A stretch of DNA of 64,000 nucleotides from Acidobacteriota bacterium (GTDB lineage: Bacteria; Acidobacteriota; Vicinamibacteria; Vicinamibacterales; CAVVIG01): positions 147,645 to 211,644 of the forward strand of contig QHWB01000034.1 of NCBI GenBank assembly GCA_003222395.1. The letters run 5' to 3'. The translations under genes and the position numbers were made by a program. The notes under the pieces were generated by a model that saw nothing but the letters and a program-made list of their open reading frames with translations, was not told the origin of the DNA and did not search any database. Of this stretch, positions 1 through 64,000 are shown piece by piece (positions within the stretch are counted from its first letter, which is position 1; the number at the start of each line of letters is the position of its first letter).

Positions 1-609
1 CTTGCCCATCGACCAGCTTTCGAGCTGCGTGTTGCGATTGACGCCGGGCATGTAGCGCTCGGCGATGATGTCCCCCTTGTAGAGGACGAGGAACGCGGCG
101 GTCAGCGCATCGGGATCCTCGAACGCGAGATCGACGGCGCGGTCCAGATGCGCGCGATCGATGTCGCGCGGCATCGGCTTGTCGCGCCAGTTGTCGCCCA
201 TCGGCCACGGCTGCATGTCGGCGGATGGCAGCGACGTGACGACGCGCACCGGCGTGAAGTAGATGCCGTCGTGATCCTCGGGATGGATGATACAGCCCTG
301 ATCGCCGTAGTACTTCGCGGTCCGCGTGACGGCGCCGTGCGACATCTTCACGAGCTTCTGCTCGCGATCGACGTCATAGGTGACGCCGGATCTCTGGTCC
401 TCGGGGAAGAGGAAATAGCCGCTGTTCCTGAAGGCTTCCGCCGGATCGCGACCCGAGACGAAGACCGCGGAGCAGAGCACCTTGGCGTATCCCGCGAGGC
501 CGAGCGAGATCGGCGTCCCTTCGGGCGCGAACGCGGATCGCGTCTGCTCGGCCGCAAGCGTCGCGGCCGCGAGGAACAGGATCGTGAGCGGGGCCAGCCG
601 TCTTCGCAC
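1..609 (-). CDS. Serine hydrolase (beta-lactamase/PBP-like family), N-terminal ~203 codons; gene continues past the window start
   Basis: Not in the ORF track because it is cut by the window edge. My minus-strand translation from GTG at 609 (GGAGG about 5 nt upstream) gives VRRRLAPLTILFLAAATLAAEQ (signal peptide), then ...YKGDIIAERYMPGVNRNTQLESWSMGK at the edge. That ending is an S-x-x-K motif at the position usual for this family. Confidence 0.55.
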   Translation of the reverse strand, partial: MRRRLAPLTILFLAAATLAAEQTRSAFAPEGTPISLGLAGYAKVLCSAVFVSGRDPAEAFRNSGYFLFPEDQRSGVTYDVDREQKLVKMSHGAVTRTAKYYGDQGCIIHPEDHDGIYFTPVRVVTSLPSADMQPWPMGDNWRDKPMPRDIDRAHLDRAVDLAFEDPDALTAAFLVLYKGDIIAERYMPGVNRNTQLESWSMGK

Positions 610-624
610 AGCGCACCTCCGAGC

Positions 625-708
625 TTTTTTGCCGCGTGGGGCCGCACCCCCACGCGCAGACGCGCTCGCGGCGTAAACCGCTCGCGCGTATCTAGAACAG
701 AACGTCGC
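625..708. repeat. Copy A (reverse orientation) of a ~90-nt GC-rich double-hairpin intergenic repeat
   Basis: 'cgcgtggggccgcacccccacgcgcagacgcgctcgcggcgtaaaccgctcgcgcgtatctagaacagaacgtc' aligns nearly base for base with the copies at 11498-11590, 33673-33760 and 33814-33905. Confidence 0.7.
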
Positions 709-748
709 CGCCGATAACGACATCGCCAAAATCCATCGTGACGATTGT

Positions 749-1468
749 CTACTGCTCTGCGGGATCGCAAATCGTCCCGAACTCGAACCCTCTTGCGCGC
801 AGCTCCGGGATCAGACGCGCCGTCGCGTCGACCGTGTGCCGTTGATCCTTGAACGGTTCCGATTCGTCGCCGTCGTGCATGACGATGATGTCGCCGTTGC
901 CGGCGCGGGAGCGAAGCCGCGTCACGACCGAATCGGCGGTGCGCTCGCGGAACCAGTTCCAGTCCCACAACATCCAGCCCCAGCCGACCATCCGGTGATC
1001 GATCCGCTTGAGGCCCGCGTACATCGGCCAGCTGCGCCATCCCGCATGCGGCCGGAACGCGCGGCATGGCGGCCGGCCCGCCACCTGCTCGATATGCGCG
1101 GCCGCCGCCGTCAGTGTCTGCGCGAAGTGTTCGGGCGACATCAGCATGTAGGCGCGGGTGTGCGAGTGAAGCGCGACGGCGTGCCCGTCGGCGAATATGC
1201 GCCGGACGATTGGCGCCGTGCGATCGGTGATGTGCCGATCGATTAGAAAGAACGTGGCGCGCACCCGTTCGCGCGCCAGCACGTCGAGCAGATCGGGCGT
1301 CGTCGCAGGGTTCGGACCGTCGTCGAACGTGAGGTAGACCGTCGCCGGCGTTCGCTTAGGCATGTGCCACGCCGATCGTCCGCCGGCGATGAAGTCGAAG
1401 AGAAACGGTACCGGCGCCGTGTGCGCGAGCGCGAGAATGCCGCCGGCGACCGCAATCACAATCCACAT
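749..1468 (-). CDS. Polysaccharide deacetylase (NodB homology domain)
   Basis: 239-aa ORF with the NodB motif 'TFDDGPNP', later His-containing motifs ('ALHSHTRAY') and an N-terminal hydrophobic anchor. Starts 4 nt after the stop of the upstream BNR gene. Confidence 0.8.
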   Translation of the reverse strand: MWIVIAVAGGILALAHTAPVPFLFDFIAGGRSAWHMPKRTPATVYLTFDDGPNPATTPDLLDVLARERVRATFFLIDRHITDRTAPIVRRIFADGHAVALHSHTRAYMLMSPEHFAQTLTAAAAHIEQVAGRPPCRAFRPHAGWRSWPMYAGLKRIDHRMVGWGWMLWDWNWFRERTADSVVTRLRSRAGNGDIIVMHDGDESEPFKDQRHTVDATARLIPELRARGFEFGTICDPAEQ

Positions 1469-1471
1469 CGC

Positions 1472-4400
1472 TTATCGCGTCACGTCTCTCTTCAGCGCGT
1501 TCCACTCGGCGAGAAGCCTGGTCAGCGCGGCGCGGCGCTCGCTGACCGCCGTCACGAGCTGTGTCGTCGGCGTCACATCCGCCTGCTGCAGGATGTTCAT
1601 CAGCTGCCCGAGCGCGCCGCTCATTGCGGTGAACGAGCGCGTCAGCTCGTCGGACCGCTCGGCTGAAAGCCTCGCGCCACCCGCCGTCGTTGCGCTTCGG
1701 GATTTGATCTCGTCGAGCGTCTTCTGCACTTCGATCATGCCGTCGTACATCTGCTTCGACAGTATGAACTGCTGCGCCAGCCCGAGCGGCGGCGTCTTCA
1801 CTCGCGGATCCATTTTCACCGTGAGCGGCTGCGTGTAGCTCCTGCCGTCGACCGTGAGCTTGACCGTGTAGGCGCCGGTCGCGACCCACGGCGCGTTGAT
1901 CGCGGGCGCCGTGTCGTGCGCGATCGCCGCAATCGGCAAGCCGCCACGCCCGCCACCGCCGGGCGCCGGTTGGTAATGGAGATCCCACACGAACCGGTGC
2001 ATGCCGGCCTCCGCCGACAGCAGCTGCGGCGGACGATACCAGTAGAGCGGCACTGGCGCCGTAGATGAATCCGGAAGCTGCGGACGATCGCCGCTGGAAT
2101 AGCTGCGGACGCTTTTTCCGGCCGAGTCAAGAATTTCCAGCGTCACCGGACGGGACGAAGCCGCTTGCAGCGAGTAATTAACGATGGCGCCGTCCGGAGG
2201 ATTGGGCCCCATCGCTTCGTCCGGAGGCAGCGGCGTATCGGTGTTCATGTTCCAGCGCACGCGATACGCGGTCCTTGGTTTGAACAGGACGACGTCCGCC
2301 GCAGGTAGGGGCGGACCGGCGTGTCCGCCCCCCGACGCCGAAGGGCCGACACGCAGGTCGGCCCCTGCCAGAAGCCGATCCATCTGTCTGAGCGGCGTGA
2401 TGTCGTCGAGGATCCAGAAGCCGCGGCCGTGCGTGCCGGCGATCAAGTCGTCGTCCTTCACGATCAGATCGCGCACCGAGCTTGGCGCCATGTTGAGGCG
2501 CAGCGACTGCCAGTGCTCCCCATCGTCGAACGACACGTACACTTCGCGCTCGCTGCCGGCGTAGAGCAGTCCCTTCTTCTTCGGATCCTCGCGGACGACG
2601 TTGATCGTGCCGCCGTCGGGGATGCCGGTCGTGACGTGCGTCCACGTCTTGCCGCCGTCGTGCGTGCGGTAGATGTGCGGCCGCAGGTCGTCGAGGCGCA
2701 GCGTGTTGATCGCCGCGTACGCGTCGAGCGCGCTGAAATGCCCGGCGTCGATGATCGACACCTTCGCGAACGGCTTCAGATCGGAGGGGGTGACGTCGGC
2801 CCAGTGCGCGCCGCCATCGGTCGTCACGTGAATCAATCCATCGTCGGTGCCGGCCCAGATGCGGTTGATGTCGAGCGGCGACGGCGCCACCGCATAGATG
2901 ACGCCGCGCTCGGTCGGCTGCGCCGTCGGTTCGTTGCGGAACTTGCCGATGTTGGCGGGAATCTCGAACGTCTTCCGGGAGAGATCCGGGCTGATTTGCG
3001 TCCAGCTGCGGCCGCCGGTCGACGTCTTCCACAGCGTGTTGCCGGCGAAATAGAGCACGTGCGGATCGACGGGGGAAAAGAGGACCGGTGCGGTCCGCAG
3101 CGTGCGGATGCTACCGCGTCCGCCCGGCAGCGGCGAGATGTTCTGCACCTGGCCGGTCCGGCGATCGGTGCGCGTCGGCGTACGGCCGCCGTAAATAATC
3201 TCGGGGCTCAGCGGATCGGGCGCCGCGTACCCGTACTCGTCGACGCCGACCGGATGCCATTCGCGAAACGTGATGGCGCCGTCGTTGCCGCGGCTCGAGA
3301 CGCACGCCGAACCGCTCTCCTGTTGACCGCTGCACACCCGATACGGAAACGCGTTGTCTGCCGCGACGTGGTACACCTGCGCCGTCGGCTGGTTGTACCA
3401 CGAGCTCCACGTCTCGCCGCCGTTGACGCTGATGATCGTCCCCTGATCGCTCGCGAGCGCGATGATGTCCGGATCGTCAGGGTTGATCCAGCCGCGCTGA
3501 TAGTCGTCGCCTCCCGGCGCGCCGCGGATGCCGCTCCACGTCTTGCCGCCGTCGATCGATCGCCACGTCACGACGCTGGCCATGAAGACGGTGTCGGGAT
3601 TTCTCGGGTGGACGAACGGAACCGGCAGATCGCCTCCGCCGATGCGGCCCGCAGGACGCGCATCGGTCGTGATTCGCGTCCAGCTGTCGCCTGCGTCGTC
3701 AGAGCGATAGATGCCGACCGCCTGCCGCGACGCGACCGACGCGTAGATGCGGCGCGGCTCGCTCGGCGCGATCGCGACGTCGGCCTGCACGACGTCCTCC
3801 GGCAGACCGCGTGTCAGCGGACGCCAGGTCGTGCCGCCGTCGGTCGATTTGAAGATGCCGCCGTTGGTGCCGTTCCAGGCGCCGTTCTCCCACGGACCCT
3901 GACGCGTCTCCCACAGACACGCGTAGACGACGTCGGGATTCCGCGGATCGAGCTCGAGGTCCGACGCGCCGGTGTTCTCGTCCTTGTAGAACACTTTCTG
4001 AAACGTTCGTCCGCCGTCGATCGATCGGAAGACGCCGCGCTCTTCGTTCGGCCCGTACGGATGGCCCAGCACCGCAACGAACAGGCGATTGGCGTCGCGC
4101 GGGTCGACGACGATGTACGGAATCTGCTGGCCGTCGCGAAGGCCGAGGTGCGTCCACGTCTTCCCCGCGTCGGTCGATTTGTAGATGCCGTCGCCGGTGG
4201 AGAGGTCGGGCCGCGCGATGCCTTCGCCGCTGCCGACGTAGATCACATTGGGATCGGACGGCGCAACGGCGATGGCGCCGATCGATCCGGTCGGCTGGTC
4301 GTCGAAAATCGGCTTCCACGTGCGGCCGTAGTCGTTCGTCATCCAGACGCCGCCGTTGACGAAGCCGGTGTAGAAGACATTCGAGTGCCGCGGCACGCCG

Positions 4401-4567
4401 GTGACGGATTTCGCCCGCCCGCCTCGGTACGGACCGATCGCTCGCCAGCGCATCGCTGCCTGAATCGGTCGTTGGTCGCTCGACTGGGTTCGGACGAACA
4501 CACCGGCGACCAACGACGCGACGGACACGAGCACGACGATGACACGGCATCGCGCGGCATTCAGCAC
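1472..4567 (-). CDS. Secreted BNR/Asp-box repeat beta-propeller protein (sortilin/Vps10-like)
   Basis: At least nine S-x-D-x-G-x-T-W type Asp-boxes (STDAGKTW, SIDGGRTF, STDGGTTW, SDDAGDSW, SIDGGKTW, SVNGGETW, TTDGGAHW, THDGGKTW, SFDDGEHW). I place the start at GTG 4567, which has GGGAGG 5 nt upstream and is followed by a hydrophobic signal, rather than at the ORF-track ATG 4669. Confidence 0.8.
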   Translation of the reverse strand: MLNAARCRVIVVLVSVASLVAGVFVRTQSSDQRPIQAAMRWRAIGPYRGGRAKSVTGVPRHSNVFYTGFVNGGVWMTNDYGRTWKPIFDDQPTGSIGAIAVAPSDPNVIYVGSGEGIARPDLSTGDGIYKSTDAGKTWTHLGLRDGQQIPYIVVDPRDANRLFVAVLGHPYGPNEERGVFRSIDGGRTFQKVFYKDENTGASDLELDPRNPDVVYACLWETRQGPWENGAWNGTNGGIFKSTDGGTTWRPLTRGLPEDVVQADVAIAPSEPRRIYASVASRQAVGIYRSDDAGDSWTRITTDARPAGRIGGGDLPVPFVHPRNPDTVFMASVVTWRSIDGGKTWSGIRGAPGGDDYQRGWINPDDPDIIALASDQGTIISVNGGETWSSWYNQPTAQVYHVAADNAFPYRVCSGQQESGSACVSSRGNDGAITFREWHPVGVDEYGYAAPDPLSPEIIYGGRTPTRTDRRTGQVQNISPLPGGRGSIRTLRTAPVLFSPVDPHVLYFAGNTLWKTSTGGRSWTQISPDLSRKTFEIPANIGKFRNEPTAQPTERGVIYAVAPSPLDINRIWAGTDDGLIHVTTDGGAHWADVTPSDLKPFAKVSIIDAGHFSALDAYAAINTLRLDDLRPHIYRTHDGGKTWTHVTTGIPDGGTINVVREDPKKKGLLYAGSEREVYVSFDDGEHWQSLRLNMAPSSVRDLIVKDDDLIAGTHGRGFWILDDITPLRQMDRLLAGADLRVGPSASGGGHAGPPLPAADVVLFKPRTAYRVRWNMNTDTPLPPDEAMGPNPPDGAIVNYSLQAASSRPVTLEILDSAGKSVRSYSSGDRPQLPDSSTAPVPLYWYRPPQLLSAEAGMHRFVWDLHYQPAPGGGGRGGLPIAAIAHDTAPAINAPWVATGAYTVKLTVDGRSYTQPLTVKMDPRVKTPPLGLAQQFILSKQMYDGMIEVQKTLDEIKSRSATTAGGARLSAERSDELTRSFTAMSGALGQLMNILQQADVTPTTQLVTAVSERRAALTRLLAEWNALKRDVTR

Positions 4568-4650
4568 TGCGGCCTCCCGATTGCTCAGTGCTACCAACAA
4601 TGGCAGTTCTGCCAGAATCGTGTATTCGACAAACTCAACCGTAGGTCCAC

Positions 4651-4899
4651 GTGACGGAAAAACATACATCCGGCATCGTCTGGCGCGTGAAGATCACTGC
4701 CGAACCGGACCCGAACGAATTCGACGAATACGATGTACGTCGATTCAGGGTCGGTGAGAACTACGAGGTGTCCGCACGTCTGGGCTCGTTGTTGATCCTC
4801 GGCGGGTACGCCGAAACGGCAGGTCCCTTTGCGCTGGCCGAAGCGGCCGACGCCGGTAAACCGACACCGCCCGCGCCGAAACCGAAACCAAAGGCATAG
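4651..4899 (+). CDS. Hypothetical small protein (82 aa, Pro/Lys-rich tail)
   Basis: ORF with protein-like composition (…DEYDVRRFRVGENYEVSARLGSLLILGGYAE…PAPKPKPKA), a GTG start and no family I recognise. Confidence 0.35.
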   Translation: MTEKHTSGIVWRVKITAEPDPNEFDEYDVRRFRVGENYEVSARLGSLLILGGYAETAGPFALAEAADAGKPTPPAPKPKPKA

Positions 4900-4933
4900 C
4901 CCCGTTCGACCGCCACAATCACGTCGAGATCGA

Positions 4934-6289
4934 CTACTTCACCACGAGAATCGTGAACGTTTCCCACGGACCCGGCGATTGCCGGTTCGCGTTCACGGCG
5001 CCCCCGCCGCCTCGATCGGCTGACATATACCAAGGCGGATCGATGGCCGTACGAAGCCTGATCACGTCGCCGTCGCGAACCGGTCCGCCGTTGCCGTTCT
5101 CGATCGCGAACGTTTCCCACGGCCCCTCGGCCGCGCCCGCAGCGGCCATCGCGTTGCCGCCGCCGCCGGCCGCCTGAAGGTAGCGTCCGTTGCTCGTCCG
5201 AAGCGACACGCGATCGCGGTCGAGCGGCGGACCGCCGTCGAGCGCGGCAACGACAAACGTTTCCCATTCGCCTGGATTCACGCGATCGGCAAGCACCGCG
5301 GATCCGCCGCCGGCTTCGGCGACGACATAGTGCACGCCGTCGCTCGTTCTGAGCCGGGCGCGCATCAGCACCGACGTGACGAAATTCCACTCGGGCTCGA
5401 CTCGTGAGGCGAGCAGATCGCGGAAATGCGCGTGGCGCAAGTCGAAGCCGAACTCGGTGTGAAAGCACCACGCCGCGGCGCCGGCCTGTTTCGCGTTGGC
5501 GCGCGCCTGAATGAAATAATCGGCGCGATCGGTTGACGGAAAGGGAAATCGCGTCGGCTCCTGCAAGTACGCCGGGCGGCCGTTCGCTCTCATCGCGTCG
5601 ACAATCGCCTGCAGACGTCCGCGTTCGTACCAGTTCGGCACCCGGTCGTCGTGGTACGCCGTGACGTCGAGGCGGGTGTCGGCGGTGAACCTCGCGGCCG
5701 CGTCGGCCGACAGGTTCGGCGTGATCGACGCGGTGACGATGCGCTGCGCGTGGACGGCTTTGATCGCGGTGGCGATCGACGCCACGTCGGGCTGTGCGAG
5801 CGGCCGGCCGAACGGCCCGTACACGTCGCGCTCGTTCTGGATGTCGAAGAGGATATTGTCGTACGCGGTCAGGGCGCGGGCGGTCGCGACAATCGCCGTC
5901 TGGAAATGCGCGGCGTCGAGGCCGGCGACGTGCTCGGCCGTAAACGTGACGTCGACGAGCAGGCGGCGCTCGCGCGCGCGGTCGAGCACGAACTGCAGAC
6001 GCGAGAGGCCGTCGGGGTCGAGCGAGCCGTCGGCGCGCACCAGTTCCCGCGTGGGCCAGAGCCGCACGCCGTCGAACCCGGCGTCGCGCAGGAACTGCAG
6101 ATCGCCGGCGACGTCGAGCGCGTTCATCCCATCGAAGTAAGTGATGAACGTCAGGAAGCGGCGCGAGCCGTCGATCGCGAACTGATCGCCGTCAATCGAC
6201 AGGCGCTGAGCGGACGCGCGCGCCGGCAAGAGGAAGACGGCGGCGCTCGCGACGAACAGCAGAGCGGTCAGCCGGCGGCCGATTCCCAC
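4934..6289 (-). CDS. Secreted GH5-like TIM-barrel glycoside hydrolase with a C-terminal threefold beta-trefoil/fascin-like repeat
   Basis: Only the last 451 codons of ORF 4934..7642 look coding. GTG 6289 is followed by the signal peptide '[27 protein letters not shown]'. '[10 protein letters not shown]' and 'WCFHTEFG' resemble the GH5 acid/base and nucleophile strands. The C-terminus has three repeats ending 'PGEWETF', 'EGPWETF' and 'PGPWETF'. The start overlaps the glpK stop by 22 nt. Confidence 0.6.
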
Positions 6290-7761
6290 GCCTTCGACCT
6301 TTGCAAGGCGGCGGCCCACCGCTCGCGCAGCGCCGCCGCCGCCGATCGGGTCATCTGTGGTTCGAACCGGCGGTCGACCTGCCATTGACCCGTGATGGCA
6401 TCGAGCGACGGCCAGTAGCCGACCGCGAGGCCGGCCAGGTAGGCGGCGCCGAGCGCCGTCGTTTCGGTGACGGCGGGACGGACCACCGGCACGCCGAGCA
6501 GATCGGCCTGGAACTGCATCAGCGTGTCGTTGGTCGCCGCGCCGCCGTCGACGCGCAGCTCGGTGAGCGCGATCCCGGAATCGGCCTGCATCGCGTCGAG
6601 CAGATCGGTCACCTGATACGCGATGCTCTCGAGCGCGGCCCGCGCCAGATGGCCGGACGTCGTGCCGCGCGTGATGCCGACGATGGTGCCGCGCGCGTAC
6701 GGATCCCAGTGCGGCGCCCCCAGGCCCGCGAATGCGGGCACGAGGTAGACGCCGCCGTTGTCCGCAACGGAAGCGGCGAGCGCCTCGATCTCCGGCGCCG
6801 TCCGCACGAACCCGAGTCCGTCGCGAATCCACTGAACGACCGCGCCGCCGATGAACACGCTGCCCTCGAGCGCGTAATCCGTCCGGTTGCCGATCTTCCA
6901 CGCGACCGTCGTCACGAGCTTCTGGCGCGAGCGCGTTGGTGTATTGCCGATGTTCTGCAGCAGGAAGCAGCCGGTGCCGTACGTGTTCTTGGACATGCCG
7001 GGTGTACGGCACATCTGACCGAAGAGCGCCGCCTGCTGATCGCCTGCGATGCCGGCGATGGGCACGCCCTGCACCGCGAGTGCGTCCGACGCTTTGCCGT
7101 ACGCCTCGCTCGACGATCGAACTTCGGGCAGCACGCTCGCGGGCACGCCGAACAGCCGCAGCAGCTCGGCGTCCCAGTCGCACGTGTGGATGTCGAACAG
7201 CATCGTGCGCGACGCGTTGCTGACGTCGGTGACGTGCTGCCGCCCGCTCGTCAGCTTCCACATCAGCCACGTGTCGACGGTTCCGAACGCGAGCTTGCCC
7301 GCATCGGCCCGCGCCCGCGCGCCGGGAACGTTGTCGAGGATCCAGCGAATCTTGCTGGCCGAAAAGTACGCGTCGATGAGGAGGCCGGTCTTCGATTGAA
7401 CGACATCGGTCGCGCCGGCGGCTTTCAGCCGCTCGCAGAAGTCGGCGGTGCGGCGATCCTGCCAGACGATCGCGTTGTGGATCGGCTCGCCGGTCCGACG
7501 ATCCCACACGATCGTCGTCTCGCGCTGATTCGTGATGCCGATGGCCGCGATATCGCCGGGCGCGAGCCGCGCGCGTCCCAATGCCTCGGAGGCGACACCG
7601 ATCTGAGACGCCCAGATTTCCTGCGGATCGTGCTCGACCCATCCCGCCTGCGGAAAGATCTGCGTGAATTCCTTCTGCGCGACCGCGCGAATCGCGCCGT
7701 CGCGATCGAAGACGATCGCGCGCGAGCTCGTCGTGCCCTGATCGAGAGCGAGAATATACAT
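6268..7761 (-). CDS. glpK: Glycerol kinase
   Basis: 497 aa. The N-terminus '[19 protein letters not shown]' and full-length FGGY-kinase features are typical of GlpK. Confidence 0.95.
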
Positions 7762-7858
7762 GTCGTCAGTCGTCGGTCTTCGTCATTGGTCGTCAGGTGC
7801 TCATCGTAGTGACCAGCGACCGACGAGCGATGACCAGCCACGGAGTCTACAATACGCC

Positions 7859-8656
7859 ATGCGCAAAGACATCACACGAGAGCTGCTGGCGGAATTCCTC
7901 GGCACCTTCACCCTGATCGTGTTCGGCGTCGGCGTCGTCGCGCAGGTCGTGCTGAGCAAACAGACTGCCGGCACCTATCTCTCGATCAACATCGCGTGGG
8001 GCCTCGCCGTGACGATGGGGTGTTATGTGGCGGCGGGCGTCACCGGCGCGCATCTCAACCCGGCGGTGACGCTGGCGCTCGCCGCGCACCGGCGGTTTCC
8101 GTGGTCCAAGGTGCTGCCGTACTCGTTCGCGCAGATCGCCGGCGCGTTCGCGGCGTCGGCCGTCGTGTTCGTGACGTACCACGAAGCGCTCGGCGTCTTC
8201 GACGGCGGCGCGCGGCAAGTGCTCGGCCCGCAGGGGACCGCCGGCATCTGGGCCACGTATCCGCAGCCGTTCCTGAGCGTCTTCCCCGGCGGCGTCGTCG
8301 ATCAGATCGTCGGCACGGCGCTGCTCGTCGCCGTCATCTTCGCCATCACCGACAACCGCAACTCGCCCGCGCCCGCCGGTCTGGCGCCGGTCGTCGTCGG
8401 CCTGCTCGTCGTGCTCATTGGCGCAACGTTCGGGTTCAACTCCGGATACGCGATCAATCCCGCTCGCGATTTCGGTCCGCGGCTCTTCACGTCGCTCGCC
8501 GGATGGGGGAGCGAAGTCTTCCGCGCCGGAAACGGATGGTGGTGGGTGCCGATCGTCGCGCCCTGCATCGGCGGCATCGTGGGCGGCTGGGTCTACGACG
8601 CCTGCATCGGACATCACTTTCCGGATCGGCAAGCCGCCGTGCGCGCCGAAGCATGA
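7859..8656 (+). CDS. glpF: Aquaglyceroporin / glycerol uptake facilitator (MIP family)
   Basis: Two NPA boxes ('HLNPAVT', 'AINPARD') and six hydrophobic segments. Divergent from glpK. I use the ATG at 7859 (MRKDITRELLAEFLGTF) rather than the upstream ORF start at 7760. Confidence 0.9.
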   Translation: MRKDITRELLAEFLGTFTLIVFGVGVVAQVVLSKQTAGTYLSINIAWGLAVTMGCYVAAGVTGAHLNPAVTLALAAHRRFPWSKVLPYSFAQIAGAFAASAVVFVTYHEALGVFDGGARQVLGPQGTAGIWATYPQPFLSVFPGGVVDQIVGTALLVAVIFAITDNRNSPAPAGLAPVVVGLLVVLIGATFGFNSGYAINPARDFGPRLFTSLAGWGSEVFRAGNGWWWVPIVAPCIGGIVGGWVYDACIGHHFPDRQAAVRAEA

Positions 8657-8783
8657 GGGTTTGAAAATCGTGTAAGGCGATGTCCGGTTTGGAATAGTCC
8701 GATAACGTATTAATGTGCCCCGGAGGAAAAAGGATGATTTCCGGATCGACGCCAGCACGCCTCGTCCCGCGCGTCACCCTGAC

Positions 8784-9734
8784 ATGAGCCGCCGCGCGCT
8801 CCTGTTCGCGTTCGCGCTCGCCGCCGGATCGACGCTCGTCCGCGCGGCGAAGTTCGACACGAGGACCGTATCGTTTGCGATTGCCTTTCACGACGTCACC
8901 TCCGCGTATCGCGACTTCTCGATGTTCGTGCTGCCCGACGCGAAGGTGGCGATCGACGCGGTCGGCGGCCCGCCCGGCGACTATGCGCTGGACGCCAAGG
9001 ACGGCATCGTCGAGCACCTGGACGTGCGCAGGTGGCGGTGGACGGCGCCGGTGCGACCGGGGAGCTACGCGTTGAAACTGGACGGTCCCGGCGGGAAGGA
9101 CACCGTCACGCTGCACGCGTTCGTGCTGGTGCCGTTCAAGCAGGTGACGAGCGGGTGGTTGAACGGCTACCGCATCGGCGACTATCCGCCGCCGCTGAAA
9201 GGCAATCCACTGTACGTCGCGCCGGCGGGGTTCGTCGAAGTGACGCACGACAACGAGCACACGAGAGTCTCCCCGCATTTCGAGCTGAAACAATTCATCT
9301 GCAAGGAGGACACGACGCGGAAGTATCCGAAGTACCTCGTCGTGCAGGAGCGGCTGCTGTTGAAGCTCGAAGCGGTGCTCGAGCGCGTCAACGCGCTCGG
9401 CTTCGCGGCCGACACGCTCAACGTGATGAGCGCGTACCGCACGCCGTACTACAACCACGCCATCGGCGACGTGCGCTACAGCATGCATCAGTTCGGCGGC
9501 GCCGCCGACATCTTCGTCGACCCCGGCAACAAGGGGCGGATGATCGATCTGAACGGCGACGGCGTCGTCGATCTGGGCGACTCGAAATTTCTGTACGACG
9601 AGATCGACCGGATGCTCGCGACGCCGCCGTACCAGAAGTTTCAGGGCGGTCTGGGGTTCTACCGCGCGACCTCTGCGCATCCGCCGTTCGTGCACCTCGA
9701 CGTGCGCGGGACCAAGGCGCGGTGGCAAGGGTGA
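8784..9734 (+). CDS. Secreted peptidase M15A-like zinc peptidase (YcbK/DUF882-type)
   Basis: 'SAYRTPYYNHAIGDVRYSMHQFGGAADI' and 'FVHLDVRG' match the S-x-H-x-x-G-x-A-x-D ... H-x-D zinc-site signature. Signal peptide 'MSRRALLFAFALAAGSTLVRA' from ATG 8784. Confidence 0.7.
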   Translation: MSRRALLFAFALAAGSTLVRAAKFDTRTVSFAIAFHDVTSAYRDFSMFVLPDAKVAIDAVGGPPGDYALDAKDGIVEHLDVRRWRWTAPVRPGSYALKLDGPGGKDTVTLHAFVLVPFKQVTSGWLNGYRIGDYPPPLKGNPLYVAPAGFVEVTHDNEHTRVSPHFELKQFICKEDTTRKYPKYLVVQERLLLKLEAVLERVNALGFAADTLNVMSAYRTPYYNHAIGDVRYSMHQFGGAADIFVDPGNKGRMIDLNGDGVVDLGDSKFLYDEIDRMLATPPYQKFQGGLGFYRATSAHPPFVHLDVRGTKARWQG

Positions 9735-9760
9735 TCCCGGCGCAGTAAGATGGCGAGCCG

Positions 9761-11344
9761 ATGCGCGGATTCGCCCGAGGCGTCGTCAAGAGCCTGATCA
9801 CCACGGTCATATTCTTCGTCCTGCTCGAAGGCGCGCTCCGCGGCGCGTACGTGGTGCGGAACTCGTTCGTTCGCCTCGTGCCGCTGCCGTACTCGGTGGG
9901 CGATGAATACGGCCCGATTCCGCCGTGGCTCGATCGACTGCTGCTGCTCGCTCCCGACGACACGCTCATCTGGCACGTGGTGCCGAACGTCGAGCGCACC
10001 TACGTCGACATCTTCAGCCCCGTGCGCAGCGAAGAGGATCGGATCGCGCTGCTGCGGCGGTTCGTTCCCACGCTGCCACCCGAGTTCCGCCTCAACCCGA
10101 CGTGGCACATCGCGATCAACTCGAAGGGATTTCGCACAGGCGAATTCGGCGTGAAGGCGCCCGGTGTCGTCCGCATCGCGTGCGTCGGCGACTCGTGGAC
10201 GTTCGGCATGCCGGTGAATCAGGACGAGACCTATCCGAACCGGCTCGCGGCGCGGACGCGTGCCGCGTACCCGGATCGGCGGTACGAAGTGCTGAACTTC
10301 GGCATCCTCGGATATTCGTCGTTCCAGGGTCTCCAATTGATGAAGAGCGCCGTGCTCGATCTCGATCCGGACATCGTCGCGATTGGATTCGGGATGAACG
10401 ACTCGGAGGTGGCCGGCTATCGCGACAAGGACATGGTCAGCGGTACGCCACCCTCGCGCGCATGGCAGCCGATGGCTGCGGCCAAAGAGCTGGAGTTCTA
10501 CAAGCTGCTCCAGTACTTCGCGCTCAGGCTCAAGTTCCGTCCGAAGCCGATGAGCGCGTACCTGCAGGAAGAAGCCGACACGAAAGACGGCGCCGTCGAT
10601 TACGACGCGATGGATCCATGGACGCGCGTGTCGCCGCACGACTTCGAGCAGAACGTCCGCGAGATGATTCGTCTGTCGACGGCGCGCGGCGCCCGCGTCG
10701 TGCTGCTCGACAACGAGCTGTGGGAGCAGAGTCCGTATCGTCCGGTCCTGCATCGCATCGCGGCCGACGTGAACGTTCCGCTCGTCGACAGCCTGACGAT
10801 CGTCGAAGATGCGAAGAACAAACTCGTGGCGGATCTGGAAGCGGGGTTGCACCTCGCCGCCTCCGCTCCCGCCCTTCCTGCCCCTCCCGCCCTTTCTGAC
10901 CGTCCAGCCGTTCCTGCCCAATCCACCGTCATCTTCCGCGTCTCTCGCGCCGCGTTCGACGTGCCGAAGGCGTTGTCGATCGTGGGGCCGCACGCGCAAC
11001 TTGGCGATCTCGTACCGAACCGCGTGCTCATGCATGACGATGGGAAGGATGGCGACGAGCGGGCGGGCGACGGCGTGTGGAGCGTCGCCGCGTCGTTCCC
11101 TGCACGCACGCGCGTGACGTACGTCTATACCAACAGCGGCGCCGCCGGACGATGGGAAGGACTCGACATTCCGCATACACGCCACGTGTACGTTCCCGAA
11201 TCGCGCGACGGCGGACCGATCTATTTACCGGTGGAGACGTTCGGTCAGCTCTATATGCAAGGCGACGGCTGGCACCCGAATGCTGCTGGGTACGATCTGA
11301 TCGCTAAAGCCGTCGTGAAGGCGCTCGCTGGGTACGAGCGCTAA
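9761..11344 (+). CDS. SGNH/GDSL-family hydrolase with an N-terminal membrane anchor
   Basis: Block I 'IACVGDSWTFG', block III 'IGFGMND' and a C-terminal 'DGWHPNAAGYDLIA' (D-x-x-H-like). Confidence 0.75.
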   Translation: MRGFARGVVKSLITTVIFFVLLEGALRGAYVVRNSFVRLVPLPYSVGDEYGPIPPWLDRLLLLAPDDTLIWHVVPNVERTYVDIFSPVRSEEDRIALLRRFVPTLPPEFRLNPTWHIAINSKGFRTGEFGVKAPGVVRIACVGDSWTFGMPVNQDETYPNRLAARTRAAYPDRRYEVLNFGILGYSSFQGLQLMKSAVLDLDPDIVAIGFGMNDSEVAGYRDKDMVSGTPPSRAWQPMAAAKELEFYKLLQYFALRLKFRPKPMSAYLQEEADTKDGAVDYDAMDPWTRVSPHDFEQNVREMIRLSTARGARVVLLDNELWEQSPYRPVLHRIAADVNVPLVDSLTIVEDAKNKLVADLEAGLHLAASAPALPAPPALSDRPAVPAQSTVIFRVSRAAFDVPKALSIVGPHAQLGDLVPNRVLMHDDGKDGDERAGDGVWSVAASFPARTRVTYVYTNSGAAGRWEGLDIPHTRHVYVPESRDGGPIYLPVETFGQLYMQGDGWHPNAAGYDLIAKAVVKALAGYER

Positions 11345-11497
11345 TCAACACAAAGGACACGCAGCGAAAGGCCGAGTTGGATGCGTTCAGGCTTGCGATC
11401 CGAGCCGCGCCGTGGAGCAGCGGCGCTCGGCGCCCACAAAGCAACTAGCATCTGGGCGTTGGGCGCCTCTTGGTCAGCTGTCGTGCAGGGCATCTGC

Positions 11498-11590
11498 GAC
11501 GTTCTGTTCTAAATACGCGCGCGGGCTACGGCCCGCGCGCGTCAGCGCGTGGGGGTGGGGCCCCACGCGAATAAGAAAATGTTGTTCGGC
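11498..11590. repeat. Copy B (forward) of the ~90-nt double-hairpin repeat, between convergent genes
   Basis: 'gacgttctgttctaaatacGCGCGCGGGCtacgGCCCGCGCGCgtcagcGCGTGGGGgtggggCCCCACGCgaataagaaaatgttgttcgg' contains a 10-bp and an 8-bp perfect stem. Confidence 0.75.
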
Positions 11591-11591
11591 C

Positions 11592-12206
11592 TCAGCGCAG
11601 TACGCCGTTCTCCATGCGCAGCACGCGCGTCGCCCACGTTCGCGCGAAATCTTCGTCGTGTGTCGCCATGAGGAGCGCGCGGTTCTGTTGCAGCAGACCC
11701 TGCAGCAGCTCGCCGAGCTCGGAGCGGCGCGCGGGATCGAGCGACGCGGTCGGTTCGTCCATCAGCAGCACCGGCGGGTCGACCGCGAGCGCCCGCGCGA
11801 TGGCGACGCGCTGCGCTTCGCCGCCCGAGAGCTGCCGCGGCAGCGCCTCCGCGCGGTGATCGACGCCGAAGGCCGACAGCAGTTCGTGCGCGCGGCGGCG
11901 CGCGTCGTCCGGCGACAGGCCGTGCGCGTGGACCGGCGCCAGACAGATGTTCTGCATCGCCGTCAGATGCTCGAACAGATAGTGGAACTGGAAGACCATC
12001 CCGACTCTCCCCGTCACCGCGACGTGGCCGCGTTCGTACGGTTCGAGCCCGGCGATCGCGCGCAGCACGGTGGTCTTTCCCGATCCCGACGGTCCCATGA
12101 TCGCCACGAGCTCGCCGCGAGCGACCGACAAGCTCACGCCCGCGAGCACCGCGCGCGGCCCGCGGCGCAGGTGCAGGTCATCGACCGTGAGCACGACGTC
12201 GTTCAT
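11592..12206 (-). CDS. Polar amino-acid ABC transporter ATP-binding protein
   Basis: Only the last 204 codons of ORF 11592..14597 are coding. Walker A 'GPSGSGKTT', signature 'LSGGEAQRVAIARAL', Walker B 'VLLMDEPTASLD'. Confidence 0.9.
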   Translation of the reverse strand: MNDVVLTVDDLHLRRGPRAVLAGVSLSVARGELVAIMGPSGSGKTTVLRAIAGLEPYERGHVAVTGRVGMVFQFHYLFEHLTAMQNICLAPVHAHGLSPDDARRRAHELLSAFGVDHRAEALPRQLSGGEAQRVAIARALAVDPPVLLMDEPTASLDPARRSELGELLQGLLQQNRALLMATHDEDFARTWATRVLRMENGVLR

Positions 12207-13765
12207 GCAGCGGACGTTTTCCAGTGGCGCTCGAGACGGCGCGCCGCCGCCGCGAGCGGCAGGGACATGAGAAGGTAGAGCGCGGCGCACAGCGTGCCCG
12301 GGATGACCCAGCTTCCGAGGTTGGTGGCGAAAATCTGCGTCTGCTTCGTCAGCTCCATCACCGTGAGCACCGACACCAGCGACGAATCCTTCAGCAGCGC
12401 GACGAAATCGTTGGTCATCGGCGCGAGCGCGAGACGCAGCGCCTGCGGCCCGCGGATCAGCGTGAGGACCTGACGAGTGCTGAGACCCAGCGTGCGGCCC
12501 GCTTCGAGCTGACCGGCCGGGACGGCTTCGAGCGCCGAGCGGTAAATCTCGCTCTCGTACGCCGCGTAGTTGAGCGCGACGCCGAGCAGAGCGGCGGCGA
12601 ACGCGGGCAGCCGAATCGCCGCGGCGAGGCCGTAATAGATGACGAACAGCTGCAGCAGGAGCGGCGTGCCGCGGATCAGCTCGACGTAGCCGAGCAGGAT
12701 CGCGCGCAGAGGGGGCGCGCCGTACACGCGGCCCGTCGCGATCAGCACACCGATGACGACGGCGACGCCCATCGACAGACACGACAACACGATCGTGACC
12801 AGCGACGCGCGCAGCAGCGCCGGCAGATACCGCTTCATCGCCTCCCACTTGCTCACCGTCACGAGGCTCGACGTCTCGAGGCCGCCTGGCGCCGTGAACG
12901 GCTGCACCGGCTTGCCCTGAAGCAGATCCGCGTACAGCCGCGATTGATCGCCGTTCCACACGTTCCATCGACGAAAGATCCGTTCGAGCGAGCCGTCGCG
13001 CATGGCGCCGCGAAGGATCTCGTCGATCGAATCGCGCAGCGGTGCGTTCTGCGGCGACAGTACGGCGACGTAATGACCGACGGCGATCGTGTCGGGTTGA
13101 ATCGTGAACCCGGGCACGCTGCGATGACGGCGCTCGGCGAGCACCTGATCGAGGAGCACCGCGTCGACGCGCCCGATCACGAGGTCCGTGTACGGATGCA
13201 CGTCGTCGTCGTACGAGACGGCGCGGAGGCCGTACTCGCGCTCGGCGCGGAGCAGGATGTCGTACGCGATCGTGTCGCTGAGCGTGCCGACGGTCCGGCC
13301 GCGGAAATCGGCGAGGGTGCGCAGCGTCGCCGCGTCGGCGTCGCGGACGCTGAGCACCTCGCGGAATTCGTAGTACGGCACCGTGACCGCGAGCGTCGCC
13401 CGCCGCGTCGGCGTGTCTTCGAGGCCGCTCAGGCCGACGTCGGCGTCGCCGCGGACGATCGACTGCACGATCGACGTGAAGGTGATCGTGATGAATTCCG
13501 GCGTCCGGCCGAGGCCCCGCGCGATCAGGTTCGCGATCTCGACGTCGAAGCCGACGAGGCGATCGGGCTGCCGCGGATCCGCTTCGACGAACGGCGCGCC
13601 GCCTTCGGGATCGCCAGCCCAGCGAAAGACTCTGGCAGGTTCTGCGGCGGCACGTGCTTCGGCGATGGTTGTCGCGCAGCCCTTTAGGCCGGCCAGAAAA
13701 GCGATCGCGATGGCGACCGAGGGGATGGCAGCCCTGAAGGGCTGCGCTGCATGAAACCCGTGCAC
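12203..13765 (-). CDS. Amino-acid ABC transporter, fused periplasmic substrate-binding domain and permease
   Basis: The N-terminal half looks like a family-3 solute-binding protein (…GFDVEIANLIARGLGR…). The C-terminal half is a His/Glu/Gln/Arg-type permease (…LEAGRTLGLS…). GTG 13765 is chosen because the divergent gene starts at 13794. There is a 4-nt overlap with the ATPase gene. Confidence 0.8.
   Translation of the reverse strand: MHGFHAAQPFRAAIPSVAIAIAFLAGLKGCATTIAEARAAAEPARVFRWAGDPEGGAPFVEADPRQPDRLVGFDVEIANLIARGLGRTPEFITITFTSIVQSIVRGDADVGLSGLEDTPTRRATLAVTVPYYEFREVLSVRDADAATLRTLADFRGRTVGTLSDTIAYDILLRAEREYGLRAVSYDDDVHPYTDLVIGRVDAVLLDQVLAERRHRSVPGFTIQPDTIAVGHYVAVLSPQNAPLRDSIDEILRGAMRDGSLERIFRRWNVWNGDQSRLYADLLQGKPVQPFTAPGGLETSSLVTVSKWEAMKRYLPALLRASLVTIVLSCLSMGVAVVIGVLIATGRVYGAPPLRAILLGYVELIRGTPLLLQLFVIYYGLAAAIRLPAFAAALLGVALNYAAYESEIYRSALEAVPAGQLEAGRTLGLSTRQVLTLIRGPQALRLALAPMTNDFVALLKDSSLVSVLTVMELTKQTQIFATNLGSWVIPGTLCAALYLLMSLPLAAAARRLERHWKTSAA
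13728..13750. repeat. Member of the small 'GCAG(C/G)CC-loop-GG(G/C)CTGC-GCT(A/G)C' hairpin family, here inside an N-terminal coding region
   Basis: 'gcagccctgaagggctgcgctgc', a 7-bp perfect stem with a TGAA loop. It encodes part of the signal peptide (AAQPFRAA) of the SBP-permease gene. Confidence 0.4.
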
Positions 13766-13793
13766 CGCGATAGATTGTAGCGGGAGGCTCGCG

Positions 13794-14642
13794 ATGGCGA
13801 ACGTGGCGTTTCTCGGAACCGGCATGATGGGCAGCGGGATGGTGGAGGCGATGCTGCGCCGCGGCGAAGCGGTCGCGGTGTGGAACCGCACCGAGTCGAA
13901 GGCGCGCGCGCTCGAACCGCTCGGCGCGAAAGTCGCCGCGTCTCCCGCCGACGCCGTGACCGCCGCGGATCGCGTCCATCTGATGCTCCCCGACGATGCG
14001 GTCGTCGATCGCATTCTGGAGCAGAGTCTTCCGCGCGTCCGGCGCGACGCTGTCGTGATCGATCACTCGACGACCTCGCCGCGCGGCACGAAAGCGCGGA
14101 TCGAGCGTCTGCAGAAGTCTGGCGTCAGCTTCCTGCACGCGCCGGTGTTCATGTCGCCGCAGATGACGCGCGACGCCGTCGGTCTGATGATGGTGTCCGG
14201 GCCGCGGCAGGTCTACGACGCGGTCGGCTCCGTGCTGGAGAAGATGACCGGCGAAGTGTGGTACCTCGGCGAGCGCGGCGATCTGGCCGCGGCGTACAAG
14301 CTGTTCGGCAACTCGATGCTCTTCGTCCTCACCGGCGGCATCGCGGATGTCTTTGCGATGGCGAAGGCGAACGGCATCGAGCCGGCCGACGCGCTCACCG
14401 TCTTCGACAAGTTTCCGGTCGGCAACTTCATCAAGCTGCGAGGCGAGAAGATGGCGCGGCGGGACTTCAGCGCCACTTTCGAGCTGACGATGGCGCGTAA
14501 GGACACGCGCCTGATGCTCGAAGCCGCCGATGGTCAGCCGCTGACCGTACTGCCCGGCATTGCAAAGCGGATGGACGACGCGATCGCGAGCGGGCACGGG
14601 AAGGATGATCTCGGCGCCATCGCCGCCGAGGTGTTGCGATGA
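13794..14642 (+). CDS. NAD(P)-dependent beta-hydroxyacid dehydrogenase (HIBADH / 6-PGDH NAD-binding family)
   Basis: N-terminal Rossmann motif 'VAFLGTGMMGSGM'; length and overall pattern fit the family. Confidence 0.8.
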   Translation: MANVAFLGTGMMGSGMVEAMLRRGEAVAVWNRTESKARALEPLGAKVAASPADAVTAADRVHLMLPDDAVVDRILEQSLPRVRRDAVVIDHSTTSPRGTKARIERLQKSGVSFLHAPVFMSPQMTRDAVGLMMVSGPRQVYDAVGSVLEKMTGEVWYLGERGDLAAAYKLFGNSMLFVLTGGIADVFAMAKANGIEPADALTVFDKFPVGNFIKLRGEKMARRDFSATFELTMARKDTRLMLEAADGQPLTVLPGIAKRMDDAIASGHGKDDLGAIAAEVLR

Positions 14643-16057
14643 GGATGACGGTGCGTGCTCTCGTCGTCGTCTCCGTAGCGCAGGCCTTCGGGCCTGCCTT
14701 TGCGCAACAAAACTCCGACGCGATCGAGAACTTCATCTCCGTCAACGCGGAGGTCATCGCGCTGACGCACGTCCGCGTCATCGACGGCACCGGCGCCGCC
14801 GCGCGCGACGATCAGACGATCATCATTCGCGACGAGGCCATTGCCGCCCTCGGCGATGCGGCGCGCACGCCGCCGCCCGACGGCGCGAAGATTCTCGATC
14901 TGTCCGGCAGGAGCGTGATTCCCGGCCTCGTGATGATGCACGAGCATCTCTACTATCCAACCGGACCCGGCGTGTACGGTCAGCTCGGCGCGAGCTTCTC
15001 GCGTCTGTACCTCGCCGGCGGCGTGACGACGATGAGGACCGGCGGCAACATGCACGGCATCTTCGACATCAATCTCGCCCGCCGTATCGCCGATTGGGAG
15101 TTGCCCGGTCCGGACATCGACGCGACGGCGCCGTACGTCAACGGTCCGAACACCTTCCTGCAGCTGCACGCGGTGAAGACTCCACAAGAGGCGCGATCGC
15201 ACGTCGCGTACTGGGCCGGACAGGGTGCGACGTCGGTCAAGGCGTACATGCAGATCTCGCGCGCCGCGCTGAAGGCGGCCATCGACGAAGCGCATGCCCG
15301 CCGCATGAAGGTGACCGGGCATCTCTGCTCCGTGACGTACGCGGAAGCGGCGGATCTCGGCATCGACAACCTCGAGCACGGCTTCATGCCGGCCACCGAT
15401 TTCGTCGCCGACAAACAACCCGACGTCTGCCCGGGCCAGGCGCGCGGCCAGCAGGCGATCGCCGCGCTCGACGACAACGCCGCGCCGTTCAAGGCGCTGG
15501 TGAAGAAGCTCGTCGATCGCCGCGTCGCGCTGACGTCGACGCTCACCGTGTTCGAGACGTTCACTGCGGGCCGGCCGATCCCGCCGGGTCTCGAGGTGCT
15601 GACGCCGACGCTCAAAGACAGTTTTCTGCGCTCGCGGGAGCGCGCGGCCGCCAACCCGCAGTCGGCGTACGCCAAGCTCTTCCCGAAGAACCTGACGCTC
15701 GAGCGCGCGTTCGCGCGCGCAGGCGGACTGCTGACGGCCGGCACCGATCCGACGGGATTTGGCGGCGTCGTTCCCGGTTTTTCGAATCAGCGCCAGGTGG
15801 AGCTGCTCGTCGAAGAAGGCTTCACGCCGCTCGAGGCGATCTCGATCGCGACGCTCAACGGTGCGAAGTATCTGGGCCGCGACGCGCGCATCGGCACAAT
15901 CGCCGCCGGCAAGCAGGCCGATCTGGTCGTCATCAACGGCAATCCGGCGCGGACGATTGCCGACATCCGACGCGTCGAAACGGTTTTCAAGAAGGGCGTC
16001 GGATTCGATCCCGCGAAGCTGATCGCCTCCGTATCGGGACAGGTCGGGATCTGGTAG
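14639..16057 (+). CDS. Secreted amidohydrolase-superfamily metallohydrolase
   Basis: Signal peptide 'MRMTVRALVVVSVAQAFGPAFAQ'. 'VIPGLVMMHEHL' is the H-x-H metal motif region. ATGA overlap with the upstream gene. Confidence 0.75.
   Translation: MRMTVRALVVVSVAQAFGPAFAQQNSDAIENFISVNAEVIALTHVRVIDGTGAAARDDQTIIIRDEAIAALGDAARTPPPDGAKILDLSGRSVIPGLVMMHEHLYYPTGPGVYGQLGASFSRLYLAGGVTTMRTGGNMHGIFDINLARRIADWELPGPDIDATAPYVNGPNTFLQLHAVKTPQEARSHVAYWAGQGATSVKAYMQISRAALKAAIDEAHARRMKVTGHLCSVTYAEAADLGIDNLEHGFMPATDFVADKQPDVCPGQARGQQAIAALDDNAAPFKALVKKLVDRRVALTSTLTVFETFTAGRPIPPGLEVLTPTLKDSFLRSRERAAANPQSAYAKLFPKNLTLERAFARAGGLLTAGTDPTGFGGVVPGFSNQRQVELLVEEGFTPLEAISIATLNGAKYLGRDARIGTIAAGKQADLVVINGNPARTIADIRRVETVFKKGVGFDPAKLIASVSGQVGIW
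14675..14697. repeat. Member (reverse orientation) of the small hairpin family, inside signal-peptide coding sequence
   Basis: 'gtagcgcaggccttcgggcctgc' is the reverse complement of the GCAGGCC-CGAA-GGCCTGC-GCTAC form. Confidence 0.4.
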
Positions 16058-16060
16058 GGC

Positions 16061-16414
16061 TCAGCGCCGGCTGCGGGAGGCGGTTCTCATCAGCCGCTCG
16101 ACGCGTGGTACTCGCGCCAGTGGCGCAGGCTGACCGACAGAAGCGAAGACTCGTGCGATCGCCGCCGGCGCGGTGACGCGCACCCACTGCTCGATGACCG
16201 GCGCCGCCGCGCGCCACACGAGCGCGCCCGGCACGAACAGCATCGCGTAGACGAGAAGGATGGCTGCCGCCCGCGGAAGCGGACGCTGACGCCGGCCGAC
16301 GTTGATGCGACGCCGGATCGCGTCGACGGCTGGCGCGAGCAGGTAGGAAGAAGAACACCGCCAGGAGTCCGAGAATGCCGGCGGCCCCGAGGAACCGGAT
16401 AATCCTGCGCCCAT
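16061..16414 (-). pseudogene. Possible remnant of the N-terminus of an AI-2E (PerM) family transporter
   Basis: 'YLLAPAVDAIRRRINVGRRQRPLPRAAAILLVYAMLFVPGALVWRAAAPVIEQW' resembles the TM1-loop-TM2 region of AI-2E transporters. A hydrophobic segment just upstream ('RFLGAAGILGLLAVFFFL') lies in another frame, which points to a frameshift. Only ~117 codons precede the stop. Confidence 0.3.
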
Positions 16415-16421
16415 GCGAACG

Positions 16422-17249
16422 TTAAAACGTCGGGGGCGTGTTGATCCAGAGCAGGACCGCTTCGTCGCTCGACGGATTGAACCAGCGGTGACCGACGGTG
16501 CTCTCGAACCAGAAGCTGTCGCCCTGCTGCAGCGTGTGGCACTGGAGCTCGTCGAGCCAGATCTCGAGCGTGCCCGACATCATGTAGATGAATTCTTCGC
16601 CCTGATGCGAGTACGAGCCGTCGCTGCCCGCGCCGGGCGCGACGCGAAAGAGCTGACTCTCGAGCTGCCGCGCGCCGACCGAGAGCAGCTCGATGCGGAC
16701 GCCCGACTGCGTCTGAATCGCGCGCCGATCGCGCGGCCGCACCAGATGGTTCGACTGCTTCGGCACGTCGAAGAAATCGAGCACCGTCGACCCGTACGTC
16801 GAGGCGAGGCGCTGCAGCGTCGCGACGGAGGGATTGGCGCGCGAGAGCTCGATCGCGCTGAGAAAGCCCGCGGAGATCTTCGATCGCTTCGCGGCCTCGA
16901 CGACGCCGAGACCGGTCTTCTTTCGCAGCCTTCGCAGCTTGGCGCCGAGATCCGTCGGGCGCGGCCCCTGCGCGTTCCGCGCCGACGCGGTCTTGCCGAG
17001 CACCTGCTTGATGCCGGGCAGGTTCAGCAGCTTGACGTCGCGGAGGTACTTGATTCGCTTGAGGACCTCGAGCAGCTCCGGGCTGTAGAGCCGATACCGG
17101 CCGTTGCTGCGCGCCGGCGCGACCAGCCCGACGCTCTCCCACAGCCGCAGCGTCGACGGACTGACGCCGAGGATCCGCGCGGTTTCACCGACCGTCAGCA
17201 GTCCGATCCGCGATGCGCGTCCGCGCCTGGCCTTCGTGCGACGTCTCAT
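16422..17249 (-). CDS. Transcriptional regulator with MerR-type HTH, XRE-type HTH and a cupin sensor domain (the last two thirds are PuuR-like)
   Basis: 'LTVGETARILGVSPSTLRLWESVGLVAPARSNGRYRLYS' (MerR HTH); 'LGAKLRRLRKKTGLGVVEAAKRSKISAGFLSAIELSRANPSVATLQRLA' (XRE HTH); C-terminal cupin 'HQGEEFIYMMSGTLEIW…GDSFWFESTVGHRW'. I prefer the start at ATG 17249 because it leaves the divergent promoter free. Confidence 0.8.
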   Translation of the reverse strand: MRRRTKARRGRASRIGLLTVGETARILGVSPSTLRLWESVGLVAPARSNGRYRLYSPELLEVLKRIKYLRDVKLLNLPGIKQVLGKTASARNAQGPRPTDLGAKLRRLRKKTGLGVVEAAKRSKISAGFLSAIELSRANPSVATLQRLASTYGSTVLDFFDVPKQSNHLVRPRDRRAIQTQSGVRIELLSVGARQLESQLFRVAPGAGSDGSYSHQGEEFIYMMSGTLEIWLDELQCHTLQQGDSFWFESTVGHRWFNPSSDEAVLLWINTPPTF

Positions 17250-17289
17250 GAACGCGCCGCGATCATAAGGCAATCGCCGCGCCGATGTG

Positions 17290-17318
17290 TTGACAGCCAT
17301 ACATCTTTCTAGTAGAAC
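17290..17318 (+). promoter_or_regulatory. Sigma70-like promoter with a conserved spacer motif (P2), possibly giving a leaderless mRNA
   Basis: TTGACA (17290-17295), a 17-nt spacer 'gccatacatctttctag', then TAGAAC (17313-17318). The ATG at 17327 is only ~8 nt downstream and has no SD. The motif recurs at 30640-30668 and 30572-30601. Confidence 0.45.
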
Positions 17319-17326
17319 CGCGGGCC

Positions 17327-18676
17327 ATGGCCGCCATCAGCATCCGCACGGAGATTCCCGGGCCAAGGTCGCGCGCGCTCATGCGGCGCCGCGCCGCGGC
17401 GGTCCCGAGGGGCGTCGCGCACGCCGCGCCGGTGTTCGCGGCGTCCGCCGACGGCGTCCGCGTGACCGACGTCGACGGCAACGTGTACCTCGACTTCGCC
17501 GGCGGCATCGGCGTGATGAACGTCGGCCACTCGGCGCCGTCGGTGGTGGCCGCCGTCGGCCGGCAGGCCGAACGCCTGACGCATGTCTGCTTCGCCGTGC
17601 AACCGTACGAATCGTACGTGGCCCTGGCCGAACGCCTCGCGGCGCTGACGCCCGGAAGGTTCGCGAAGAAAACGCTGCTCGTCAACAGCGGCGCTGAAGC
17701 GATCGAGAACGCGATCAAGATCGCACGTCATGCGACTGGCCGTCCGGGCGTGCTGTGCTTCGAAGACGCGTTCCACGGGCGCACGCTGCTCGCGCTGTCG
17801 CTCACGAGCAGAGTCGCGCCGTACAAACTCGGGTTCGGTCCGTTCGTGCCGGACGTGGTGCGCGTGCCGTACGCCTATTGCTATCGCTGCGCGTATCACA
17901 CCGAGCATCCGGACTGCGCTGTGGCGTGCGTCGACGCCATCGAGCGGCAGTTCCAGCGCCACGTCGATCCGCGGACGATTGCCGCGGTCGTCGTCGAACC
18001 GGTACTCGGAGAAGGCGGCTTCGTCGTGCCGCCGATCGGCTATCTCTCGAAGCTTGCCGCGCTCTGCCGCCGCCACGGCATCGTCCTCATCGTCGATGAA
18101 GTGCAGACAGGTTTCGGCCGCACCGGTCGCATGTTCGCGTGCGAGCACGACGGCGTCGAGCCCGACCTGCTGGTCGCGGCCAAATCGCTGGCCGCCGGCC
18201 TGCCGCTGGCCGCCGTCATCGGCCGTGCGGAGCTGATGGATTCGCCTGTCGAGGGTGGGCTTGGCGGCACGTACGGCGGCAACCCGATCGCCTGCGCGGC
18301 CGCGCACGCCGTGCTCGATCTCTTCGAGTCGGGAGACCTGCTGCGACGCAGCGAGGCGATTGGCGCGCGCATCGAGGCGCGCGCGCGCGAATGGGCGCGG
18401 AGCTGTCCGCTGGTCGGCGACGTGCGGCGGCGCGGCGCGATGGTCGGCGTCGAGCTCGTCACGAACAGGGAGACGCGCGAGCCCGCCAAGCGCGAGACCG
18501 AAGAAATCATCCGGCTCGCGTGCGAGCGCGGCGTGCTCATGATCGCCGCCGGCACGTTCGGAAACGTCATCCGCTTCCTGACGCCGCTCACGATCACGAA
18601 CGACGAGCTCGACGAGGGGCTCGAGGTGCTGTCCGAGTCGGTCCGGGCGGTGACCTCGCAGCTCGCGGCGCGCTGA
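17327..18676 (+). CDS. gabT: Class-III PLP aminotransferase, 4-aminobutyrate aminotransferase-like
   Basis: 449 aa. 'IRTEIPGPRS', 'DFAGGIGVMNVGHS', 'LVNSGAEAIENAIKIAR', 'IVDEVQTGFGRTG' and the PLP-lysine region 'LLVAAKSLAAG' are typical of GabT. Confidence 0.8.
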   Translation: MAAISIRTEIPGPRSRALMRRRAAAVPRGVAHAAPVFAASADGVRVTDVDGNVYLDFAGGIGVMNVGHSAPSVVAAVGRQAERLTHVCFAVQPYESYVALAERLAALTPGRFAKKTLLVNSGAEAIENAIKIARHATGRPGVLCFEDAFHGRTLLALSLTSRVAPYKLGFGPFVPDVVRVPYAYCYRCAYHTEHPDCAVACVDAIERQFQRHVDPRTIAAVVVEPVLGEGGFVVPPIGYLSKLAALCRRHGIVLIVDEVQTGFGRTGRMFACEHDGVEPDLLVAAKSLAAGLPLAAVIGRAELMDSPVEGGLGGTYGGNPIACAAAHAVLDLFESGDLLRRSEAIGARIEARAREWARSCPLVGDVRRRGAMVGVELVTNRETREPAKRETEEIIRLACERGVLMIAAGTFGNVIRFLTPLTITNDELDEGLEVLSESVRAVTSQLAAR

Positions 18677-18707
18677 ACGCGCGCGCCAGACCTCCGCTCC
18701 CTTCGTC

Positions 18708-20732
18708 ATGTGGTACTTCCGCAAGCTCCCGGACGGCCTGACGGTTCTGCAGACGCGCCCCGAGCACGCGCAGCAGCTCGAGGAGCTGCAGCGCACCTGC
18801 TTTCCAACGCTTGCGGATGCCGAGCGCTTCAAGGCGGCCCACTATCTGAAACACATCGATCTGTTTCCCGACGGACAGTTCGTCGTCCTCGACGGCGACC
18901 GCGTTGTCGGCGCGACGACGACGCTTCGACTGCATTTCGATTTCGACCACGTCGACCACACGTTCGCGGATCTGATTCAGGGAGGCTGGCTCTCGTCTCA
19001 CGAGCCCGGTGGCGACTGGCTGTACGGCGCCGACGTCGGCATCGATCCTTCTTATCGCCGCCGCGGTCTGGCGACGGCGCTCTACGCGGCGCGGCAGGAG
19101 ACCGTCTGGCGATTGCGGCTGAGAGGGCAGGTCACCGCCGGCATGATTCGCGACTATGGCGCCGTGAAGGATCGCATGTCCCCGGACGACTACTACAGAG
19201 GCGTCGTCGAGCGCCGACTCACCGACTCCACGCTCTCGATGCAGCTCGGCGTCGGCTTCGAGCCGCGAGCGCTGCTCGCCAACTACCTCAACGATCCGGT
19301 GTGCGACAACTACAGCGTGCTGCTCGTCCTCCCGGCCGAGCAAGAGGTGCGAGGCGCATCGCGGAAACACGCCATGTCCTACATCCGTTTGAACACGGAG
19401 ATTCCCGGATCACGCGCGCGCGATCTCATCGCCCGTCGAACGGCCGCCGCTCCGGCGGGTCTCGGCCGCGCGACCGACGTGGCCGTCGAGCGCGCCGATG
19501 GCGGCCTCGTCTTCGATGTGGACGGAAACACGCTCATCGATCTGGCCGGCGGCATCGGCATGCTGGCCGTCGGTCACTCGCCTGCAGAAGTGGTGAAGGC
19601 GATTCAGCAGCAGGCGGCGAAGTACATCCATCCCTGCGCGCTGGTCGCGACTTACGAGCCGTACGTGCAGCTCGCGGAGCTGCTGAACGAGATCACACCG
19701 GGCGCCTTCAGCAAGAAAACGATCCTGGCCAACAGCGGCGCCGAAGCGGTCGAGAACGCGGTCAAGCTCGCGCGCAAGTACACGGGCCGTCCTTCGGTGA
19801 TTTGCTTCGAGGGCGGCTATCACGGGCGGACGCTGCTGACGCTGAGCCTGACGAGCAAGTACAGCTTGTTCAAGAGCGGGTTCGGTCCGTTCGCGCCCGA
19901 GATCGTGCGCCTGCCCGTTCCGCACGTGTACCGCACGCCGCCGGGAATGACCGAGGACGCATACGTCGATTTCGGCATCCGCCAACTCGAGCACGCGTTC
20001 GTCGCGCAGGTGGATCCGAAAGCCGTCGCCGCCGTCATCATCGAGCCGGTCCAGGGCGAGGCGGGCTTCATTCCGGTGCCGCCGCGGTTTCTCGCGCGCA
20101 TCCGCGAGCTGTGCACCGAACACGGCATCGTGATGATCGCCGACGAAGTCCAATGCGGCATGGGGCGCACCGGCCGCCTATTCGCGATCGAACACTACGA
20201 CCTCGTTCCGGATCTCATCACGATCGCGAAGTCGCTGGGCGCAGGGATGCCAATCGCCGCGGCGACCGGTCGCGCCGAGATCATGGACGCGGCGCATCTC
20301 GGCGGCCTCGGCAGCACGTACGGCGGCAGCCCGATCGCCTGCGCGGCGGCGATCGAGGCGATCGGCATCATCCGCCGGCCCGAGTTCCTCGCGCACGCGC
20401 GCGCGCTCGGCGACGTGATGCGCGAGGTGATGAACGCGTGGACGATGAAATACCCGATCGTCGGAGACGTGCGCGGCCTCGGCCCGATGATGGTGGCCGA
20501 GTTCGTCGCCGACCGCAGATCGAAGAAGCCGGCGACGCCGGACGAAACGCTTCAGATCGTGCGCGAAGCAGTCGCCCGCGGCGTCATCCTGATGCGCGCG
20601 GGACTCTACAGCAACTGCGTCCGTTTCCTTCCGCCGCTGGTGATGCCCGAAGACATGCTGCGCGAAGGCCTCGAGGTCGTCGGCGGCGCCATCGAGGCCG
20701 TGTCGCTCCGCCACGCGGGCACGCCGGCATGA
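18708..20732 (+). CDS. Fusion protein: N-terminal GNAT N-acetyltransferase domain (~225 aa) plus a class-III aminotransferase
   Basis: One uninterrupted 674-codon frame. The GNAT acetyl-CoA motif 'YRRRGLATALYAAR' lies in the first third. From 'MSYIRLNTEIPGSRARDL' onward it parallels the upstream aminotransferase ('IADEVQCGMGRTG', 'LITIAKSLGAG'). Confidence 0.8.
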   Translation: MWYFRKLPDGLTVLQTRPEHAQQLEELQRTCFPTLADAERFKAAHYLKHIDLFPDGQFVVLDGDRVVGATTTLRLHFDFDHVDHTFADLIQGGWLSSHEPGGDWLYGADVGIDPSYRRRGLATALYAARQETVWRLRLRGQVTAGMIRDYGAVKDRMSPDDYYRGVVERRLTDSTLSMQLGVGFEPRALLANYLNDPVCDNYSVLLVLPAEQEVRGASRKHAMSYIRLNTEIPGSRARDLIARRTAAAPAGLGRATDVAVERADGGLVFDVDGNTLIDLAGGIGMLAVGHSPAEVVKAIQQQAAKYIHPCALVATYEPYVQLAELLNEITPGAFSKKTILANSGAEAVENAVKLARKYTGRPSVICFEGGYHGRTLLTLSLTSKYSLFKSGFGPFAPEIVRLPVPHVYRTPPGMTEDAYVDFGIRQLEHAFVAQVDPKAVAAVIIEPVQGEAGFIPVPPRFLARIRELCTEHGIVMIADEVQCGMGRTGRLFAIEHYDLVPDLITIAKSLGAGMPIAAATGRAEIMDAAHLGGLGSTYGGSPIACAAAIEAIGIIRRPEFLAHARALGDVMREVMNAWTMKYPIVGDVRGLGPMMVAEFVADRRSKKPATPDETLQIVREAVARGVILMRAGLYSNCVRFLPPLVMPEDMLREGLEVVGGAIEAVSLRHAGTPA

Positions 20733-22318
20733 GCGCTCAGCCCGCGGCCGATCTCGTTCTGTACAACGGCAACGTCATCACCCTCGGCCAGCCCGCGGTC
20801 GCGCGCGCGGTCGCCGTGCGCGGGGGCCGCATCGTCTGCGTCGGGCGCGCTGAAGACGTGCTGAACGGGGCCGGCGCGAAGGCGCACCGGATCGATCTCG
20901 GCGGCCGAACGCTCATCCCGGGGCTGAACGACGCGCACGCGCACATCTGGAAGATCGGCCAGCTGCTGACGACGATGCTCGATTTGCGGCGCGTCGGCAG
21001 CATGGAGGAGTTGGTGTCGCGCGTCGCGGCGCACGGTTGCGCGCTGCCGCCGGGCGCGTGGCTGCTCGGGCGCGGCTACAACGAGGCGGCGATGCGCGAA
21101 CGGCGGATGCCGACGCGCGCCGATCTCGATCGCGCCGACCCGAATCGACCAATCGTCCTCACACGCACCTGCGGTCATATCTGCGCCCTCAACAGCGCGG
21201 CGATGAGCCGCGCCCGCATCGACGCGGCCACGGACACGCCGGAGGGCGGCGTGATCGATCGCGACGATCGCGGCGAGCCGACCGGCGTGCTGCGCGAAAC
21301 GGCGATAGGCCTGATCAACCGCGCGATGCCCGCGCCGGAACGCGGCGAGTACGAGCGAATGATCGTCGCCGCGCTTGACCATCAGCTGTCGCTCGGCATC
21401 ACCTCGTCCGCGGACTGCGGCGTGCGGCCGCAGCTCGTCGACGTGTATCGCGCGATGGACGCGAAAGGCGCGCTGCCATCGCGAGTGAACGTCATGCCGC
21501 TCCGGCGCGTCGACGGCGTAGCGTCTGCGGTGCCGCTGCCGGAGCGATTCGTCTCCGATCGGCTGCGCGTCGACACCGTGAAGTTCCTTGCGGACGGCGG
21601 GCTGAGCGGCGCGACGGCGGCGCTGAGCATGCCGTACCGCCACACCCATTCCAGCGGCGTGCTGCGATTCGCGAACGGCGAGCTCCACGAGCTGTGCGCG
21701 GAGTCGCATCGCGCGGGCTGGCGGATTGCGACGCACGCAATCGGCGACGTCGCAATCGATCAGGTGCTCGACGTGTACGAACGGCTCGGCACCCATCCGC
21801 GCCGGATCGCCCACCGCATCGAGCACTTCGGGCTGCCCGATGCGCGGCAGCTCACGCGTGCGAAGGCGCTCGGCGTGATCGCCGCGCCGCAAGCCATCTT
21901 CATCCACGAACTCGGGCGGAATTTTCGCCAGTACCTGCCCGACGCGCTGCTCCCGCGCGCCTATCCGATTCGCGCGATGATCGATGCCGGCATCCCGGTG
22001 GCGCTGTCGTCGGACGCGCCGGTCGTCGAAGACGACAACCCGCTCGCCGGAATGATGGCGGCGGTGACGCGCATCGACGGCGACGGAGAGCTGATCGCGC
22101 CGTCGCAGGCGATTACGACGCGCGAAGCGCTGTACGGATACACGATGGGCGGCGCCATCGCGACCGGAGACGAAGCCAACCGCGGCAGCATCGACGTCGG
22201 GAAGTGGGCCGACTTTGCGGTGCTTTCCGGCAACCCGCTCGCCGAGTCACCCGGAGCGCTCACGCGCCTGACGGTCGAGATGTCACTGGTCGGCGGCCGC
22301 GTGGTCTTCGAACGATGA
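20729..22318 (+). CDS. Amidohydrolase-3 family (YtcJ-like) metallohydrolase
   Basis: Real start is ATG 20729 (ATGA overlap with the previous stop). '[13 protein letters not shown]', '[11 protein letters not shown]', 'IATHAIGD'. Only the last 529 codons of ORF 18710..22318 are coding. Confidence 0.8.
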
Positions 22319-23679
22319 GCGTGCAGCAGCCGCTCGACATCCCGCGGACGCTCGGCCGGCGGGACCTCGTCCTGCTGAAGATCGTCGCGATCGTCAACAT
22401 TAATAATGTCCCTCCCGTTGCCGTCTACGGCTGGGCATCCCTGGGACTGTGGATGCTCGCGTTCATCACCTTCTTCGTGCCGGAAGCGATTGCCGTGCTG
22501 ACGTTGTCGCGCCGCTATCCGGGAGAGGGCGGGATCTACCTCTGGACGCGCAAAGAGTTCGGCGAAGCGCACGGGTTCCTGTCGGGCTGGTGCTATTGGA
22601 CCAACAATCTGTTTTACGTGCCGGTGCTGCTCGTCTACATGACGGGCGTCTTTGCGTTTGCCGGCGGCGAGGCGCGGGCGGCCGCTCTCGTCAATCAGCG
22701 ATCGTTCGTCGCGGTCGTGTCGTTCGCGTGGCTCGCCGTCATCGCCGTGGCGAACATCCGCGGCCTCGCGGTCGGCAAATGGATTCAGAACGTTGGCGGC
22801 TTCAGCGCGTTTCTGAGCGTCGGACTCGTGCTCGCGGCCGCGGCGGTGATCGGATTCAGCGGCGCGGGCGCCGAGGCGCCTGCGATCGCGCACGCGACGT
22901 GGGAGATGACGACGAGCTTCGCCGTCATGTGCAACGCGCTGGTCGGCATCGAGCTGGCGTCGACGATGGGCGACGAGATCCGCGATCCGGAACATGACCT
23001 GAAGCCTGCCATCGCGACGGCGGGCGTCGTGTCGATCGCCTCGTACCTTCTCGTCACGGGCGCGGTTCTGACGCTCGTGCCGGTCGAGCGCGTCGGCGTG
23101 ATACAAGGCGTGATGCAGGCTGTCGCGGCCGGCGCCGACGCCGCGCGGCAGCGATGGATGATCGCGCCGCTCGCGATCGTGATGGGTCTCGCGACGGGGG
23201 GCGCTGCTTCGGCCTGGTTCGCCGGATCGTCGCGCATCCCGTTCGTCGCCGGCCTGACGAGTGCGCTGCCGCCGGCGCTCGGACGCATCCACCCGCGCTG
23301 GCACTCGCCGCACATCGCCTTGACGGCGTGCGCGCTGATGGCTGGCCTGTTCACGGCGTTTTCGCTGACGGGATCGACCGTCAACGAGGCGTATCAGGTG
23401 CTGTTGAAGGCGGCGGTGGTCATTCAGCTGATTCCGTTCACTTATCTCTTCCTTGCGCTTGCCAGACTCGCCGGGGTGGGCATCTTGTCGCGCGCCGCCG
23501 GCTTCGTCGGCCTCGGCGCCACCATCGTCGGCCTCGGCGCCGCGTTCCTGCCGACCGCGGACGTATCGAGCGTCGTCCTGTTCGAGACGAAAATGATCCT
23601 CGGCGTCATCGGACCGACCGCGATCGGATGGTTTCTGTTCAAGCGGGCACAGCGCGATCAGGCTGAGGTTCCAGCATGA
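22315..23679 (+). CDS. APC-superfamily amino acid/polyamine permease
   Basis: ATG 22315 (ATGA overlap). About 12 hydrophobic segments. The N-terminal 'RTLGRRDLVLLKIVAIVNINN' is typical of APC permeases. Confidence 0.85.
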   Translation: MSVQQPLDIPRTLGRRDLVLLKIVAIVNINNVPPVAVYGWASLGLWMLAFITFFVPEAIAVLTLSRRYPGEGGIYLWTRKEFGEAHGFLSGWCYWTNNLFYVPVLLVYMTGVFAFAGGEARAAALVNQRSFVAVVSFAWLAVIAVANIRGLAVGKWIQNVGGFSAFLSVGLVLAAAAVIGFSGAGAEAPAIAHATWEMTTSFAVMCNALVGIELASTMGDEIRDPEHDLKPAIATAGVVSIASYLLVTGAVLTLVPVERVGVIQGVMQAVAAGADAARQRWMIAPLAIVMGLATGGAASAWFAGSSRIPFVAGLTSALPPALGRIHPRWHSPHIALTACALMAGLFTAFSLTGSTVNEAYQVLLKAAVVIQLIPFTYLFLALARLAGVGILSRAAGFVGLGATIVGLGAAFLPTADVSSVVLFETKMILGVIGPTAIGWFLFKRAQRDQAEVPA

Positions 23680-25643
23680 CGAGCGACAAAGATCTCGGAA
23701 TGCATCGGGCGATCACGCGCCGCGATTTTCTCAACGGGGTCGCGATCGGCGTCGGCGGCGCAATCGCCGGCCGCGCGCTGCCGGAGATTTCCTGGCTCGC
23801 CGCGACGGGGATCACTCAGGATGCTCCGGGCTACTATCCGCCGGCGCTGACCGGCATGCGCGGCAGTCACGACGGCTCGTTCGAGGTCTCGCACGCGCTG
23901 CGCGACGGCCGGTTCCGACCGACCGGACAATCTGTTGCGACGGGTGAAACCTACGATCTCGTCGTCGCCGGCGGCGGCATCAGCGGCCTGTCGGCGGCGT
24001 ACTTCTATCGCGCGCGGGTCCCGTCCGCGCGAATCCTGATTCTCGACAACCACGACGACTTCGGCGGACACGCGAAGCGCAATGAATTTCGTCCCGGCGG
24101 CCGGTTGTGGATCGCCAACGGCGGCACCGCGGGCATCGAGTCGCCGTTTCCGTACAGCAAGGAAGCGCACGAACTGATGGCCGCGCTCGGCATCGATCCG
24201 GTCGCGCTCTCCGCGGAAGCGGGTCGCGCTGCCGATCGATCCGTCTTTCAGGGACTGCAGGCTGCGACGTTCTTCGATCGCGAGACGTTCGGCGTCGATC
24301 GGCTCGTGGTCGGCACGCCTGGCGGCGGCCGCGGCCGGGGTCGCGGCGCCGCACCGGGAGAGACGTGGGAAGCGTTTCTCGCGAAGACGCCGCTTTCGTC
24401 CGAGGCGCAGCGCGACATCGCGCGGCTCGAGACCGCGGCGGTGGACTACATGCCCGACCTCTCGAACGACGAGAAGAAAGATCGTCTGTCGAGAATGAGC
24501 TACAAGGATTTCCTGCTGAACGTCGTGAAGGTGCACCCCGACGTGATTCCGTTCTACCAGGTGCGGACGCACGGGTTGTATGGAATCGGCATCGATGCCG
24601 TCGGCGCGCTCGAGTGCTGGGCCTACCACTATCCCGGGTTCGAGGGGATGAGGCTCGATCCGAAAGCGACCGGCAGAATGAGCTTCACCGCGCGCGGCGA
24701 TGCGACGCCGAAGCCGGCGTACAACTTTCATTTTCCGGACGGCAACGCGTCGATCGCGCGGCTGCTCGTGCGCGCGCTGATTCCGTCGGCGCTGCCGGGG
24801 CACGCGGCGCAGGACAGCGTGCTCGCGAAGGTCGATTACAGCACGCTCGATCGGCCGGAGACGCCGGTTCGCATTCGATTGAACAGCACGGTCGTGCGCG
24901 TGAAGCACGTCGGGTCGCCGGCGTCGGCGAGCGAAGTCGACGTGGAGTACGGCCGCGACAGGAAGGCCTATACGGTTCGCGCCAAACGGGTCGTGCTCGC
25001 CTGCTGGAACGGCATGATCCCGTATCTCTGTCCGGAGCTTCCGGACAAGCAGAAAGAGGCGCTGAAGTACGGCGTGAAGGTGCCGCTGGTTTACACGAGC
25101 GTCTCGCTGCGGAACTGGACCGCGTTCCACGAGCTGGGCATCAACGGCGCCGCCACGCCGGGCATGTATCACACCGGCGTGCGCCTCGAGGTGCCGACCG
25201 TCATCGGCGGCTACGATCCGACGCCGAAGTCGCCGGACGATCCGATCCTCGTCCGCATGACGCGGACGCCGTGCAAGCCGGGGTTGCCGGCCCGCGATCA
25301 GCACCGGGCAGGACACGTCGATCTGCTCACGACGACGTTCCAGACCTTCGAGCGCAGGATTCGCGATCAGCTCGCGCGCGTGCTGAAGGACGGCGGGTTC
25401 GATCCGGCGCGCGACATCGACGCGATCACCGTCAACCGCTGGCCGCACGGCTACGCGTACGAATACAACCCGCTGTGGGACGCCGACTTTCCGTCCGGCC
25501 AGGCGCCGTGCGAGATCGGCCGCAAACCGTTCGGGCGCATCGCGATTGCGAACTCTGACGCGGCAGCTGCGGCGTACACCGATCAGGCGATGGATCAGGC
25601 GTATCGCGCGGTGAACGAGCTGATGGGCGTGAAGAGAACGTAA
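23676..25643 (+). CDS. Tat-exported FAD/NAD(P)-binding amine oxidoreductase (spermidine dehydrogenase SpdH-like)
   Basis: Twin-arginine motif 'ITRRDFLNGV'; dinucleotide fold 'YDLVVAGGGISGLSAAYF'; 'LDNHDDFGGHAKRNEF'. ATGA overlap with the permease gene. The SpdH-like assignment is from memory of that family. Confidence 0.65.
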   Translation: MTSDKDLGMHRAITRRDFLNGVAIGVGGAIAGRALPEISWLAATGITQDAPGYYPPALTGMRGSHDGSFEVSHALRDGRFRPTGQSVATGETYDLVVAGGGISGLSAAYFYRARVPSARILILDNHDDFGGHAKRNEFRPGGRLWIANGGTAGIESPFPYSKEAHELMAALGIDPVALSAEAGRAADRSVFQGLQAATFFDRETFGVDRLVVGTPGGGRGRGRGAAPGETWEAFLAKTPLSSEAQRDIARLETAAVDYMPDLSNDEKKDRLSRMSYKDFLLNVVKVHPDVIPFYQVRTHGLYGIGIDAVGALECWAYHYPGFEGMRLDPKATGRMSFTARGDATPKPAYNFHFPDGNASIARLLVRALIPSALPGHAAQDSVLAKVDYSTLDRPETPVRIRLNSTVVRVKHVGSPASASEVDVEYGRDRKAYTVRAKRVVLACWNGMIPYLCPELPDKQKEALKYGVKVPLVYTSVSLRNWTAFHELGINGAATPGMYHTGVRLEVPTVIGGYDPTPKSPDDPILVRMTRTPCKPGLPARDQHRAGHVDLLTTTFQTFERRIRDQLARVLKDGGFDPARDIDAITVNRWPHGYAYEYNPLWDADFPSGQAPCEIGRKPFGRIAIANSDAAAAAYTDQAMDQAYRAVNELMGVKRT

Positions 25644-25730
25644 AGCGCGTTGCCTGAATCGGCCCGAACGATTTTGGTGCGTTCGTGTCTCGCCGCCTGG
25701 TTGGAAGGCATGCTCGCGCTGCACGAGCGA

Positions 25731-27767
25731 TTATTTATCTGGCACGCCTCCGCTCGATGATGTCTGCTTCGCGTCTGAGAGCGTCAGCGCGATGAGCTCC
25801 GCCGGATGATCCTTCGCGCCGATCGGGACGACGATGAACTGCTTGCCTTTGTGCATGTAGGTCATCGGCGCGCCGGTCGTGCCGGACGGCAGCTCCATTT
25901 CCCACACGACCTTACCCGTCGCCTTGTCGTACGCGCGGAACTTCTTTCCCCACCCCCACGAAACCTGCGGCGTGCCGATGACGGCGTCGCTGCCTTCGCC
26001 GATGAACAGCAGCGTCTTCGTGACGAGCGGCGCCGGGCGGTTCGGGACGCCGAGCGGCGGAAGATGCAAATCCTTCAGCAGCGGATGCTCGCGCGGGCCG
26101 TCGCCGTTGGCGACCATCCACACTTGTTCGCCCGAGTTCAGGTCGAACGCGGTGATGCGGCCATATGGCGGTTTCACGATCGGCAATCCCTTGACCTGCG
26201 GTCCGAGTCCTTGAACGAAATCGGGCGCGTTGTTCTGCTGCGGATTGCCGGAAGGTCCCGCGTAGTCCATCGTCGCGCCTGCATTTCCCTTCGTGCTGGC
26301 GACGGCGCGGATGCCGGGAAGCGTGAGCGACACCGCGTAGTACATCCCGGTCTCGGGATCGAACGCGCCGGTGTGCCAGTTGCCGGCGCCCCACGCGCCC
26401 GGAATCGTGAAGGTGCCTTTCTTGCCGCCGGCGTCAGTGCTGCGGATCGAAGGCGGCGTATAGAGCGGACCGAGCACGAACGCTTTCGCGTAGTCGAGCG
26501 CCGCCTCGCGCAGCTCCGGCGTGAAATCGATCAGATCGTCTTCGCTGATGCCCTGCCGATCGAAGGGCGGCGGCTTGGTGGGAAACGGCTGCGTCGGCGA
26601 CGCCTGCTCGCCCGGCACGCTCGACGCCGGCACCGGCCGCTCGACGATCGGCCAGACCGGATCGCCGGTGACGCGATTGAGCACGTACAGGAATCCATTC
26701 TTGTTCGGCTGCATCACCGCCTTGATCTTCTTTCCGTTGACGGTGATGTCGCCGAGGATCGCCGGGCCGACGTTGTCGTACTCCCACAGATCGTGATGAA
26801 TCATCTGGAAGTGCCACACTCGTCGTCCGGTCTTCGCGTCGAGCGCGACGAGCGCGTCGGAGTACAAGTTCGCGCCAGGACGCCATCCGCCGTACGCCGC
26901 GGCAGTCGGTGCGGTGAGAGGAATGTAGGCGTATCCGAGCTGCTCGTCGGCCGACATCGGGTTCCACGCGCCGATGTCGCCGGCCACCTTCCACGACTCG
27001 TTGCCCCAGCTGTCGCTCCCGAACTCGGCGCCCTGCGGCACGACGTGGAACGTCCACAGCAGCTTGCCGCTGCGCGCGTCGAACCCCCGGACGTTCTCTG
27101 GCGCCGCCTCCTTCTTGTCGCCGCCGTCGCCCGCGCCCGCCGTGTTGCCGGTCACGACGACGACGCTGCCGACGACGAGCGGTCCGGTGCTGTCGTTGAA
27201 CTTCGCGGCGAGCGGCTGGTTCTCCTCGAAGTGCAGGCTCGCGCGCCCGTGATCGCCGAAATCGGCGTACGGCTTTCCGGTCTTCGCGTTCAGCGCATAC
27301 AGATATTCGCCGCGAATCACGAAGATCCGGTGATCGGATCCGCCCCGCCAGTAATCGACGCCGCGGGTACTCTGGCCCTGGAGCTCCTCCTGCGTCCGCG
27401 CGAACGGCTCCTGCTGCCACACCGTCTCGCCCGATCCGGCGTCGAACGCGCTGACGAACCCGTGGACGTCCTGCGTGTAGAGCGTCCCGTCGACCACGAT
27501 CGGCGTGGATCGCAGATACGCGTTGACGCGCAGCTCCGGAAACGCTTCCTTGAAGCTGGTGTTCGTCGCCGGCCGGCGCCACGCGATGCGCAGGTTCTTC
27601 ACGTTGTCGCGCGTGATTTGATCGGCGGGCGAGTAGCGCGTGAACGCCTTGTCGCCGCCGAAGTATCGCCACTCGATCGTGCGGCCCTGCGAATGAACGG
27701 CGAGCGTCGCGGCGCCGAGAAGGCCGACGATCAGCTGCGCGCGAATCGGTAGCGTGAGGCGAACCAC
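25731..27767 (-). CDS. Secreted PQQ-dependent dehydrogenase (quinoprotein glucose/alcohol dehydrogenase-type beta-propeller)
   Basis: N-terminus 'EWRYFGGDKAFTRYSPADQITRDNVKNLRIAWRR' is the classic start of quinoprotein dehydrogenases. Repeated W-containing propeller motifs and a signal peptide are present. Confidence 0.8.
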   Translation of the reverse strand: MVRLTLPIRAQLIVGLLGAATLAVHSQGRTIEWRYFGGDKAFTRYSPADQITRDNVKNLRIAWRRPATNTSFKEAFPELRVNAYLRSTPIVVDGTLYTQDVHGFVSAFDAGSGETVWQQEPFARTQEELQGQSTRGVDYWRGGSDHRIFVIRGEYLYALNAKTGKPYADFGDHGRASLHFEENQPLAAKFNDSTGPLVVGSVVVVTGNTAGAGDGGDKKEAAPENVRGFDARSGKLLWTFHVVPQGAEFGSDSWGNESWKVAGDIGAWNPMSADEQLGYAYIPLTAPTAAAYGGWRPGANLYSDALVALDAKTGRRVWHFQMIHHDLWEYDNVGPAILGDITVNGKKIKAVMQPNKNGFLYVLNRVTGDPVWPIVERPVPASSVPGEQASPTQPFPTKPPPFDRQGISEDDLIDFTPELREAALDYAKAFVLGPLYTPPSIRSTDAGGKKGTFTIPGAWGAGNWHTGAFDPETGMYYAVSLTLPGIRAVASTKGNAGATMDYAGPSGNPQQNNAPDFVQGLGPQVKGLPIVKPPYGRITAFDLNSGEQVWMVANGDGPREHPLLKDLHLPPLGVPNRPAPLVTKTLLFIGEGSDAVIGTPQVSWGWGKKFRAYDKATGKVVWEMELPSGTTGAPMTYMHKGKQFIVVPIGAKDHPAELIALTLSDAKQTSSSGGVPDK

Positions 27768-27778
27768 GAGATTCCTCC

Positions 27779-30547
27779 TTAGAACTGATACCGCAGCCCG
27801 ATCGTGAACGTCCGCGGCCGGACGACGGTGTTGGTCTGCGCGAAGGCGGCGTCGCCCTGCTGCGTGCTGTTGTTCAGTACGGTCAGCACCGTGCCCGTGT
27901 CGAAGATGTTGAACATGTCCAGCGACAGCCGGACGTCGTGCCGGTTCGGCAGCCGGAAATCCTTGTCGATGCGAATCTGGAGATCGTTCACGGCCGGCAT
28001 CGCGTAGACGCCGCGCGGCTCGGCCAGAATGACGACGTTGCCCTGATTGAGGCGCGCCGTGATGAGGCGACCGAACGGACGGCCCGATTCGTACGAATAA
28101 CGCGCGCCGATGAGGAGGTCGAGCGGCGCCCGATACGTGGTCGACAGCTTGACCGAGTTCGTCGAGTTGGTCGGCGTCGGTCCGTACGCGTTGATCAAAT
28201 CATTCGGCGTGCGACCGAAGCCGGCGGTGGAGCTGAGGCTGGCGAAGTCCTGCTGCGTGCTGCCGGTCACCGTTCCGGTCGCATACGCCTGGGAGCTCTG
28301 CCACGTGTAGGACGCCTGACTCTGCCACGCGTTCGAGAAGCGCTTGTTCACCTGGACGAAGAACGCCTTGAAGTCCTGGCTGAAGTCGCCGCGGTTCACC
28401 ACCTCGAACAGGCTCGCCGACGACGGCGAGATGCGGTTGTAGACGGTCAACGGCGTCGTGACGCCGCGGAAGACGTCGTTGAAGACGACCGGCGCATAGG
28501 TTCCGCCGGCATCGGTCAGCCGGATGAAGTCGCCTTCCTTCTTGATCACGAACGACGCGTCGAGACCCGTGTCGGCCATGATCTGACGCTCGATGCCGAC
28601 GAAGAACTGATCGGTGTACTGGTTGCGCAGACTTGGATCGATCGCGAAGTTCGTCTGGTTGTTCACGATCGACACCGGGATGTCGTACTTGCCCGTGATC
28701 GGGTTGTAGCGTTCCGTATCCGACGGGGTGTTGCCGAGCGCCCTGCTGCTGAACATGCTGGTCGCCAGCTTGCCGTAGAGCCGCGCGTAATTCGTCTTGA
28801 ACACCGTCTGGCCCGATCGATCGAGGCGCACGGTCATGCCCAGACGAGGCGACACGTTGTTGAACTTGATCAGATCCGGAATGCCCGGATACGTCACGTC
28901 CGAAGACGCCGATGGGAACGTCTTGTCGATGCCGACGAGCGTCGTCAGCGAGCTCATCGACTGGATGTCGCCGGCCGTGTGGTCGTATCTCACACCGAGG
29001 TTCAGCGTGAGGCGTCCGTTCACCGTCCAGTTGTCCTGCAGATACGCGCCGATCTGACGGATGCGGCCGCCGGTCACCGCGGGATCCTTGAACGTCGCCT
29101 GATCCTTCGCGCCGCGCAGATCGCTGTACGACACGTTCTGGAACGTCAGCGTGTTGGTCTGCTGCGTCGCGTAGACGTCCTGGATTCCGCCCTTGAAATC
29201 GTGCGAGCCCTTTATGACATCGCTGGCGCTCCGCGCGAGCGAGGCATCGATCGTCGTGCGGTTGTGCGCCTGACGGCTGGCGTTCATGGCGTTCACCAGC
29301 GAGAAGCCAGTGCCCGAATCGCTTCGCCCGGGCGTGGTGAAGTCGTCGGTGAACGGCGTGAAGTTGTCGCGGATGTAGATGCCGCCACCTTTGAGCTCGA
29401 AGAGCGTGGCCGATCCGAACGTGTGCGTGTAATGCCCGGCGAGCACGGGATTGTGCCCGTGCTCGATCGTCTGCGTCTCGATGGGCTGGGTCCGGCTCGC
29501 CGTGGCCGCACAGCAGAAGATGTTGTCGTCCCAGGTGAAGTCGCCGGCGTCGTGCTGGCCGATTCTGAACGTGGTTTTCGCAAACGGCTTCGTGCTGTGT
29601 CCGCCGCGGGCGAACGCCGGATCGACGCCGACCCCGGACGATTGCGACTTGCCCCATGGCGCCGCCGCGTAGAACCAGATGCGATCCTTCACGATCGGAC
29701 CACCGAGCTCGCCGGTCGCCTGATAGCTGTAGTCGACGTGGTAGGGAAACTGTTCGCTCGGCGTGTTGTTGCCGACCCACTTCGGAGGAATCCAGTACAG
29801 GCTTTCGATGCCGTGAAACTGATTGCCGCCCGACTTGAGCACGATGTTCACGACGCCGCCCTGGAAGTTCGCGTACTCGGCCGAGACGCCGACCGCCTTG
29901 ACCTCGACTTCCTGCATCATGTCGGGGCTCGGGAAATCCCAGACGCCGCCGTTGGACACGGCGGAAATTTCCACGCCCTCGTACTGGAACGAGTTCTGAT
30001 CGCTGCTCGATCCGAAGATGACGAACCGCGAATCGTTCGGCACCTGGTTGATCTTGACCGACGGCGCGTACGTGACGACGTCGAAGTACGATTGGCGCGC
30101 AGTCGGCACGCTCTGCAGCCAGTCCTTGTTGAAGTTGCTCGTCACGCCGGCGTGAAGCGCGTCGACGACCGGCGATTCGCCGGTGACGGTGATTGACTGC
30201 TCGACGTTGCCGACCTTCAGCTCCACGTCGACCTGAATCGTCCGCCCGACTTCCACGCGGAGTCCCTGACGGCGCACGCTGGTGAACCCCTGAAGCGAGT
30301 ACACCACCGTGTATTCGCCGGGCGGCAGGTTCTCGAATCCGTACAGTCCCTGCGCGTCGGTCACTTCGACGGCAGCGGCGCCGATGCGCGCCGGGCTCGA
30401 AGCTTCGACGGTGACTCCTGCGAGCACGCCGCCGGTGTCGTCCTTGGCAAATCCCCGGATGCCGCCGGTGGCGGTCTGGGCAGAGACGATGTCGGCGCCG
30501 AAGGCGATGAGGACTGTGAGGCAGAGCGTACGTGTGAGTGCGGCCAT
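27779..30547 (-). CDS. TonB-dependent-receptor-like outer-membrane protein with an N-terminal carboxypeptidase-regulatory-like domain
   Basis: Signal 'MAALTRTLCLTVLIAFGADIVSAQ'; Ig-like domain 'GVTVEASSP…DAQGLYGFENLPPGEYTVVYSLQGF'; long beta-barrel; C-terminal 'IGLRYQF'. Ends 12 nt upstream of the PQQ dehydrogenase start, so the two are probably co-transcribed. Confidence 0.8.
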   Translation of the reverse strand: MAALTRTLCLTVLIAFGADIVSAQTATGGIRGFAKDDTGGVLAGVTVEASSPARIGAAAVEVTDAQGLYGFENLPPGEYTVVYSLQGFTSVRRQGLRVEVGRTIQVDVELKVGNVEQSITVTGESPVVDALHAGVTSNFNKDWLQSVPTARQSYFDVVTYAPSVKINQVPNDSRFVIFGSSSDQNSFQYEGVEISAVSNGGVWDFPSPDMMQEVEVKAVGVSAEYANFQGGVVNIVLKSGGNQFHGIESLYWIPPKWVGNNTPSEQFPYHVDYSYQATGELGGPIVKDRIWFYAAAPWGKSQSSGVGVDPAFARGGHSTKPFAKTTFRIGQHDAGDFTWDDNIFCCAATASRTQPIETQTIEHGHNPVLAGHYTHTFGSATLFELKGGGIYIRDNFTPFTDDFTTPGRSDSGTGFSLVNAMNASRQAHNRTTIDASLARSASDVIKGSHDFKGGIQDVYATQQTNTLTFQNVSYSDLRGAKDQATFKDPAVTGGRIRQIGAYLQDNWTVNGRLTLNLGVRYDHTAGDIQSMSSLTTLVGIDKTFPSASSDVTYPGIPDLIKFNNVSPRLGMTVRLDRSGQTVFKTNYARLYGKLATSMFSSRALGNTPSDTERYNPITGKYDIPVSIVNNQTNFAIDPSLRNQYTDQFFVGIERQIMADTGLDASFVIKKEGDFIRLTDAGGTYAPVVFNDVFRGVTTPLTVYNRISPSSASLFEVVNRGDFSQDFKAFFVQVNKRFSNAWQSQASYTWQSSQAYATGTVTGSTQQDFASLSSTAGFGRTPNDLINAYGPTPTNSTNSVKLSTTYRAPLDLLIGARYSYESGRPFGRLITARLNQGNVVILAEPRGVYAMPAVNDLQIRIDKDFRLPNRHDVRLSLDMFNIFDTGTVLTVLNNSTQQGDAAFAQTNTVVRPRTFTIGLRYQF

Positions 30548-30571
30548 CGGAACTCCTCTCCGTCGACCGCG

Positions 30572-30601
30572 CATGTAACAGGAGAAATGCAAGGCTGTCA
30601 A
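30572..30601 (-). promoter_or_regulatory. Promoter-like motif P3 (minus strand) related to P1/P2
   Basis: The minus strand reads TTGACAGCCTTGCATTTCTCCTGTTACATG. The first 9 nt are identical to P2 and most of the spacer is similar. An SD 'GGAGAGGAG' precedes ATG 30547. Confidence 0.35.
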
Positions 30602-30639
30602 CGGCAATCGGCGCGCGCCTGCGCTCGTGTTTCACGTGT

Positions 30640-30668
30640 TTGACAACCATACATGTTTAATGTAGAAG
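30640..30668 (+). promoter_or_regulatory. Promoter-like motif P1 related to P2
   Basis: TTGACA (30640-30645), 17-nt spacer 'accatacatgtttaatg', then TAGAAG (30663-30668). The spacer holds the inverted repeat TACAT-N5-ATGTA. An SD GGAGG precedes ATG 30694. Confidence 0.45.
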
Positions 30669-30693
30669 CCACGCACATCTGGAGGTTGCAGTC

Positions 30694-33537
30694 ATGACCT
30701 TCGTCCGGCGCCTGGCGGCGCTCCTCTGCCTTCTTTTGTTCGTCATCGCGGCGTCCGTCGCGCGTGCGCAGACGGTCAGCACGACCGCCGGCGCGATCAA
30801 CGGCACGGTTACCGATACGACGCACGCCGTCCTTCCCGGCGTCACCATCGCGTTGTCGGGCCCGGCGGTCATGGGAGCGCCGACGACGGTGACCGATCAG
30901 AACGGATTCTTTCGTCTGCCGGGCCTCGCGCCCGGCGATTACCAGCTGACGTTCGAGTTGTCCGGCTTCGGCCCCGTCACGCGCGCAGGCATTCACGTCA
31001 GCCTTGGATTCACCGCGACGGTCAACGTCGAGATGAGTCCGGGTTCGGTTGCCGAAACGATCACGGTCAGCGGCGCGTCACCCGTCGTCGATCTGCAGGC
31101 GACCAACGTGACGACGCATTTCGATACCGAGCGGCTGGCGAGCCTTCCGGGGTCGCGCGATTTCTGGGCCGTGGTGGCGCAGACGCCGGCCGTGTCGATG
31201 TCGCGCGTCGACGTCGGCGGCAGCGGCGCGCTCACACAGCAGCCCTACACCGCGTACGGATTGACGAGCGGCGGCGGCGTCAACCGCGGCGTCGTCGAAG
31301 GCATCATGGTGAACGAAGGCGCGGGCGGCGGCGGCAGCGATTTGTATTACACCGACTATGGATCGTTCGCGGAGATTGCGGTCAATGCCGTCGGCAACAC
31401 CGCGGAGATGCCGAATCCCGGCGTGCTCAGCCAGTTCATCACGAAGTCGGGCGGCAACACCTACCACGGCACGCTCTACGCCGACTACGAGAACGATGCG
31501 ATGGAGTCGCACAACATCGACGCGTCGCAGATTGCCGCCGGCGTGACCGGCAGCAACGTCTTATCGGCGTCCGATACGAATCGGCTCAGCACGTTCAAGG
31601 ACTTCAACGCCGACCTCGGAGGGTTCGTTGCGCGCGACAGGATGTGGTGGTACGGCGCCTATCGGCGGACGACGACCGGACAGCGTTATCCGACGCTGGT
31701 CGACGACGTGCAGGACACGTGGGTGCCGGTCGGCACCGGCAAGGTCACGTACAACTTCTCGGCGTCGCAGAAGTTCATCGGGTACTTCCAGCACGCCGAC
31801 AAGTCTCAGCCCGATTACCTGGGAGCGATTCAAATCCTCGGCGGCCGCACGACGCCCGCCATCATGCACGCCGATGCCGTCTGGAACTCTCATTTTCCGA
31901 CCAACGTGTGGAAGGTCGAATACAACTCGGTGCTGACCAACGCGCTGCTGCTCGAAGTGCGGGCAGGCACGTATCACTCGGTGTGGTGGCGAACGAGCAA
32001 GAGCCCGGCGCCGCGTGTGGAGGACACCGGCAACAACTTCGTCTCCGGCGGCGTGTACGGCATCAACTTCATCCGCAACCGTCCACAACTGAACGGTTCG
32101 CTCAGCTACTCGAAGGCGGGATGGGGCGGCAATCACAACTTCAAGGTCGGCGGCGAGATCATGCGCGACAGCGTCGTGAATCCCTTCTACGGATTCACGA
32201 GCGCGACCAACGCGCTCTCGCTGTTCGTGAACGGATCGCCGAGCCAGGTGTACGTGTATCAGTCGCCGTCATTCTCTCAGAGCGGCGTGTTGACCGACGC
32301 GCTGTACGTCAACGACACGTGGCAGCTGAAGAAGCGGTTGACGCTCAACCTCGGCGTCCGCTGGGATCGCCAGCAGGCGTTCCTGCCGGCGCAGGAAGGC
32401 CCCGGCGGTCTGACGTTCGCCGAAGTCCGCAACGTGATCACCTGGAACAACAACTGGGGACCGCGAATCGGCGTCAGCTACGATCTGACCGGCGACGCGA
32501 AGACGCTCGTGAAGGCGAGCTTCGGACAGTTCTGGCTGTATCCCGGCGCCGACTTCGCGAGCGGCATCAATCCGAATGCAGCGACGTGGTACCGGCAATT
32601 CCGCTGGACGACCGATCTGAATCGCAACGGGGTGTGGGATCCGGGCGAAGAGGGCGCGCTGCTCGGCGTGTCGGGCGGCGCGGCGTCGACCGCGCTCGAC
32701 CGCGATCTGCAGAACACGTTCACGCGGCAGGTGACGACCTATGTCGAGCGTGAAGTCGCCGCGAACTTCGGCGTCCGCTCCGGTTTCGTGTGGAACGGGC
32801 GGCGACAGGTCCGCACGACGATTCGCGCCGATCGCCCGTTCGATGGATACAGCGTGCCGGTCACCATTCGCGATCCCGGTCCCGACGGCCGGCCCGGGAC
32901 GTCCGACGATGGCGCGACGTTGACGGCGTACAACCTGGGGGCGCAGTACGTCGGCCTGGCGGCCGTCAATCTCACGACGAATCTTCCCGACTCGGCCAAC
33001 AGCGACTACTACACGTGGGAGATCACGGCGACGAAACGAGAGACGGGGACGTGGTCGCTCCTTGCGAGCTTTGCCGAGACGTGGAGCCGCGAGACGAATC
33101 TCGGCGGCGGCGCGTCGTTCACGCCCAACGCGCTGATCAGCACCGACGGCGGGCGGCTCGTCTACAAAACGTGGCAGGGCAAGATCAACGCTTCGGTGAG
33201 GCTTCCCTTCGATCTGCGCGTGACGCCGATCTTCCGGCACCAGTCGGGCACGCCGTTCGGCCGCACGTTCGTGGCGACGCTGAACTACGGGAACGCCACC
33301 ATTCTCTCGGAGCCGTTCAGCGCCGAGCGCACGCCGAACATCAACGTGTTCGACGTGCGATCGGAGAAGTCCTTCAGCGTGAACCGCTCGCGCGTCGTCG
33401 GGTTCTTCGACGTCTACAACATCTTCAATACCAATGCCGAGCAGGCGCTCAGCGTCAGCTCCGGCAGCTCGTTCCTGCGGCCGACCGCCATCACGCCGCC
33501 GCGCATCGCGCGCGTTGGTGTCAAGCTTCAATGGTAG
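30694..33537 (+). CDS. TonB-dependent-receptor-like outer-membrane protein with a carboxypeptidase-regulatory-like domain
   Basis: Signal 'MTFVRRLAALLCLLLFVIAASVARAQ'; 'GVTIALSGPAV…DQNGFFRLPGLAPGDYQLTFELSGF'; C-terminal 'VGVKLQW'. Confidence 0.8.
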   Translation: MTFVRRLAALLCLLLFVIAASVARAQTVSTTAGAINGTVTDTTHAVLPGVTIALSGPAVMGAPTTVTDQNGFFRLPGLAPGDYQLTFELSGFGPVTRAGIHVSLGFTATVNVEMSPGSVAETITVSGASPVVDLQATNVTTHFDTERLASLPGSRDFWAVVAQTPAVSMSRVDVGGSGALTQQPYTAYGLTSGGGVNRGVVEGIMVNEGAGGGGSDLYYTDYGSFAEIAVNAVGNTAEMPNPGVLSQFITKSGGNTYHGTLYADYENDAMESHNIDASQIAAGVTGSNVLSASDTNRLSTFKDFNADLGGFVARDRMWWYGAYRRTTTGQRYPTLVDDVQDTWVPVGTGKVTYNFSASQKFIGYFQHADKSQPDYLGAIQILGGRTTPAIMHADAVWNSHFPTNVWKVEYNSVLTNALLLEVRAGTYHSVWWRTSKSPAPRVEDTGNNFVSGGVYGINFIRNRPQLNGSLSYSKAGWGGNHNFKVGGEIMRDSVVNPFYGFTSATNALSLFVNGSPSQVYVYQSPSFSQSGVLTDALYVNDTWQLKKRLTLNLGVRWDRQQAFLPAQEGPGGLTFAEVRNVITWNNNWGPRIGVSYDLTGDAKTLVKASFGQFWLYPGADFASGINPNAATWYRQFRWTTDLNRNGVWDPGEEGALLGVSGGAASTALDRDLQNTFTRQVTTYVEREVAANFGVRSGFVWNGRRQVRTTIRADRPFDGYSVPVTIRDPGPDGRPGTSDDGATLTAYNLGAQYVGLAAVNLTTNLPDSANSDYYTWEITATKRETGTWSLLASFAETWSRETNLGGGASFTPNALISTDGGRLVYKTWQGKINASVRLPFDLRVTPIFRHQSGTPFGRTFVATLNYGNATILSEPFSAERTPNINVFDVRSEKSFSVNRSRVVGFFDVYNIFNTNAEQALSVSSGSSFLRPTAITPPRIARVGVKLQW

Positions 33538-33576
33538 GGAACGACCTTGTCCCGGAGCGCGCTTGCCTTGACGCAC

Positions 33577-33600
33577 GTAGCGCAGGCCCAACGGGCTGCG
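33577..33600 (+). terminator. Hairpin-family member downstream of the TBDR-like gene; candidate terminator
   Basis: 'gtagcGCAGGCCCaacGGGCTGCg' forms a ~9-bp stem with one bulge, 40 nt after the stop. There is no T-tract. Confidence 0.3.
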
Positions 33601-33636
33601 CGGATCGATAGCGCCCTCACGGCGGCGAGACCGCGT

Positions 33637-33933
33637 GCGGGCAACCCTCGCTCTGGCGCACCGTTCGACCGTCCGAACAACATTTACTCGCGTGGGGCCC
33701 CACCCCCACGCGCTGACGCCCTCGCGCCGTAGCGCTCGGGCGTATCCAGAACAGAACGTCACCGAGCCGTAAGCGCTTTGAGACGTCCTCGCGGCGTCAT
33801 GCTCTGCGTGGCGACGTTCTGTTCTTTATACGCGCGCGGGCAACGGCCCGCGCGCGTCAGCGCGGCGGGGGTGGGGCCCCGCCGCGTTAAGAAAATGACG
33901 GCTCAAGGTGCGCCAGAGCGAGGGTTGCCCGCC
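33637..33933. mobile_element. 297-bp MITE-like palindromic composite made of two inverted long copies (C, D) of the ~90-nt repeat
   Basis: Perfect 26-nt terminal inverted repeats: 'gcgggcaaccctcgctctggcgcacc' (33637-33662) and 'ggtgcgccagagcgagggttgcccgc' (33908-33933). The internal arms at 33673-33760 and 33814-33905 are inverted copies of the repeat, separated by a 53-nt spacer. No transposase and no clear target-site duplication. Confidence 0.5.
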
Positions 33934-34247
33934 CGCTCGCGCGACGCCTCCGAGTACGGTCACCTCGGCGACGCCGAGCGTCGTGGAGCGGCGGCGCGTC
34001 GCGCGCCTTCGAGCCGCCGGTCGACCCCCGATCGCTCACAACACGCGCCGTCAGGCACCACACGCGACCGCACGCCTGCGGTCGCGTACGTGGGTACACG
34101 TTGGAAAACATGATGCTGACGGCGCGTGTTGTTCCGACGGCGAGCGGCGCGCCAAGCGCCGCCGCTCCACGACGCGGCTCGGATCGCTGCGCGAGCTAGG
34201 TCAACGCAAGTGCCCTCCGAGATTAGAATGCGCACGGGAGTCGAACG

Positions 34248-36287
34248 ATGAATAGGGAAGACCGCCGGCTCGGCATGGATCGGTCGATCACGCGGCGCGA
34301 TTTCCTCAACGGCGTCGGCCTGACGGTCGTCGGGTCGATCCTCGCGCCGGAGCTCGCCCGCGCGGCGCAGACGGAACTGCACCCCAGCGCGCAAAATCCG
34401 CGCGCTTTGGACCCCGCATTCGCGCCCGAGCGCGCCGCCGATTACTACCCGCCGACGCGCACCGGCATGCGCGGCAGCCATCCGGGATCGTTCGAAGTCG
34501 CGCATCAGCTGCGCGACGCGCGGCAGTGGAACCTTTCTGGCGCGATCGAGACCGATGAATCGTACGACCTGGTGATCGTCGGCGGAGGGCTGAGCGGTTT
34601 GTCGGCCGCGTACTACTTCATCCGCGATGCGGGCCGAAACGCGAAGGTGCTCGTCCTCGACAATCACGACGATTTCGGCGGCCATGCGAAGCGCAACGAG
34701 TTTCATTACAACGGCCGCATGCTCGCGCTGAACGGCGGCACGCTGAACATCGAGTCGTGGAATCGCTACAACGAGCACGCGCGCTCGCTCATCACCGAAA
34801 TCGGCATCGACATCGATCGGTTTCTCGCGTCGAACCAGAAGAACCGCACGCTGTATGCGTCGCTGGGGTTGACCGGACAGGCGCTGTTCTTCGACAAGGA
34901 GACGTGGGGCGCCGACAAGCTCGTCGTTCGACACAGCGCAGGAGGAGGCGGACGAGGCGGCGGCTACAAGGGCGACGATGTGTCGCAGATGCCGCTGTCG
35001 CCCCAGGCGCAGAAGGACCTGCTGCGCCTCTATGGCGGCGCACATGCCGACTACATGCCGGGGCTGACGTCGGCGGAAAAGAAAGTCCGGCTCGCGAAGA
35101 TGAGTTATCAGGACTTTCTCCTGAATCTGGTCAAAGTCGACAAGCAGGTCGTCTGGTTCTTCCACAATCAAGGCGCCGGCAATTTCTGCGTCGGCGTTGA
35201 TTGCTATCCGGCGCTGTTCGGGTGGCAGGACGGACTGCCGGGATTCTCGGGGATGGATCTCGAGGCGAGCCCGAAAGGACTTCTCGCCGATCTGCCCGGC
35301 GGCCATCACGGACGGCAGATCGGACCGGGCGGCGGACCGACGGTGCATTTTCCGGACGGCAACGCGACAATCGCGCGGCTCCTCGCCCGATGGCTGATTC
35401 CGGGCGCGGTGCCGGGCACCTCGATGGAAGACGTCGGCGCCGCGCGCGTCGACTACGCCGCGCTCGATCGATCGGGGCAGACGGTCCGCGTTCGGTTGAA
35501 CAGCACGGTGGTGCACGTCGCGCACGACGGCGACGCGGCCCGCGCGAAGGAAGTCGTCACCAGCTACGTGCGCGGCGGCAGGACATATCAGGTGCGGTCG
35601 CGCGCCGTGGTGATGGCGTGCTGGAACTCGTTCATTCCCTACCTCGTGCCCGATCTGCCGGCGGCGCAGAAAGACGCGCTCGCCTTCGGCATCAAGGGGC
35701 CGCTCGTCTACACCAGCGTCGCGGTGAAGAACTGGACGGCGTTCCAGAAGCTCGGCGTCGCCTCGATCAACGCGCCGACGATGTACCACACGGGCGTGTC
35801 GCTTTCGGAGGCAGTCAGCCTCGGCGATCTGCATCACCCGCAGACCCCGGAAGAACCCGTCGTCCTGCACATGACGCGCTACCCGATGTCGCCCGGTAAA
35901 CCGCGGAAAGAGCAGCACCGAATGGGACGCGCCGACCTGCTGAGCACGACCTTCGAGACCTTCGAGCGCAAGATTCGCGATCAGCTGGCGCGAAATCTCG
36001 GCGGCGGAGGGTTCGACCCCGCGCGCGACATCATCGCGATTGCCGTCAACCGCTGGCCGCATGGTTACGCGTACACGTACAACCCGCTGTACGACCCGCT
36101 CGAGTGGGTCTACACCTCATCGAACGATCGGCCGTGCGTCAAGGCGCGGCAGCCTTTCGGCCTCATCACGATCGCGAACTCGGATGCCGCGGCGAGCCCG
36201 CATACCGACGCGGCGATGCTCGAGGCGCACCGCGCGGTTCAGGAAGTGCTGCAGCGTCGGGCGATGCCGCTGCTCACATCACCGTGA
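34248..36287 (+). CDS. Tat-exported FAD/NAD(P)-binding amine oxidoreductase, paralogue of 23676..25643
   Basis: 'SITRRDFLNGV' twin-arginine motif; 'YDLVIVGGGLSGLSAAYYF'; 'LDNHDDFGGHAKRNEF'. Collinear with the first copy along its length. Confidence 0.65.
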   Translation: MNREDRRLGMDRSITRRDFLNGVGLTVVGSILAPELARAAQTELHPSAQNPRALDPAFAPERAADYYPPTRTGMRGSHPGSFEVAHQLRDARQWNLSGAIETDESYDLVIVGGGLSGLSAAYYFIRDAGRNAKVLVLDNHDDFGGHAKRNEFHYNGRMLALNGGTLNIESWNRYNEHARSLITEIGIDIDRFLASNQKNRTLYASLGLTGQALFFDKETWGADKLVVRHSAGGGGRGGGYKGDDVSQMPLSPQAQKDLLRLYGGAHADYMPGLTSAEKKVRLAKMSYQDFLLNLVKVDKQVVWFFHNQGAGNFCVGVDCYPALFGWQDGLPGFSGMDLEASPKGLLADLPGGHHGRQIGPGGGPTVHFPDGNATIARLLARWLIPGAVPGTSMEDVGAARVDYAALDRSGQTVRVRLNSTVVHVAHDGDAARAKEVVTSYVRGGRTYQVRSRAVVMACWNSFIPYLVPDLPAAQKDALAFGIKGPLVYTSVAVKNWTAFQKLGVASINAPTMYHTGVSLSEAVSLGDLHHPQTPEEPVVLHMTRYPMSPGKPRKEQHRMGRADLLSTTFETFERKIRDQLARNLGGGGFDPARDIIAIAVNRWPHGYAYTYNPLYDPLEWVYTSSNDRPCVKARQPFGLITIANSDAAASPHTDAAMLEAHRAVQEVLQRRAMPLLTSP

Positions 36288-37723
36288 GCGCCGCGGACGC
36301 GAACATTGACGCCGTCGTCATCGGCGGAGGTCCTGCCGGATCGGCAGCGGCGCGGCTGCTGACCACGTGGGGGCACGACGTCGTCGTCCTGACGACGACT
36401 CCCGATCGGTCGCGCGGACTTGCCGAATCGCTTCCTCCGAGCACGCAGAGGGTTCTCGCGGAGGTCGGTGTGCTCGATGCCGTGGACGGCGCCGGCTTCT
36501 ATCGCTCGACGGGCAACACGTCCTGCTGGGCGTCGCGCGAGCGGCGCGTCGAGACATTCGGCTCGCTCGGTTACCAGATCTTCAGACCCGATTTCGATCG
36601 CCTGCTCCTCGACCGCGCGGCGGCCGCGGGCGCCGACGTGCGGGAAGGAACGCGCGTCGGCGCGGTCCGCGTCGCGGACGACGGCGTTCGCGTGGACTAC
36701 ACGCTGAACGGTCGCCCCTCGAGTACCTCGGCTCAACTGGTCATCGATTGTTCGGGAAGAGCGGGCGTCGTCGCGCGGCGCATGCGCAAGTACGAACCGT
36801 CATATCGAACGTACGCGATCGTGGGCGTCTGGCGCAGCGATGACGGCTGGGAGCTGTCCGACGAAACGCACACGGTCGTCGAAACGTTCGAGCACGGCTG
36901 GGCATGGTCGGTGCCGGTGGATCGATCGACGCGCCACGTTGGCGCGATGGTGGATGGTACGTCGCCGCGCGCGGCCACGGGCCGCGAGCTCGAGGCCGCG
37001 TATCGCGGCGAGATCGCGAAGACCGTCGAGATGCGCCGGCTGCTCGCCGGCGCCGGACTGCTGCGCGTGTTCGCCTGCGACGCGTCGCTGTATTCGTCGC
37101 GCGCCTACGCCGGACCGCGGTTCCTGCTCGCGGGCGACGCCGCATCCTTCATCGATCCGCTCTCCTCGTTCGGCGTGAAGAAGGCGCTGGCGTCGGCGTG
37201 GATGGCCGCGGTAACGGCCCACACATGCCTGCTGCATCCGGATCGCCGCCCGGTGGCGGTTGATTTTTTTTCGAACTGGGAGCGCCAGGTTTACGCCGCC
37301 AGCCTGAGGCATTCGCGCGATTTTGCACGCCAGGCATCGGAGCGGCATCCCCACCCATTCTGGGCGGCGCGCGCGGGAGTTGACGTACCACCGCAGGACG
37401 ACATGGACGCTCCGGACGTGCGCGCGGCATTCGAACGCATCAAAGGGGCGTCGTCGATCGCCTTCCGGCTCGCCGACGACGTCCGCCTGGAGAAAGCGGC
37501 GGTGATTCGGGACCACGAGATCGTCGTCGAGGATGCATTTCCGGGTATCCGGTTCTTCGAGAATGTCGATCTCGTGAAGCTCGCCCACATCGCCTGCCAG
37601 CACACGCGCGTGCCCGACGTGTTCGACGCGTATTGCCGCGCGCAGTCGCCGGCGCCGCTACCGTCCGTCATCGCGGGTTTGTGTCTCCTCGTGACCAAAG
37701 GAATCCTTCAGACGCGAGCGTGA
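36284..37723 (+). CDS. qhpG: FAD-dependent monooxygenase (flavin halogenase/geranylgeranyl-reductase-like fold); candidate QhpG
   Basis: GTG 36284 overlaps the upstream stop (GTGA). 'DAVVIGGGPAGSAAA' is G-x-G-x-x-G. 'LLAGDAASFIDPLSSFGVKKAL' is the G-D-A-x-x-F-x-D-P motif of this fold. It is the only such gene next to the qhp structural genes. Confidence 0.6.
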   Translation: MSAADANIDAVVIGGGPAGSAAARLLTTWGHDVVVLTTTPDRSRGLAESLPPSTQRVLAEVGVLDAVDGAGFYRSTGNTSCWASRERRVETFGSLGYQIFRPDFDRLLLDRAAAAGADVREGTRVGAVRVADDGVRVDYTLNGRPSSTSAQLVIDCSGRAGVVARRMRKYEPSYRTYAIVGVWRSDDGWELSDETHTVVETFEHGWAWSVPVDRSTRHVGAMVDGTSPRAATGRELEAAYRGEIAKTVEMRRLLAGAGLLRVFACDASLYSSRAYAGPRFLLAGDAASFIDPLSSFGVKKALASAWMAAVTAHTCLLHPDRRPVAVDFFSNWERQVYAASLRHSRDFARQASERHPHPFWAARAGVDVPPQDDMDAPDVRAAFERIKGASSIAFRLADDVRLEKAAVIRDHEIVVEDAFPGIRFFENVDLVKLAHIACQHTRVPDVFDAYCRAQSPAPLPSVIAGLCLLVTKGILQTRA

Positions 37724-37735
37724 GTATCTTGAATC

Positions 37736-37764
37736 TTGACACCTTACGGGCGGCGGCGTAGAGT
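37736..37764 (+). promoter_or_regulatory. Sigma70-like promoter upstream of the TBDR-like/qhp copy-1 unit
   Basis: TTGACA (37736-37741), 17-nt spacer, TAGAGT (37759-37764). An SD 'GGGGAGGG' precedes ATG 37852. Confidence 0.45.
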
Positions 37765-37851
37765 CGCGCGCAATTTCAATTTCGCGTCATCTCCCTCAAT
37801 TAATCGGCGACCACCGCGATCTTTCGTCTCTTCAAAAGCGGGGAGGGTTGT

Positions 37852-40611
37852 ATGAACCGGTTGTGTGCAGTCCTAGTCCTGCTGCTGGTCGTCGCGGTGG
37901 CCGCGCCGGCGGCCGCGCAGCGGACAACGGGCGAGATCTTCGGTAAAGTCGTCGACGAGAGCGGAAACATTCTGCCGGGCGTCACCGTCACGCTGCGTGG
38001 CGCGGGCGTCGCCGGAGCGCCAACCGCGGTCACCTCCGAGACCGGGACGTACCGGTTTCCCGTCCTGCCGCCAGGCACCTATAGCCTCGAGTACACGCTT
38101 CCCGGATTTGCGACACTGAGACGCGAAGCGATTCCAGTCGACGTCGGCGCGACCGTCGAGCTCGACGCGTCGATGAAGATCGGCGCCATCGAGGAGGCGG
38201 TGACGGTGACGGGCGAATCGCCCGTCGTCAACCTGTCGTCGTCGCAGGTGAGCACGGCCTACAACCACGAATGGGTGATGAACGCGCCCGTGCGGCGTTT
38301 CTCCTATTTCGATCTGATCAACTCCGCTCCCGGCGTGAGCGCGACCTCCAACGTCGGCCAGAGCACGGCGGCGCAGTCGTTGGGTAACAGCACCAACGAG
38401 AACTCCTATCAGATCGACGGCACCGACATCAGTTCGACGCCGTGGCCGAATACCGACGCGGTCGAGACGGTGGAAGTGCTGCAGCTGGGCGCATCGGCCG
38501 AGTACGGCAACGTGCAGGGCGCCGTCTTCAACATCGTCACGCGAATGGGCGGCAACGTCTTTCACGGCGACGCGAATTTCTACTTTCAGAATGACGCGCT
38601 CACCGGCCGGAACACCACGGACGCGGTCGACAAAGGGTTCCCGTATCACCGGGACAAGTGGCGAGACGCCACGATCCAGGCCACGGGTCCGTTCATACTC
38701 GACAAGTTCTGGTTCTTCGGCTCGTTGGAATACCAGCGGGACTGGGATTCACAACCTGGTACGGATCCGAAGTCGCCAGTGAAGAACGACTCGCGGCGTG
38801 TGTTCTGGAAGTTCAACTACAACATCACGCCGAACCATCGGCTGATGCATGGCTACCACAACGACTACTACTTCATTCCGGACATCACGTCCGAGTTCAC
38901 TGCGCCGAGCACCATTTCACTCAGCCATGGCGATAATCCGACGCCCAACCTTGTGTACACCGGTGTGCTGTCGGACAAAACGTTCATCGAGACGCGGTAC
39001 TCCGGTTTCTGGCTGCACAGCTCCAACGATCCGAACGAGTCCGGAGTCTCGCGCGTGCAGCCGCGATTGGAGGATCAGGACACCGGCTTCATCACGGGCG
39101 GCATCGGCCAATGGACCGAGAACCGGAGCTGGCGGTACGGCCTACAGACGAAGGTGTCGCATCTCACGGGGAACGTTCTCGGCGGTACGCACGAATGGAA
39201 GTCCGGCATTCAGTACGTCGGCCATGGCGCCGACACCGTCACCGGCAATAACGATCTCTATCTCACGTACAACGTCACGCACCGCCCGACCACGGGTACC
39301 ACGCAGTTGCCGTATCACGCGGGATCGATGGCTCGAGCGCTCGGCCTGTACGTCGACGACACGTACCGCGTGGGCAACGCCGTCATCAACCTCGGCGTAC
39401 GGTACGACTACAGCAAGGGACTGTTTCAGGCGCTTCCGTTCCTCGATGCGCAAGGGAATCCGACAGGGCTGATGTCGCCGGCCAACGATGATGTCTATCA
39501 CTGGAACACGGTCTCGCCGCGCGCCGGCATCAACTACAGAGTCAACAGCTCGGGAAGAACGCTGCTGAAGGCGCATTTCGGGCGGTATTACAAGCTGCTC
39601 GAAGCCTCGGAATTCCGGCCGGCGGTTCCGTCGGTCACGACGCTGAACACCTTCACGCTGGACTCTGCCGGCAACCGCACTAACATCGTGCCGACTGCCG
39701 CCGCGAACCTGCGCATCGATCCCAACTTCAAGTCGCCGTACAGCAACCAATTCATCGCGCAGCTCGAGCAGGAGTTGGTGGCCAATCTTGGTTTGCAGGT
39801 GAATTACGTTCACAAGTACGGACAGGACTACGGCGCCTGGCAGGACATCACCGGACAGTACGTGCAGGTGCCGTACGTTGACAATCTCGGAACCGGCGCG
39901 ACGGGCCAGACCGTCATGGTCTACAAGCTCACATCCAATGCAGCCGACCGGGTGTTCCTGCAAACGAATCCCGCCGGGATGTACATGCGGTACAACGGCG
40001 TCACGTTCATGGCGACCAAACGGATGTCGAACAACTGGCAGGGCGTCGTCTCGCTGGTGCTCTCGAAAGCGGAAGGGCGGCTCGCCTCCAGTGCAAGGTT
40101 CAGTCCGGTGACGTCGCAGAGCAGTCTGGCGACCTCTCCGAGCGGTTCAGCACAGTTCGGTCGCGAGACAGCTGGCCCCAACGACTTCGTCAACACGGAA
40201 GGGCGGCTCGTAGGCGATCGGCCCGTTGTGGCCAAAGCACAACTCGTGTACCGGTTCCCCTGGGGCATTCTCGCGTCCGGGAACTTACAGCACCAGACCG
40301 GCCGCTTCTACTCGCGCCAGGTGCGCGTCAGTGGACTCGGCTTCCCGGCCGCCGTTCAGATCAACATGGAGTCGAACACCGGCACGCGCCGCGTGGCCGC
40401 CGTCAATCTGTTCGATGCGCGCGTGCAGAAGGAATTCGCGCTGAACGGAAGCCCGATCAGGTTCGACGTCTTCATCGACGCGCTCAACCTGACCAACAGC
40501 GATCAGTACGAGTCGGTTGGATCGTCGCTCGGCACCTCGTCGGCGTTCGGCGTCCCGACGCGATACATCTCGCCGCGCCGAATGCAGCTCGGCGCGAAGA
40601 TTCGATGGTAG
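37852..40611 (+). CDS. TonB-dependent-receptor-like outer-membrane protein (carboxypeptidase-regulatory-like N-domain), qhp-linked copy 1
   Basis: Signal 'MNRLCAVLVLLLVVAVAAPAAAQ'; 'GVTVTLRGAGVAG…ETGTYRFPVLPPGTYSLEYTLPGF'; C-terminal 'RRMQLGAKIRW'. Confidence 0.8.
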   Translation: MNRLCAVLVLLLVVAVAAPAAAQRTTGEIFGKVVDESGNILPGVTVTLRGAGVAGAPTAVTSETGTYRFPVLPPGTYSLEYTLPGFATLRREAIPVDVGATVELDASMKIGAIEEAVTVTGESPVVNLSSSQVSTAYNHEWVMNAPVRRFSYFDLINSAPGVSATSNVGQSTAAQSLGNSTNENSYQIDGTDISSTPWPNTDAVETVEVLQLGASAEYGNVQGAVFNIVTRMGGNVFHGDANFYFQNDALTGRNTTDAVDKGFPYHRDKWRDATIQATGPFILDKFWFFGSLEYQRDWDSQPGTDPKSPVKNDSRRVFWKFNYNITPNHRLMHGYHNDYYFIPDITSEFTAPSTISLSHGDNPTPNLVYTGVLSDKTFIETRYSGFWLHSSNDPNESGVSRVQPRLEDQDTGFITGGIGQWTENRSWRYGLQTKVSHLTGNVLGGTHEWKSGIQYVGHGADTVTGNNDLYLTYNVTHRPTTGTTQLPYHAGSMARALGLYVDDTYRVGNAVINLGVRYDYSKGLFQALPFLDAQGNPTGLMSPANDDVYHWNTVSPRAGINYRVNSSGRTLLKAHFGRYYKLLEASEFRPAVPSVTTLNTFTLDSAGNRTNIVPTAAANLRIDPNFKSPYSNQFIAQLEQELVANLGLQVNYVHKYGQDYGAWQDITGQYVQVPYVDNLGTGATGQTVMVYKLTSNAADRVFLQTNPAGMYMRYNGVTFMATKRMSNNWQGVVSLVLSKAEGRLASSARFSPVTSQSSLATSPSGSAQFGRETAGPNDFVNTEGRLVGDRPVVAKAQLVYRFPWGILASGNLQHQTGRFYSRQVRVSGLGFPAAVQINMESNTGTRRVAAVNLFDARVQKEFALNGSPIRFDVFIDALNLTNSDQYESVGSSLGTSSAFGVPTRYISPRRMQLGAKIRW

Positions 40612-40696
40612 TGGACGGTCTTTAGACCGTCCCACACCGGCACGGTCTGAGACCGTGCCCACCGGAGGTCCCGAGGATACGAAGAGGGAGAATCTC

Positions 40697-41104
40697 ATGA
40701 CATATCTCAGAACCGCGGCCATCGCGCTCCTCGTCTTCGCCATCAGCGCGTCGGCGTTTGCCGGCGATTTGCAGGACAGCATCGCGAAAGCGGCGCAGCA
40801 ACAACAGCAGGAGGAACGGGCGCCGACGAGACACACGAACAAACCGCTGGTCTACACGGGTGCGGCACTGTTCGTCGGCGGCATGGCCGTCGGGCTGTTC
40901 TCGTTCATCAACAATAAGAACGGCTCCTTCTCCGAGTTCGGAGAAGCCAACGCGGTCAACAAGCCGCTCGGCGCCGCGGGTCTCGCCACGGCGTTCGTCG
41001 GCGGGACGATGATGTTCCTTGGCAGCCACAGAGCTAACACAAAAGCGCCGTCGGTCACGATTGGCGCGCGTCAGCTCAAGGTGGTCAAGCAATTGTCGTG
41101 GTGA
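40697..41104 (+). CDS. Small secreted/membrane protein of unknown function (135 aa; signal peptide, two Gly-rich hydrophobic segments, C-terminal …KQLSW), qhp-linked copy 1
   Basis: ATG 40697 with the SD 'GAGGGAG'. 'LLVFAISASAFA|GDLQDSIAKAA', Gly-zipper-like 'GAALFVGGMAVGLFSF' and 'GAAGLATAFVGGTMMFLG'. The stop is 4 nt before qhpA. A clear paralogue lies at 53933..54337. Confidence 0.7.
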   Translation: MTYLRTAAIALLVFAISASAFAGDLQDSIAKAAQQQQQEERAPTRHTNKPLVYTGAALFVGGMAVGLFSFINNKNGSFSEFGEANAVNKPLGAAGLATAFVGGTMMFLGSHRANTKAPSVTIGARQLKVVKQLSW

Positions 41105-41108
41105 CGCG

Positions 41109-42899
41109 ATGTTGAAACCAATTGGTTGTGTTCTGGGTGTGGTTCTCGCGGCGACGTTGGTGCCACGCGCCGTGGCCGATTCCTCTCAGGCACCGGCGAA
41201 TCGGGCCGCACAGACGGCGCAGCCGGGCGGCGAATCGAGAGGCGACGAAGGCATTCCGGTCACCAGCGATCTGGTCAAGCGGAAATGCGGCACCTGCCAT
41301 CTGCCCGACGAAAAAGGCCGGCTGTCGCGCATCTCGTACCGCCGAACGACTCCCGAGGGATGGGAGCAGACGATCAAGCGGATGATCACGCTCAACAACG
41401 TCCCTCTCGAGCCGGCCGAAGCGCGCGACATCGTGCGGTACCTCGCCGATCATCATGGGCTCGCGCCCGACGAGGCGAAGGCGGCGGCATTCGAGGTCGA
41501 GCGCCGGCTCATCGAATACTCATATCCCGGTGACAAAGACACCGAGCGGACGTGCAGCACGTGTCACTCGATGGGTCGTGTTGTCGCCCAGCGGCGCACC
41601 AAGGAAGAGTGGACGCTGCTGTTGGAAATGCACCGCGCGATTTATCCAGGCACGGATACCGTGTTCCGGCGCGGTCTCGGCCAGCGCCGCGGAGGCGCGC
41701 CGCAGTCGGGCGCGCCGCCGGAAGACACCAGACACCCGATGGACCGGGCGATCGAACATCTCTCGTCAACGTTCCCGCTCACGACTGCGGAATGGGCGGC
41801 GTGGTCGGCGACCATGCGGCCACCGCAGCTGCAGGGGCGATGGGCGCTCGCCGGTTATCAACCGGGCCGCGGTCCGGTATTCGGACAAGTGATCGTCAGC
41901 AATCAGGGCGATCCGAGCAGCGGTGATTTCACGACCGAAACCACTTTTACGTACGCGCGCGGGGGACAGACCGTGACGCGCCGCGGCCGCGGTCTCGTGT
42001 ACACGGGGTTTCAGTGGCGCGGCCGATCGAGCGGCGACGGAACGCCGTTCACGATCCCGGGCGTCAGCACCGACTGGCGGGAAGTGTTGTTCGTCGATCG
42101 CGAGTGGCGGAGCGCCGAAGGCCGTTGGTTCACGGGCGGATACAACGAACTGGGGCTGGATGTGCGGCTGCGACGCGTCGGCGCCGATCCGATCGTCCTC
42201 GGCGTCGCCGAGCCGATGATCAAGGCCGGCGTCTCGCAACAGGAGCTGCACCTGTACGGCGCGAACCTTCCGGCAAGTCCATCGCAAGCGGACGTGAACT
42301 TCGGCCCCGGCGTCACGGTCGATCGCATTGTCAGCTCGACGCCGACGCAGATGGTCGTGTCGGTGTCGGTCGCGCCGGGCGCGGCGGTCGGACGGCGCGC
42401 CGTCATTCTTGGCGGCGCCACCGGCGAGGCGGACGTGGCCGTCTACAACACGATCGACTACATCAAAGTGCGTCCGCAGGCCGGCATCGCGCGGCTGGGC
42501 GGCGCGGCGCAGTTCCCGAAGGGATTTCAACAGTTCGAAGCGATCGCGTACGCGAAAGGACCCGACGGAAAGGCCGACACGAAAGACGACGTCGAGCTCG
42601 GACTGATCGACGCGTACTGGACGCTCGAGGAGTACACGGCGACGTTCAACGACGACGACAAGGAGTTCGTCGGCGACATCAACGCCGAGACGGGACTGTT
42701 CACGCCGAACGTCGACGGTCCGAACCCGAAGCGGAGACACAACGCCAACAACTACGGCGACGTCTGGGTCGTGGCCTCGTATCCCCGCAGTCTCGCGATG
42801 AACCGCGGATCGAACGTGCGATCGGTCAAGGGGCGCGCGCACCTGCTGGTTACCGTTCCGGCGTACATCCTCTTCGAACAACCGGAGGTCGGCAGATGA
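41109..42899 (+). CDS. qhpA: Quinohemoprotein amine dehydrogenase alpha subunit (diheme cytochrome c plus beta-barrel domains), copy 1
   Basis: Signal peptide; two C-x-x-C-H sites ('KCGTCH', 'TCSTCH'); 'LSRISYRRTTPEGWEQTIKRM' and 'IVRYLADHHGLAP' match my recollection of the QHNDH alpha heme-binding domain. Confidence 0.85.
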   Translation: MLKPIGCVLGVVLAATLVPRAVADSSQAPANRAAQTAQPGGESRGDEGIPVTSDLVKRKCGTCHLPDEKGRLSRISYRRTTPEGWEQTIKRMITLNNVPLEPAEARDIVRYLADHHGLAPDEAKAAAFEVERRLIEYSYPGDKDTERTCSTCHSMGRVVAQRRTKEEWTLLLEMHRAIYPGTDTVFRRGLGQRRGGAPQSGAPPEDTRHPMDRAIEHLSSTFPLTTAEWAAWSATMRPPQLQGRWALAGYQPGRGPVFGQVIVSNQGDPSSGDFTTETTFTYARGGQTVTRRGRGLVYTGFQWRGRSSGDGTPFTIPGVSTDWREVLFVDREWRSAEGRWFTGGYNELGLDVRLRRVGADPIVLGVAEPMIKAGVSQQELHLYGANLPASPSQADVNFGPGVTVDRIVSSTPTQMVVSVSVAPGAAVGRRAVILGGATGEADVAVYNTIDYIKVRPQAGIARLGGAAQFPKGFQQFEAIAYAKGPDGKADTKDDVELGLIDAYWTLEEYTATFNDDDKEFVGDINAETGLFTPNVDGPNPKRRHNANNYGDVWVVASYPRSLAMNRGSNVRSVKGRAHLLVTVPAYILFEQPEVGR

Positions 42900-44374
42900 T
42901 CACGCTGGCGCCTCGCGAGTTCCACCTGTTCCAGGCGGCGGGCCGCGATTTCCTGTACCTCGTGCCGAGCGCGGCGATCTTCGCGCTCGACGACATCACG
43001 TCGGCCGTGCTCGCAGCCGTAACTGAAACGAAACGTACCGAGGCCGCCGTCGTCGACGCGCTCGCCGAACGGTTCGACGGCGCCACGGTTCACGAAGCCG
43101 TTGCCGACCTCCTGGCCGTCCGCGCGATTGGGTACGAGCACGAGCCCGAGTCGCGCACGCCGCGAGTGCTCCCGTTGATGCCCGCATCGTTGAGCACCGG
43201 GCGGAGCGGCGTCATCCCGCTCACGACGATGGTGATGAACGTCACGAACCAGTGCAACCTGGCGTGCACGTACTGCTATGAGTACGGCGAGGACAAGATC
43301 GTCGACACCGAGCACGGCAAGAAACCGAAGTTCATGTCCGAGCAGACGGCGCGCGAAAGCGTCGAGTTCCTGCTCAGGGAAAGCGGCACCGTTGCGCATC
43401 TGACGTTCTTCGGCGGCGAGACGCTGCTCAATTTTCCGGTGCTGCAATCGACCGTGGCTTACGGCCGGCGGCGCGCCGCGGAGCTCGGGAAATCGATCGA
43501 CTTCAGCCTCACGACCAACGCCACGCTGCTGAGACCGGAGATCATCGAGTTCCTCGTGGAGAACGACGTCGGCGTCACGATCTCGATCGATGGTCCGCGC
43601 GAGATGCAGGACAGGTTCCGCGTCTTCCACAACGGCGCCGGCAGCTACGACGTCGTCGCGCCGAAGATCAAGGAGCTGTTGAAACGGCATCGGAGCAAGC
43701 CGATCGCCGCGCGCGTCACGTTGACGTCGGGCACGCTCGACATCACCCGCATCTATCGCCATCTGACCGAGGAGATTGGCTTCGGCGAGGTCGGATTCGC
43801 GCCGGTCACGACGTCTCCCGGTCAGGGGTACGCGATCGGCGAGCGTGGGTTCGATACCATGCTCGCGCAGTTCCGCGCGCTCGCGCAGGAGTGGCTCGAG
43901 TGCAGTCTCGCGAACCGGCATCACGGCTTCTCGAACGTCACCGAATCGCTCGAAGAGATTCACAAGGGCGTCAGCAAGGCGTATCCGTGCGGCGCTGGTC
44001 TGGGTCTCCTGGGAGTGTCGACCGACGGCGACGTCGCGTTGTGTCATCGGTTCGCGGGATCGGACGCGCACAAGCTGGGCACGGTGCGCGACGGCGTGGA
44101 TCGCGATGCGCAGGTCGCCTTCCTCGAGCGGAATCACATCGCCGACAAAACCGACTGCAGCAGGTGCTGGGCGCGTCCGTTGTGCTCCGGCGGCTGCTAT
44201 CACGAAGCGCACGTGCGCTACGGCACGACGACGCATCCGAATCTTCACTACTGCGAGTGGATTCGCGGATGGACCGACACGTGCCTGCGGCTCTACGGTG
44301 AATTGTCCGAGCGAAACCCGGCGTTCCTGGCCCGGTTCGATCGAGAGGAAGCGAAGGCGGAGGCGGTGGTGTGA
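42896..44374 (+). CDS. qhpD: Radical SAM/SPASM peptide maturase for the gamma subunit (QhpD), copy 1
   Basis: ATGA overlap with qhpA. 'NVTNQCNLACTYCYEYG' is C-x3-C-x2-C. The C-terminal SPASM cysteine cluster is 'CGAGLGLLGVSTDGDVALCHRF…CSRCWARPLCSGGCYHEA'. Confidence 0.85.
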   Translation: MITLAPREFHLFQAAGRDFLYLVPSAAIFALDDITSAVLAAVTETKRTEAAVVDALAERFDGATVHEAVADLLAVRAIGYEHEPESRTPRVLPLMPASLSTGRSGVIPLTTMVMNVTNQCNLACTYCYEYGEDKIVDTEHGKKPKFMSEQTARESVEFLLRESGTVAHLTFFGGETLLNFPVLQSTVAYGRRRAAELGKSIDFSLTTNATLLRPEIIEFLVENDVGVTISIDGPREMQDRFRVFHNGAGSYDVVAPKIKELLKRHRSKPIAARVTLTSGTLDITRIYRHLTEEIGFGEVGFAPVTTSPGQGYAIGERGFDTMLAQFRALAQEWLECSLANRHHGFSNVTESLEEIHKGVSKAYPCGAGLGLLGVSTDGDVALCHRFAGSDAHKLGTVRDGVDRDAQVAFLERNHIADKTDCSRCWARPLCSGGCYHEAHVRYGTTTHPNLHYCEWIRGWTDTCLRLYGELSERNPAFLARFDREEAKAEAVV

Positions 44375-44375
44375 C

Positions 44376-44399
44376 GCAGCCCTGAAGGGCTGCGCTACC
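44376..44399 (+). repeat. Hairpin-family member in the 39-nt qhpD1-qhpC1 spacer
   Basis: 'GCAGCCCtgaaGGGCTGCgctacc', a 7-bp perfect stem. It starts 2 nt after the qhpD stop and sits just before the SD 'AAGAGGAG' of qhpC. Confidence 0.5.
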
Positions 44400-44413
44400 A
44401 AGAGGAGTAACAC

Positions 44414-44746
44414 ATGCGTCATCTCAAACCGATCAATCAAAAGGCTGGCCGCGTCGTCGACTTCGTGGCGAATCAGAAGCACGACGTCGTCGCGCTGCAG
44501 CAGCCGCCGTTCCGGCCGCATCTTCCGCTGGGATGCACCTCCCTCTTCTCGCCCGGCTGGGAAGCGGATCAGGCGGGCGGGACGGCCGGACTCTGCACGC
44601 CCGTCGAGCGCGACATCTTCGACTGTCACATCAGCTGCTTCTGGCCGGCGCAGGTACCCGACATGCTGAATCACTCGCCCGACTGGACGGGCAAGTGCGC
44701 CGCCGCGCAGAAGGACTGGCGGAAGATCGATCTCGTGTTCCCGTGA
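44414..44746 (+). CDS. qhpC: Quinohemoprotein amine dehydrogenase gamma subunit precursor (CTQ / thioether cross-linked peptide), copy 1
   Basis: 110 aa. The core 'GCTSLFSPGWEADQAGGTAGLCTPVERDIFDCHISCFWPAQVPD' has Cys, Glu, Cys, Asp, Cys, Cys, Trp, Asp at relative positions 0, +9, +20, +26, +30, +34, +36, +42. As I recall, this is the Cys7/Glu16/Cys27/Asp33/Cys37/Cys41/Trp43/Asp49 pattern of the characterised gamma subunits. Confidence 0.85.
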   Translation: MRHLKPINQKAGRVVDFVANQKHDVVALQQPPFRPHLPLGCTSLFSPGWEADQAGGTAGLCTPVERDIFDCHISCFWPAQVPDMLNHSPDWTGKCAAAQKDWRKIDLVFP

Positions 44747-44787
44747 GCGCACGCCAGCCGGACCGCTTGAATCGGGAGATCAATGAC

Positions 44788-45942
44788 ATGTTGAAGCGCG
44801 TTTTGTCGGGGGCAGTACTTCTCGCGGCTCTCTTCACGCTCGTTGCCGCAGCGCCCGCGAAGCTCACGGGCGGCAACGGCACCTTGTACATCGGCGGATG
44901 GCCGAACAGGATCTTCGTCATCGACGAGGCGACCGAAAAGGTGACAGGCACCATCGAAGTCACCACGGCCGGGCCGCCGAAGGGCGGTCCTCCGCGATCG
45001 ATGGTGCTGTCGAAGGATCGCAAGCGGTTCTATCTGACGAACTCGCTCGAGCAGGTGGAGATCCTCGACGCCGCCGCGCGCAGGAGCATCGATCACTTCT
45101 CGATGTCCGAAGGGCCGAACAAGCGGACGTACATCCGCGGAATGGTTCCCGATCCGCTCGATCGCTTCCTGATCATGGTTCTGAAGGTCGTCGAGAAGAA
45201 GATCGACCGGTACGAGGTCGGGGCTCCGAAGATGGTCGTCTACGATCTGAAGGAGCACAGGATCGCGCGCACCATTCCCTGGCCGAACAACGAGGAGCGC
45301 GAGAACGTCAACGTGATGTTCTCGCCCGACGGCAAGCTGCTGTACTTCTTCGCCGACGACGTGCTGATCTACGACACGACCGATTTCAAGCAGGTCGACA
45401 CCTGGGAGCTCTCGCGGCCGATCGAGGAGGGGTTCGGCCGCTTCGACTTCGGCCCGCGCGACACGACCTACGAAGAGCCTGGCTACTACAGCGGCATCTT
45501 CACGACCAGGGATCCGATCCAGAACCGCGACATCATGGGCGTCGCGCGCGTGAACCTGACAGCCAAGAGCTTCGACTTCTGGCCGATTGGGCCTGCTGTG
45601 CAGCTTCCCGTCGGAGCTCGGCCGGTGAGCTTTTCGCTCGCGCCGGATCGCAAGCGCGCCTACGGACTGCTGCAGGAGATCGGCCGCTACGAGTTCTGGA
45701 CGTTCGATCTCGACCGCCACAACGTGGCCAAGACGGAATTCGACGGCCGTCCGCGGATGGCATTGCGGACCAGCACCAACGGCAAAATCCTGTACATCTA
45801 TCAAGCCGGCAATACGATCGACTTCTACGACGCCGCGAACTACAAGTACCTTCGCACCCTGACGCTCGATGCCGACGAGACGACCGATCTCATCGTCGTC
45901 CCTGCTGAAACCGGCCGCACGACGTCTTCCTCGCAGCACTGA
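44788..45942 (+). CDS. qhpB: Quinohemoprotein amine dehydrogenase beta subunit (beta-propeller), copy 1
   Basis: ATG 44788 with the SD 'GGGAGA'; signal peptide 'MLKRVLSGAVLLAALFTLVAAAPA'. Repeated strand motifs typical of YVTN-like propellers. Position after qhpC matches the canonical qhpADCB order. Confidence 0.75.
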   Translation: MLKRVLSGAVLLAALFTLVAAAPAKLTGGNGTLYIGGWPNRIFVIDEATEKVTGTIEVTTAGPPKGGPPRSMVLSKDRKRFYLTNSLEQVEILDAAARRSIDHFSMSEGPNKRTYIRGMVPDPLDRFLIMVLKVVEKKIDRYEVGAPKMVVYDLKEHRIARTIPWPNNEERENVNVMFSPDGKLLYFFADDVLIYDTTDFKQVDTWELSRPIEEGFGRFDFGPRDTTYEEPGYYSGIFTTRDPIQNRDIMGVARVNLTAKSFDFWPIGPAVQLPVGARPVSFSLAPDRKRAYGLLQEIGRYEFWTFDLDRHNVAKTEFDGRPRMALRTSTNGKILYIYQAGNTIDFYDAANYKYLRTLTLDADETTDLIVVPAETGRTTSSSQH

Positions 45943-45980
45943 CGAACGACGGGGGCCGGCACGGCGGCCCTCGTTCGTTT
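45942..45980 (+). terminator. Intrinsic-terminator-like hairpin after qhpB copy 1
   Basis: 'ACGAACGAcggGGGCCGgcacggCGGCCCTCGTTCGTtt': 14 bp of pairing with a 3-nt bulge, followed by TT(T). Confidence 0.5.
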
Positions 45981-45997
45981 CCGCGCCGCCTCTGATT

Positions 45998-46102
45998 GCG
46001 GACGCTCGCCTGAAAGGCTCGCGCTACCGTCGGCGGACGCTCGCCTGAAAGGCTCGCGCTACCGTCGGCGGACGCTCGCCTGAGAGGCTCGCGCTACCGT
46101 CG
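45998..46102. repeat. Tandem repeat, 3 x 35 bp
   Basis: 'gcggacgctcgcctgaaaggctcgcgctaccgtcg' occurs at 45998-46032, 46033-46067 and 46068-46102. The third unit has one substitution (a to g). The unit resembles a degenerate member of the small hairpin family (…cctgaaagg…gcgctacc). Confidence 0.9.
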
Positions 46103-46190
46103 ATCGACCGGCCATGCCGCTGCTGAACAGTTGACGAACGGATTTCCGAACGCGCTTCCAACAAAATCCTGTAAGCGGCCGCGCGCAGCC

Positions 46191-46219
46191 TTGACAGGAG
46201 CACACACCGCGCGTAACGT
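46191..46219 (+). promoter_or_regulatory. Sigma70-like promoter upstream of the TBDR-like gene, copy 2
   Basis: TTGACA (46191-46196), 17-nt spacer, TAACGT (46214-46219). An SD 'GGGAGGAG' precedes ATG 46310. Confidence 0.4.
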
Positions 46220-46309
46220 GCGCAAAGCTTTCAAGTTTCATCTAAGGTGACAGTGCTCTCTTCTGGGGTCCAATCTCACGGTCCTGAACGATTTCAAGGG
46301 AGGAGCAGC

Positions 46310-49222
46310 ATGCGGCGAGGCGCGATCGTCTTCGGACTCTTGGTGCTGGTCCTGGTGTCGGCAGCAGCCCCGGCACGCGCGCAGCGAACCACGGGAGAGA
46401 TTGTCGGCGTCGTGACCGACGAATCGAACCTCGTTCTGCCGGGCGTCACGGTGACGCTTCGAGGCCCCGGCGTCGCCGGCACGCCGACGGTCGTCACCAG
46501 CGAAACCGGCGCATACCGTTTTCCGGCGTTGCCACCCGGAGAGTACACGATCGAGTACACGCTTCAGGGCTTCGCGACGCTGAGGCGCGAGAACATCCCC
46601 GTCGGCGTAGGCGCGGTCATCGAGCTGAACGTTCCACTGAAGGTCAGCACGCTGAGCGAGACGGTGACCGTGACCGGCGAATCGCCGGTGGTGAACCTGG
46701 CGTCGACGACGGTGAGCACGAACTACAACAAGGAATGGGTCGCGGCGGCGCCGATCAGACACTTCTCGTTCTTCGATCTCGTCAACTCCGCGCCTGGCGT
46801 GAGCGCCACGTCGACGCTCGGCTCGAACTCTTCAGCGACCACGCTCGGGAGCACGACGAACGACAATGTGTACGCGATCGACGGCACCGATCTGTCCGCA
46901 CCGATCGGCGGCGGCGCCTGGCCGTGGCCGAACGCCGACGCGATTCAGGAAGTCGAGGTTCTGCAGTTGGGCGCTTCAGCCGAGTACGGCAACGTCATGG
47001 GCGCCGTCTTCAACGTCGTGACCCGCCAGGGCGGCAACCAGTTTCACGGCGACGCGACGTACTACGGGCAAACCCAAAAGCTGACGAGCCGCAACACGAC
47101 GGTTGCGCAGGAATGCCTCGGCGTATCGGACTGTCCGTCAAGTGGCCTGCCGTATCACCGCGATCAGTGGCGAGATACCACGGCCCAACTGACGGGTCCG
47201 TTCGTCCGAGACAAGTTCTGGTTCTTCGGATCGTTCGAGTATCAGAACGACTTCGATTCGCAGCCCGGTACCGATCCGTCCGCGCCGGCGAAGTCGACGT
47301 CGCGGCGCGTGTTCTACAAGTTCAACTACAACATCACGCCGAATCACCGGCTGATGCACGGCTATCACAACGACTACTGGGCCTTCCCGGGAGTTCCGAC
47401 AGCCTCCATCGCGCCGAGCGCCGTTGCGCTGTTCCACGGCGACAACCCCACGCCGAACCTGGTGTACACCGGCGTTTTGTCGAGCAAGACGTTCGTGGAA
47501 GCGCGTCTGGCCGGCTATTACGGAAAGGATTCCGGCGATCCGTTGCTTCCCGGTGAGCCGCGCGTCAAACCTCACATCATCAACCAGGATACGGGCCTGA
47601 TTAGCGGCGGCATCTCGTCCTGGGACGATGAGAAGGTATGGCGCACCGGCGTCAGCGGGAAGATCTCGCATCTTGCCGACAGGTTTTTGGGTGGCAGCCA
47701 CGATCTGAAGCTCGGCGTGCAGTACAGCACCGGCGGCCAGGACAGCGTCACCGGACCCAACGACTACCTCTACATCGTCGGCGGACGGCAGTCGTATGGC
47801 TACACACGTTTGCCGTGGCACGCGGGCGGACTCATTCGGATCCTCGGAACGTACGTCGACGACACCTACCGCCTCGGAAATACGTTCACGTTCAACCTGG
47901 GATTGCGGTACGACCATAGCCAGGCGCTCTATCCGTCGTTCCCGGTCCTCGATGCGTCAGGGAATGCCACCGGACAGGTCTCTCCCGGTAATGACGACGT
48001 GTATCACTGGAACGTGGTATCGCCGCGAATCGGTGCGACCTGGAAGGTGAACCAGGCAGGCAAGACCGTCGTCAAGGGCTACTACGGACGCTTGTATCGC
48101 GGAATCCTGCTCGCCGATTTCACCGACGCCAATCCGTCGGTCACCCCCAGGTTCATCTTCGACATCCTGCCTTCGGGTGCGCGCACGAACTTCGACGTCG
48201 TCAGCAGCAACACGAATCTGACGATCGATCGCGGTTTCAAGGATCCGTACTCGCACGAAGCGATCGTTCAGATAGAACAGGAGATGATGCCGAACCTCGG
48301 GCTGCAGGTGAACTACGTCTACAAACGCGGATACGACTACGGCGGCTGGCAGGACACCGGCGGACGTTATTCGCAGGTACCGTATGTGGACAGTGCGGGC
48401 ATCGACGCGAGTAACAGAACACTACAGCTGTTCAGCCTACTGACGCCATTCAGTCAGAGCACGTTTCAGATGACGAACGTGCCGGGGCTGTTCAGCAGAT
48501 ACAACGGAATGACGATCACAGGCACGAAGCGGATGTCGCACAATTGGCAGGGAACGCTTTCTCTCGTGGTGTCCAAATCCGAAGGACGCGAGCCCTCGAG
48601 CACGCGAAGCCCGGCGACTGCTCAATACGGCACGTCCGGAGGCTTCGGGCGGATCGGATGCGGCAGTCCATGCGCCGGCGGTCAGAACGACTTCATCAAC
48701 ACGGATGGCCTGCTGCTCGGCGATCGTCCGGTCGTGGCGAAGGCGCAGGTCATCTACAACTTCCCCTGGGGGATTCTGGTCTCGGGCAACCTGCAGCATC
48801 AGACGGGCCGCCCGTGGGCGCGCCAGATCCGCGTGGCCGGATTGGGATTTCCGAGCCGGCCCACGATCTATATGGAGCCGCTCGATGGCAGCCGGCGGCT
48901 GCCGGCGTTGGATCTGGTCGACGCGCGGGTGCAGAAGTCGATCCCGCTCGGGCGCCCTGGCGTGTTTCTCGATCTCTTCATCGATGCGCTCAATCTGACG
49001 AACAGCGACTCAACCGAGAACGTCCTGAGCCGGCGCGGCGATCAGCCCGATACGTTCGGCGTGTGGTCCGGGGCGGACACGTTGGTCCGCCCCTACCTGT
49101 CTATTTCGGCCAATCGATCACGGGCGGCACTGAATCCCGCATTCAATTCGAGAGTCTTCCGAAAGTACGGCGCCGCTTCTGATGCGCGGTGCTCGCGCTG
49201 GAGCGTGAGCCCGAGATTGTAG
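46310..49222 (+). CDS. TonB-dependent-receptor-like outer-membrane protein, qhp-linked copy 2 (aberrant C-terminus)
   Basis: Collinear with 37852..40611; most of the first ~150 mature residues are identical by eye. Where the paralogue ends '…AKIRW*', this gene reads '…SANRS' and runs on for 33 more codons into the convergent gene. Confidence 0.7.
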   Translation: MRRGAIVFGLLVLVLVSAAAPARAQRTTGEIVGVVTDESNLVLPGVTVTLRGPGVAGTPTVVTSETGAYRFPALPPGEYTIEYTLQGFATLRRENIPVGVGAVIELNVPLKVSTLSETVTVTGESPVVNLASTTVSTNYNKEWVAAAPIRHFSFFDLVNSAPGVSATSTLGSNSSATTLGSTTNDNVYAIDGTDLSAPIGGGAWPWPNADAIQEVEVLQLGASAEYGNVMGAVFNVVTRQGGNQFHGDATYYGQTQKLTSRNTTVAQECLGVSDCPSSGLPYHRDQWRDTTAQLTGPFVRDKFWFFGSFEYQNDFDSQPGTDPSAPAKSTSRRVFYKFNYNITPNHRLMHGYHNDYWAFPGVPTASIAPSAVALFHGDNPTPNLVYTGVLSSKTFVEARLAGYYGKDSGDPLLPGEPRVKPHIINQDTGLISGGISSWDDEKVWRTGVSGKISHLADRFLGGSHDLKLGVQYSTGGQDSVTGPNDYLYIVGGRQSYGYTRLPWHAGGLIRILGTYVDDTYRLGNTFTFNLGLRYDHSQALYPSFPVLDASGNATGQVSPGNDDVYHWNVVSPRIGATWKVNQAGKTVVKGYYGRLYRGILLADFTDANPSVTPRFIFDILPSGARTNFDVVSSNTNLTIDRGFKDPYSHEAIVQIEQEMMPNLGLQVNYVYKRGYDYGGWQDTGGRYSQVPYVDSAGIDASNRTLQLFSLLTPFSQSTFQMTNVPGLFSRYNGMTITGTKRMSHNWQGTLSLVVSKSEGREPSSTRSPATAQYGTSGGFGRIGCGSPCAGGQNDFINTDGLLLGDRPVVAKAQVIYNFPWGILVSGNLQHQTGRPWARQIRVAGLGFPSRPTIYMEPLDGSRRLPALDLVDARVQKSIPLGRPGVFLDLFIDALNLTNSDSTENVLSRRGDQPDTFGVWSGADTLVRPYLSISANRSRAALNPAFNSRVFRKYGAASDARCSRWSVSPRL

Positions 49223-51117
49223 GTGTAGCGCGGTTCCTTCGCGTCGCGCTGCACCGCCTCCCGAAACAGGCGCTCCGCTTCGACGAGATCACCGCCCGCA
49301 CCGACGATCATCCCGAGCGAATTCCACTGCGACGGCTCCGCCGGATCGCGCGCGATGGCGTCCCGAAAGGAGCTCGCGGCCTGCTGGAGATCGCCGCTGT
49401 CGCGATGAAGCTCGCCGAGGCGGCGGTAGATCCGCGCGTCGGTGGGCACGGCGCGGGCGCCGCGGCGCAGCGCATCGATCGCGCCGTGGCGATCCTTGAT
49501 CGCGACGCGGCAGTCGGCGAGCGCCAGATACGTGGCCGCAAATCCCGGCAGCCGCGGAATCGCGCGGTCGAACTGCGCGGCTGCCTCGCGCCACCGCGCC
49601 AGCGCCACGAGCGCCTGGCCGTAGTAGTAGTGCGATTCGAAGCTGTCGATGCCTCTCGCCGCGAGCGTCTTGAAGCGGGTCGCTGCGGCGTCGTACTGCT
49701 TGTCGCGCAGGTTCAGCAATCCCGCATGGAGCAGGGCATTCAGTTCCCTGTAGTCCGCGATCTTGTCCTTCGGATCCGCGTCTGTCGACGCGCCGCCCGC
49801 GGCGCCGCCGCTCACGTACCCGAGGGCGCCGAGCTTTTCGATCAATTCGATTGGCACGTCGCCCGCCTGCGCCTGACCCCGCGTCGCGGCCGCCTCGCTC
49901 GCGAGACGACGATCGATCGCGGCGCGGAACGCGCGGGCTCGCGCCGGCTCGGCGTCGATCACGTTCTTCAGCTCCGACGGATCGCGCGCCAGGTCGTACA
50001 GCTCCGATCGCGGCGCGAGGATGAATTTCCATCGCCCCTCGCGGACGCTGCGGAGATCGCTCCAGCCGTAATGGATCCGCGGCGTCAGCGATTCGGCGAA
50101 CGCCGGCACTTCGTCGCGCGGCGCCGGTTCGCCGCGCAGGAGCGACGCGAGGCTGCGCCCCGGAAGGGATCCGGTCGACCGCGGAGGCGCCACGCCGGCG
50201 AGATCCAGAATCGTCGGGAACAAGTCGACGCTCTGCACGACGAGCGGGAGGCGCGTTCCCGGGACGATGCCGGGTCCGCGCATCAGCAGCGGCACGCGCA
50301 GCGTGGCCTGATACAAGAAGAACCCGTGCACCAGCTCGCCGTGCTCGCCGAGCGCTTCGCCGTGATCGGAGGTGAGCACGAGCAGCGTGTCGTCGCGGAT
50401 GCCGAGGCGCGCCAGCGTCCGGTCGAGGCGTCCGATCAGCTCGTCGGTCCAGGCGACTTCGCCGTCGTACGGGCGCTCGGCGTATCGCGAGGCATAGGGT
50501 TCGGGCGGTTCGTACGGCGCGTGAGGATCGTAGAGATGCACCCACGCAAACGTCCGCTGGCGCCGGTGGCGTTCGAGCCACGCCGACGCGTCGGCGACCG
50601 CGACGTCGCCGCGTTTTTCCAGGATGTCGAGGAAGCGCGCCTCGTCCGGCGCGTCGGTGCCGAGATCGAAACGATCGGAGAACTCGTCGAACCCGCGCGC
50701 CAGACCGGACTGCGACGACAGCACGATCGACGACACGAATCCGGCGGTATCGAACCCGGCGGCCTTGAACGCCTCCGCCATCGTCGGCACATCCGGGGCC
50801 AGCGCGCGCGAGATGTTGTCGCGGATGCCGTGCTGCGCCGGATAGAGGCCGGTGAAGATCGAGACGTGCGACGGCCGCGTGATCGGCGCATGCACCATCG
50901 CGTCGAGCGCCAGCGCTCCTTCGCGCGCGACCCGATCGAAGTTCGGCGTCGCGACATCGCGGCTGCCGTAGCAGCCGAGCCGATCGGCGCGAAGCGTGTC
51001 GATGGTGACGATGAGAATGTGACGAGGCGGGCCTGCGACGGCGTGCGGAGTGTTGTGATCGCAGCCGAGGACACAGAGAGGGCAGAGCACACAAAGAAAG
51101 GCAAACCACAGAGACAC
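49093..51117 (-). CDS. Sulfatase-fold (alkaline-phosphatase superfamily) enzyme fused to C-terminal TPR repeats; lipoprotein-like signal
   Basis: 'HILIVTIDTLRADRLGCYG' is the metal-binding start of the fold. The nucleophile region 'APITRPSHVSIFTGLYP' has T-x-P-x-H in place of C/S-x-P-x-R. The C-terminal third carries TPR-like repeats. N-terminus '…LCVLGC'. Confidence 0.75.
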   Translation of the reverse strand: MSLWFAFLCVLCPLCVLGCDHNTPHAVAGPPRHILIVTIDTLRADRLGCYGSRDVATPNFDRVAREGALALDAMVHAPITRPSHVSIFTGLYPAQHGIRDNISRALAPDVPTMAEAFKAAGFDTAGFVSSIVLSSQSGLARGFDEFSDRFDLGTDAPDEARFLDILEKRGDVAVADASAWLERHRRQRTFAWVHLYDPHAPYEPPEPYASRYAERPYDGEVAWTDELIGRLDRTLARLGIRDDTLLVLTSDHGEALGEHGELVHGFFLYQATLRVPLLMRGPGIVPGTRLPLVVQSVDLFPTILDLAGVAPPRSTGSLPGRSLASLLRGEPAPRDEVPAFAESLTPRIHYGWSDLRSVREGRWKFILAPRSELYDLARDPSELKNVIDAEPARARAFRAAIDRRLASEAAATRGQAQAGDVPIELIEKLGALGYVSGGAAGGASTDADPKDKIADYRELNALLHAGLLNLRDKQYDAAATRFKTLAARGIDSFESHYYYGQALVALARWREAAAQFDRAIPRLPGFAATYLALADCRVAIKDRHGAIDALRRGARAVPTDARIYRRLGELHRDSGDLQQAASSFRDAIARDPAEPSQWNSLGMIVGAGGDLVEAERLFREAVQRDAKEPRYTYNLGLTLQREHRASEAAPYFRKTLELNAGFSAARDRLAEIDR

Positions 51118-51186
51118 GGAGACACCGAGAAAATCAGACGGCGCGATCGCAAAGCGCGCAGAGAGTGAACGCCGATCGGTTCGGCG

Positions 51187-51275
51187 GCCGGCCTGCGCAG
51201 CAGGCCGGCATGCGCGGCCGGATCGGACGGAAACGCGAGCCAGGGTGGATCCTGACGGCTCGCGTTTCCGTCCGA
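51187..51275 (-). terminator. Two strong GC-rich hairpins between the tandem sulfatase-fold/TPR genes; candidate terminator(s)
   Basis: GCCGGCCTGC-gca-GCAGGCCGGC (51187-51209, 10-bp stem), plus a perfect 19-bp stem at 51223-51241 / 51257-51275 with a 15-nt loop containing GGATCC. No U-tract. Confidence 0.4.
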
Positions 51276-51348
51276 CTCCGGTCGCGCGCGGCGCTCCGCG
51301 CCGCCGCCGAACCGAGGCGTCTCTGCACCTCTGTGTCTCCGTGGTTGG

Positions 51349-53700
51349 TTACCTCTGCGCGCTCGTGTTCCTGCGCGCACTCGCGAGCTTCGCGCGCGCT
51401 TCCTCTCGTTCTCCGGCGGCCGCTTCACGTGCGGCGTCGTTCGCGCGTCCGAGACGCGAATAGACGTCGGCCAGCACATAGTGACCGAGTGGAACGACTT
51501 CCGCGTCGGGATGGCGAGCCATTCCCGTTGTCGCCGCGGCTTCGGCGCCGATCAGGTCGCCGGCATCGAGCCGCGCCTTCGCGAGATACAGGTAGCCGCT
51601 GCCGAAGTCCGGATTCGCCCGCACCGCTTCGTCGAAGTGGCGGACCGCATCGGCGGCGCGGCCCGATGCCATGAGGATCTTGCCGAGATTGAAATGGGCG
51701 CGATACGCGTCGGGACTGCGCGCGATCTCGGCCTCGTACTCGCGCGCGGCGGCGTCGGTCTGGCCTCGCGCGTCGCGGACGAGCCCGAGATCGTAATGCG
51801 CCATCGGTTGATCCGCTTTGTCTTTCAGCGCGTCCAAAAGACTCCGTTCGGCCTCGTCGTACCGCTTCATCTCGATGTAGCACTCGCCGAGCTTCGTCAG
51901 AAACGCCGGACGTTCGACGTTGTCGGCGACCGCGCGCTTCAACGCCGCCTCGGCGCGCTCGAACTCGCCGCGCCGCATCCAGATGTCGGTGAGCTGGTAG
52001 CGTGCTTTCGAGTCGCGCGGGTTCAGCGCCAGCACCCGCTCGAAGCCGGCTTCGGCCGCGTCGTTCTTTCCGTCGGTCTTGTAGGCGAGCGCCAGGCTGA
52101 ACGCCGCGGTCTGGTTGTCGGGATCGAGCGCGAGCGCCTTCTGGTACGCCTCGAGCGACTCCTTCGGCCGCTTCGCCTTCGCATTCATGTTGCCGAGCAT
52201 GAGGTACGCCTCGACGATCTCCGGGTCGGCCGCCAGCGCCCGGCGGACTTTTGAGATCCCTTCGTCGAGGCGTCCTTCCACCGAATCGAGCGCCGCCTGC
52301 TTCATCAGGTTGTACAGGGCGATCTTGTCCTTCGGATCGCCGCGGCGCCGCGTCTCCAGCGCGCGCGGGCTGATGCTCGAGCCGACGTACCCCAGCGCGC
52401 GAAGCCGCTGCTCGACGTCGGGGTCGACCGCCCGCGGCGCGGCGGGCGCAGACGCGGATGCCGTGCGCGCGACCAGCTCCTGCAGCGCCTGCGCCTGAAT
52501 GTCGGTGCGACCTGGATTCACTTCGGCGACGTTGCGCGTCTCACCGGGATCGGTTTCGGTGTCGTAGAGCTCGCGCGTTGGTGCGGCGATGAAGTGGTAG
52601 CGCCCGTCGCGAATGGCGGTCAGCTCGCTCCAGCCGTAGTGATGGCGCGGGTACCACGTCTCGGACAGCGCGACGAGGTTCAGCCGTTCACCGCGAACGA
52701 GAGGCAGCAGGCTGCTTCCCTGAACCGCTTTCGGCCCGTCGATGCCGAGCACCTCGAGCACCGTCGGCATCACGTCGACGATGCGCACCTGGTCGGTGAC
52801 GATGCGCGAGGGCAGCGTGGGACCGGCCACGATGAGCGGGATTCTGACGGTTGCGTCGTACACAAAGAACCCGTGCTGCTCTTCGCCGTGCTCGCCGAGC
52901 GACTCGCCGTGATCGCCGAGGACGACGACGACCGTGCGATCGAGGCGGCCGTCGCCGGCGAGATGATCGAGCAGACGGCGCAGCTGCAGATCGGCTGTCG
53001 CAATCTCCGCGTCGTACGCGCCGATCATCGTCGGCGGAAAGCGCTCGCGGATCGATGCGGGCGGATCGTACGGTGCATGCGGCTCGTAGAGATGCACCCA
53101 CGCGAAGAACGGGCGCGTCCGATCCTGGTCGAGCCATTCGATGGCTTTCGCCACGACCTCGCTGCCGGGCCGCTGCACCGCGTCGAGGCCGACGTCCATG
53201 CGGTACTTGCCGAGATCGAAGTCGTCGAAGAAGCGCTCGAAGCCCTGGGCGATGCCCCATCGACGATCGAGGACGAACGCGGCGACGAACCCGCCGGTGC
53301 GGTACCCTCGGGCGCGCACGACTTCTGCGAGCGTCTCCTGCTCCTCGCCGAGATAGAAGCCGCCGTTGTCGCGCACGCGATGCGCGCCGGGGAAGGTTCC
53401 GGTCATGAGCGACGCGTGCGCCGGGAGTGTCAGCGGCGCCGACGTGGCCGCCTGCGCGAACCGGACGCCGCGGGCCGCGAGGGCGTCGAGCGCCGGCGTC
53501 TGCGCCGCGGCATACCCATAGCTGCCGACATGATCCGCCCGCAGCGTGTCGATGGTGACGATGAGGATGTTGAGTCGGGCATCGCGGCGCGCGCGCGCGA
53601 TCCACGAGCCGAACGCGATTGAGGCGAGCGCCAGACCGCACGCGAGCGCGACGAGCGCGGTCGCAGACGCCCTGCGCGTAGCCCCCGTGTCCTTCGGCAC
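51349..53700 (-). CDS. Sulfatase-fold enzyme fused to C-terminal TPR repeats, paralogue of 49093..51117
   Basis: 'LNILIVTIDTLRADHVGSYG'; nucleophile region 'APLTLPAHASLMTGTFP' (T-x-P-x-H); a long C-terminal TPR array. I prefer GTG 53700, which is followed by a membrane anchor/signal 'ATALVALACGLALASIAFG'. The ORF-track start at 53955 would overlap the divergent small gene. Confidence 0.7.
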   Translation of the reverse strand: MPKDTGATRRASATALVALACGLALASIAFGSWIARARRDARLNILIVTIDTLRADHVGSYGYAAAQTPALDALAARGVRFAQAATSAPLTLPAHASLMTGTFPGAHRVRDNGGFYLGEEQETLAEVVRARGYRTGGFVAAFVLDRRWGIAQGFERFFDDFDLGKYRMDVGLDAVQRPGSEVVAKAIEWLDQDRTRPFFAWVHLYEPHAPYDPPASIRERFPPTMIGAYDAEIATADLQLRRLLDHLAGDGRLDRTVVVVLGDHGESLGEHGEEQHGFFVYDATVRIPLIVAGPTLPSRIVTDQVRIVDVMPTVLEVLGIDGPKAVQGSSLLPLVRGERLNLVALSETWYPRHHYGWSELTAIRDGRYHFIAAPTRELYDTETDPGETRNVAEVNPGRTDIQAQALQELVARTASASAPAAPRAVDPDVEQRLRALGYVGSSISPRALETRRRGDPKDKIALYNLMKQAALDSVEGRLDEGISKVRRALAADPEIVEAYLMLGNMNAKAKRPKESLEAYQKALALDPDNQTAAFSLALAYKTDGKNDAAEAGFERVLALNPRDSKARYQLTDIWMRRGEFERAEAALKRAVADNVERPAFLTKLGECYIEMKRYDEAERSLLDALKDKADQPMAHYDLGLVRDARGQTDAAAREYEAEIARSPDAYRAHFNLGKILMASGRAADAVRHFDEAVRANPDFGSGYLYLAKARLDAGDLIGAEAAATTGMARHPDAEVVPLGHYVLADVYSRLGRANDAAREAAAGEREEARAKLASARRNTSAQR

Positions 53701-53879
53701 GGCGACATTGTAGCGAATGCGAAAATCACGCACTTTCCTGATTGCCCGACCTTCGCACGCCCGGTAGGATCTGGGGGCAACCGAACGACCCAATCGCCGA
53801 GTAGCGCGGAGCCGCTCGGTGGATCTACGCGGCACTGAGAGAGCCAATCGCCGATAAACGCCGAGCGGCCGAAGGCCGC

Positions 53880-53922
53880 GAGGTACAGGTCGCGGGGGTG
53901 GGGCCCCGCGACAAATAAGAAA
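53880..53922. repeat. Half copy (E) of the ~90-nt repeat: second hairpin plus A-rich tail only
   Basis: 'GTCGCGGGGgtggggCCCCGCGACaaataagaaaa', a 9-bp stem at 53889-53912. It lies immediately upstream of the SD 'AAGGAG' and ATG 53933. Confidence 0.5.
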
Positions 53923-53932
53923 AGGAGACACC

Positions 53933-54337
53933 ATGCGACGGCTGCGGATCCTCATCGCGTCGAGTGCGATTCTGGCTATCGGAACGTCGAGCTTCGCGGG
54001 CGATTTTCAGGACAGCGTGGCGAAAGCGGCGCGCGACGCCGCCGGGCAGCAGACCGAGCAGCGATCCGGGAACCGCAACCCGTACCTCTGGCCGGGCGCG
54101 GCGCTCTTCGTCGCCGGCATGTCCCTGGCGGTGTACGGCTTCCTGCACACGAGCGGCGGCGAATTCGTGTCGGGCGAAGTGTCGAAGGAATCGAAGACAG
54201 GACTCGGCGGCGCGGGGCTCGCCGTCGCCGCAGCCGGCGGAGCACTGTTGTACTGCGGAACGCTGCGCGCGCGTCACGCGCCGTCGATTACAGTCGGTCG
54301 CGGACGCCTCACCGTCGCGAAGCAGGTTTCGTGGTAA
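53933..54337 (+). CDS. Small secreted/membrane protein of unknown function, paralogue of 40697..41104 (qhp-linked copy 2)
   Basis: 134 aa. 'SSFA|GDFQDSVAKAA', Gly-rich segments 'GAALFVAGMSLAVYGF' and 'GGAGLAVAAAGGALLYCG', C-terminal 'LTVAKQVSW'. Collinear with copy 1. Confidence 0.7.
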   Translation: MRRLRILIASSAILAIGTSSFAGDFQDSVAKAARDAAGQQTEQRSGNRNPYLWPGAALFVAGMSLAVYGFLHTSGGEFVSGEVSKESKTGLGGAGLAVAAAGGALLYCGTLRARHAPSITVGRGRLTVAKQVSW

Positions 54338-54340
54338 TCC

Positions 54341-56284
54341 CTACCGAGCGTAGCGCCGCGCATGCGCGCCGATCTCCGCTGCCATGGCGGCATCGCCCTG
54401 CTCGCGCGCGCGGGCGAGCGCCCGCGATGCCGCGACTCGCGCGTCGTCGAAGCGTCCGACCGCCGCGTAAGCCGCGGCCAGCGTATCCAGCGCGCGCGGA
54501 TCGCGGTCGCCCGTCCGACGATTGACCTCTAGCGCCAGATCGAGCGCGCGCGCGCCGTCGCGGACGCGCGGATCGTCGCTCGTCGCCAGCAGCCGCGCGA
54601 GATTGTGTTTCAGATTGATGTTGTCGGGCTGCGCCGCGGCTGCGCGCGTCAGCACGGCCGCCGCCTGCGCGCTGTCGCCGGTTTGCGCGAGCGCGAACGC
54701 GAGGGTGTTCGGCACTTCCACATCGGTGACGCCGCCGTCGAATGCCTGGCGCAGGTCGTCGGCCGCCTCGCGAAGACGGCCGCGGCGCGCCAGGAGCATC
54801 CCCCGGGCGGCGTGCGCATGCAGGCGGCGTCCATCGAGCGCGATCGCGTCGGCGTAGCGATCGCCCGCTTCCTCGAAGCGTCCGGCCTGCGCCAGGCGAT
54901 CGCCTTCCCGCTCCGCCTGCGTCGCCTTCAGGATCGCGAGGTTCTTCCGCGCAAGATCGTGGTCGGGCACCAGGCGCAGCGTCTCTTCATACCGTCCGAT
55001 CGCTTCGTCCTCGCGGCCGGCTTCGGCAAGGGCAATCGCGAGGTTGTAGGTGGCCACGTCGTCGCGCCGGTCCACATCGGCCGCGCGCGCCCACAACGCG
55101 ATCGAATCGCGCCAGTATGCGGTCTGACGAAACGCAATCGTGCCGGCGGCCGCGACGAGCGCGAGCATCGCGAGCGCGACCGCCGGTGTGCGGGAGCGGC
55201 GTGCCGACAGGCGCGACACGGCAGCGCCGACGACAATCCATGCGATGACGCCCGGCATGTAGGTGTAGCGGTCCGCCGTCGCCTGCAGACCGCTGGGCGT
55301 CAGGCCGGCGACCGGGGCGAGCATCAGCAAGTACGCGAGCGATGCAACTGCAAATGCCGGCCGGCGCACGCGAAGTCTCCACGCGGCGACGGCGGCCACG
55401 GCGATCGCGCCGGTCGCCAGCGCGAGCGGCAGCATGTCGACGGCGGGCGCGATCGCGAGCGGATCGAGCGGCGACAGGCGAACGGGCCACACGATCCGTC
55501 CGAGATATCTGAACGGCGCCGTCGCCGCCATCGTCAGACGCGCTCCAACTCCCACTTCTTGTACTGAGGCGATCTCGCGCGCACGCGACTCCGCGATTGC
55601 AGCAGCCGCTGCGAGAACGGCAAACGGGACTTTCTCGGCGGCGAGCCGACCGGGGCTCGTGCGGCGCCGGCGCTGGAGCGGATAGACGTCGAGGAGCAGC
55701 AGCACAATCGGAAACGCGATGGCGTTGGCGCGCGCGAGCAGCGATGCGCCGTACAGCGCAATCGACGCGATCAACCGTCCGTTCACGTAGGCGAGCAGCG
55801 CGAGCAGCAGCGCCGTCAACGAGAGGACGTACGGAAACGCGCTCGCCCACGCGACCGGTTCGACCTGCAGCGGATGCACGAGAAAGAGGGCTGCGGCGGT
55901 GATCGCCGCGACGCGGCGGCGCCGCGAGTCGAGCGCCGCTCTTTCGACGAGGCGAAGGGTGACGATGTACACAAGCCAGCCGTTGATGAGGTGCCCCGCG
56001 AGGCTCAACGCGTGAAACGGCGTCGGCGACAGACCGAACAGCGACTTGGTCGCCGACCACGCGAGCCAGGCGAGCGGCTGGTAGTGGCCCATGTGCGTGG
56101 TCGTGAACGCCCAGGACCATGTACCCGGCGCGGCGAGGTGTTCGTTATCGACGAGAACGGACGGGTCGTCCCAATTCACGAATCCGTTCCGCAGGACGGG
56201 CCAGAGCGCGGCCAGCCCCGCGAGCGCGAGCGCTCCGGCGTCGACGGCGCGAACCGCCGGGCGACTCTCTGGTAAAGAACTCAT
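54341..56284 (-). CDS. Polytopic GT-C-like (TMTC/PMT-like, DUF1736-type) membrane protein fused to C-terminal TPR repeats
   Basis: ATG 56284 (MSSLPESRP…). The first-loop acidic motif 'FVNWDDPSVLVDNEHL' is followed by ~10 hydrophobic segments and then TPR repeats. Only the last 647 codons of ORF 54341..57544 are coding. Confidence 0.65.
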   Translation of the reverse strand: MSSLPESRPAVRAVDAGALALAGLAALWPVLRNGFVNWDDPSVLVDNEHLAAPGTWSWAFTTTHMGHYQPLAWLAWSATKSLFGLSPTPFHALSLAGHLINGWLVYIVTLRLVERAALDSRRRRVAAITAAALFLVHPLQVEPVAWASAFPYVLSLTALLLALLAYVNGRLIASIALYGASLLARANAIAFPIVLLLLDVYPLQRRRRTSPGRLAAEKVPFAVLAAAAAIAESRAREIASVQEVGVGARLTMAATAPFRYLGRIVWPVRLSPLDPLAIAPAVDMLPLALATGAIAVAAVAAWRLRVRRPAFAVASLAYLLMLAPVAGLTPSGLQATADRYTYMPGVIAWIVVGAAVSRLSARRSRTPAVALAMLALVAAAGTIAFRQTAYWRDSIALWARAADVDRRDDVATYNLAIALAEAGREDEAIGRYEETLRLVPDHDLARKNLAILKATQAEREGDRLAQAGRFEEAGDRYADAIALDGRRLHAHAARGMLLARRGRLREAADDLRQAFDGGVTDVEVPNTLAFALAQTGDSAQAAAVLTRAAAAQPDNINLKHNLARLLATSDDPRVRDGARALDLALEVNRRTGDRDPRALDTLAAAYAAVGRFDDARVAASRALARAREQGDAAMAAEIGAHARRYAR

Positions 56285-56404
56285 GGAGCAACGAATCGAC
56301 GCGACATTGTGGACCGCTTGTGCAGACGTTGCACAGTGTATGCGACCTTCTCTTGCGAAAAAATGTTGCGGAAGCGGCCCCCGTAAGAGGAAACTCATCG
56401 CACC

Positions 56405-58147
56405 ATGGTGAGACAAGCGGCCCTCGGATTGATGGTCGTCGCGGCGCTCGCCGCCGCGAAGCCGGCATACGCCCAAACGACGCCGAAAGACGAAGGCATC
56501 CCGGTCGACAACGCGCTCGTGCGATCGAAGTGCGGCAGCTGCCATCGCGCCGACGACAAGGGACGGATGACGCGCATCTCGTACCGCCGCGCGACGATGG
56601 AGAACTGGGAACGCACGATCCGGCGCATGGTCACGCTGAACCACGTGGCGCTCGAGCCCGCCGACGCGCGCAGCATCCTCAAGTACCTCGCCGATCGCCA
56701 GGGCCTCGCGCCGGAAGAAGTGCGCCCGATCGAATTCGAAGCGGAACGGCGCACGATCGAGTACGCCTACAAAGCCGACGAGACGACGGCCAATCTCTGC
56801 TCGTCGTGCCATTCGGTGTCGCGCGTGATGAGCGAGCGCCGCACGAAGGAGGAATGGGACCTGCTGATTGCGATGCATCGCGGCTATTACCCGCTCGTCG
56901 ACAATCAGCCGCTGAACGGTCCGCAGGGTTTCCGCCGCACGCGTCCGATCGAAACCGAGCCGGGGCCCGACGGCCGTCCGCCCGACAACCGCCACCCGGT
57001 CGATCGCGCGCTCGAGCACCTGACGAAAACCTATCCGCTGCAGACGTCGGAATGGTCCGCGTGGTCGGCCGCGATGCAGCCGCCGAAGCTGGCGGGACGA
57101 TGGGCCGTCGTCGGATCGCAGCTGGGGAAGGGCGCCATCTACGGTCAGGTGACGGTTGCGGCCGACGCGGGCGCGCCCGATTCCTTTACGACTGAGATTC
57201 GCTATACCGTCGCCCGCACCGGCGAATCGGTCTCGCGCAGCGGGAAGGCGCTCGTCTACACCGGGTACCAGTGGCGCGGACGCGGCAACGACTGGCGCGA
57301 GGTGCTCTTCGTCGAACGCGACTGGAAAGAGATGTGGGGGCGCTGGTTCAGCGGCGCCTACGACGAGACCGGCATCGACGTGAAGCTGACGCGCCTCTCG
57401 AGCGATCCCGTCGTCTTCGGCACGAGCGCGACGGCCCTGAAGAGGGGGTCGACAGGGTCGACCGCGTCGTCGGCGCAGAACGTCAAGATCTACGGCGCGA
57501 ATCTGCCGGCGACCGTTCGACCCGAGGACATCGGGCTCGGACAAGGCGTGAAAGTCGCGCGCGTGATCAGCGCGAGGCCGGAGGAGATCGCGATCGACGT
57601 CGACGTCGACGCATCAGCCTTGATCGGCGCCCGCGATGTGTCGGTAGCCGGCACCGTGAAGCCGGCGGTGCTGGTCGTCTACGACAGGATCGACGCCGTG
57701 AAGGTGGAGCCGGTGGCCGGCATGGCGCGCGTCGGCGGCGCCGTGTTTCCGAAGCAGCTCCAGCAGTTCGAAGCGATCGGCATCAACAACGGACCCGATG
57801 GCAAGCTTGGCACTGCCGACGATCTGAACCTCGGGCTCGTCAACGTGAAGTGGTCGCTCGAGGAGTATCCCGCGACCTTCGGAGACGACGACATTCAGTT
57901 CGTCGGCAAACTCGATGAGAGCGGCCTCTTCACGCCGAATGTCGACGGCCCGAACCCGAAGCGGAGCGGGAATCGCAACAACGTCGGCGACGTGTGGGTC
58001 GTCGCGGAGCTGCTTGATGCTCCCGCTACGCCGCCGGCGCCGGGATCGCCGCCGTCGATGTCGGTGCAGCCGCTGCGCGGACGCGCGCATCTGCTCGTCA
58101 CCGTGCCGCTCTACATGAACTGGTTCACCGAGGACACCAAACAATGA
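56405..58147 (+). CDS. qhpA: Quinohemoprotein amine dehydrogenase alpha subunit, copy 2
   Basis: Signal 'MVRQAALGLMVVAALAAAKPAYAQ'; heme sites 'KCGSCH' and 'LCSSCH'; 'MTRISYRRATMENWERTIRRM'. Collinear with copy 1. Confidence 0.85.
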   Translation: MVRQAALGLMVVAALAAAKPAYAQTTPKDEGIPVDNALVRSKCGSCHRADDKGRMTRISYRRATMENWERTIRRMVTLNHVALEPADARSILKYLADRQGLAPEEVRPIEFEAERRTIEYAYKADETTANLCSSCHSVSRVMSERRTKEEWDLLIAMHRGYYPLVDNQPLNGPQGFRRTRPIETEPGPDGRPPDNRHPVDRALEHLTKTYPLQTSEWSAWSAAMQPPKLAGRWAVVGSQLGKGAIYGQVTVAADAGAPDSFTTEIRYTVARTGESVSRSGKALVYTGYQWRGRGNDWREVLFVERDWKEMWGRWFSGAYDETGIDVKLTRLSSDPVVFGTSATALKRGSTGSTASSAQNVKIYGANLPATVRPEDIGLGQGVKVARVISARPEEIAIDVDVDASALIGARDVSVAGTVKPAVLVVYDRIDAVKVEPVAGMARVGGAVFPKQLQQFEAIGINNGPDGKLGTADDLNLGLVNVKWSLEEYPATFGDDDIQFVGKLDESGLFTPNVDGPNPKRSGNRNNVGDVWVVAELLDAPATPPAPGSPPSMSVQPLRGRAHLLVTVPLYMNWFTEDTKQ

Positions 58148-59574
58148 CGGCAATGTGGGCGGCGCGCGAACATCATCGTTTCGAGGCGGCGGGCAGACCG
58201 TTCGTGTATCTGGTCCCCAGCGCGGCGATCTTCGAGCTCGACGAAGCGAGCGACTCGGTGCTTCGAACGCTCAACGAGCGTCCGCGCACGCGCGAGGAAT
58301 TGACGGAGGCGTTCGGCGACGCGGAGCCCGCGATCGCCGAGCTCGCGCGCGTGCAGGCGATCGCTGAGGTCAGCGTCCCTCCGCCCGCGACCCCCAAGGT
58401 CATCCCGCTCGCGCCGTTTCCATTGACCACAATGGTCCTCAACGTCACGAACCAGTGCAACTTGAGCTGCACGTATTGCTACGAGTACGGCGAGGACAAG
58501 ATCGTCGACACCGAGAACGGCCGGCAGCCGAAGTTCATGACCGAGGAGACGGCGCGACAGAGCGTCGATTTCCTGCTCAAGGAATCGGGCAAGGTCGCGC
58601 ACATCACGTTCTTCGGCGGCGAGACGCTGCTGAACTTTCCGGTGCTGCGGAAGACGATTGCCTACGCGCGCCGCCGCGCCGCGGAAGAGGGCAAGGACGT
58701 CGACTTCAGCATGACGACGAACGCGACGCTCCTGAAGCCGGACATCATCGAGTTCCTCGCGGAGAACCGGATCGGCGTCACGATTTCGATCGACGGCCCG
58801 CGCGAGGTGCAGGACAAGTTCCGCGTCTTCAGCAACGGCGCCGGCAGCTACGACGTCGTGGCGCCGAAGATTCGCGAGCTGCTGAAGCGTCACCGCAGCC
58901 GGCCGATCGGCGCGCGGGTGACGCTGACCTCCGCGAACCTGGACGTGAAGCGGATCTACCGTCACCTGACGGAGGAGATCGGATTCTGGGAAGTCGGGTT
59001 CGCGCCGGTGACCACGTCGGCGTCGCGCGGACACGCGATTTCCGACGACGGATACGATCGGATGCTGTCGCAGTTTCGAGAGCTCGCGTACGAGTTCCTC
59101 GAGGCGTCCGTCGCGAACCGCCACCACGGATTCTCGAACGTGAAGGAAACGCTCGAGGAGCTGCACAAGGGCGTCAGCAAGGCGTATCCCTGCGGCGCGG
59201 GGCTCGGACTGCTCGGGGTGGCGACCGGCGGCGACGTCGCGCTCTGTCATCGGTTCGCTGGATCGGATGCGCACAAAGTTGGCAGCGTGACGACCGGCGT
59301 CGATCGTCAGGCGCAGGCCGCGTTTCTCGAGAAGCATCACATCGCGAACAAGACCGACTGCAGCGTCTGCTGGGCGCGGCCGCTGTGTTCCGGCGGCTGC
59401 TACCACGAGGCGCACACGCGGTACGGCGACACCGGTCACGCGAACCTGCACTACTGCGAGTGGATTCGCGGCTGGACCGGCGTCTGCCTGCAGATCTACG
59501 GGGAGCTCTCAGTTCGTAATCCAGCGTTCTTGGCGCAGTTCGACGACCAGGATATGAAGGAGACGGTGTCGTGA
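58144..59574 (+). CDS. qhpD: Radical SAM/SPASM maturase QhpD, copy 2
   Basis: ATGA overlap with qhpA2. 'NVTNQCNLSCTYCYEYG'; SPASM region 'CSVCWARPLCSGGCYHEA'. Confidence 0.85.
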   Translation: MTAMWAAREHHRFEAAGRPFVYLVPSAAIFELDEASDSVLRTLNERPRTREELTEAFGDAEPAIAELARVQAIAEVSVPPPATPKVIPLAPFPLTTMVLNVTNQCNLSCTYCYEYGEDKIVDTENGRQPKFMTEETARQSVDFLLKESGKVAHITFFGGETLLNFPVLRKTIAYARRRAAEEGKDVDFSMTTNATLLKPDIIEFLAENRIGVTISIDGPREVQDKFRVFSNGAGSYDVVAPKIRELLKRHRSRPIGARVTLTSANLDVKRIYRHLTEEIGFWEVGFAPVTTSASRGHAISDDGYDRMLSQFRELAYEFLEASVANRHHGFSNVKETLEELHKGVSKAYPCGAGLGLLGVATGGDVALCHRFAGSDAHKVGSVTTGVDRQAQAAFLEKHHIANKTDCSVCWARPLCSGGCYHEAHTRYGDTGHANLHYCEWIRGWTGVCLQIYGELSVRNPAFLAQFDDQDMKETVS

Positions 59575-59900
59575 TTCACTTGAAACCGATCAATCGCAAG
59601 GCCGTTCGCGTCGAGCAGGCGACTGACCACGACGTCGTCGCGCTGCAGCGGACGGCGCTCCCGCAGAACCCGCACTTCCCGCTCGGCTGCTCGCTGATCT
59701 TCTCGCCCGGTTGGGAAGCCGATCGCACGGGCGGAACCGCGGGACTGTGCCAGCCGGTCGAGCGCGATCTCTTCGACTGCCACATCGGCTGTTACTGGCC
59801 GGCGCAGGTGCCCGACCAGTTGAACCACGCACCCGACTGGACGGCGAAATGCGCCGCGGCCCAGAAGGACTGGCGGAAGATCGATCTCATTTTCCCGTAG
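59571..59900 (+). CDS. qhpC: Quinohemoprotein amine dehydrogenase gamma subunit precursor, copy 2
   Basis: The GTG start overlaps the qhpD2 stop (GTGA). The core 'GCSLIFSPGWEADRTGGTAGLCQPVERDLFDCHIGCYWPAQVPD' has the same eight-residue spacing as copy 1. Confidence 0.85.
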   Translation: MIHLKPINRKAVRVEQATDHDVVALQRTALPQNPHFPLGCSLIFSPGWEADRTGGTAGLCQPVERDLFDCHIGCYWPAQVPDQLNHAPDWTAKCAAAQKDWRKIDLIFP

Positions 59901-59905
59901 CCTCT

Positions 59906-61018
59906 ATGCGCAAACTTGCATTCGCATTCGCACTCGCGCTCGCGGCGTGCGCCATCGTTCATGCCGCCGACAGGAAGGTCAGCGCCGGCAACGGCACGTT
60001 GATCATCGGCGCGTATCCGAAGCAGTTCTGGATTATCGACGAGGCGACGGAGAAGATCGTCGGCACGATCCCGTACCAGTCGGGCATTCCCCGGCGCACT
60101 TCGATCTCGCGCGACCGCAAGCGCTTCTACACCATCGAAGCGCAGATGGAGAAGGTCGAGGTCGTCGACATCGCGGCGCGCAGGACGATCGACACCTTCA
60201 CGCTCAGCGAGGGCAACAAGAAGGTCCGCATTCGAAGCCTCGAGCCGGATCCGCTGAATCGCTTCGTCGTCATGGTGATCGCGTCGGCGACGAAGCTGAT
60301 CGATCGCTTCGATATCGGCAACCCGACGCTGGTCCAGTACGACTTGCAGCAGAAGAAGGTCGTGCGCACGATTCCGTGGCCGAACAACGAGGAGCGCCAG
60401 AACGCGAACATCCTCTTCTCGCCGGACGGCAAGCTGATGTACCTGTTCACCGAACAGGACGTCCTGATCTACGAAACCAATACGTTCACACAGGTCGACA
60501 AGTGGGAACTGTCCAAGCCGATTGAGGAAGGTTTCGGCCGCCTCGAGTTCGGACCGCGCGACGTGATGAACGACGAGCCGGGCTTCTACACCGCCATCTT
60601 CAACGTGTCCGATCCGGTCCAGCATCGGCGGACCATGGGCATCGGCCGCGTGAACCTGGCGGCGAAGACCGTCGATTTCTACACGCTCGGTCCGTCGACG
60701 CCGGTCAGCTTCACGCTGGCGCCCGATCGCAAGAGCGGCTTCGGCTTGTTCGATGACATCGGACGCTACGAATTCTGGAAGTTCGATCTCGAGCGCCACC
60801 GGCTCGCGAACCGCGTCGAGTTCAAGGGGCGGCCGCGCATGGGATTGAAAACGAGCTCCAACGGCAAGGTGCTCTACATCTACGTGGCGGGGAACACGAT
60901 CGATCTCTACGACGCCGACACATACCAGTATCTGCGCACGATCACGCTCGACGGCGACATGACGACGGAGCTGTTCGTCTTCAATACGCCGCCGTCAACG
61001 ACTACGCCATCGCAATGA
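59906..61018 (+). CDS. qhpB: Quinohemoprotein amine dehydrogenase beta subunit, copy 2
   Basis: ATG 59906; signal 'MRKLAFAFALALAACAIVHA'. Collinear with copy 1 (…GNGTLIIGAYPKQFWIIDEATEKIVGTI…). Confidence 0.75.
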   Translation: MRKLAFAFALALAACAIVHAADRKVSAGNGTLIIGAYPKQFWIIDEATEKIVGTIPYQSGIPRRTSISRDRKRFYTIEAQMEKVEVVDIAARRTIDTFTLSEGNKKVRIRSLEPDPLNRFVVMVIASATKLIDRFDIGNPTLVQYDLQQKKVVRTIPWPNNEERQNANILFSPDGKLMYLFTEQDVLIYETNTFTQVDKWELSKPIEEGFGRLEFGPRDVMNDEPGFYTAIFNVSDPVQHRRTMGIGRVNLAAKTVDFYTLGPSTPVSFTLAPDRKSGFGLFDDIGRYEFWKFDLERHRLANRVEFKGRPRMGLKTSSNGKVLYIYVAGNTIDLYDADTYQYLRTITLDGDMTTELFVFNTPPSTTTPSQ

Positions 61019-62814
61019 GCGCCCGCGGCCCGAGCGAGGCGCCGGAGGGAAGCCCGGCGAAGCCGGGCCGCCGAGTGAGCGCGAGCGGGGGTGGGGCCCC
61101 GCGAGCAGTGATTAATGTTGACACCAGCATCCGACGGGCGCTCCGGTTCATCGTCCCCTACTGGCGACGGCTGGCGCTCGTCCTCGCGCTGAGCGCGCTC
61201 AGCACGGCGCTCTCGCTGTACCTGCCGCTCCTCTCTCGCGATTTCTTCGATCGCGCCCTGATCGGCCGCGATCTCGGGACGCTCGTCCGCGTCGTCTCGC
61301 TGTTCGCGGCCGTCAGCGTCGCCAGCTTCGTCGTGAACGTCGTGAGCGGAATGCGATACACGCGCGTGTCGGCCGACATCCTGTTCGACATGCGGCTCGA
61401 GCTGTACCGCCACCTGCAGCGGCTCTCCCCGCGGTTCTACGTGCGCACGCGGATGGGCGACATCATGTCGCGCATCAACAACGACGTCGGCGAGATTCAG
61501 CGGATCGCCGCCGAGACGGCGCTCGCGTGGGTCGGCAACGTGCTGTTCCTCGCCGGAACGATCGCGATGCTCGCGTGGCTCGACGTCCGCCTGTTCGTCC
61601 TCACCGTCGCGACGACGCCGTTCGGCATCTGGGCGCTGGTGCGCTATCGCACGCGGCTCGAAGTCGAAATCGGAAAACTGCGCCAGCGCAGCGCCGACAT
61701 CGGCAGCTTCCTCATCGAGACGCTCCAGTCGGTGAAGCTCGTCGTCACGTCGAACGCGCAGGAGCGCGAGGTCGGACGCTTCCGCGAGCGGAACGCGGCG
61801 TTCATCGACTCGCTGATGTCGATGCAGCTCCTCTCGTACTTGTCCGGCGGGCTGCCGGGCCTCGTTCTTTCCGCCGGAACAGGCGCCGTGTTCGTATACG
61901 GAGGCCTCCGCGTCATAAACGGATCGATCACCGTCGGCACCTTCGTCGCGTTCATGGCGTACCAGATGCGCTTCCTGCCGCCGCTGCAGGCGCTGATGGG
62001 CATGTACGCGAACCTCGCGACCGTTCGGGTCTCCCTGCGCAGGGTCGCGCAGATTCTCGACGAACCGGTCGACGTCATCGAAGCGGCCGACGCGGTCGAT
62101 CTGCCGTCGGTCCGGGGCGACGTCGAATTCGACGAGGTCACCGTATCGTTCGGCCGCGGCGGGCCGGTGCTGGAGCGATTCTCGTTCTCCGTGCGCGCCG
62201 GAGAGACGCTTGCCATCGTCGGCCCGAGCGGCAGCGGAAAGTCCACGATTGCGGATCTGCTGCTGCGGCTCATCGATCCGGACGCCGGCGCCGTGCGCCT
62301 CGACGGTCGCGATCTCCGAACGGTGCGGCTCGCCGATCTTCGCCGCCGCGTGGCACTGGTCGAGCAGGAGCCGTGCATCCTGCACGCGACGATCGCCGAG
62401 AACATCCGATACGCGCGTCCCGGCGCGTCGGACGAAGAGGTGTCGGCCGCGGCCGATCGAGCGGCGCTCGCGCCGTTCATCGAATCGCTGCCGGAGAAGT
62501 TCGCGACCGTGGTCGGAGAGCGCGGCATGGCGCTGTCGGCCGGCGAACGTCAGCGGATCGCCATCGCCCGCGCGCTGCTGGCCGATCCTGACGTTCTCGT
62601 GCTCGACGAACCGAGCGCCGCACTCGATCCGACCTCCGAGCGCCACATCGCCGATGGCTACGAGTCGGTGATGCGCGGCCGCACCACCATCGTCATCACA
62701 CACCGCCTCGACCTCGCGCGCAGGGCCGACCGCGTCATCGAGGTCCGATCCGAGTCGGACCAGGGACGAACCACGGCCAGACCGTGGTTCGGCCACGATC
62801 TGTCTCGAGTCTGA
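61015..62814 (+). CDS. qhpF: ABC exporter (fused 6-TM permease and ATPase), candidate QhpF
   Basis: Walker A 'GPSGSGKST', signature 'LSAGERQRIAIARAL', Walker B 'VLVLDEPSAALD'. The start is uncertain. ATG 61015 gives an ATGA overlap with qhpB2. In-frame GTG 61108 would instead leave a repeat-derived hairpin in the 5' UTR. Confidence 0.75.
   Translation: MSARGPSEAPEGSPAKPGRRVSASGGGAPRAVINVDTSIRRALRFIVPYWRRLALVLALSALSTALSLYLPLLSRDFFDRALIGRDLGTLVRVVSLFAAVSVASFVVNVVSGMRYTRVSADILFDMRLELYRHLQRLSPRFYVRTRMGDIMSRINNDVGEIQRIAAETALAWVGNVLFLAGTIAMLAWLDVRLFVLTVATTPFGIWALVRYRTRLEVEIGKLRQRSADIGSFLIETLQSVKLVVTSNAQEREVGRFRERNAAFIDSLMSMQLLSYLSGGLPGLVLSAGTGAVFVYGGLRVINGSITVGTFVAFMAYQMRFLPPLQALMGMYANLATVRVSLRRVAQILDEPVDVIEAADAVDLPSVRGDVEFDEVTVSFGRGGPVLERFSFSVRAGETLAIVGPSGSGKSTIADLLLRLIDPDAGAVRLDGRDLRTVRLADLRRRVALVEQEPCILHATIAENIRYARPGASDEEVSAAADRAALAPFIESLPEKFATVVGERGMALSAGERQRIAIARALLADPDVLVLDEPSAALDPTSERHIADGYESVMRGRTTIVITHRLDLARRADRVIEVRSESDQGRTTARPWFGHDLSRV
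61072..61112. repeat. Half copy (F) of the ~90-nt repeat at the 5' end of qhpF
   Basis: 'gagcgcgagcgggggtggggccccgcgagcagtg' shares the core 'gggggtggggccccgcg' with copies D and E. The stem is weaker (6 bp). Confidence 0.4.
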
Positions 62815-62819
62815 TCCTG

Positions 62820-63479
62820 ATGCGCGTCAGGGTTGCGATCATCGACAGCGGCGTTCACGCGGCGCATCCTCACGTCGGCGGCGTCGGCGGCGGCGTCGGC
62901 ATCGACGACGAGGGGCGCGAGCACGGCGATTACACCGATCGCCTCGGTCACGGCACCGCGGTCGCCGCGGCGATCAAGGAAAAAGCGCCGGACGCAGAGC
63001 TCTTCGCGGTGAAGGTGTTCGATCGGACGCTGTCGACGCGCGTCGCGAACCTGATTCACGCCATCGACTGGGCGGCGCGGAATCAGATGCACGTCGCGAA
63101 CCTCAGTCTCGGGACTGCGCGGCCCGAGCACGAGACGATTCTCCGCGAGGCCGTTGACCGCGCACGAACCCGCGGCGTCGTCATCGTTGCCGCGCGGGAT
63201 GACGGCGGCGTGCGATGGCTGCCGGGGAGCCTGCGTGGCGTGATTTCAGTTCAGCTCGACTGGGCGTGTCCGCGCGACGAATATCGCGTCGTGGAGATCG
63301 AGGGGGAGACCGTCTTTCGCGCGTCCGGCTACCCGCGCGAGATTCCCGGTGTGCCGCCCGACCGAAATCTCAACGGGATCAGCTTCGCCGTTGCCAACAT
63401 GACCGGGTTCGTCGCCAGAGCGCGCGCTGCCGCTTCGGATGAGTGGATGCAGGCGCTCGTCACCGTGGGTGTGCGATGA
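62820..63479 (+). CDS. qhpE: Small subtilisin-like serine protease, candidate QhpE (leader peptidase for the gamma subunit)
   Basis: 219 aa from ATG 62820. Catalytic-triad contexts are 'VAIIDSGV' (Asp), 'LGHGTAVAAAI' (His) and 'NGISFAVANMTG' (Ser). Lies directly after qhpF. Confidence 0.7.
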   Translation: MRVRVAIIDSGVHAAHPHVGGVGGGVGIDDEGREHGDYTDRLGHGTAVAAAIKEKAPDAELFAVKVFDRTLSTRVANLIHAIDWAARNQMHVANLSLGTARPEHETILREAVDRARTRGVVIVAARDDGGVRWLPGSLRGVISVQLDWACPRDEYRVVEIEGETVFRASGYPREIPGVPPDRNLNGISFAVANMTGFVARARAAASDEWMQALVTVGVR

Positions 63480-63859
63480 CCCTTGTCATCCGTCTGCTGG
63501 TCAACGCGGCGGCGCTGTGGGTGGCGACGCGCATCGTGCCTGGCGTCACCTATCGCGGCGACGCGCTGCCCTTTCTCGGCGTGGCGCTGGTGTTCGGGAT
63601 CGTCAACGCGTTCATCCGGCCCGTCGCAAAGCTTCTCACGTTTCCGATCATCATCCTGACGCTCGGCATCTTCGCCCTCGTCGTCAACGGCCTGATGTTG
63701 TGGCTGACCAGCGCGCTGTCCGGTGCGCTCGGCCTCGGATTCCACGTGAGAGGGTTCTGGGCTGCGCTCGTCGGCGCGCTGGTCGTCAGCCTCGTGAGCA
63801 CGCTTCTATCGCTGATCGTCGTCGATCGCTCGGACGCTAGACGGTCTCACGCCCACTGA
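63476..63859 (+). CDS. Small 4-TM membrane protein (DUF360 / 'phage holin family 4'-like)
   Basis: ATG 63476 (ATGA overlap with qhpE). 'MTLVIRLLVNAAALWVATRIVPGV…FLGVALVFGIVNAFIRPV…' is typical of this family. Confidence 0.6.
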   Translation: MTLVIRLLVNAAALWVATRIVPGVTYRGDALPFLGVALVFGIVNAFIRPVAKLLTFPIIILTLGIFALVVNGLMLWLTSALSGALGLGFHVRGFWAALVGALVVSLVSTLLSLIVVDRSDARRSHAH

Positions 63860-63986
63860 TCAGTCCGACCAGGAAGAGCACGATCGCGATTACGAGCAGT
63901 ACGTGGACAATCGATCCAATCGCGTAGACGCCGCCAAGGCCAAGCGCCCAGGCGATCAATAGAATCAGCGCGAGTGCGAACAACAT
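63837..63986 (-). CDS. 49-aa two-TM membrane peptide (lmo0937-family-like)
   Basis: Not in the ORF track because it is under 60 aa. My translation is MLFALALILLIAWALGLGGVYAIGSIVHVLLVIAIVLFLVGLISGRETV*. An SD 'GGGAGGA' sits 7 nt upstream of ATG 63986. The 3' end overlaps the convergent gene by 23 nt. Confidence 0.5.
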   Translation of the reverse strand: MLFALALILLIAWALGLGGVYAIGSIVHVLLVIAIVLFLVGLISGRETV

Positions 63987-64000
63987 GGTGATGTCCTCCC

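Follow-up and report, generated by a model that had tools for sequence, protein, structure and literature searches.

The polyamine (spermidine) dehydrogenase SpdH of Pseudomonas aeruginosa (PA3713; PDB 7D9F-7D9J) contains FAD and haem b, the latter liganded by His54 and His562 (PMC12564564), and yields 1,3-diaminopropane and aminoaldehydes (PMC9397018). The former product has been reported to be oxidised by quinohemoprotein amine dehydrogenases (QHNDHs) and is transaminated by GabT (PMC9213253). QHNDHs and their maturation proteins are encoded by the qhpADCBEFGR operon of Paracoccus denitrificans and Pseudomonas putida, and further points of comparison are offered by the Puu pathway with its regulator PuuR, and by polysaccharide utilisation loci and other TonB-dependent-transporter loci (SusC/RagA type; CUT loci). 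The locus described here lies in a 64,000-nucleotide stretch of DNA (hereafter, the window) from an uncultured Vicinamibacterales-like soil acidobacterium. Pfam, NCBIfam and PDB sequence searches confirmed there, between positions 16422 and 63479 (about 47 kb), the inventory of amine-breakdown genes listed in a preliminary description, whose overall interpretation was upheld in part. We consider it fairly probable that this span is a chromosomal supercluster for the catabolism of polyamines and other primary amines, made of shuffleable operon-sized modules centred on SpdH-family dehydrogenases.

The two Tat-exported flavoproteins of that description proved to be, more specifically, homologues of SpdH-type FAD- and haem b-containing polyamine dehydrogenases, matching PDB SpdH across their full length (E from 1e-131 to 1e-147). 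SpdH1 (23676-25643, forward strand; PDB 7D9I, E = 2.4e-147) and SpdH2 (34248-36287, forward strand; PDB 7D9I, E = 3.2e-131) are 50% identical to each other. As in the P. aeruginosa enzyme, both harbour an N-terminal twin-arginine motif, (S/T)RRDFLNG, with RRDFLNG present in each, as well as the FAD Rossmann motif and the equivalents of the haem b axial ligands His54 and His562 (motifs EVAH and NRWPHGY in SpdH2). In contrast to the P. aeruginosa system, two paralogues are found here, and up to three per locus in relatives, in operons with TBDR-like (TonB-dependent-transporter-like) genes, aminotransferases, a permease or qhpG. By analogy with proteobacterial enzymes, to which the identity is roughly 40-50%, SpdH1 and SpdH2 would act on polyamines.

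The left part of the span recalls the Puu pathway. A regulator gene (16422-17300, reverse strand), the true start of which is probably internal, near 17252, codes according to Pfam for a MerR HTH, an XRE HTH (HTH_3/HTH_31) and a cupin domain. Its C-terminal half, XRE plus cupin, has the architecture of PuuR, with an NCBIfam PuuR score of 62 bits, under the cutoff of 211, whereas the MerR domain is additional. It is followed by a cytoplasmic GabT-type class-III aminotransferase (17327-18676, forward strand; Pfam Aminotran_3), assigned at equivalog level by TIGR00700 GABAtrnsam (566 bits, cutoff 506), and by a 674-residue fusion of an N-terminal GNAT acetyltransferase with a second class-III aminotransferase (18708-20732, forward strand; Pfam). 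This fusion is represented by more than 120 clusters at 78% identity or more, nearly all of 672-689 residues and from soil Acidobacteria; the clusters carry generic names only. Next come an Amidohydro_3 metal-dependent hydrolase (20729-22318, forward strand; Pfam) and an APC-family permease (22321-23679, forward strand; Pfam AA_permease_2), distantly related to GadC of the Glu/GABA antiporter family, with NCBIfam GadC scores far under the cutoff. The single APC permease, the multi-domain regulator and the two class-III aminotransferases of the preliminary description were thus all recovered with Pfam and NCBIfam. Unlike in the Puu pathway, the gamma-glutamylation enzymes (PuuA to PuuD) are missing here, and the GNAT-aminotransferase fusion and the Amidohydro_3 hydrolase are found instead. 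The GabT-type gene and the fusion gene are 31 nt apart, the fusion and amidohydrolase genes overlap by 4 nt, 2 nt separate the latter from the permease gene, and the permease gene and SpdH1 again overlap by 4 nt; the amidohydrolase ATG overlaps the upstream stop codon (ATGA), and the SpdH1 start overlaps that of the permease. These genes form a tightly packed operon, in which cytoplasmic enzymes and a permease are translationally coupled with periplasmic SpdH1.

A periplasmic PQQ beta-propeller dehydrogenase of the glucose/quinate/alcohol family, devoid of a membrane anchor, is encoded at 25731-27767 (reverse strand; Pfam PQQ, 579 bits). It scores 351 bits with TIGR03074, under the cutoff, and matches quinoprotein alcohol dehydrogenases in the PDB at 1e-33. 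PQQ dehydrogenases act on alcohols, aldoses and aldehydes rather than on amines, so that the earlier claim of four cofactor chemistries for amine oxidation was overstated: the gene is present, but not in an amine-oxidising role. If the enzyme belongs to the pathway at all, an aldehyde or alcohol product is its more plausible substrate.

All four TBDR-like barrels previously noticed in the span were found (Pfam CarboxypepD_reg plus OMP_b-brl_4), but one of them, TBDR4, is truncated in the present assembly. TBDR1, an outer-membrane protein with a C-terminal F (27779-30544, reverse strand; Plug, E = 0.0059), is encoded just upstream of the PQQ dehydrogenase and on the same strand, with 11 nt between the two genes. 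For TBDR2 (30694-33537, forward strand), a Foldseek search with an AF2 model returned TonB-dependent transporters as all of its best 50 matches; the plug domain had no Pfam detection and is of low confidence in the model. TBDR3 (37852-40611, forward strand; Plug, 1.7e-5) sits between qhpG and qhpA1, and TBDR4 (46310-49222, forward strand; Pfam) is its paralogue (58% amino acid identity). Compared with sibling contigs, TBDR4 has a 72-nt 3' deletion at 49063/49064 that takes away the terminal beta-strand, its reading frame continuing into the antisense of the next gene; intact 936-residue versions occur in the related loci L169 and L170. The presence of TBDR-like genes co-transcribed with periplasmic catabolic enzymes and a local regulator is reminiscent of SusC/RagA-type loci, whereas a SusD-like partner is lacking here, amine dehydrogenases replace glycoside hydrolases and the transporters are predicted.

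Conserved adjacency suggests that these TBDR-like proteins are importers feeding the enzymes; in particular, in eight genomes the TBDR2 orthologue precedes that of SpdH2 in the same direction, at a distance of 18-100 nt. However, Acidobacteria are believed to possess many TBDR-like genes, so some adjacency is expected by chance, and small polyamines normally need no TonB-dependent transporter, which counts against polyamine import. Scarce or bulky compounds are the usual cargo of TonB-dependent transporters, and the TBDR2 model is closest structurally, by small margins, to the protein/peptide importers FusA, YddB and RagA. Moreover, the loci of many genomes each contain three or more diverged types of SpdH, the identity of 46-55% between them suggesting diversified substrates. 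Such observations favour a reading that we nevertheless regard as rather unlikely, in which the TBDR-like proteins and SpdH paralogues act on substrates other than free polyamines (larger compounds containing amines, for instance polyamine-backbone siderophores, peptides or alkaloid-like secondary amines), or TBDR1 imports PQQ for the adjacent quinoprotein. The TBDR1-PQQ dehydrogenase pair is kept in L007 and L062, and many quinoprotein-bearing Acidobacteria do not synthesise PQQ but scavenge it (PMC12124388). At the sequence level, however, TBDR1 matches neither PqqU/YncD nor any other solved transporter. The permease, the GabT-type aminotransferase and the PuuR-like regulator instead suit small intermediates of the GABA or diamine type, and SpdH retains its haem and FAD architecture in full.

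With regard to QHNDH, Pfam, NCBIfam and PDB searches bore out the presence of two enzymes with their maturation machinery, in two qhpA/D/C/B sets (41109-45942 and 56405-61018) sharing a single qhpG, qhpF and qhpE. As in the known operon, every structural and maturation gene is present, whereas an AraC-type QhpR is missing. The FAD monooxygenase QhpG, expected to dihydroxylate the CTQ tryptophan (36284-37723, forward strand; PDB CmlS, 7CTQ), scores 235.9 bits with NF049967 (cutoff 240). Its GTG start overlaps the SpdH2 stop by 4 nt (GTGA), and the two genes are translationally coupled. In at least 12 loci, qhpG orthologues directly precede qhpA; here, 3.4 kb separate qhpG from qhpA1 and 18.7 kb separate it from qhpA2, and in departure from the known operon TBDR3 and a gene for a conserved 135-residue protein, hyp135 (40697-41104, forward strand), are inserted before qhpA1. 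The latter protein carries a signal peptide and two hydrophobic segments rich in Gly, and ends in W; it has no Pfam or NCBIfam match and 488 homologues, and its gene ends 4 nt ahead of qhpA1.

In the first set, all on the forward strand, the dihaem alpha subunit QhpA1 (41109-42899) contains four QHNDH alpha Pfam domains and two CxxCH motifs (PDB 1JMX_A, 1.6e-62), and QhpD1 (42896-44374) is a radical-SAM/SPASM thioether maturase with a CxxxCxxC motif (TIGR03906, 556 bits, cutoff 453). The gamma subunit precursor and CTQ carrier QhpC1 (44414-44746; PDB 1JMX_G, 3e-21) keeps C7, E16, C27, D33, C37, C41, W43 and D49. Like the known gamma subunit, with its three Cys-Asp/Glu thioether partners and Cys37-Trp43 CTQ pair, QhpC1 and QhpC2 retain all cross-link and CTQ residues. 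The beta-propeller QhpB1 (44788-45942), identified from PDB 1JMX_B (1.5e-4) and its conserved operon position, is very divergent compared with known QhpB (TIGR03907, 57 bits, under the cutoff of 223). The second set, which has no counterpart in the single-copy known operon, comprises qhpA2 (56405-58147), qhpD2 (58144-59574), qhpC2 (59571-59900) and qhpB2 (59906-61018), all on the forward strand and assigned from Pfam and motifs; its products share 51-73% identity with those of the first. It is followed on the same strand by qhpF (61015-62814; Pfam ABC_membrane and ABC_tran), coding for the putative exporter of the cross-linked gamma subunit, whose position after qhpB is conserved in many loci, and by qhpE, coding for a subtilisin-like leader peptidase (62820-63479; NF049966, 174 bits, cutoff 165). 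QhpD and QhpE exceed their NCBIfam equivalog cutoffs. Amine substrates may be assigned to these QHNDHs by extrapolation from proteobacterial enzymes sharing roughly 40-50% identity.

The concentration of amine-catabolic genes is real, but about 15% of the span (49093-56284, about 7 kb) codes for envelope proteins of the sulfatase-like and TPR kinds that have no obvious part in amine metabolism. Two sulfatase-fold and TPR proteins (49093-51117 and 51349-53955, reverse strand; Pfam), in which T-x-P-x-H replaces the C/S-x-P-x-R formylglycine motif, are followed by hyp134b (53933-54337, forward strand), a hyp135 paralogue (43% amino acid identity), and by a polytopic membrane protein with C-terminal TPR repeats (54341-56284, reverse strand; Pfam), of uncertain start codon and called as 647 residues in L169. 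The sulfatase-like block is kept beside TBDR4 in L009, L167 and L168. The preliminary description had omitted these genes, along with hyp135 and the Amidohydro_3 gene. Repeat elements do exist, namely, palindromic REP/MITE-like intergenic repeats (33621-34187) separating TBDR2 from SpdH2 in this genome, with related copies at 633-709 and 11395-11574, and a 35-nt intergenic repeat in three tandem copies (45998-46102; related copy at 1651-1685), but they are not specific to the span, since copies at 633-709, 2308-2331 and 11395-11574 lie outside. The pseudogene remnant proposed as its left boundary was not confirmed, 16058-16421, to the left of the regulator, having neither a family match nor homology to any fetched locus.

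Homologous genes could have been scattered in related genomes; they were found clustered. The comparison covered 50 loci centred on SpdH, drawn from different species and no shorter than 15 kb. In 45 of them SpdH is accompanied by at least one other module. A further SpdH occurs in 33 loci, TBDR-like genes occur in 31, and PQQ dehydrogenase and class-III aminotransferase genes in 19 and 18, respectively; the regulator is present in 12 (adjoining aminotransferase or SpdH modules, as it also does in L167 and L168) and QHNDH in three. This recurrence of gene families beside SpdH homologues is more than chance. QHNDH-SpdH adjacency, with qhpADCB adjoining SpdH in L023, L046 and L074, is a lineage-restricted link, and the unit qhpG-TBDR-hyp135-qhpADCB, conserved in L088, L089, L092, L171 and L173-L175, recurs within unrelated flanks. 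Module order is changed in each relative examined, including L009, L007, L014, L167 and L168, which carry the same modules, and in L171 the same left-flank genes lead directly to the QHNDH cluster, without SpdH or aminotransferase modules. Together with the REP-like repeats at module junctions, the interspersed unrelated sulfatase-like and TPR genes and the rarity of the QHNDH-SpdH link, this could point to a chance juxtaposition, at a rearrangement-prone site, of independent operons (GABA/amino-acid catabolism, quinoprotein alcohol dehydrogenase, QHNDH, generic outer-membrane transporters) without an integrated pathway. We judge this improbable: the families stay together despite shuffling across Vicinamibacterales, Bryobacterales and Terriglobia, translational coupling joins the cytoplasmic aminotransferase genes and the permease to SpdH1, SpdH2 overlaps qhpG, and the products of one enzyme are documented substrates of the next (PMC9397018, PMC9213253).

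The gene content of the site also differs among related genomes (L171 compared with the window; L009, L007), as might be expected of a horizontally acquired genomic island. We hold this to be very improbable, and the preliminary description had likewise seen no support for it. In their 4-mer profiles the span and its flank are correlated at r = 0.994, GC3 is uniform (0.80-0.88 throughout), no tRNA was found and no called gene has a Pfam integrase or transposase match, so recent horizontal transfer is not indicated; close homologues are all acidobacterial, and the internal paralogues are old (43-73% amino acid identity).

In the supercluster that we favour, TBDR-like proteins would carry polyamines, or compounds bearing amines, through the outer membrane. 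The description of the enzymes as mostly periplasmic holds for the oxidative ones, which have Tat (SpdH1, SpdH2) or Sec-type (PQQ dehydrogenase, QhpA, QhpB) N-termini, but the PLP enzymes, the amidohydrolase, QhpD, QhpG and QhpE are cytoplasmic. In the periplasm, SpdH1 and SpdH2 would cleave secondary-amine C-N bonds, converting, by analogy with P. aeruginosa SpdH, spermidine to 1,3-diaminopropane and 4-aminobutanal, and spermine to spermidine and 3-aminopropanal. The two diverged QHNDHs (CTQ and haem c), matured by two QhpD copies and presumably by the common QhpG, QhpF and QhpE, would oxidatively deaminate primary amines and diamines, yielding ammonium. The PQQ dehydrogenase might, more speculatively, oxidise an aldehyde or alcohol product; an aldehyde dehydrogenase is absent from the window. 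GABA- or beta-alanine-like products may then be imported by the APC permease, and the GabT-type aminotransferase, the GNAT-aminotransferase fusion and the amidohydrolase would complete their breakdown in the cytoplasm, possibly via an acetyl-protected route, under putative control of the PuuR-like MerR/XRE/cupin regulator. The kinds of enzyme involved are known, but their packaging with TBDR-like genes, which recurs in relatives, seems to be previously undescribed.

Gene calling in the window (G+C 61–71%) relied on open reading frames and on the GC bias at third positions. Exact protein matches place the sequence on contigs of soil metagenomes, such as scaffold_9 (169 kb) of ENA ERZ28573619. 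Pfam and NCBIfam scans confirmed nearly every item in the inventory of amine-converting enzymes, barrels, permease and regulator that a preliminary description had drawn up for the 47 kb at 16422–63479; that inventory lacked an amidohydrolase, the assignment of qhpG, small proteins and the sulfatase-like and TPR genes that take up about 7 kb. What is established for this span is the identity of its genes, the periplasmic targeting signals of several products, coupling at the operon level and recurrent co-localisation.

The span encodes two flavoproteins carrying periplasmic (Tat) targeting signals, namely, SpdH1 (23676–25643, plus strand), the last gene of the left-hand operon, and SpdH2 (34248–36287, plus strand), located 3' of a repeat-filled spacer. 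In PDB sequence searches, both match the solved spermidine dehydrogenase of Pseudomonas aeruginosa (PaSpdH) over the full length, with E-values of 2.4e-147 for SpdH1 (residues 12–649 against 2–619) and 3.2e-131 for SpdH2, and they share with it the N-terminal twin-arginine motif (S/T)RRDFLNG. Alignment to PaSpdH indicates that the equivalents of His54 (EVSH in SpdH1, EVAH in SpdH2) and His562 (motif NRWPHGY) are kept; in PaSpdH, these two histidines are the axial ligands to a haem b located at the surface (PMC12564564). SpdH splits spermidine to give 1,3-diaminopropane plus 4-aminobutanal, and from spermine it forms spermidine together with 3-aminopropanal (PMC9397018). The mutual identity of SpdH1 and SpdH2 is only 50%, and the closest genomes by SpdH2 are MAGs labelled Vicinamibacterales or Acidobacteria (80–85% identity). 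In two related loci (L167 16962–19135 and L168 16968–19052), an Amidohydro_3 protein located 3' of the SpdH1 orthologue is fused to, or precedes, a cytochrome c (Cytochrome_CBB3) domain, and a cupin protein follows. The window has no gene for this cytochrome, which is a candidate to accept electrons from SpdH.

The left-hand operon starts with a GabT-type aminotransferase (17327–18676; TIGR00700, 566 bits for a cutoff of 506), and continues with a GNAT–aminotransferase fusion (18708–20732), an Amidohydro_3 protein (20729–22318) and an APC permease (22321–23679), the last three identified with Pfam. All lie on the plus strand and, from the GabT-type gene to SpdH1, are separated successively by 31 nt, a 4-nt overlap (fusion and amidohydrolase genes, 20729–20732), 2 nt and another 4-nt overlap. 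Such start/stop overlaps (GTGA or ATGA) tie the periplasmic SpdH genes to cytoplasmic partners, APC–SpdH1 at 23676–23679 and SpdH2–qhpG at 36284–36287. Divergent from the operon, a gene on the minus strand (16422–17300) codes for a MerR + XRE + cupin regulator (Pfam and NCBIfam), the C-terminal half of which weakly matches PuuR. No aldehyde dehydrogenase was found in the window.

Convergent to this operon is a PQQ dehydrogenase gene (25731–27767, minus strand; Sec-type N-terminus), with the barrel gene TBDR1 (27779–30544, minus strand) 11 nt upstream. The enzyme cannot be an amine oxidase, and its linkage to SpdH, conserved in 19 of 50 related loci, suggests, speculatively, that it oxidises an aldehyde or alcohol product. 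An alternative for this gene pair, also speculative, is that TBDR1 may supply PQQ to the adjacent dehydrogenase.

Quinohemoprotein amine dehydrogenase (QHNDH) is encoded by two qhpADCB sets on the plus strand (qhpA1, qhpD1, qhpC1 and qhpB1, 41109–45942; qhpA2, D2, C2 and B2, 56405–61018), which share 51–73% protein identity. QhpA1 and QhpA2, the dihaem alpha subunits, each possess the four QHNDH alpha domains (PF09098, PF14930, PF09099 and PF09100) and two CxxCH motifs, and QhpA1 matches 1JMX_A at 1.6e-62. When QhpC1 is aligned to the gamma subunits 1JMX_G and 1JJU_C, Cys7, Glu16, Cys27, Asp33, Cys37, Cys41, Trp43 and Asp49 are all kept, as are the same eight residues in QhpC2. QhpD1 scores 556 bits on TIGR03906 (equivalog cutoff 453), and QhpD carries the radical-SAM/SPASM maturase signature, CxxxCxxC plus a C-terminal Cys cluster. 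QhpB, the putative beta subunit with a beta-propeller fold, is very divergent (57 bits on TIGR03907 against a cutoff of 223; 1JMX_B match of 1.5e-4), and its position 3' of qhpC is conserved. Both QhpA and QhpB have Sec-type N-termini. In addition, the window holds a single qhpF for an ABC exporter (61015–62814, plus strand; ABC_membrane and ABC_tran domains, conserved position), a single qhpE (62820–63479, plus strand), coding for a subtilisin-like protease (NF049966, 174 bits for an equivalog cutoff of 165), and a single qhpG. This one set may serve the two QHNDH paralogues, although QhpG/E/F-type maturases are reported to work in a single-turnover fashion (PMC7876137). Mentions of QHNDH in Acidobacteria are limited to surveys of MAGs that treat it as a marker gene (10.1101/445817; 10.1101/2021.04.09.439258). 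Elsewhere, an orphan 110-aa qhpC (L167 8702–9034; L168 8723–9055) stands alone between a TPR membrane gene and the regulator, with no qhpA, qhpD or qhpB near it in these two loci; it may be what remains of a qhp operon that was deleted, or may code for a peptide in its own right.

With regard to qhpG (36284–37723, plus strand), a flavin monooxygenase gene, its product scores 235.9 bits on the QhpG model NF049967, slightly below the cutoff of 240, and its best PDB matches are CmlS-type halogenases (CmlS, 2e-39), followed by QhpG itself (7CTQ, 2.3e-19). CmlS is the closest structural neighbour of authentic QhpG, which has a conserved Trp181/Trp183 pair (PMC7876137); in the window protein, the Trp-pair motif reads WAWSVP. 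Orthologues sharing 37–55% identity lie immediately 5' of qhpA in at least 12 metagenome loci. We assign the gene as probable qhpG because of the model score, the CmlS-like neighbourhood of the authentic enzyme and this position of the orthologues, a context that gives the assignment strong support. A tryptophan halogenase was considered, the Pfam Trp_halogenase match being real, but the best NCBIfam match is QhpG and the position upstream of qhpA is conserved. A public metagenome gene call places the start at 36470, 186 nt late, which would drop the GxGxxG FAD-binding motif; the true start is the GTG at 36284, overlapping the SpdH2 stop codon.

The span also contains four barrel genes resembling TonB-dependent transporters: TBDR1; TBDR2 (30694–33537), before the spacer that precedes SpdH2; TBDR3 (37852–40611), between qhpG and the small gene hyp135; and TBDR4 (46310–49222), 3' of a triple 35-nt tandem repeat, the last three on the plus strand. 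All four possess CarboxypepD_reg and OMP_b-brl_4/TonB_dep_Rec_b-barrel domains (PF25183, PF00593), and the barrels have Sec-type N-termini. The Pfam Plug domain is weak in TBDR4 (3.5e-6), TBDR3 (1.7e-5) and TBDR1 (0.0059), and has no match in TBDR2. AlphaFold2 modelling of TBDR2 on an alignment of 31 sequences gave a mean pLDDT of 62.8; the barrel reaches 70–90, and the putative plug, residues 117–267, stays below 30. Foldseek comparison of this model with the PDB returned TonB-dependent transporters for all of the top 50 matches, led by FusA, YddB, FptA, RagA and SusC (best E = 5e-18). None of the four barrels has a sequence-level PDB match (for TBDR1, none at E 0.01 or better), and for this reason no TBDR is taken as a PqqU orthologue; TBDR1 was rejected as a PqqU/YncD orthologue given the lack of a sequence match, though PqqU/YncD structures are in the PDB library searched, and the corresponding entries 6v81 and 9c4o turn up solely as generic fold matches of the TBDR2 model. 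No tonB or exbBD genes were found in the window.

The C-terminal residue is Phe in TBDR1 and Trp in TBDR2 and TBDR3. TBDR4 of the window does not end in Phe or Trp and misses its terminal strand, 72 nt being absent at 49063/49064 in comparison with L169 and L170, sibling contigs from other samples where the gene (6070–8880, minus strand) is intact and ends in ...GARIKF. The deletion takes out the last 19 codons (PSKYVYPRRLQLGARIKF*), after which the open reading frame runs on into the antisense of the next gene, and it abuts a hairpin, GGGGCGGAC-N6-GTCCGCCCC, at 49070–49093. The truncation means either that the gene is a pseudogene in this strain or that the assembly is wrong at this point. 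A second copy of the hairpin was noticed at 2308–2331, inside a BNR/sortilin open reading frame (1472–4669, minus strand, 1065 aa), which may thus be two genes or carry an inserted element.

Between TBDR3 and qhpA1 lies hyp135 (40697–41104, plus strand), coding for a 135-aa protein with a Sec-type N-terminus; its paralogue hyp134b (53933–54337, plus strand) is found among minus-strand SulfTPR and TPR genes. The family comprises 488 homologues of 131–140 aa, all unannotated and with no Pfam domain, which have a signal peptide and two hydrophobic segments rich in Gly and invariably end in Trp. Its gene is always just 3' of a TBDR3/4-type gene (window, L088, L089, L092, L159, L168 and L171–L175), and often just 5' of qhpA or of a divergent gene for a TPR membrane protein. 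The block around hyp134b (49093–56284, minus strand, about 7 kb) consists of two genes for sulfatase-fold + TPR proteins (SulfTPR) and one for a TPR membrane protein. The sulfatase-fold pair (49093–53955) reads T-R-P-S-H and T-L-P-A-H at the site of the C/S-x-P-x-R formylglycine motif; this motif being missing, they were rejected as true sulfatases or amine-related enzymes. Their sequences class them as predicted Thr-nucleophile proteins of the alkaline phosphatase superfamily (LtaS/EptA-like), and SulfTPR1 starts with a lipoprotein-like signal. The pair looks like envelope enzymes without an obvious amine link, though they are conserved neighbours of TBDR4.

As for the nature of the region, the preliminary description had seen no support for horizontal acquisition, and our results agree. 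The tetranucleotide profile of 16422–63479 correlates with that of the left flank (r = 0.994), GC3 is 0.80–0.88 across all genes, and the barrel genes are lower in overall G+C as a result of their amino-acid composition. The window holds no tRNA or tmRNA and no Rfam family (riboswitches or other RNAs) at gathering score, and Pfam scans of the called genes yielded no integrase domain. A mobile island was discarded in view of the uniform composition and the lack of a tRNA or integrase boundary: nothing points to a recent horizontal origin. The pseudogene remnant described as the left boundary was not recovered, as 16058–16421 has no family match, gives only low-complexity noise in tblastx against 175 loci and shows nothing specific in six-frame translation. 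The repeats reported in the span are present, but are not specific to it, since palindromic copies also occur at 633–709, 2308–2331 and 11395–11574. Palindromic REP/MITE-like intergenic elements of about 80 nt, up to 87% complementary between copies, lie at 633–709, 11395–11574 and 33621–34187, this last cluster filling the 710-nt spacer between TBDR2 and SpdH2. Furthermore, a 35-nt unit forms three near-perfect tandem copies between qhpB1 and TBDR4 (45998–46102); a single 71%-identical copy is found in the left flank (1651–1685).

The window proteins were mapped with tblastn onto 80 genome loci that surround SpdH2 homologues, each species being represented once, and features within 10 kb on either side of the SpdH gene were counted over the 50 loci with a length of 15 kb or more. 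Of these 50, 45 hold at least one other module, i.e., an operon-sized gene group, and 34 at least two; a further SpdH paralogue occurs in 33, and 10 loci have at least three SpdH genes. A TBDR-like gene is found in 31 loci, directly adjoining an SpdH in 21; the PQQ dehydrogenase is found in 19, a class-III aminotransferase (AT3) in 18, the regulator in 12 and qhpADCB in 3. Whether homologous genes are clustered or scattered in related genomes had been proposed as a check, and the 45 loci with another module favour functional clustering. This clustering is one of modules, not of a fixed island. Among close relatives, L009 has the order AT3, GNAT–AT3, amidohydrolase, APC, SpdH1, a third SpdH, SpdH2, TBDR4, two SulfTPR, hyp134b and TPR; L007 reads regulator, AT3, PQQ, TBDR1, TBDR2, SpdH2 and TBDR4; and L014 contains all modules in permuted order. 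L167 and L168 display a TBDR, two SulfTPR, hyp, TPR, the orphan qhpC, regulator, GNAT–AT3, amidohydrolase, APC and SpdH, L167 being about 15 kb from a PQQ–TBDR1–SpdH–SpdH2 segment (L062) on one contig. In eight genomes from several orders, the TBDR2 orthologue lies 18–100 nt 5' of the SpdH2 orthologue and is co-directional, so the 710-nt spacer of the window is secondary. Three loci with the labels Bryobacterales, Bryobacteraceae or Terriglobia (L023, L046 and L074) have the order TBDR-like gene, qhpADCB, SpdH.

Another 80 loci, from metagenomes and centred on qhpC, have qhpG-A-D-C-B-F-E as their commonest order. The qhpG–TBDR3–hyp135–qhpADCB variant recurs in the closer relatives of the window, and also in quite unrelated flanks (L088, L089, L092, L171 and L173–L175). 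The left flank (11592–16057) codes for an amino-acid ABC importer (ATPase and fused binding-protein/permease), a NAD_binding_2 protein (3-hydroxyisobutyrate-dehydrogenase/imine-reductase-like) and an Amidohydro_1 protein. The fused binding-protein/permease and NAD_binding_2 dehydrogenase genes are syntenic with L171 (123–2547), where the QHNDH cluster follows directly; the site is accordingly a flexible one, with a module content that varies, and the functional region may extend to the left of 16422.

A likely route can be assembled from these elements. Polyamines would cross the outer membrane through the TBDR-like proteins and be cleaved by SpdH in the periplasm, where QHNDH would deaminate the primary amines and diamines so formed. 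Oxidation of 1,3-diaminopropane by QHNDHs has been reported, and GabT transaminates this diamine to 3-aminopropanal (PMC9213253). Amino-acid-like products would enter via the APC permease, and the GabT-type enzyme, GNAT–aminotransferase fusion and amidohydrolase would complete the process in the cytoplasm, perhaps by an acetyl-protected route analogous to the gamma-glutamylation of the Puu pathway; the PuuR-like regulator would control the system. It is conceivable, if somewhat doubtful, that the Acidobacteriota have 'amine utilisation loci' that follow a logic like that of polysaccharide utilisation loci, in which dedicated TonB-dependent transporters of the outer membrane, some with a conserved 135-aa partner, deliver polyamines or amine-bearing compounds to periplasmic arrays of SpdH-family and QHNDH dehydrogenases. 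Ammonium would be released and the respiratory chain would receive the electrons directly, scarce amines in soil thereby serving as both nitrogen source and periplasmic electron donor.

Every enzyme family in the span is already known. A literature search found no published description of SpdH paralogue arrays in Acidobacteriota, of TBDR–SpdH operons, of a TBDR-like gene embedded together with its 135-aa partner in a qhp operon, or of the GNAT–aminotransferase fusion module. These loci would be a source of many diverged SpdH (FAD and haem b) and QHNDH enzymes, two families that attract interest in the fields of biosensors and biocatalysis. To our knowledge, no role in polyamine uptake has been established for TonB-dependent transporters, and the TBDRs of the span would be candidates for such uptake across the outer membrane. 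Few soil bacteria are more abundant than Vicinamibacterales and other Acidobacteriota, yet what these use as sources of nitrogen and carbon is poorly defined; through its genomic context, the span offers a concrete hypothesis for amine scavenging in this abundant soil lineage. If true, these bacteria would own a conserved and expandable toolkit for the periplasmic oxidation of polyamines and primary amines, which would suggest that amine scavenging is a niche trait.

Follow-up and report, generated by a model that had tools for sequence, protein, structure and literature searches.

Gene content and boundaries of the cluster

Within the window, i.e., the whole 64,000-nucleotide stretch of acidobacterial DNA that was analysed, five genes on one strand occupy positions 17327–25643; three of their four junctions are ATGA overlaps, and the remaining one is a gap of 31 nt. 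The gap (18677–18707) lies between the TGA codon of the first gene (18674–18676) and the ATG codon of the second (18708), and the overlaps at 20729–20732, 22315–22318 and 23676–23679 form the junctions of genes 2/3, 3/4 and 4/5, respectively; all of these junctions, listed in the initial annotation, were verified. All five reading frames show a coding-type composition (GC3 of 0.84–0.88 versus GC2 of 0.46–0.51), and each gene has strong family matches. The cluster is bounded upstream by a divergently transcribed regulator gene (16422–17249, minus strand), as had been noted, and downstream by a convergent PQQ-dehydrogenase gene (25731–27767, minus strand), hence the full unit comprises five genes. 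The same order, namely the regulator (minus strand), gabT, a GNAT–transaminase fusion, an amidohydrolase, a permease and a spermidine dehydrogenase (SpdH) homologue, also occurs in two species-level genomes, L006 and L067, and locus L003 preserves it without gabT; the arrangement is therefore not due to chance. On the sequence evidence, the cluster is confirmed as a real five-gene operon. The last gene has an alternative start at the second ATG codon (23700), with which the last overlap would become a 20-nt gap; an SD-like GAGG is located 8 nt upstream of the ATG codon at 23676. In the interval that separates the SpdH gene from the convergent PQQ-dehydrogenase gene, a consensus scan found a terminator-like hairpin (25711–25729, plus strand) with a 6-bp stem that includes four GC pairs and is followed by ATTATTTATC; it is only a candidate, the count of such sites in the region being no higher than in shuffled sequences.

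The divergent regulator (275 aa from the ATG codon at 17249, or 292 aa from an alternative in-frame ATG codon at 17300) is present in a single copy in the genome. It had been described as a PuuR-like protein with XRE and cupin domains. Both domains are indeed there (Pfam HTH_31/HTH_3 and Cupin_2, the latter with 62 bits), but an N-terminal MerR-type HTH domain (MerR_1, 66 bits) had been overlooked. The top NCBIfam match of the C-terminal two-thirds is PuuR (NF007408), at 62 bits versus a cut-off of 211, and identity to E. coli PuuR is 27% over 178 residues. On the plus strand, the motif TTGACA-N4-TACAT-N5-TAGTA-GAAC (17290–17318) ends 8 nt ahead of the start codon of gabT, and the gabT mRNA is possibly leaderless. 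This motif is identical in 23 of 29 bases to a site at 30640–30668, and in five relatives (L001, L006, L040, L055 and L064) the same motif type precedes either the fusion gene or gabT by approximately 45 nt. We infer a promoter/operator role for it; the MerR–XRE–cupin regulator probably controls the operon via this conserved TTGACA–TACAT operator.

Functional assignment of the five gene products

The first gene (17327–18676, plus strand) encodes a 449-aa protein that scores 566.4 bits on the GABA transaminase equivalog TIGR00700, above the cut-off of 506.65, shows 48% identity to E. coli GabT and is the best GabT match in the genome, in line with its earlier GabT-like assignment. Its identification as a canonical 4-aminobutyrate (omega-amino acid):2-oxoglutarate transaminase, which turns omega-amino acids such as GABA and beta-alanine into semialdehydes, is well supported.

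The second gene encodes a 674-aa fusion of a GNAT domain (residues 1–225; 18708–19382, plus strand) and a class-III, GabT-like transaminase domain (residues 226–674; 19383–20732, plus strand); the previously proposed domain composition is borne out by Pfam, an AlphaFold model and Foldseek fold matches. The GNAT domain belongs to an uncharacterised subfamily, is present in a single copy in the genome and matches Acetyltransf_1 with 28.8 bits, above the cut-off of 20.7; its model has a pLDDT of 97, and every top Foldseek match has the GNAT fold. It possesses an acyl-CoA binding motif R-x-x-G-x-A (R-R-R-G-L-A at residues 117–122, of the Q/R-x-x-G-x-G/A type), and G56, H98, Y106, Y162 and D173 are invariant in the family. 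According to Foldseek, the nearest structures are GNAT-like decarboxylases and not polyamine acetyltransferases; in a weak alignment, the invariant Tyr162 lies beside the position of the catalytic histidine of the decarboxylases. Members of the subfamily are mostly stand-alone proteins of 200–230 aa with invariant catalytic-type residues. Elsewhere, the domain is fused to a flavin amine oxidase (one case) or to C-N hydrolases (seven cases), other enzyme types that a route based on acetyl protection could use. Three further relatives are fused to PEP carboxylase, which a protection model does not explain.

The transaminase domain of the fusion (Aminotran_3, 395 bits) is 49% identical to the product of gene 1 and reaches 498.3 bits on TIGR00700, just under the cut-off. 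It retains all checked GabT catalytic residues, including R141 and R398. Since these residues are kept and the score is almost at the cut-off, the fused transaminase could simply use GABA. In the transaminase phylogeny, which the initial annotation had proposed as a check, both enzymes are GabT-type proteins from two distinct clades: gene 1 clusters with E. coli GabT/PuuE, and the split from the cluster transaminases has 99% support, whereas the fused domain falls into a separate sister clade of 71 GNAT-linked transaminases (99% SH-aLRT support) that carries its own fixed substitutions. By the tree and the profile scores, neither transaminase is of the PatA/SpuC or EctB/DoeD type.

The third gene (20729–22318, plus strand) encodes a YtcJ-like binuclear-metal amidohydrolase of 529 aa, an assignment that stands given its Amidohydro_3 match (PF07969, 316 bits) and intact metal ligands. 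The HxH, Lys, His, His and Asp ligands (H70, H72, K285, H336, H366 and D429) do not vary among 42 orthologues, no signal peptide was found in the protein, and its AlphaFold model has a pLDDT of 94.8. The nearest structures, 3igh and 3icj, show 26–28% identity and are both uncharacterised. Characterised enzymes of the PF07969/YtcJ-like family are N-acyl amide hydrolases, among them epsilon-lysine acylase (PMC10699109) and metal-dependent bile salt hydrolases. The Streptomyces epsilon-lysine acylase and the bile salt hydrolases share both the Pfam family and the six metal-binding residues with the operon amidohydrolase, although no close sequence relative of the latter has been characterised. 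We propose that it may act as a deacetylase, a reaction type matched by epsilon-lysine acylase, which removes an acyl group from the terminal amine of an amino acid.

The fourth gene (22315–23679, plus strand) encodes a 454-aa permease whose earlier placement in the APC superfamily agrees with its AA_permease_2 match (115 bits). It has only weak matches to models of GadC-type and basic amino acid/polyamine antiporters and is 22% identical to E. coli PuuP. The permease gene adjoins the SpdH gene in nine related loci (L003, L006, L043, L045, L049, L054, L067, L070 and L080), and the proposed role of its product would be to import an SpdH product or a diamine.

The fifth gene (23676–25643, plus strand), previously described as a Tat flavoprotein, can now be identified more closely. 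In a phmmer search, its 655-aa product matches the P. aeruginosa SpdH structures 7D9F–7D9J over nearly the full length (E = 2.4e-147), with residues 12–649 aligned to residues 2–619 of 7D9I. The FAD-binding GxGxxG motif (DLVVAGGGISGLSAA) is present, as is an N-terminal twin-arginine motif, RRDFLNG. The axial ligands of the surface heme b of PaSpdH, His54 and His562 (PMC12564564), align with H73 (FEVSH) and the histidine of NRWPHGY. Thus, near full-length similarity, FAD motif, heme-b histidines and twin-arginine N-terminus are all shared with P. aeruginosa SpdH (PA3713), and its prediction as a Tat-exported FAD/heme-b spermidine dehydrogenase homologue is well supported. Therefore, the substrate of the operon is most likely spermidine or spermine. 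The original suggestion of an amine/polyamine catabolism operon also stands. It should be noted that the substrates of SpdH homologues at approximately 50% identity are unknown (PMC12564564) and that the 7.7 Mb genome encodes three SpdH homologues, i.e., two paralogues besides the operon gene.

Conservation of the GNAT–transaminase cassette in related loci

In the 80 related loci, which come from five or more phyla, the GNAT and transaminase domains occur fused or side by side, a Rosetta-stone type of link between them. A single ORF encodes both in this operon and in the majority of Acidobacteriota, whereas at least 15 loci from Gemmatimonadota, Myxococcota, Armatimonadota and some Acidobacteriota possess them as adjacent separate genes; whether fused or separate, the GNAT-linked transaminases constitute one clade apart from canonical GabT. 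Of 72 loci, 42 have an amidohydrolase orthologue immediately after the transaminase. A linked SSADH-like aldehyde dehydrogenase (ALDH) was found in 40 of 65 loci, and 33 of these 65 have both genes. Unbiased clustering of 957 neighbouring ORFs ranked the transaminase, amidohydrolase, ALDH, APC permease and SpdH as the top five families. GNAT, transaminase, ALDH and amidohydrolase are what is needed for a presumed sequence of acetylation, transamination, oxidation and deacetylation.

Each of SpdH, GabT and the permease is confined to between a quarter and a third of the loci. SpdH homologues occur in 21 of the 56 loci with long flanks, even though the 7.7 Mb genome studied here has no more than three copies. 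The myxobacterial locus L052 instead has a PotABCD-like importer immediately behind the cassette, and the ATPase of this transporter scores 405 bits on TIGR01187 (cut-off 355.6). PuuR-like regulators were found in 13 related loci. The SpdH linkage, the PotABCD-like transporter and the PuuR-like regulators provide a link to polyamines that is independent of the window. A second, canonical GabT adjoins the fusion in 11 loci, which fits two different amine substrates.

The cluster ALDH proteins from L040 and L029 score 496 and 507 bits on the SSADH model TIGR01780, below the cut-off of 646, compared with 752 bits for the genome's own GabD, which also reaches 834 bits on NF008415 (cut-off 828). 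The loop 442–449 of the cluster ALDH is rebuilt, and R165 and R283 (E. coli GabD numbering), which we take to be the carboxylate-binding residues of SSADH, are retained; with these arginines, a carboxylated aldehyde would fit better than an acetamido-aldehyde. Neither the operon nor the rest of the genome contains an ALDH of the cluster type, the best genomic match (42% identity) being the true GabD; consequently, one pathway step has no assigned gene here.

A possible acetyl-protected route and its relation to known pathways

We consider it very likely that the operon serves polyamine or diamine catabolism in this Vicinamibacterales soil acidobacterium, and we give a specific mechanism of acetyl protection nearly even chances. 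According to this proposal, periplasmic SpdH would cleave spermidine, for which the known SpdH products are 1,3-diaminopropane and 4-aminobutanal (PMC9397018), and the APC permease would bring in the diamine product. The GNAT domain would then acetylate one amino group of the diamine with acetyl-CoA, and the fused GabT-like transaminase would convert the other into an aldehyde, e.g., 3-acetamidopropanal, so that formation of free 3-aminopropanal or of a cyclic imine would be avoided. An ALDH, clustered in most relatives and here presumably supplied from elsewhere in the genome, would yield an N-acetyl-omega-amino acid, from which the YtcJ-type amidohydrolase would take off the acetyl group, and GabT together with the genome's GabD would complete the route. 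We infer the steps after SpdH from homology and gene neighbourhood. Several of the observations above speak against this mechanism: the intact GabT residues and near-cut-off score of the fused transaminase, the arginines retained in the cluster ALDH, the oxidation step without a gene assigned here, the decarboxylases as nearest structures of the GNAT domain, and the fusions of its relatives to PEP carboxylase.

An alternative that we regard as unlikely treats the fused transaminase as an ordinary GABA transaminase and the ALDH of the relatives as a succinate-semialdehyde dehydrogenase; an N-acyl conjugate taken up by the cell, or a lactam arising from the SpdH product pyrroline, would be split by the amidohydrolase to give GABA or a different omega-amino acid, and the GNAT domain would be an acetyl-CoA-sensing or protein-acetylating regulatory module on anaplerotic enzymes. 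The nearly sufficient TIGR00700 score and the complete set of GabT residues are consistent with this, as are SSADH being the best model for the cluster ALDH, its two retained arginines, and the wide variety of fusion partners of the GNAT subfamily, among them PEP carboxylase, which is activated by acetyl-CoA. However, mostly stand-alone GNAT proteins with invariant residues are not what one expects of an appendage with a regulatory role alone, and a second GabT-type enzyme in the operon would be redundant. In addition, the cluster transaminases are set apart as a clade of their own with specific fixed substitutions, and the ALDH, with its rebuilt loop, stays below the SSADH cut-off. Still less probable is an acetyl-based counterpart of the arginine succinyltransferase (AST) pathway that starts from a basic amino acid, in which ornithine, 2,4-diaminobutyrate or lysine would be N-alpha-acetylated and transaminated at the omega-amine, the semialdehyde oxidised by the SSADH-like ALDH, and the resulting N-acetyl-dicarboxylic amino acid deacylated to glutamate or aspartate. 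Such a scheme would reproduce the AstA/AstC/AstD/AstE logic of acyltransferase, class-III transaminase, ALDH and deacylase; N-alpha-acetyl-diaminobutyrate and N-acetylornithine, being a substituted GABA and 5-aminovalerate, would suit a GabT-like enzyme and an SSADH-like ALDH with two arginines, and APC permeases carry amino acids. Against it, the repeated SpdH linkage across phyla and the PotABCD-like transporter indicate polyamines rather than amino acids, the second, canonical GabT would be left without a role, and the transaminase is closer to GabT than to ArgD/AstC (303 bits on the argD model, cut-off 410).

We assign a very low probability to the N-terminal domain being a decarboxylase instead of a transferase, similar to the GNAT-like decarboxylases known from CurA, GphF, SxtA and malonyl-CoA decarboxylase, with a malonyl-type thioester as its substrate at a step after beta-alanine transamination. 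The five best Foldseek matches are such decarboxylases (TM-scores of 0.73–0.78 normalised by the query and 0.81–0.85 by the single-domain GphF and CurA targets), and GphF is the sole PDB sequence match (E = 0.006). Nevertheless, in a weak HMMER alignment the presumed catalytic histidine of GphF, H173 in 'YVHG', is aligned with a position that varies in the family, the adjacent invariant Y162 is a residue type of canonical transferases, and neither a CoA ligase nor a CoA transferase is conserved in the cluster. It is just as improbable that the five genes belong to unrelated pathways and just happen to lie side by side, or are transcribed separately, and make up no common functional system. The gene content around the core does vary, including the patchy occurrence of SpdH, GabT and the permease; against this stand the three 4-nt overlaps and the 31-nt gap, the identical order in L006 and L067, and the single promoter-like motif upstream, which in relatives without gabT directly precedes the fusion gene, as well as the five families emerging from unbiased clustering as the top recurrent neighbours.

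The proposed acetyl-protection route can be compared with several characterised systems. Putrescine is converted in Candida boidinii and mammals via N-acetylputrescine, 4-acetamidobutanal and 4-acetamidobutyrate to GABA, and the eukaryotic/yeast route also comprises SSAT and acetylpolyamine oxidase. The order of events would be the same as proposed here: acetylation, oxidation of the free amine, oxidation of the aldehyde, deacetylation and GABA transamination. However, the amine-to-aldehyde step would be catalysed by a 2-oxoglutarate transaminase fused to the acetyltransferase instead of an oxidase, and the operon enzymes are not homologous to SSAT, PAOX or HDAC-type acetylpolyamine amidohydrolases. 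The AST pathway (AstA–E) likewise combines acyl-CoA-dependent N-acylation, a class-III transaminase, an ALDH and a deacylase, but it uses succinyl groups and an amino acid substrate, its acyltransferase and deacylase (AstE) belong to families unrelated to those of the operon, and its transaminase is of the ArgD/AstC type, unlike the GabT-type enzyme here. In contrast to the P. aeruginosa pathway, SpdH appears to be translationally coupled to the permease and shares one operon with cytoplasmic enzymes. In the literature, we found no description of an acetyl-protected polyamine breakdown route in bacteria; a 2022 review lists the known bacterial routes and regards the fate of acetylated polyamines in bacteria as unknown (PMC9397018), which agrees with the earlier observation that no textbook pathway matches.

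The proposed protection logic for diamines is shared with the Puu pathway of E. coli (PuuP, PuuA, PuuB, PuuC, PuuD, PuuE and PuuR) and the Pau pathway of P. aeruginosa, as are an APC importer, a GabT-type final transaminase (both operon transaminases show 41–48% identity to GabT/PuuE), an XRE–cupin regulator and, in the operon's relatives, an ALDH. The operon lacks a PuuA-type ligase, a PuuB-type oxidase and a PuuD-type hydrolase, for which genomic matches are weak; with the best PuuA (26–30%) and PuuD (36%) matches located outside the operon, the E. coli Puu pathway proper was rejected. Compared with Puu/Pau, the protecting group would be acetyl, added by the GNAT domain, oxidation would proceed by transamination and deprotection by a YtcJ-type metallo-amidohydrolase, and the regulator has an extra MerR-type HTH domain relative to PuuR. 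The gamma-glutamyl Puu/Pau and succinyl AST pathways both protect, oxidise and deprotect, as is proposed here with acetyl; if true, this acidobacterium would have a counterpart of the Puu/Pau route that works with acetyl in place of gamma-glutamyl groups.

Operon structure and upstream region

The operon (17327–25643) was recovered with the gene boundaries initially annotated. Its five plus-strand genes are now assigned to GabT, a GNAT-transaminase fusion, a YtcJ-like amidohydrolase, an APC permease and a spermidine dehydrogenase (SpdH) homolog. Gene 1 (17327–18676, plus strand) ends with TGA and is separated by a 31-nt gap from the ATG of gene 2 at 18708, and the subsequent genes are joined by ATGA overlaps at 20729, 22315 and 23676 on the same strand. 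In all five frames GC content varies with codon position as in genuine genes, with GC3 values of 0.84–0.88 in a genome of 68% GC. An SD-like GAGG precedes the SpdH start at 23676, and ATG 23700 is a possible alternative start. A divergent regulator gene (16422–17249, minus strand) delimits the unit upstream, as does a convergent PQQ-dehydrogenase gene (25731–27767, minus strand) downstream. Convergent with the regulator gene is a further gene (14639–16057, plus strand) that probably lies outside the operon; its product, a secreted amidohydrolase bearing a signal peptide, weakly resembles Caulobacter enzymes of the Xaa-Pro dipeptidase/carboxypeptidase type. Homologs assign the window to a soil acidobacterium of the Vicinamibacterales, and the whole stretch is represented in soil metagenomes from more than ten studies.

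The regulator has three domains, namely a MerR-type HTH, an XRE-type HTH and a cupin. Its earlier description as a divergent PuuR-like XRE-cupin protein holds for the orientation and for both named domains, whereas the likeness to PuuR is weak and confined to the C-terminal two-thirds, and the MerR-type HTH is additional. Regulator orthologs with 78–87% identity adjoin the cluster in related Vicinamibacterales. A promoter-like motif, TTGACAGCCATACATCTTTCTAGTAGAAC, occupies positions 17290–17318, leaving 8 nt to the first ATG; its consensus is TTGACA-N4-TRCAT-N5/6-(A/T)RTA. Relatives carry the motif as well, about 45 nt ahead of the fusion gene or gabT at five loci from other genomes (L001, L006, L040, L055 and L064), and this recurrence supports a single predicted promoter at 17290 driving the operon. 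Further copies in the window, at 30640–30668 (plus strand, 23 of 29 matches to 17290–17318) and 30601–30572 (minus strand, 19 of 29), face two divergent genes for TonB-dependent transporters, which suggests a candidate shared regulon that would include these genes.

Enzymes of the operon and its relatives

Gene 5 gives the main clue to the operon. Almost all of its product can be aligned with the P. aeruginosa spermidine dehydrogenase of known structure (E 2.4e-147), and it retains the FAD motif and both surface heme b histidines, which in the P. aeruginosa enzyme are His54 and His562 (PMC12564564). The twin-arginine motif RRDFLNG is found at the N-terminus, and homology shows that the operon encodes a predicted periplasmic SpdH-type enzyme together with a cytoplasmic GabT. 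SpdH-type enzymes have drawn interest for use in polyamine biosensors, too (PMC12564564). Two SpdH paralogs, each 52% identical to the operon protein, are encoded in the same genome, one at about 34257–36251 (plus strand), 8.6 kb downstream of the operon, and the other at 37054–38907 of contig C15. For the APC permease encoded by gene 4, a close characterized relative was not found.

By homology, gene 1 is classified as a canonical GabT, scoring 566 bits on TIGR00700 (cut-off 506.65) and sharing 48% identity with E. coli GabT. The 674-aa product of gene 2 consists of a GNAT domain (residues 1–225) followed by a GabT-like class-III transaminase, which is 49% identical to gene 1 and, at 498 bits, falls just under the same cut-off. 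The subfamily phylogeny proposed in the initial annotation was built as a maximum-likelihood tree (quick search, SH-aLRT support, midpoint root), and it assigned both transaminases to the GabT type, yet to two different subfamilies. All 71 GNAT-linked transaminases form one clade with 99% support, while gene 1 with its orthologs, E. coli GabT and PuuE are on the opposite side of a supported branch. Within the GNAT-linked clade, the split forms branch off at scattered points near the base, and 48 members make up a clade in which essentially every protein is a fusion. Assignment of either transaminase to the PatA/SpuC or EctB/DoeD type was rejected, as both score far under the respective cut-offs and have their top scores on GabT models. 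The GNAT-linked clade carries a few fixed differences from GabT. Residues R141, E211, K268, R398 and others (E. coli GabT numbering) are all kept in the fused transaminase, a test that does not discriminate because 2-oxoglutarate-dependent enzymes need these residues regardless of the amine substrate.

The six metal ligands of the gene 3 amidohydrolase are invariant among 42 orthologs. The close structures retrieved by Foldseek with its model are all uncharacterized; one characterized YtcJ-like (PF07969) enzyme, an epsilon-lysine acylase, takes the acyl group off a terminal amine (PMC10699109). Related loci additionally encode an SSADH-like aldehyde dehydrogenase (the cluster ALDH; e.g., L029:13612–15054 and L040:13607–15058), which scores 496–507 bits against an SSADH cut-off of 646. 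Relative to GabD it keeps two arginines and has one loop rebuilt, residues whose roles are presumed. Neither the operon nor the rest of the 7.7-Mb genome has an ortholog of this enzyme; the top hit (42%) is a true GabD encoded on a different contig (834 bits, cut-off 828). In the window and in its closest relatives, L003, L006 and L067, which also lack the cluster ALDH, the amidohydrolase gene directly adjoins that of the permease (at the 22315 junction in the window), at the place that the ALDH gene takes in other loci. The genome encodes seven other ALDH paralogs, one of them PuuC-like (46% identity), and given the missing ortholog one of these seven would have to carry out the step.

The GNAT domain scores above the Pfam cut-off, is modeled by AlphaFold with a pLDDT of 97 and contains the R-x-x-G-x-A CoA motif. 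NCBIfam holds no curated model for its subfamily, a PDB sequence search retrieved GphF only (E 0.006), and the ESM Atlas yielded generic GNAT clusters only. Most members of the subfamily are stand-alone proteins of 200–230 aa. Others are fused to C-N hydrolases (seven proteins, in both orders), to a flavin amine oxidase (P0243) or to PEP carboxylase (three representative proteins, P0225, P0242 and P0270), and none of the models proposed here accounts for the PEP carboxylase fusions.

Conservation of the cassette and its association with polyamine genes

Relatives of the fusion protein were found in 252 species-level genomes, from which 80 loci were fetched. The window proteins were placed on these loci by tblastn, and 957 neighboring ORFs were clustered without prior labels; the two approaches agree on the neighborhood picture. 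The GNAT domain and transaminase form a single ORF in most Acidobacteriota, and at least 15 loci, from Gemmatimonadota, Myxococcota, Armatimonadota and some Acidobacteriota, have them as two adjacent genes with a stop codon between. Internal frameshifts in a few long-read assemblies are taken to be assembly errors. An amidohydrolase ortholog (52–73% identity) lies directly downstream in 42 of the 72 loci with enough flank; an ALDH gene is downstream in 40 of 65 loci, and 33 of these 65 have both. A class-V aminotransferase gene is located upstream of the cassette in 12 of the 80 loci (e.g., L023:80–1228 and L029:7049–8359).

In a third of the loci, across several phyla, an SpdH homolog is encoded no more than 10 kb from the cassette (24 loci in the clustering), and since the whole 7.7-Mb genome has only three SpdH genes, this amounts to strong enrichment. 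The clustering also placed APC permeases near the cassette in 30 loci, and the SpdH and permease genes are mutually adjacent in nine. PuuR-like regulators were found nearby in 13 loci. In a myxobacterial Polyangiaceae MAG (L052), the APC permease is replaced by a PotABCD-like polyamine ABC transporter (15199–19152), encoded directly after a split GNAT / transaminase / amidohydrolase / ALDH cassette; among the loci checked, such a transporter beside the cassette was confined to this lineage.

A putative acetyl-protected diamine route and competing explanations

A protect, oxidize, deprotect sequence calls for precisely the four enzymes conserved in the cassette. The boldest reading, which we hold tentatively as possible but short of probable, is an undescribed acetyl-CoA-dependent route of diamine/polyamine catabolism, comprising the whole GNAT-transaminase-ALDH-amidohydrolase scheme, in soil bacteria from five or more phyla. 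In Vicinamibacterales, the periplasmic spermidine dehydrogenase would feed this route directly. For the permease, GNAT, transaminase, ALDH, amidohydrolase and GabT/GabD, we infer the following steps. The permease would bring in the diamine product of SpdH, and a dedicated GNAT would use acetyl-CoA to acetylate 1,3-diaminopropane or putrescine at one of its two amines. The GabT-derived transaminase, whose frequent fusion to the GNAT may provide channeling, would turn the other amine into an aldehyde, from which the SSADH-derived ALDH would yield an N-acetyl-omega-amino acid. The YtcJ-type amidohydrolase would then strip the acetyl group, leaving GabT and GabD to finish the route. The same protect, oxidize, deprotect logic is known from the gamma-glutamyl (Puu/Pau) and succinyl (AST) pathways. 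Free 3-aminopropanal readily gives acrolein, and acetylation ahead of oxidation would avoid this intermediate.

The fused transaminase and cluster ALDH look close to GABA-shunt enzymes, as would be expected if the operon were a GABA shunt at face value with a regulatory GNAT. We consider this unlikely, as a regulatory role is at odds with the existence of two distinct GabT-type clades and with stand-alone GNAT relatives that have conserved catalytic-type residues. An AST-like acetyl pathway acting on a basic amino acid appears quite improbable given the polyamine linkage through SpdH, the Pot transporter and the PuuR-like regulator. L006 and L067 repeat the gene order of the window, as does L003 except that it lacks gabT; we give very little credence to the five genes being unrelated neighbors.

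Among solved structures, those of GphF, SxtA and CurA, all GNAT-like decarboxylases, come closest to the GNAT domain (TM 0.74–0.85), which favors a decarboxylase role. Such decarboxylases have a His/Thr dyad where transferases have a Tyr general acid (PMC3701320). In a weak HMMER alignment to GphF, a variable position of the domain, adjacent to the invariant Tyr162, faces one GphF histidine. This histidine is presumably the catalytic one, by our own assignment, and on that basis the alignment speaks against decarboxylation, which we regard as highly improbable. We therefore lean, cautiously, towards a transferase.

According to a 2022 review (PMC9397018), bacteria degrade polyamines by gamma-glutamylation, by transaminase, by direct oxidation or by spermidine dehydrogenase; it also lists acetylation, known in bacteria only as a detoxifying dead end, and gives the fate of acetylspermidine as unknown. 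A literature search for a bacterial N-acetyl-diamine transaminase, 4-acetamidobutyrate deacetylase or N-acetyl-beta-alanine deacetylase returned nothing relevant. A complete acetyl-protected catabolic route would constitute a fifth pathway type. What would be new is the protecting chemistry and the enzyme families for protected-diamine catabolism, coupled to SpdH; protected-diamine catabolism itself is known. The fused and split GNAT-transaminase forms offer a ready protein pair for the question of substrate channeling.

Soil contains abundant polyamines, which are rich in N and C, and its dominant, hard-to-culture bacteria include the Acidobacteriota. The proposed route would assign functions to the GNAT subfamily, the GabT sister clade, the SSADH-like ALDH clade and the YtcJ-type amidohydrolase clade and, if true, would provide the first physiological substrates for three uncharacterized enzyme subfamilies. 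It would also tie periplasmic polyamine oxidation to cytoplasmic metabolism and answer what becomes of acetylated polyamines in bacteria.

Follow-up and report, generated by a model that had tools for sequence, protein, structure and literature searches.

A quinohemoprotein amine dehydrogenase gene cluster with a conserved TonB-dependent transporter and small-protein gene pair in a Vicinamibacterales genome

A gene cluster resembling the quinohemoprotein amine dehydrogenase (QHNDH, EC 1.4.9.1) operons of Paracoccus denitrificans and Pseudomonas putida was predicted in a 64,000-nucleotide stretch of DNA (the window). Between qhpG and qhpA it carries genes for a TonB-dependent transporter (TBDT, also TBDR_c) and a 135-amino-acid protein (small135), which raises the question whether the cluster encodes a QHNDH and whether the two inserted genes belong to it. 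The genomes closest to the window are Vicinamibacterales/gp6 MAGs, and the host is a Vicinamibacterales (Acidobacteriota) soil organism, so the original guess of an Acidobacteriota-like host was correct. Surveys of Acidobacteria MAGs have listed QHNDH genes before; no characterised QHNDH enzyme from Acidobacteriota was found in the literature searched. The cluster occupies positions 36284-45942 of the plus strand and consists of seven open reading frames in the order QhpG, TBDT, small135, QhpA, QhpD, QhpC and QhpB (Table 1). All seven lie where the original prediction had placed them, including the two genes between qhpG and qhpA, and every gene assignment held. The spacers are 128 nt (qhpG/TBDT), 85 nt (TBDT/small135), 4 nt (small135/qhpA), -4 nt (qhpA/qhpD), 39 nt (qhpD/qhpC) and 41 nt (qhpC/qhpB). 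The ATGA overlap expected between qhpA and qhpD was confirmed, and the GTG start of qhpG overlaps the stop codon of the upstream gene as GTGA. The reading we prefer, at a probability of roughly 0.7, is a functional QHNDH locus in which the TBDT and small135 genes are fixed parts of the operon and accessory enzymes are shared, and from which we infer amine import by the TBDT.

Table 1. Positions of the genes and noncoding elements discussed, numbered from the first nucleotide of the window.
Feature	Position	Strand	Basis or remark
SpdH homologue, Tat-signal flavoprotein	34248-36287	+	PDB 7D9F/7D9I match; stop overlaps qhpG start
qhpG-like FAD monooxygenase (predicted CTQ-precursor Trp dihydroxylation)	36284-37723	+	NF049967, Pfam, synteny
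Sigma-70-like promoter match TTGACA-17-TAGAGT	37736-37764	+	qhpG/TBDT spacer
TBDT	37852-40611	+	Pfam, signal peptide, TonB-box-like motif, plug, beta-barrel, C-terminal Trp
Two stable stem-loops	40611-40660	+	TBDT/small135 spacer; 26-nt repeat; fold z-score -3.3
small135	40697-41104	+	135 aa; homologue alignment, AF2 model
qhpA, QHNDH alpha (dihaem cytochrome c, four domains)	41109-42899	+	TIGR03908, Pfam, CxxCH
qhpD, radical-SAM/SPASM thioether maturase	42896-44374	+	TIGR03906, CX3CX2C
qhpC, gamma precursor (110 aa; ~34-aa leader and CTQ/thioether core)	44414-44746	+	NF037958, residue alignment
qhpB, divergent QHNDH beta (secreted beta-propeller)	44788-45942	+	PDB profile search, AF2 model
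G+C-rich stem-loop with short U tail	45943-45980	+	directly 3' of qhpB; stem-loop 45943-45977
Three 35-nt hairpin repeats	45998-46102	+	after qhpB stem-loop
Second paralogous qhpA2-D2-C2-B2 set	56405-61018	+	NCBIfam
qhpA2	56405-58147	+	NCBIfam 455.7 bits; 51% identity to copy 1
qhpD2	58144-59574	+	NCBIfam 568 bits; 70% identity to copy 1
qhpC2	59571-59900	+	NCBIfam 127.7 bits; 72% identity to copy 1
qhpB2	59906-61018	+	NCBIfam 70.1 bits; 56% identity to copy 1
qhpF-like ABC exporter (permease and ATPase fused)	61015-62814	+	Pfam ABC_membrane and ABC_tran
qhpE, subtilisin-like leader protease	62820-63479	+	NF049966, Pfam

QHNDH alpha subunits are secreted dihaem c-type cytochromes of about 60 kDa with four QHNDH-specific domains. 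QhpA has a hydrophobic signal at its N-terminus and two CxxCH motifs (C60 and C149), contains all four QHNDH alpha Pfam domains (PF09098, PF14930, PF09099 and PF09100) above their cut-offs, and scored 467.6 bits against TIGR03908 (QH_alpha; cut-off 274). The gamma precursor QhpC scored 128.7 bits against NF037958 (QH_gamma; cut-off 50), and the Pfam gamma domain was also found. Residues C41/E50, C61/D67, C75/D83 and C71 with W77 of QhpC correspond to Cys7/Glu16, Cys27/Asp33, Cys41/Asp49 and Cys37 with Trp43 of 1JJU_C; the seven cross-link and CTQ residues align without gaps with both 1JJU_C and 1JMX_G (7/7 conserved), so that the Cys/Glu/Asp/Trp pattern superimposes on both chains. QhpD reached 555.7 bits against TIGR03906 (quino_hemo_SAM; cut-off 453). 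It carries CNLACTYC (CX3CX2C) at residue 120 and eight more Cys towards the C-terminus, a pattern that would fit a SPASM domain; its Pfam matches include no SPASM domain model, and its best NCBIfam models are rSAM/SPASM maturases. The scores of QhpA, QhpD and QhpC are far above chance level. The predicted match to the qhpADCB core was thus upheld by QhpA, QhpD and QhpC, which pass curated NCBIfam cut-offs; the profile scores of QhpB and QhpG stayed below theirs.

QHNDH beta subunits are secreted seven-bladed propellers. QhpB scored 57.5 bits against TIGR03907, under the cut-off of 223.2, in a full-length match (E = 1e-15). A profile search of the PDB returned 1jmx_B (5.5e-9) and 1jju_B (4.3e-7), and the same chains were the top matches of the AF2 model (pLDDT 78.5; E = 7e-18 and 7e-17; TM 0.63/0.71), with other propellers trailing by about four orders of magnitude. 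The position of qhpB after qhpC is canonical, and public relatives of the protein carry the name 'hypothetical protein'. By its predicted fold and by synteny, QhpB is a QHNDH beta homologue that falls outside the TIGR03907 equivalog model. QhpG scored 236.5 bits against NF049967, 3.5 under the cut-off of 240 (E = 5e-70; model positions 2-407 of 423), and this is by far its best match, the next-best family reaching 155.7 bits. FAD_binding_3 and Trp_halogenase Pfam domains and an N-terminal GxGxxG motif were detected, and a QhpG homologue adjoins qhpA or the TBDT gene in many relatives. Judged by family models, the seven gamma residues and the predicted structure of beta, this is a genuine QHNDH cluster. 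The same alignments and models show that the predicted periplasmic amine dehydrogenase consists of a dihaem alpha subunit (qhpA), a propeller beta subunit (qhpB) and a gamma subunit with predicted cross-links and CTQ (qhpC), and that qhpD (radical SAM) and qhpG (flavin monooxygenase) encode its predicted cytoplasmic gamma maturases.

The description of the gene set as complete proved overstated, since qhpE and qhpF, whose absence had itself been remarked upon, were not found in the 36284-45942 cluster (copy 1) and follow a second paralogous set (copy 2). QhpE scored 174.3 bits against NF049966 (QH_SP; cut-off 165), matches Pfam Peptidase_S8 and contains motifs compatible with an Asp/His/Ser triad. 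An ABC exporter gene after qhpB is syntenic in 10 of the 29 tabulated genome-scan and context loci. Copy 2 together with qhpF and qhpE (56405-63479) is without qhpG. In the 64-kb window, qhpE and qhpF are found only after copy 2, 10 kb downstream, and qhpG only with copy 1. The accessory genes are therefore distributed over two paralogous clusters, which must share accessory enzymes within this window; further copies of qhpE, qhpF or qhpG could lie outside it. With neither gene in its own cluster, copy 1 could instead be a decaying duplicate, unable to mature, with active enzyme coming from copy 2 only, and at one related locus (L023) qhpD was lost from one of two copies. Such decay is very improbable: all open reading frames are intact, the haem, radical-SAM and cross-link residues are conserved, and independent genomes and metagenomes share 75-99% identity in their copy-1-type genes, indicating purifying selection. 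QhpC1 and QhpC2 have leader motifs in common, so the QhpE and QhpF of copy 2 could act in trans. Following the characterised Paracoccus pathway, QhpD would form three Cys-to-Asp/Glu thioethers in gamma and QhpG would hydroxylate its Trp77; the leader would be removed by QhpE and gamma exported by QhpF, and alpha and beta would reach the periplasm via the Sec pathway. The assembled QHNDH would convert primary amines to aldehyde and ammonium, and its two haems would relay the electrons to a periplasmic carrier.

The cluster is a lineage-specific variant of the known operon. It shares with qhpADCBEFGR of P. denitrificans and P. putida (1JJU, 1JMX) the alpha, beta and gamma genes in the same A-D-C-B order, a dihaem alpha subunit, QhpD-, QhpG-, QhpE- and QhpF-type accessories, and identical CTQ and three-thioether residues in gamma. 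It differs in the TBDT and small135 genes between qhpG and qhpA, the distribution of accessory genes over two paralogous clusters, a beta subunit too divergent for TIGR03907, a gamma leader of about 34 rather than 28 amino acids and one extra invariant Cys in gamma. An AraC-type qhpR also distinguishes those operons from the window: no AraC-family match was obtained among the 38 window ORFs scanned, as had been predicted, and the sole regulator found among them is a MerR/HTH/cupin PuuR-like protein (16422-17300). The arrangement of copy 2 is that of the plain (G)-A-D-C-B-F-E clusters of Bryobacterales, Longimicrobiales and other Acidobacteriota loci (Acidobacteriota and Gemmatimonadota MAGs; L003-L019), whose proteins are 50-77% identical and which have the same five gamma Cys. 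These clusters contain neither the TBDT gene nor small135, and their qhpG is usually directly upstream of qhpA, whereas that of the window lies with copy 1. Among the noncoding elements, the promoter match in the qhpG/TBDT spacer is weak evidence, since 1.3 matches were expected by chance and one was found in 13 kb. The terminator-like hairpin predicted after qhpB is present as a stem-loop, but its tail is only UUU and the terminator scan made no call.

TonB-dependent transporters are characterised by a signal peptide, a TonB box, a plug, a 22-strand barrel and a C-terminal aromatic residue. In the TBDT of the cluster, the CarboxypepD_reg (65 bits), Plug (PF07715; 25.7 bits, cut-off 23.9) and OMP_b-brl_4 (101 bits, cut-off 30) domains were detected, a TonB-box-like EEAVTVTG precedes the plug, and the protein ends in KIRW. 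It is 82-92% identical among syntenic relatives, and no PDB relative was detectable by sequence. Small135 is a putative membrane protein. Besides its signal peptide and an amphipathic helix it has two Gly-rich hydrophobic helices with an invariant loop between them and a C-terminal beta-hairpin whose last residue is Trp; confidence in its AF2 model is low (pLDDT 61). It matched no family of Pfam or NCBIfam above noise, and among 488 homologues the informative names are all 'hypothetical protein', three others bearing dissimilar automatic JGI labels. The protein has no Cys, and the C-terminal aromatic residue, which presumably resembles an outer-membrane-protein signal, is kept in distant homologues. 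A glycine-zipper 2-TM/SlyB-like identity was rejected, as neither a PF05433-type match nor a lipobox Cys is present; the pair of Gly-rich hydrophobic helices is the sole likeness.

The TBDT gene is directly upstream of small135 in 67 of the 68 informative loci among 80 metagenomic ones, and qhpA lies at most 500 nt downstream of small135 in 50 of 60 loci, the other 10 being without qhpA at that place. Identity across these loci is 44-100% for small135 and goes down to 51-65% for the TBDT. Both of the closest genomes have the order G-TBDT-small-ADCB, as do long metagenome contigs, and the module precedes both A1-type and A2-type enzymes. The linkage, on which the claim of novelty depended, is thus strongly conserved among relatives. 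TBDT genes are very many in Acidobacteriota, four being present in the window, and variation in the order of qhp genes has been reported (PMC7876137), which would suit a neutral accident in which one of them landed by chance between qhpG and qhpA. That explanation is largely refuted and deserves hardly any weight, given that the linkage holds at 44% (small135) and 51-65% (TBDT) identity and is kept with either type of QHNDH paralogue and where orientations are rearranged. These patterns indicate that the insertion of the TBDT and small135 genes into the qhp cluster is not incidental.

Small135 might on the other hand serve QHNDH itself, as a membrane tether, an assembly factor or in electron-transfer docking, its adjacency to the TBDT gene being secondary. 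Its stop codon is close to qhpA, the next gene in those 50 of 60 loci, with the TBDT gene 85 nt and two hairpins away. We consider this unlikely, as it is the TBDT gene that stays with small135 almost throughout, including at two loci (L100 and L101) where both are still beside qhp though qhpADCB-F is on the other strand. Furthermore, QHNDH clusters without the TBDT gene (in Bryobacterales and others) are also without small135, the homologue alignment offers a redox cofactor neither a conserved Cys nor a conserved His, and the conserved aromatic C-terminus resembles the signal of outer-membrane proteins.

The preferred reading of the two genes as operon parts leads to a tentative functional proposal, which we hold at somewhat less than even odds: the TBDT and small135 may form a dedicated TonB-energised uptake system for amines or polyamines that feeds the periplasmic QHNDH and, here, also SpdH. 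As conserved synteny suggests, they would carry amine across the outer membrane for oxidation by QHNDH. If so, amines would form a hitherto undescribed class of TBDT substrate, small135 would represent a new type of small partner protein for a TBDT, and the scavenging of nitrogen-rich cations by oligotrophic soil Acidobacteriota would be explained. No precedent for amine cargo of a TBDT was found in the literature searched, and small amines normally cross porins, so that a TBDT is not obviously needed for them. TBDTs classically import metal chelates or cofactors, and the cargo could be something other than the substrate (haem or iron for alpha, a metal, a cofactor or an unrelated nutrient), merely co-regulated with amine oxidation. 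PqqU imports a quinone cofactor (PMC12124388), and the weak NCBIfam matches of TBDR_c are to FepA-type receptors, over only about 50 residues. Such cargo nevertheless seems improbable. Since CTQ derives from the protein itself, QHNDH does not depend on import of an organic cofactor (PMC7876137); none of the genes at 36284-45942 is iron-related, and no riboswitch pointing to another TBDT ligand was found. In addition, of the window's four TBDT genes of the CarboxypepD_reg type, three adjoin genes for periplasmic oxidoreductases (PQQ-DH, SpdH and QHNDH), as would fit a separate importer for each periplasmic catabolic enzyme; a second TBDT gene lies 11 nt upstream of the PQQ dehydrogenase gene. 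We take the TBDT gene and its partner to resemble TonB-dependent loci for specific nutrients other than iron (SusC-type polysaccharide utilisation loci, and PqqU for PQQ), in that a CarboxypepD_reg-type TBDT stands beside putative cargo-using periplasmic enzymes and has a small dedicated partner gene directly after it. Unlike in those loci, the partner is a 135-amino-acid protein with two hydrophobic helices and not a SusD-like lipoprotein, and the presumed cargo, from synteny, would be amines.

Within the proposed uptake of amines, the genes around the cluster point to polyamines, or products of their cleavage, as possible QHNDH substrates in this genome. The protein encoded upstream of qhpG is a full-length homologue of Pseudomonas aeruginosa SpdH (PDB 7D9F-7D9J; E = 3e-131 to 7D9F/7D9I) with a twin-arginine motif (RRDFLNG) at its N-terminus. 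SpdH releases 1,3-diaminopropane and Δ1-pyrroline from spermidine (PMC12564564). Two GABA transaminases, the PuuR-like regulator and an APC permease are encoded nearby in the window; the SpdH overlap, GABA transaminases and PuuR-like regulator suggest polyamine or amine catabolism. Only the window and its closest relative (L031) have SpdH upstream of qhpG, and the other syntenic loci are without it. This makes the polyamine idea a local one; the SpdH homologue is context, outside the conserved TBDT-qhp module. A paralogue, 49% identical, is encoded at 23676-25643.

The quinohemoprotein amine dehydrogenase (QHNDH) genes of copy 1 form a run of seven co-directional ORFs (36284-45942), arranged as in the original prediction: a qhpG-like gene, a TonB-dependent transporter (TBDT) gene (TBDR_c), a gene encoding a 135-aa protein (small135) and qhpADCB. 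The spacers small135/A, A/D, D/C and C/B measure 4, -4, 39 and 41 nt. The predicted QHNDH identity was upheld by NCBIfam models, Pfam domains (in copy 1, the gamma domain and the complete set of four QHNDH alpha domains), the gamma cross-link residues and a model of the beta subunit. In the gamma superposition proposed earlier, the core of QhpC1 gave an ungapped alignment with the gamma chains of the Paracoccus and Pseudomonas structures, and all cross-link residues are conserved (C41/E50, C61/D67 and C75/D83, with C71 and W77 as the pair for the protein-derived cofactor CTQ).

Features of the window. Bit scores are given with the cut-off of the equivalog model (NCBIfam for copy 1) in brackets.
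Feature	Position	Strand	Equivalog model, bits (cut-off)	Details
Amine-related genes	16422-23679			PuuR-like MerR/HTH/cupin regulator, two GABA-type class-III aminotransferases (one GNAT-fused), APC-family permease
SpdH paralogue	23676-25643			Tat signal; 49% identical to the 34248-36287 copy
PQQ-dependent dehydrogenase	25731-27767	-		full-length; PF01011, 579 bits
TBDT gene	27779-30607	-		11 nt upstream of the PQQ-dependent dehydrogenase gene
SpdH homologue	34248-36287			stop overlaps qhpG start; Tat motif; full length vs P. aeruginosa SpdH (PDB 7D9F, E=3e-131)
qhpG-like	36284-37723	+	QhpG, 236.5 (240)	GTG start; GTGA overlap with preceding stop
TBDT (TBDR_c)	37852-40611	+
small135	40697-41104	+
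qhpA	41109-42899	+	QH_alpha, 467.6 (274)	two CxxCH motifs
qhpD	42896-44374	+	quino_hemo_SAM, 555.7 (453)	ATGA overlap with qhpA; CNLACTYC and C-terminal Cys clusters
qhpC	44414-44746	+	QH_gamma, 128.7 (50)
qhpB	44788-45942	+	QH_beta, 57.5 (223)
qhpA2-D2-C2-B2	56405-61018	+		second, paralogous set
ABC exporter	61015-62814			qhpF-like; directly after copy 2
QhpE	62820-63479		QhpE, 174.3 (165)	subtilisin-like protease

The beta subunit was examined with a profile of 17 QhpB relatives, which matched 1jmx_B (5.5e-9) and 1jju_B (4.3e-7, full length) in the PDB, and with an AlphaFold model (pLDDT 78.5), whose top PDB matches were the two solved QHNDH beta chains (E=7e-18 and 7e-17; TM 0.63/0.71), other propellers scoring at least four orders of magnitude worse. 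Because the profile and the model both point to 1jmx_B/1jju_B, the qhpB product of copy 1 is predicted to be a real, though divergent, QhpB. A fifth gamma cysteine (KCAAAQKDW; Cys95 in QhpC1) is invariant in every Acidobacteriota and Longimicrobiales gamma subunit (related loci L001-L028; window 44414-44746 and 59571-59900) and missing from both proteobacterial gamma chains of known structure. This residue may be unpaired as a free thiol, take part in a disulphide or form a fourth cross-link.

The survey of related genomes that had been suggested was carried out, and linkage of the TBDT and small135 genes (the module) to qhp is kept in related loci. The nearest genome loci belong to an Acidobacteria gp6 MAG (QhpA 80% identity) and a Vicinamibacterales MAG (75%), in agreement with the Acidobacteriota-like host proposed originally. 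The order (G)-TBDT-small-ADCB is kept in the two closest genomes and in seven metagenome places reached via three small135 homologues. In a soil metagenome fragment (L030), small135 is 100% identical and the adjoining TBDT and QhpA ends are 98-99% identical. Metagenome contigs were then scanned with a small135 profile and the neighbours were mapped by tblastn. A TBDR_c-like gene ends just 5' of small135 in 67 of the 68 loci with sufficient flank, and qhpA starts at most 500 nt 3' of small135 in 50/60 loci; judged by gene neighbourhood, small135 follows the TBDT more closely than it follows qhpA. The linkage to qhp persists down to 44% small135 identity and is seen with both A1-type and A2-type enzymes, in which QhpA resembles that of copy 1 or copy 2, respectively (e.g., TBDT-small-A2D2C2B2-ABC in locus L084). 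In two loci (L100, L101) the module still adjoins qhpADCB-F, the latter on the opposite strand, and qhp clusters that have no TBDT gene are missing the small gene too. Because synteny survives divergence, change of enzyme type and inverted orientation, the module is a conserved, lineage-specific operon addition. No small135 paralogue lies 3' of the other three TBDT genes in the window.

TBDR_c has a CarboxypepD_reg N-terminal domain, plug and barrel in Pfam, a TonB-box-like EEAVTVTG motif and Trp as final residue. A phmmer search with TBDR_c gave no PDB match at E<=0.01. Rfam gave no match in the whole window (gathering threshold) or in 33400-46400 (E<=1), so there is no riboswitch clue to the TBDT ligand.

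The small135 protein has no family in Pfam or NCBIfam and is rare, with just 145 representatives, almost all of 125-150 aa, among 1.84 billion 50% clusters. The alignment shows a conserved signal peptide ending in AFAGDL, an amphipathic stretch, two Gly-rich hydrophobic helices linked via an invariant loop (FINN.NG.F.EFGEANAVNK), and a C-terminal beta-hairpin with W or F as last residue, which is retained in remote members. An AF2 model shows the same layout with low confidence: pLDDT is 61 for the whole protein and about 80 in the helices. The terminal aromatic residue presumably resembles an outer-membrane-protein signal. Each informative label among the 488 small135 homologues (90% clustering) is 'hypothetical protein', apart from three dissimilar automatic JGI names. 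Among the matches listed, relatives of QhpB and small135 are likewise mostly 'hypothetical protein', the remaining named QhpB relatives carrying generic beta-propeller labels, and those named by NCBI are Vicinamibacterales or Acidobacteria MAG proteins. The labels of QhpB and small135 thus form a practical annotation gap.

The qhp operon has been reported from >1300 species, and its gene order varies (PMC7876137); QHNDH genes have already been listed in Acidobacteria MAG studies. A full-text literature search turned up nothing that connects QHNDH with a TonB-dependent transporter. Since prior reports cover qhp and none found by this search links it to a TBDT, the enzyme itself is one more member of a known family, and the novelty is an operon variant with the conserved TBDT/small135 module and a split set of accessory genes.

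This split qualifies the earlier description of copy 1 as a complete set: the core and qhpG are present there, and qhpE and qhpF occur only with the second cluster. Within the window, no qhpG accompanies copy 2, and each copy has one qhpD. The ordinary order (G)-A-D-C-B-F-E was found in Bryobacterales, other Acidobacteriota and one Longimicrobiales MAG, whereas the window separates G from F/E. The leaders of QhpC1 and QhpC2 have the motifs HLKPIN.KA.RV and DVVALQ in common. Assembly duplication as source of the two copies was ruled out, as their proteins are merely 51-72% identical. In the related locus L023 (11183-16005), qhpG lies between two qhp copies and a 42-aa ORF takes the place of qhpD (A2-42aa-C2-B2), implying that copy 2 of this locus would depend on the QhpD of copy 1. 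The absence of qhpD from that copy and the position of qhpG between the copies support sharing of accessory proteins in trans. QhpD, QhpE and QhpG are single-turnover enzymes (PMC7876137), and their division over two clusters therefore implies coordinated expression of both. Maturases divided between paralogous enzyme clusters pose a testable question of stoichiometry and co-regulation in QHNDH biogenesis, a model system for protein-derived cofactors.

Several genes upstream of copy 1 look amine-related. SpdH converts spermidine to 1,3-diaminopropane and Δ1-pyrroline (PMC12564564), and the two SpdH genes and the genes at 16422-23679 together look like a polyamine/GABA catabolic island. The TBDT and PQQ-dependent dehydrogenase genes at 25731-30607 (-) are another case in which a transporter gene stands next to the gene of a periplasmic quinoprotein; three of the four TBDT genes in the window adjoin periplasmic oxidoreductase genes. 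These pairings and the amine gene context support a model in which substrates would be imported by a TBDT and then oxidized in the periplasm, with polyamine-derived amines as candidate substrates in this genome. We infer amines as the cargo of the transporter; a TBDT system for amines is a tentative proposal, to which we give somewhat less than even odds. The SpdH gene adjoins the module solely in the window and in its nearest relative (L031), and the polyamine link is therefore local and not module-wide. In L023 (1-2850), the genes directly upstream of TBDT-small-qhpADCB are homologous to those at 12203-14014 and 13794-14642 in the window; relative to this layout, about 23 kb of amine-related genes are thus additional in the window (14600-37800). 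The presence of a conserved TBDT within the operon of an amine dehydrogenase suggests that Vicinamibacteria, which are abundant in soil, may actively import amines and then oxidize them periplasmically. Such uptake would matter for nitrogen turnover in soil and would broaden the range of cargo known for TonB-dependent transporters.

The terminator-like hairpin noted 3' of qhpB1 is present as a G+C-rich stem-loop, but it has just a UUU tail and the terminator scan made no call. It is followed by three tandem 35-nt hairpin units (45998-46102), and a related hairpin between qhpD1 and qhpC1 (44377-44399) ends, like these units, in GCGCTACC. A regex search through related loci (about 0.8 Mb) found no copies of the GCGCTACC hairpin repeat. 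Two short G+C-rich hairpins lie between the TBDT gene and the small135 gene (40611-40660). Another TBDT gene (TBDR_b) is separated from the SpdH gene by a 710-nt spacer without a credible ORF. Two structures lie in this spacer (33615-33955 and 33978-34175): a near-perfect hairpin of ~340 nt (MFE -236 kcal/mol, z=-15) and a further inverted repeat, which is nested. The hairpin has no Rfam match and is single-copy within the window; it may represent either a MITE-like element or a structured RNA. The fourth TBDT gene, TBDR_d (46247-49222), is 58% identical to TBDR_c and also follows qhpB in L031. Its C-terminal tail of ~50 aa is without homology and may reflect a frameshift or a mis-called end; this tail overlaps by 130 nt a convergent sulfatase-TPR gene, in a region (49093-53955, -) where two tandem genes encode sulfatase domains fused to long TPR arrays.
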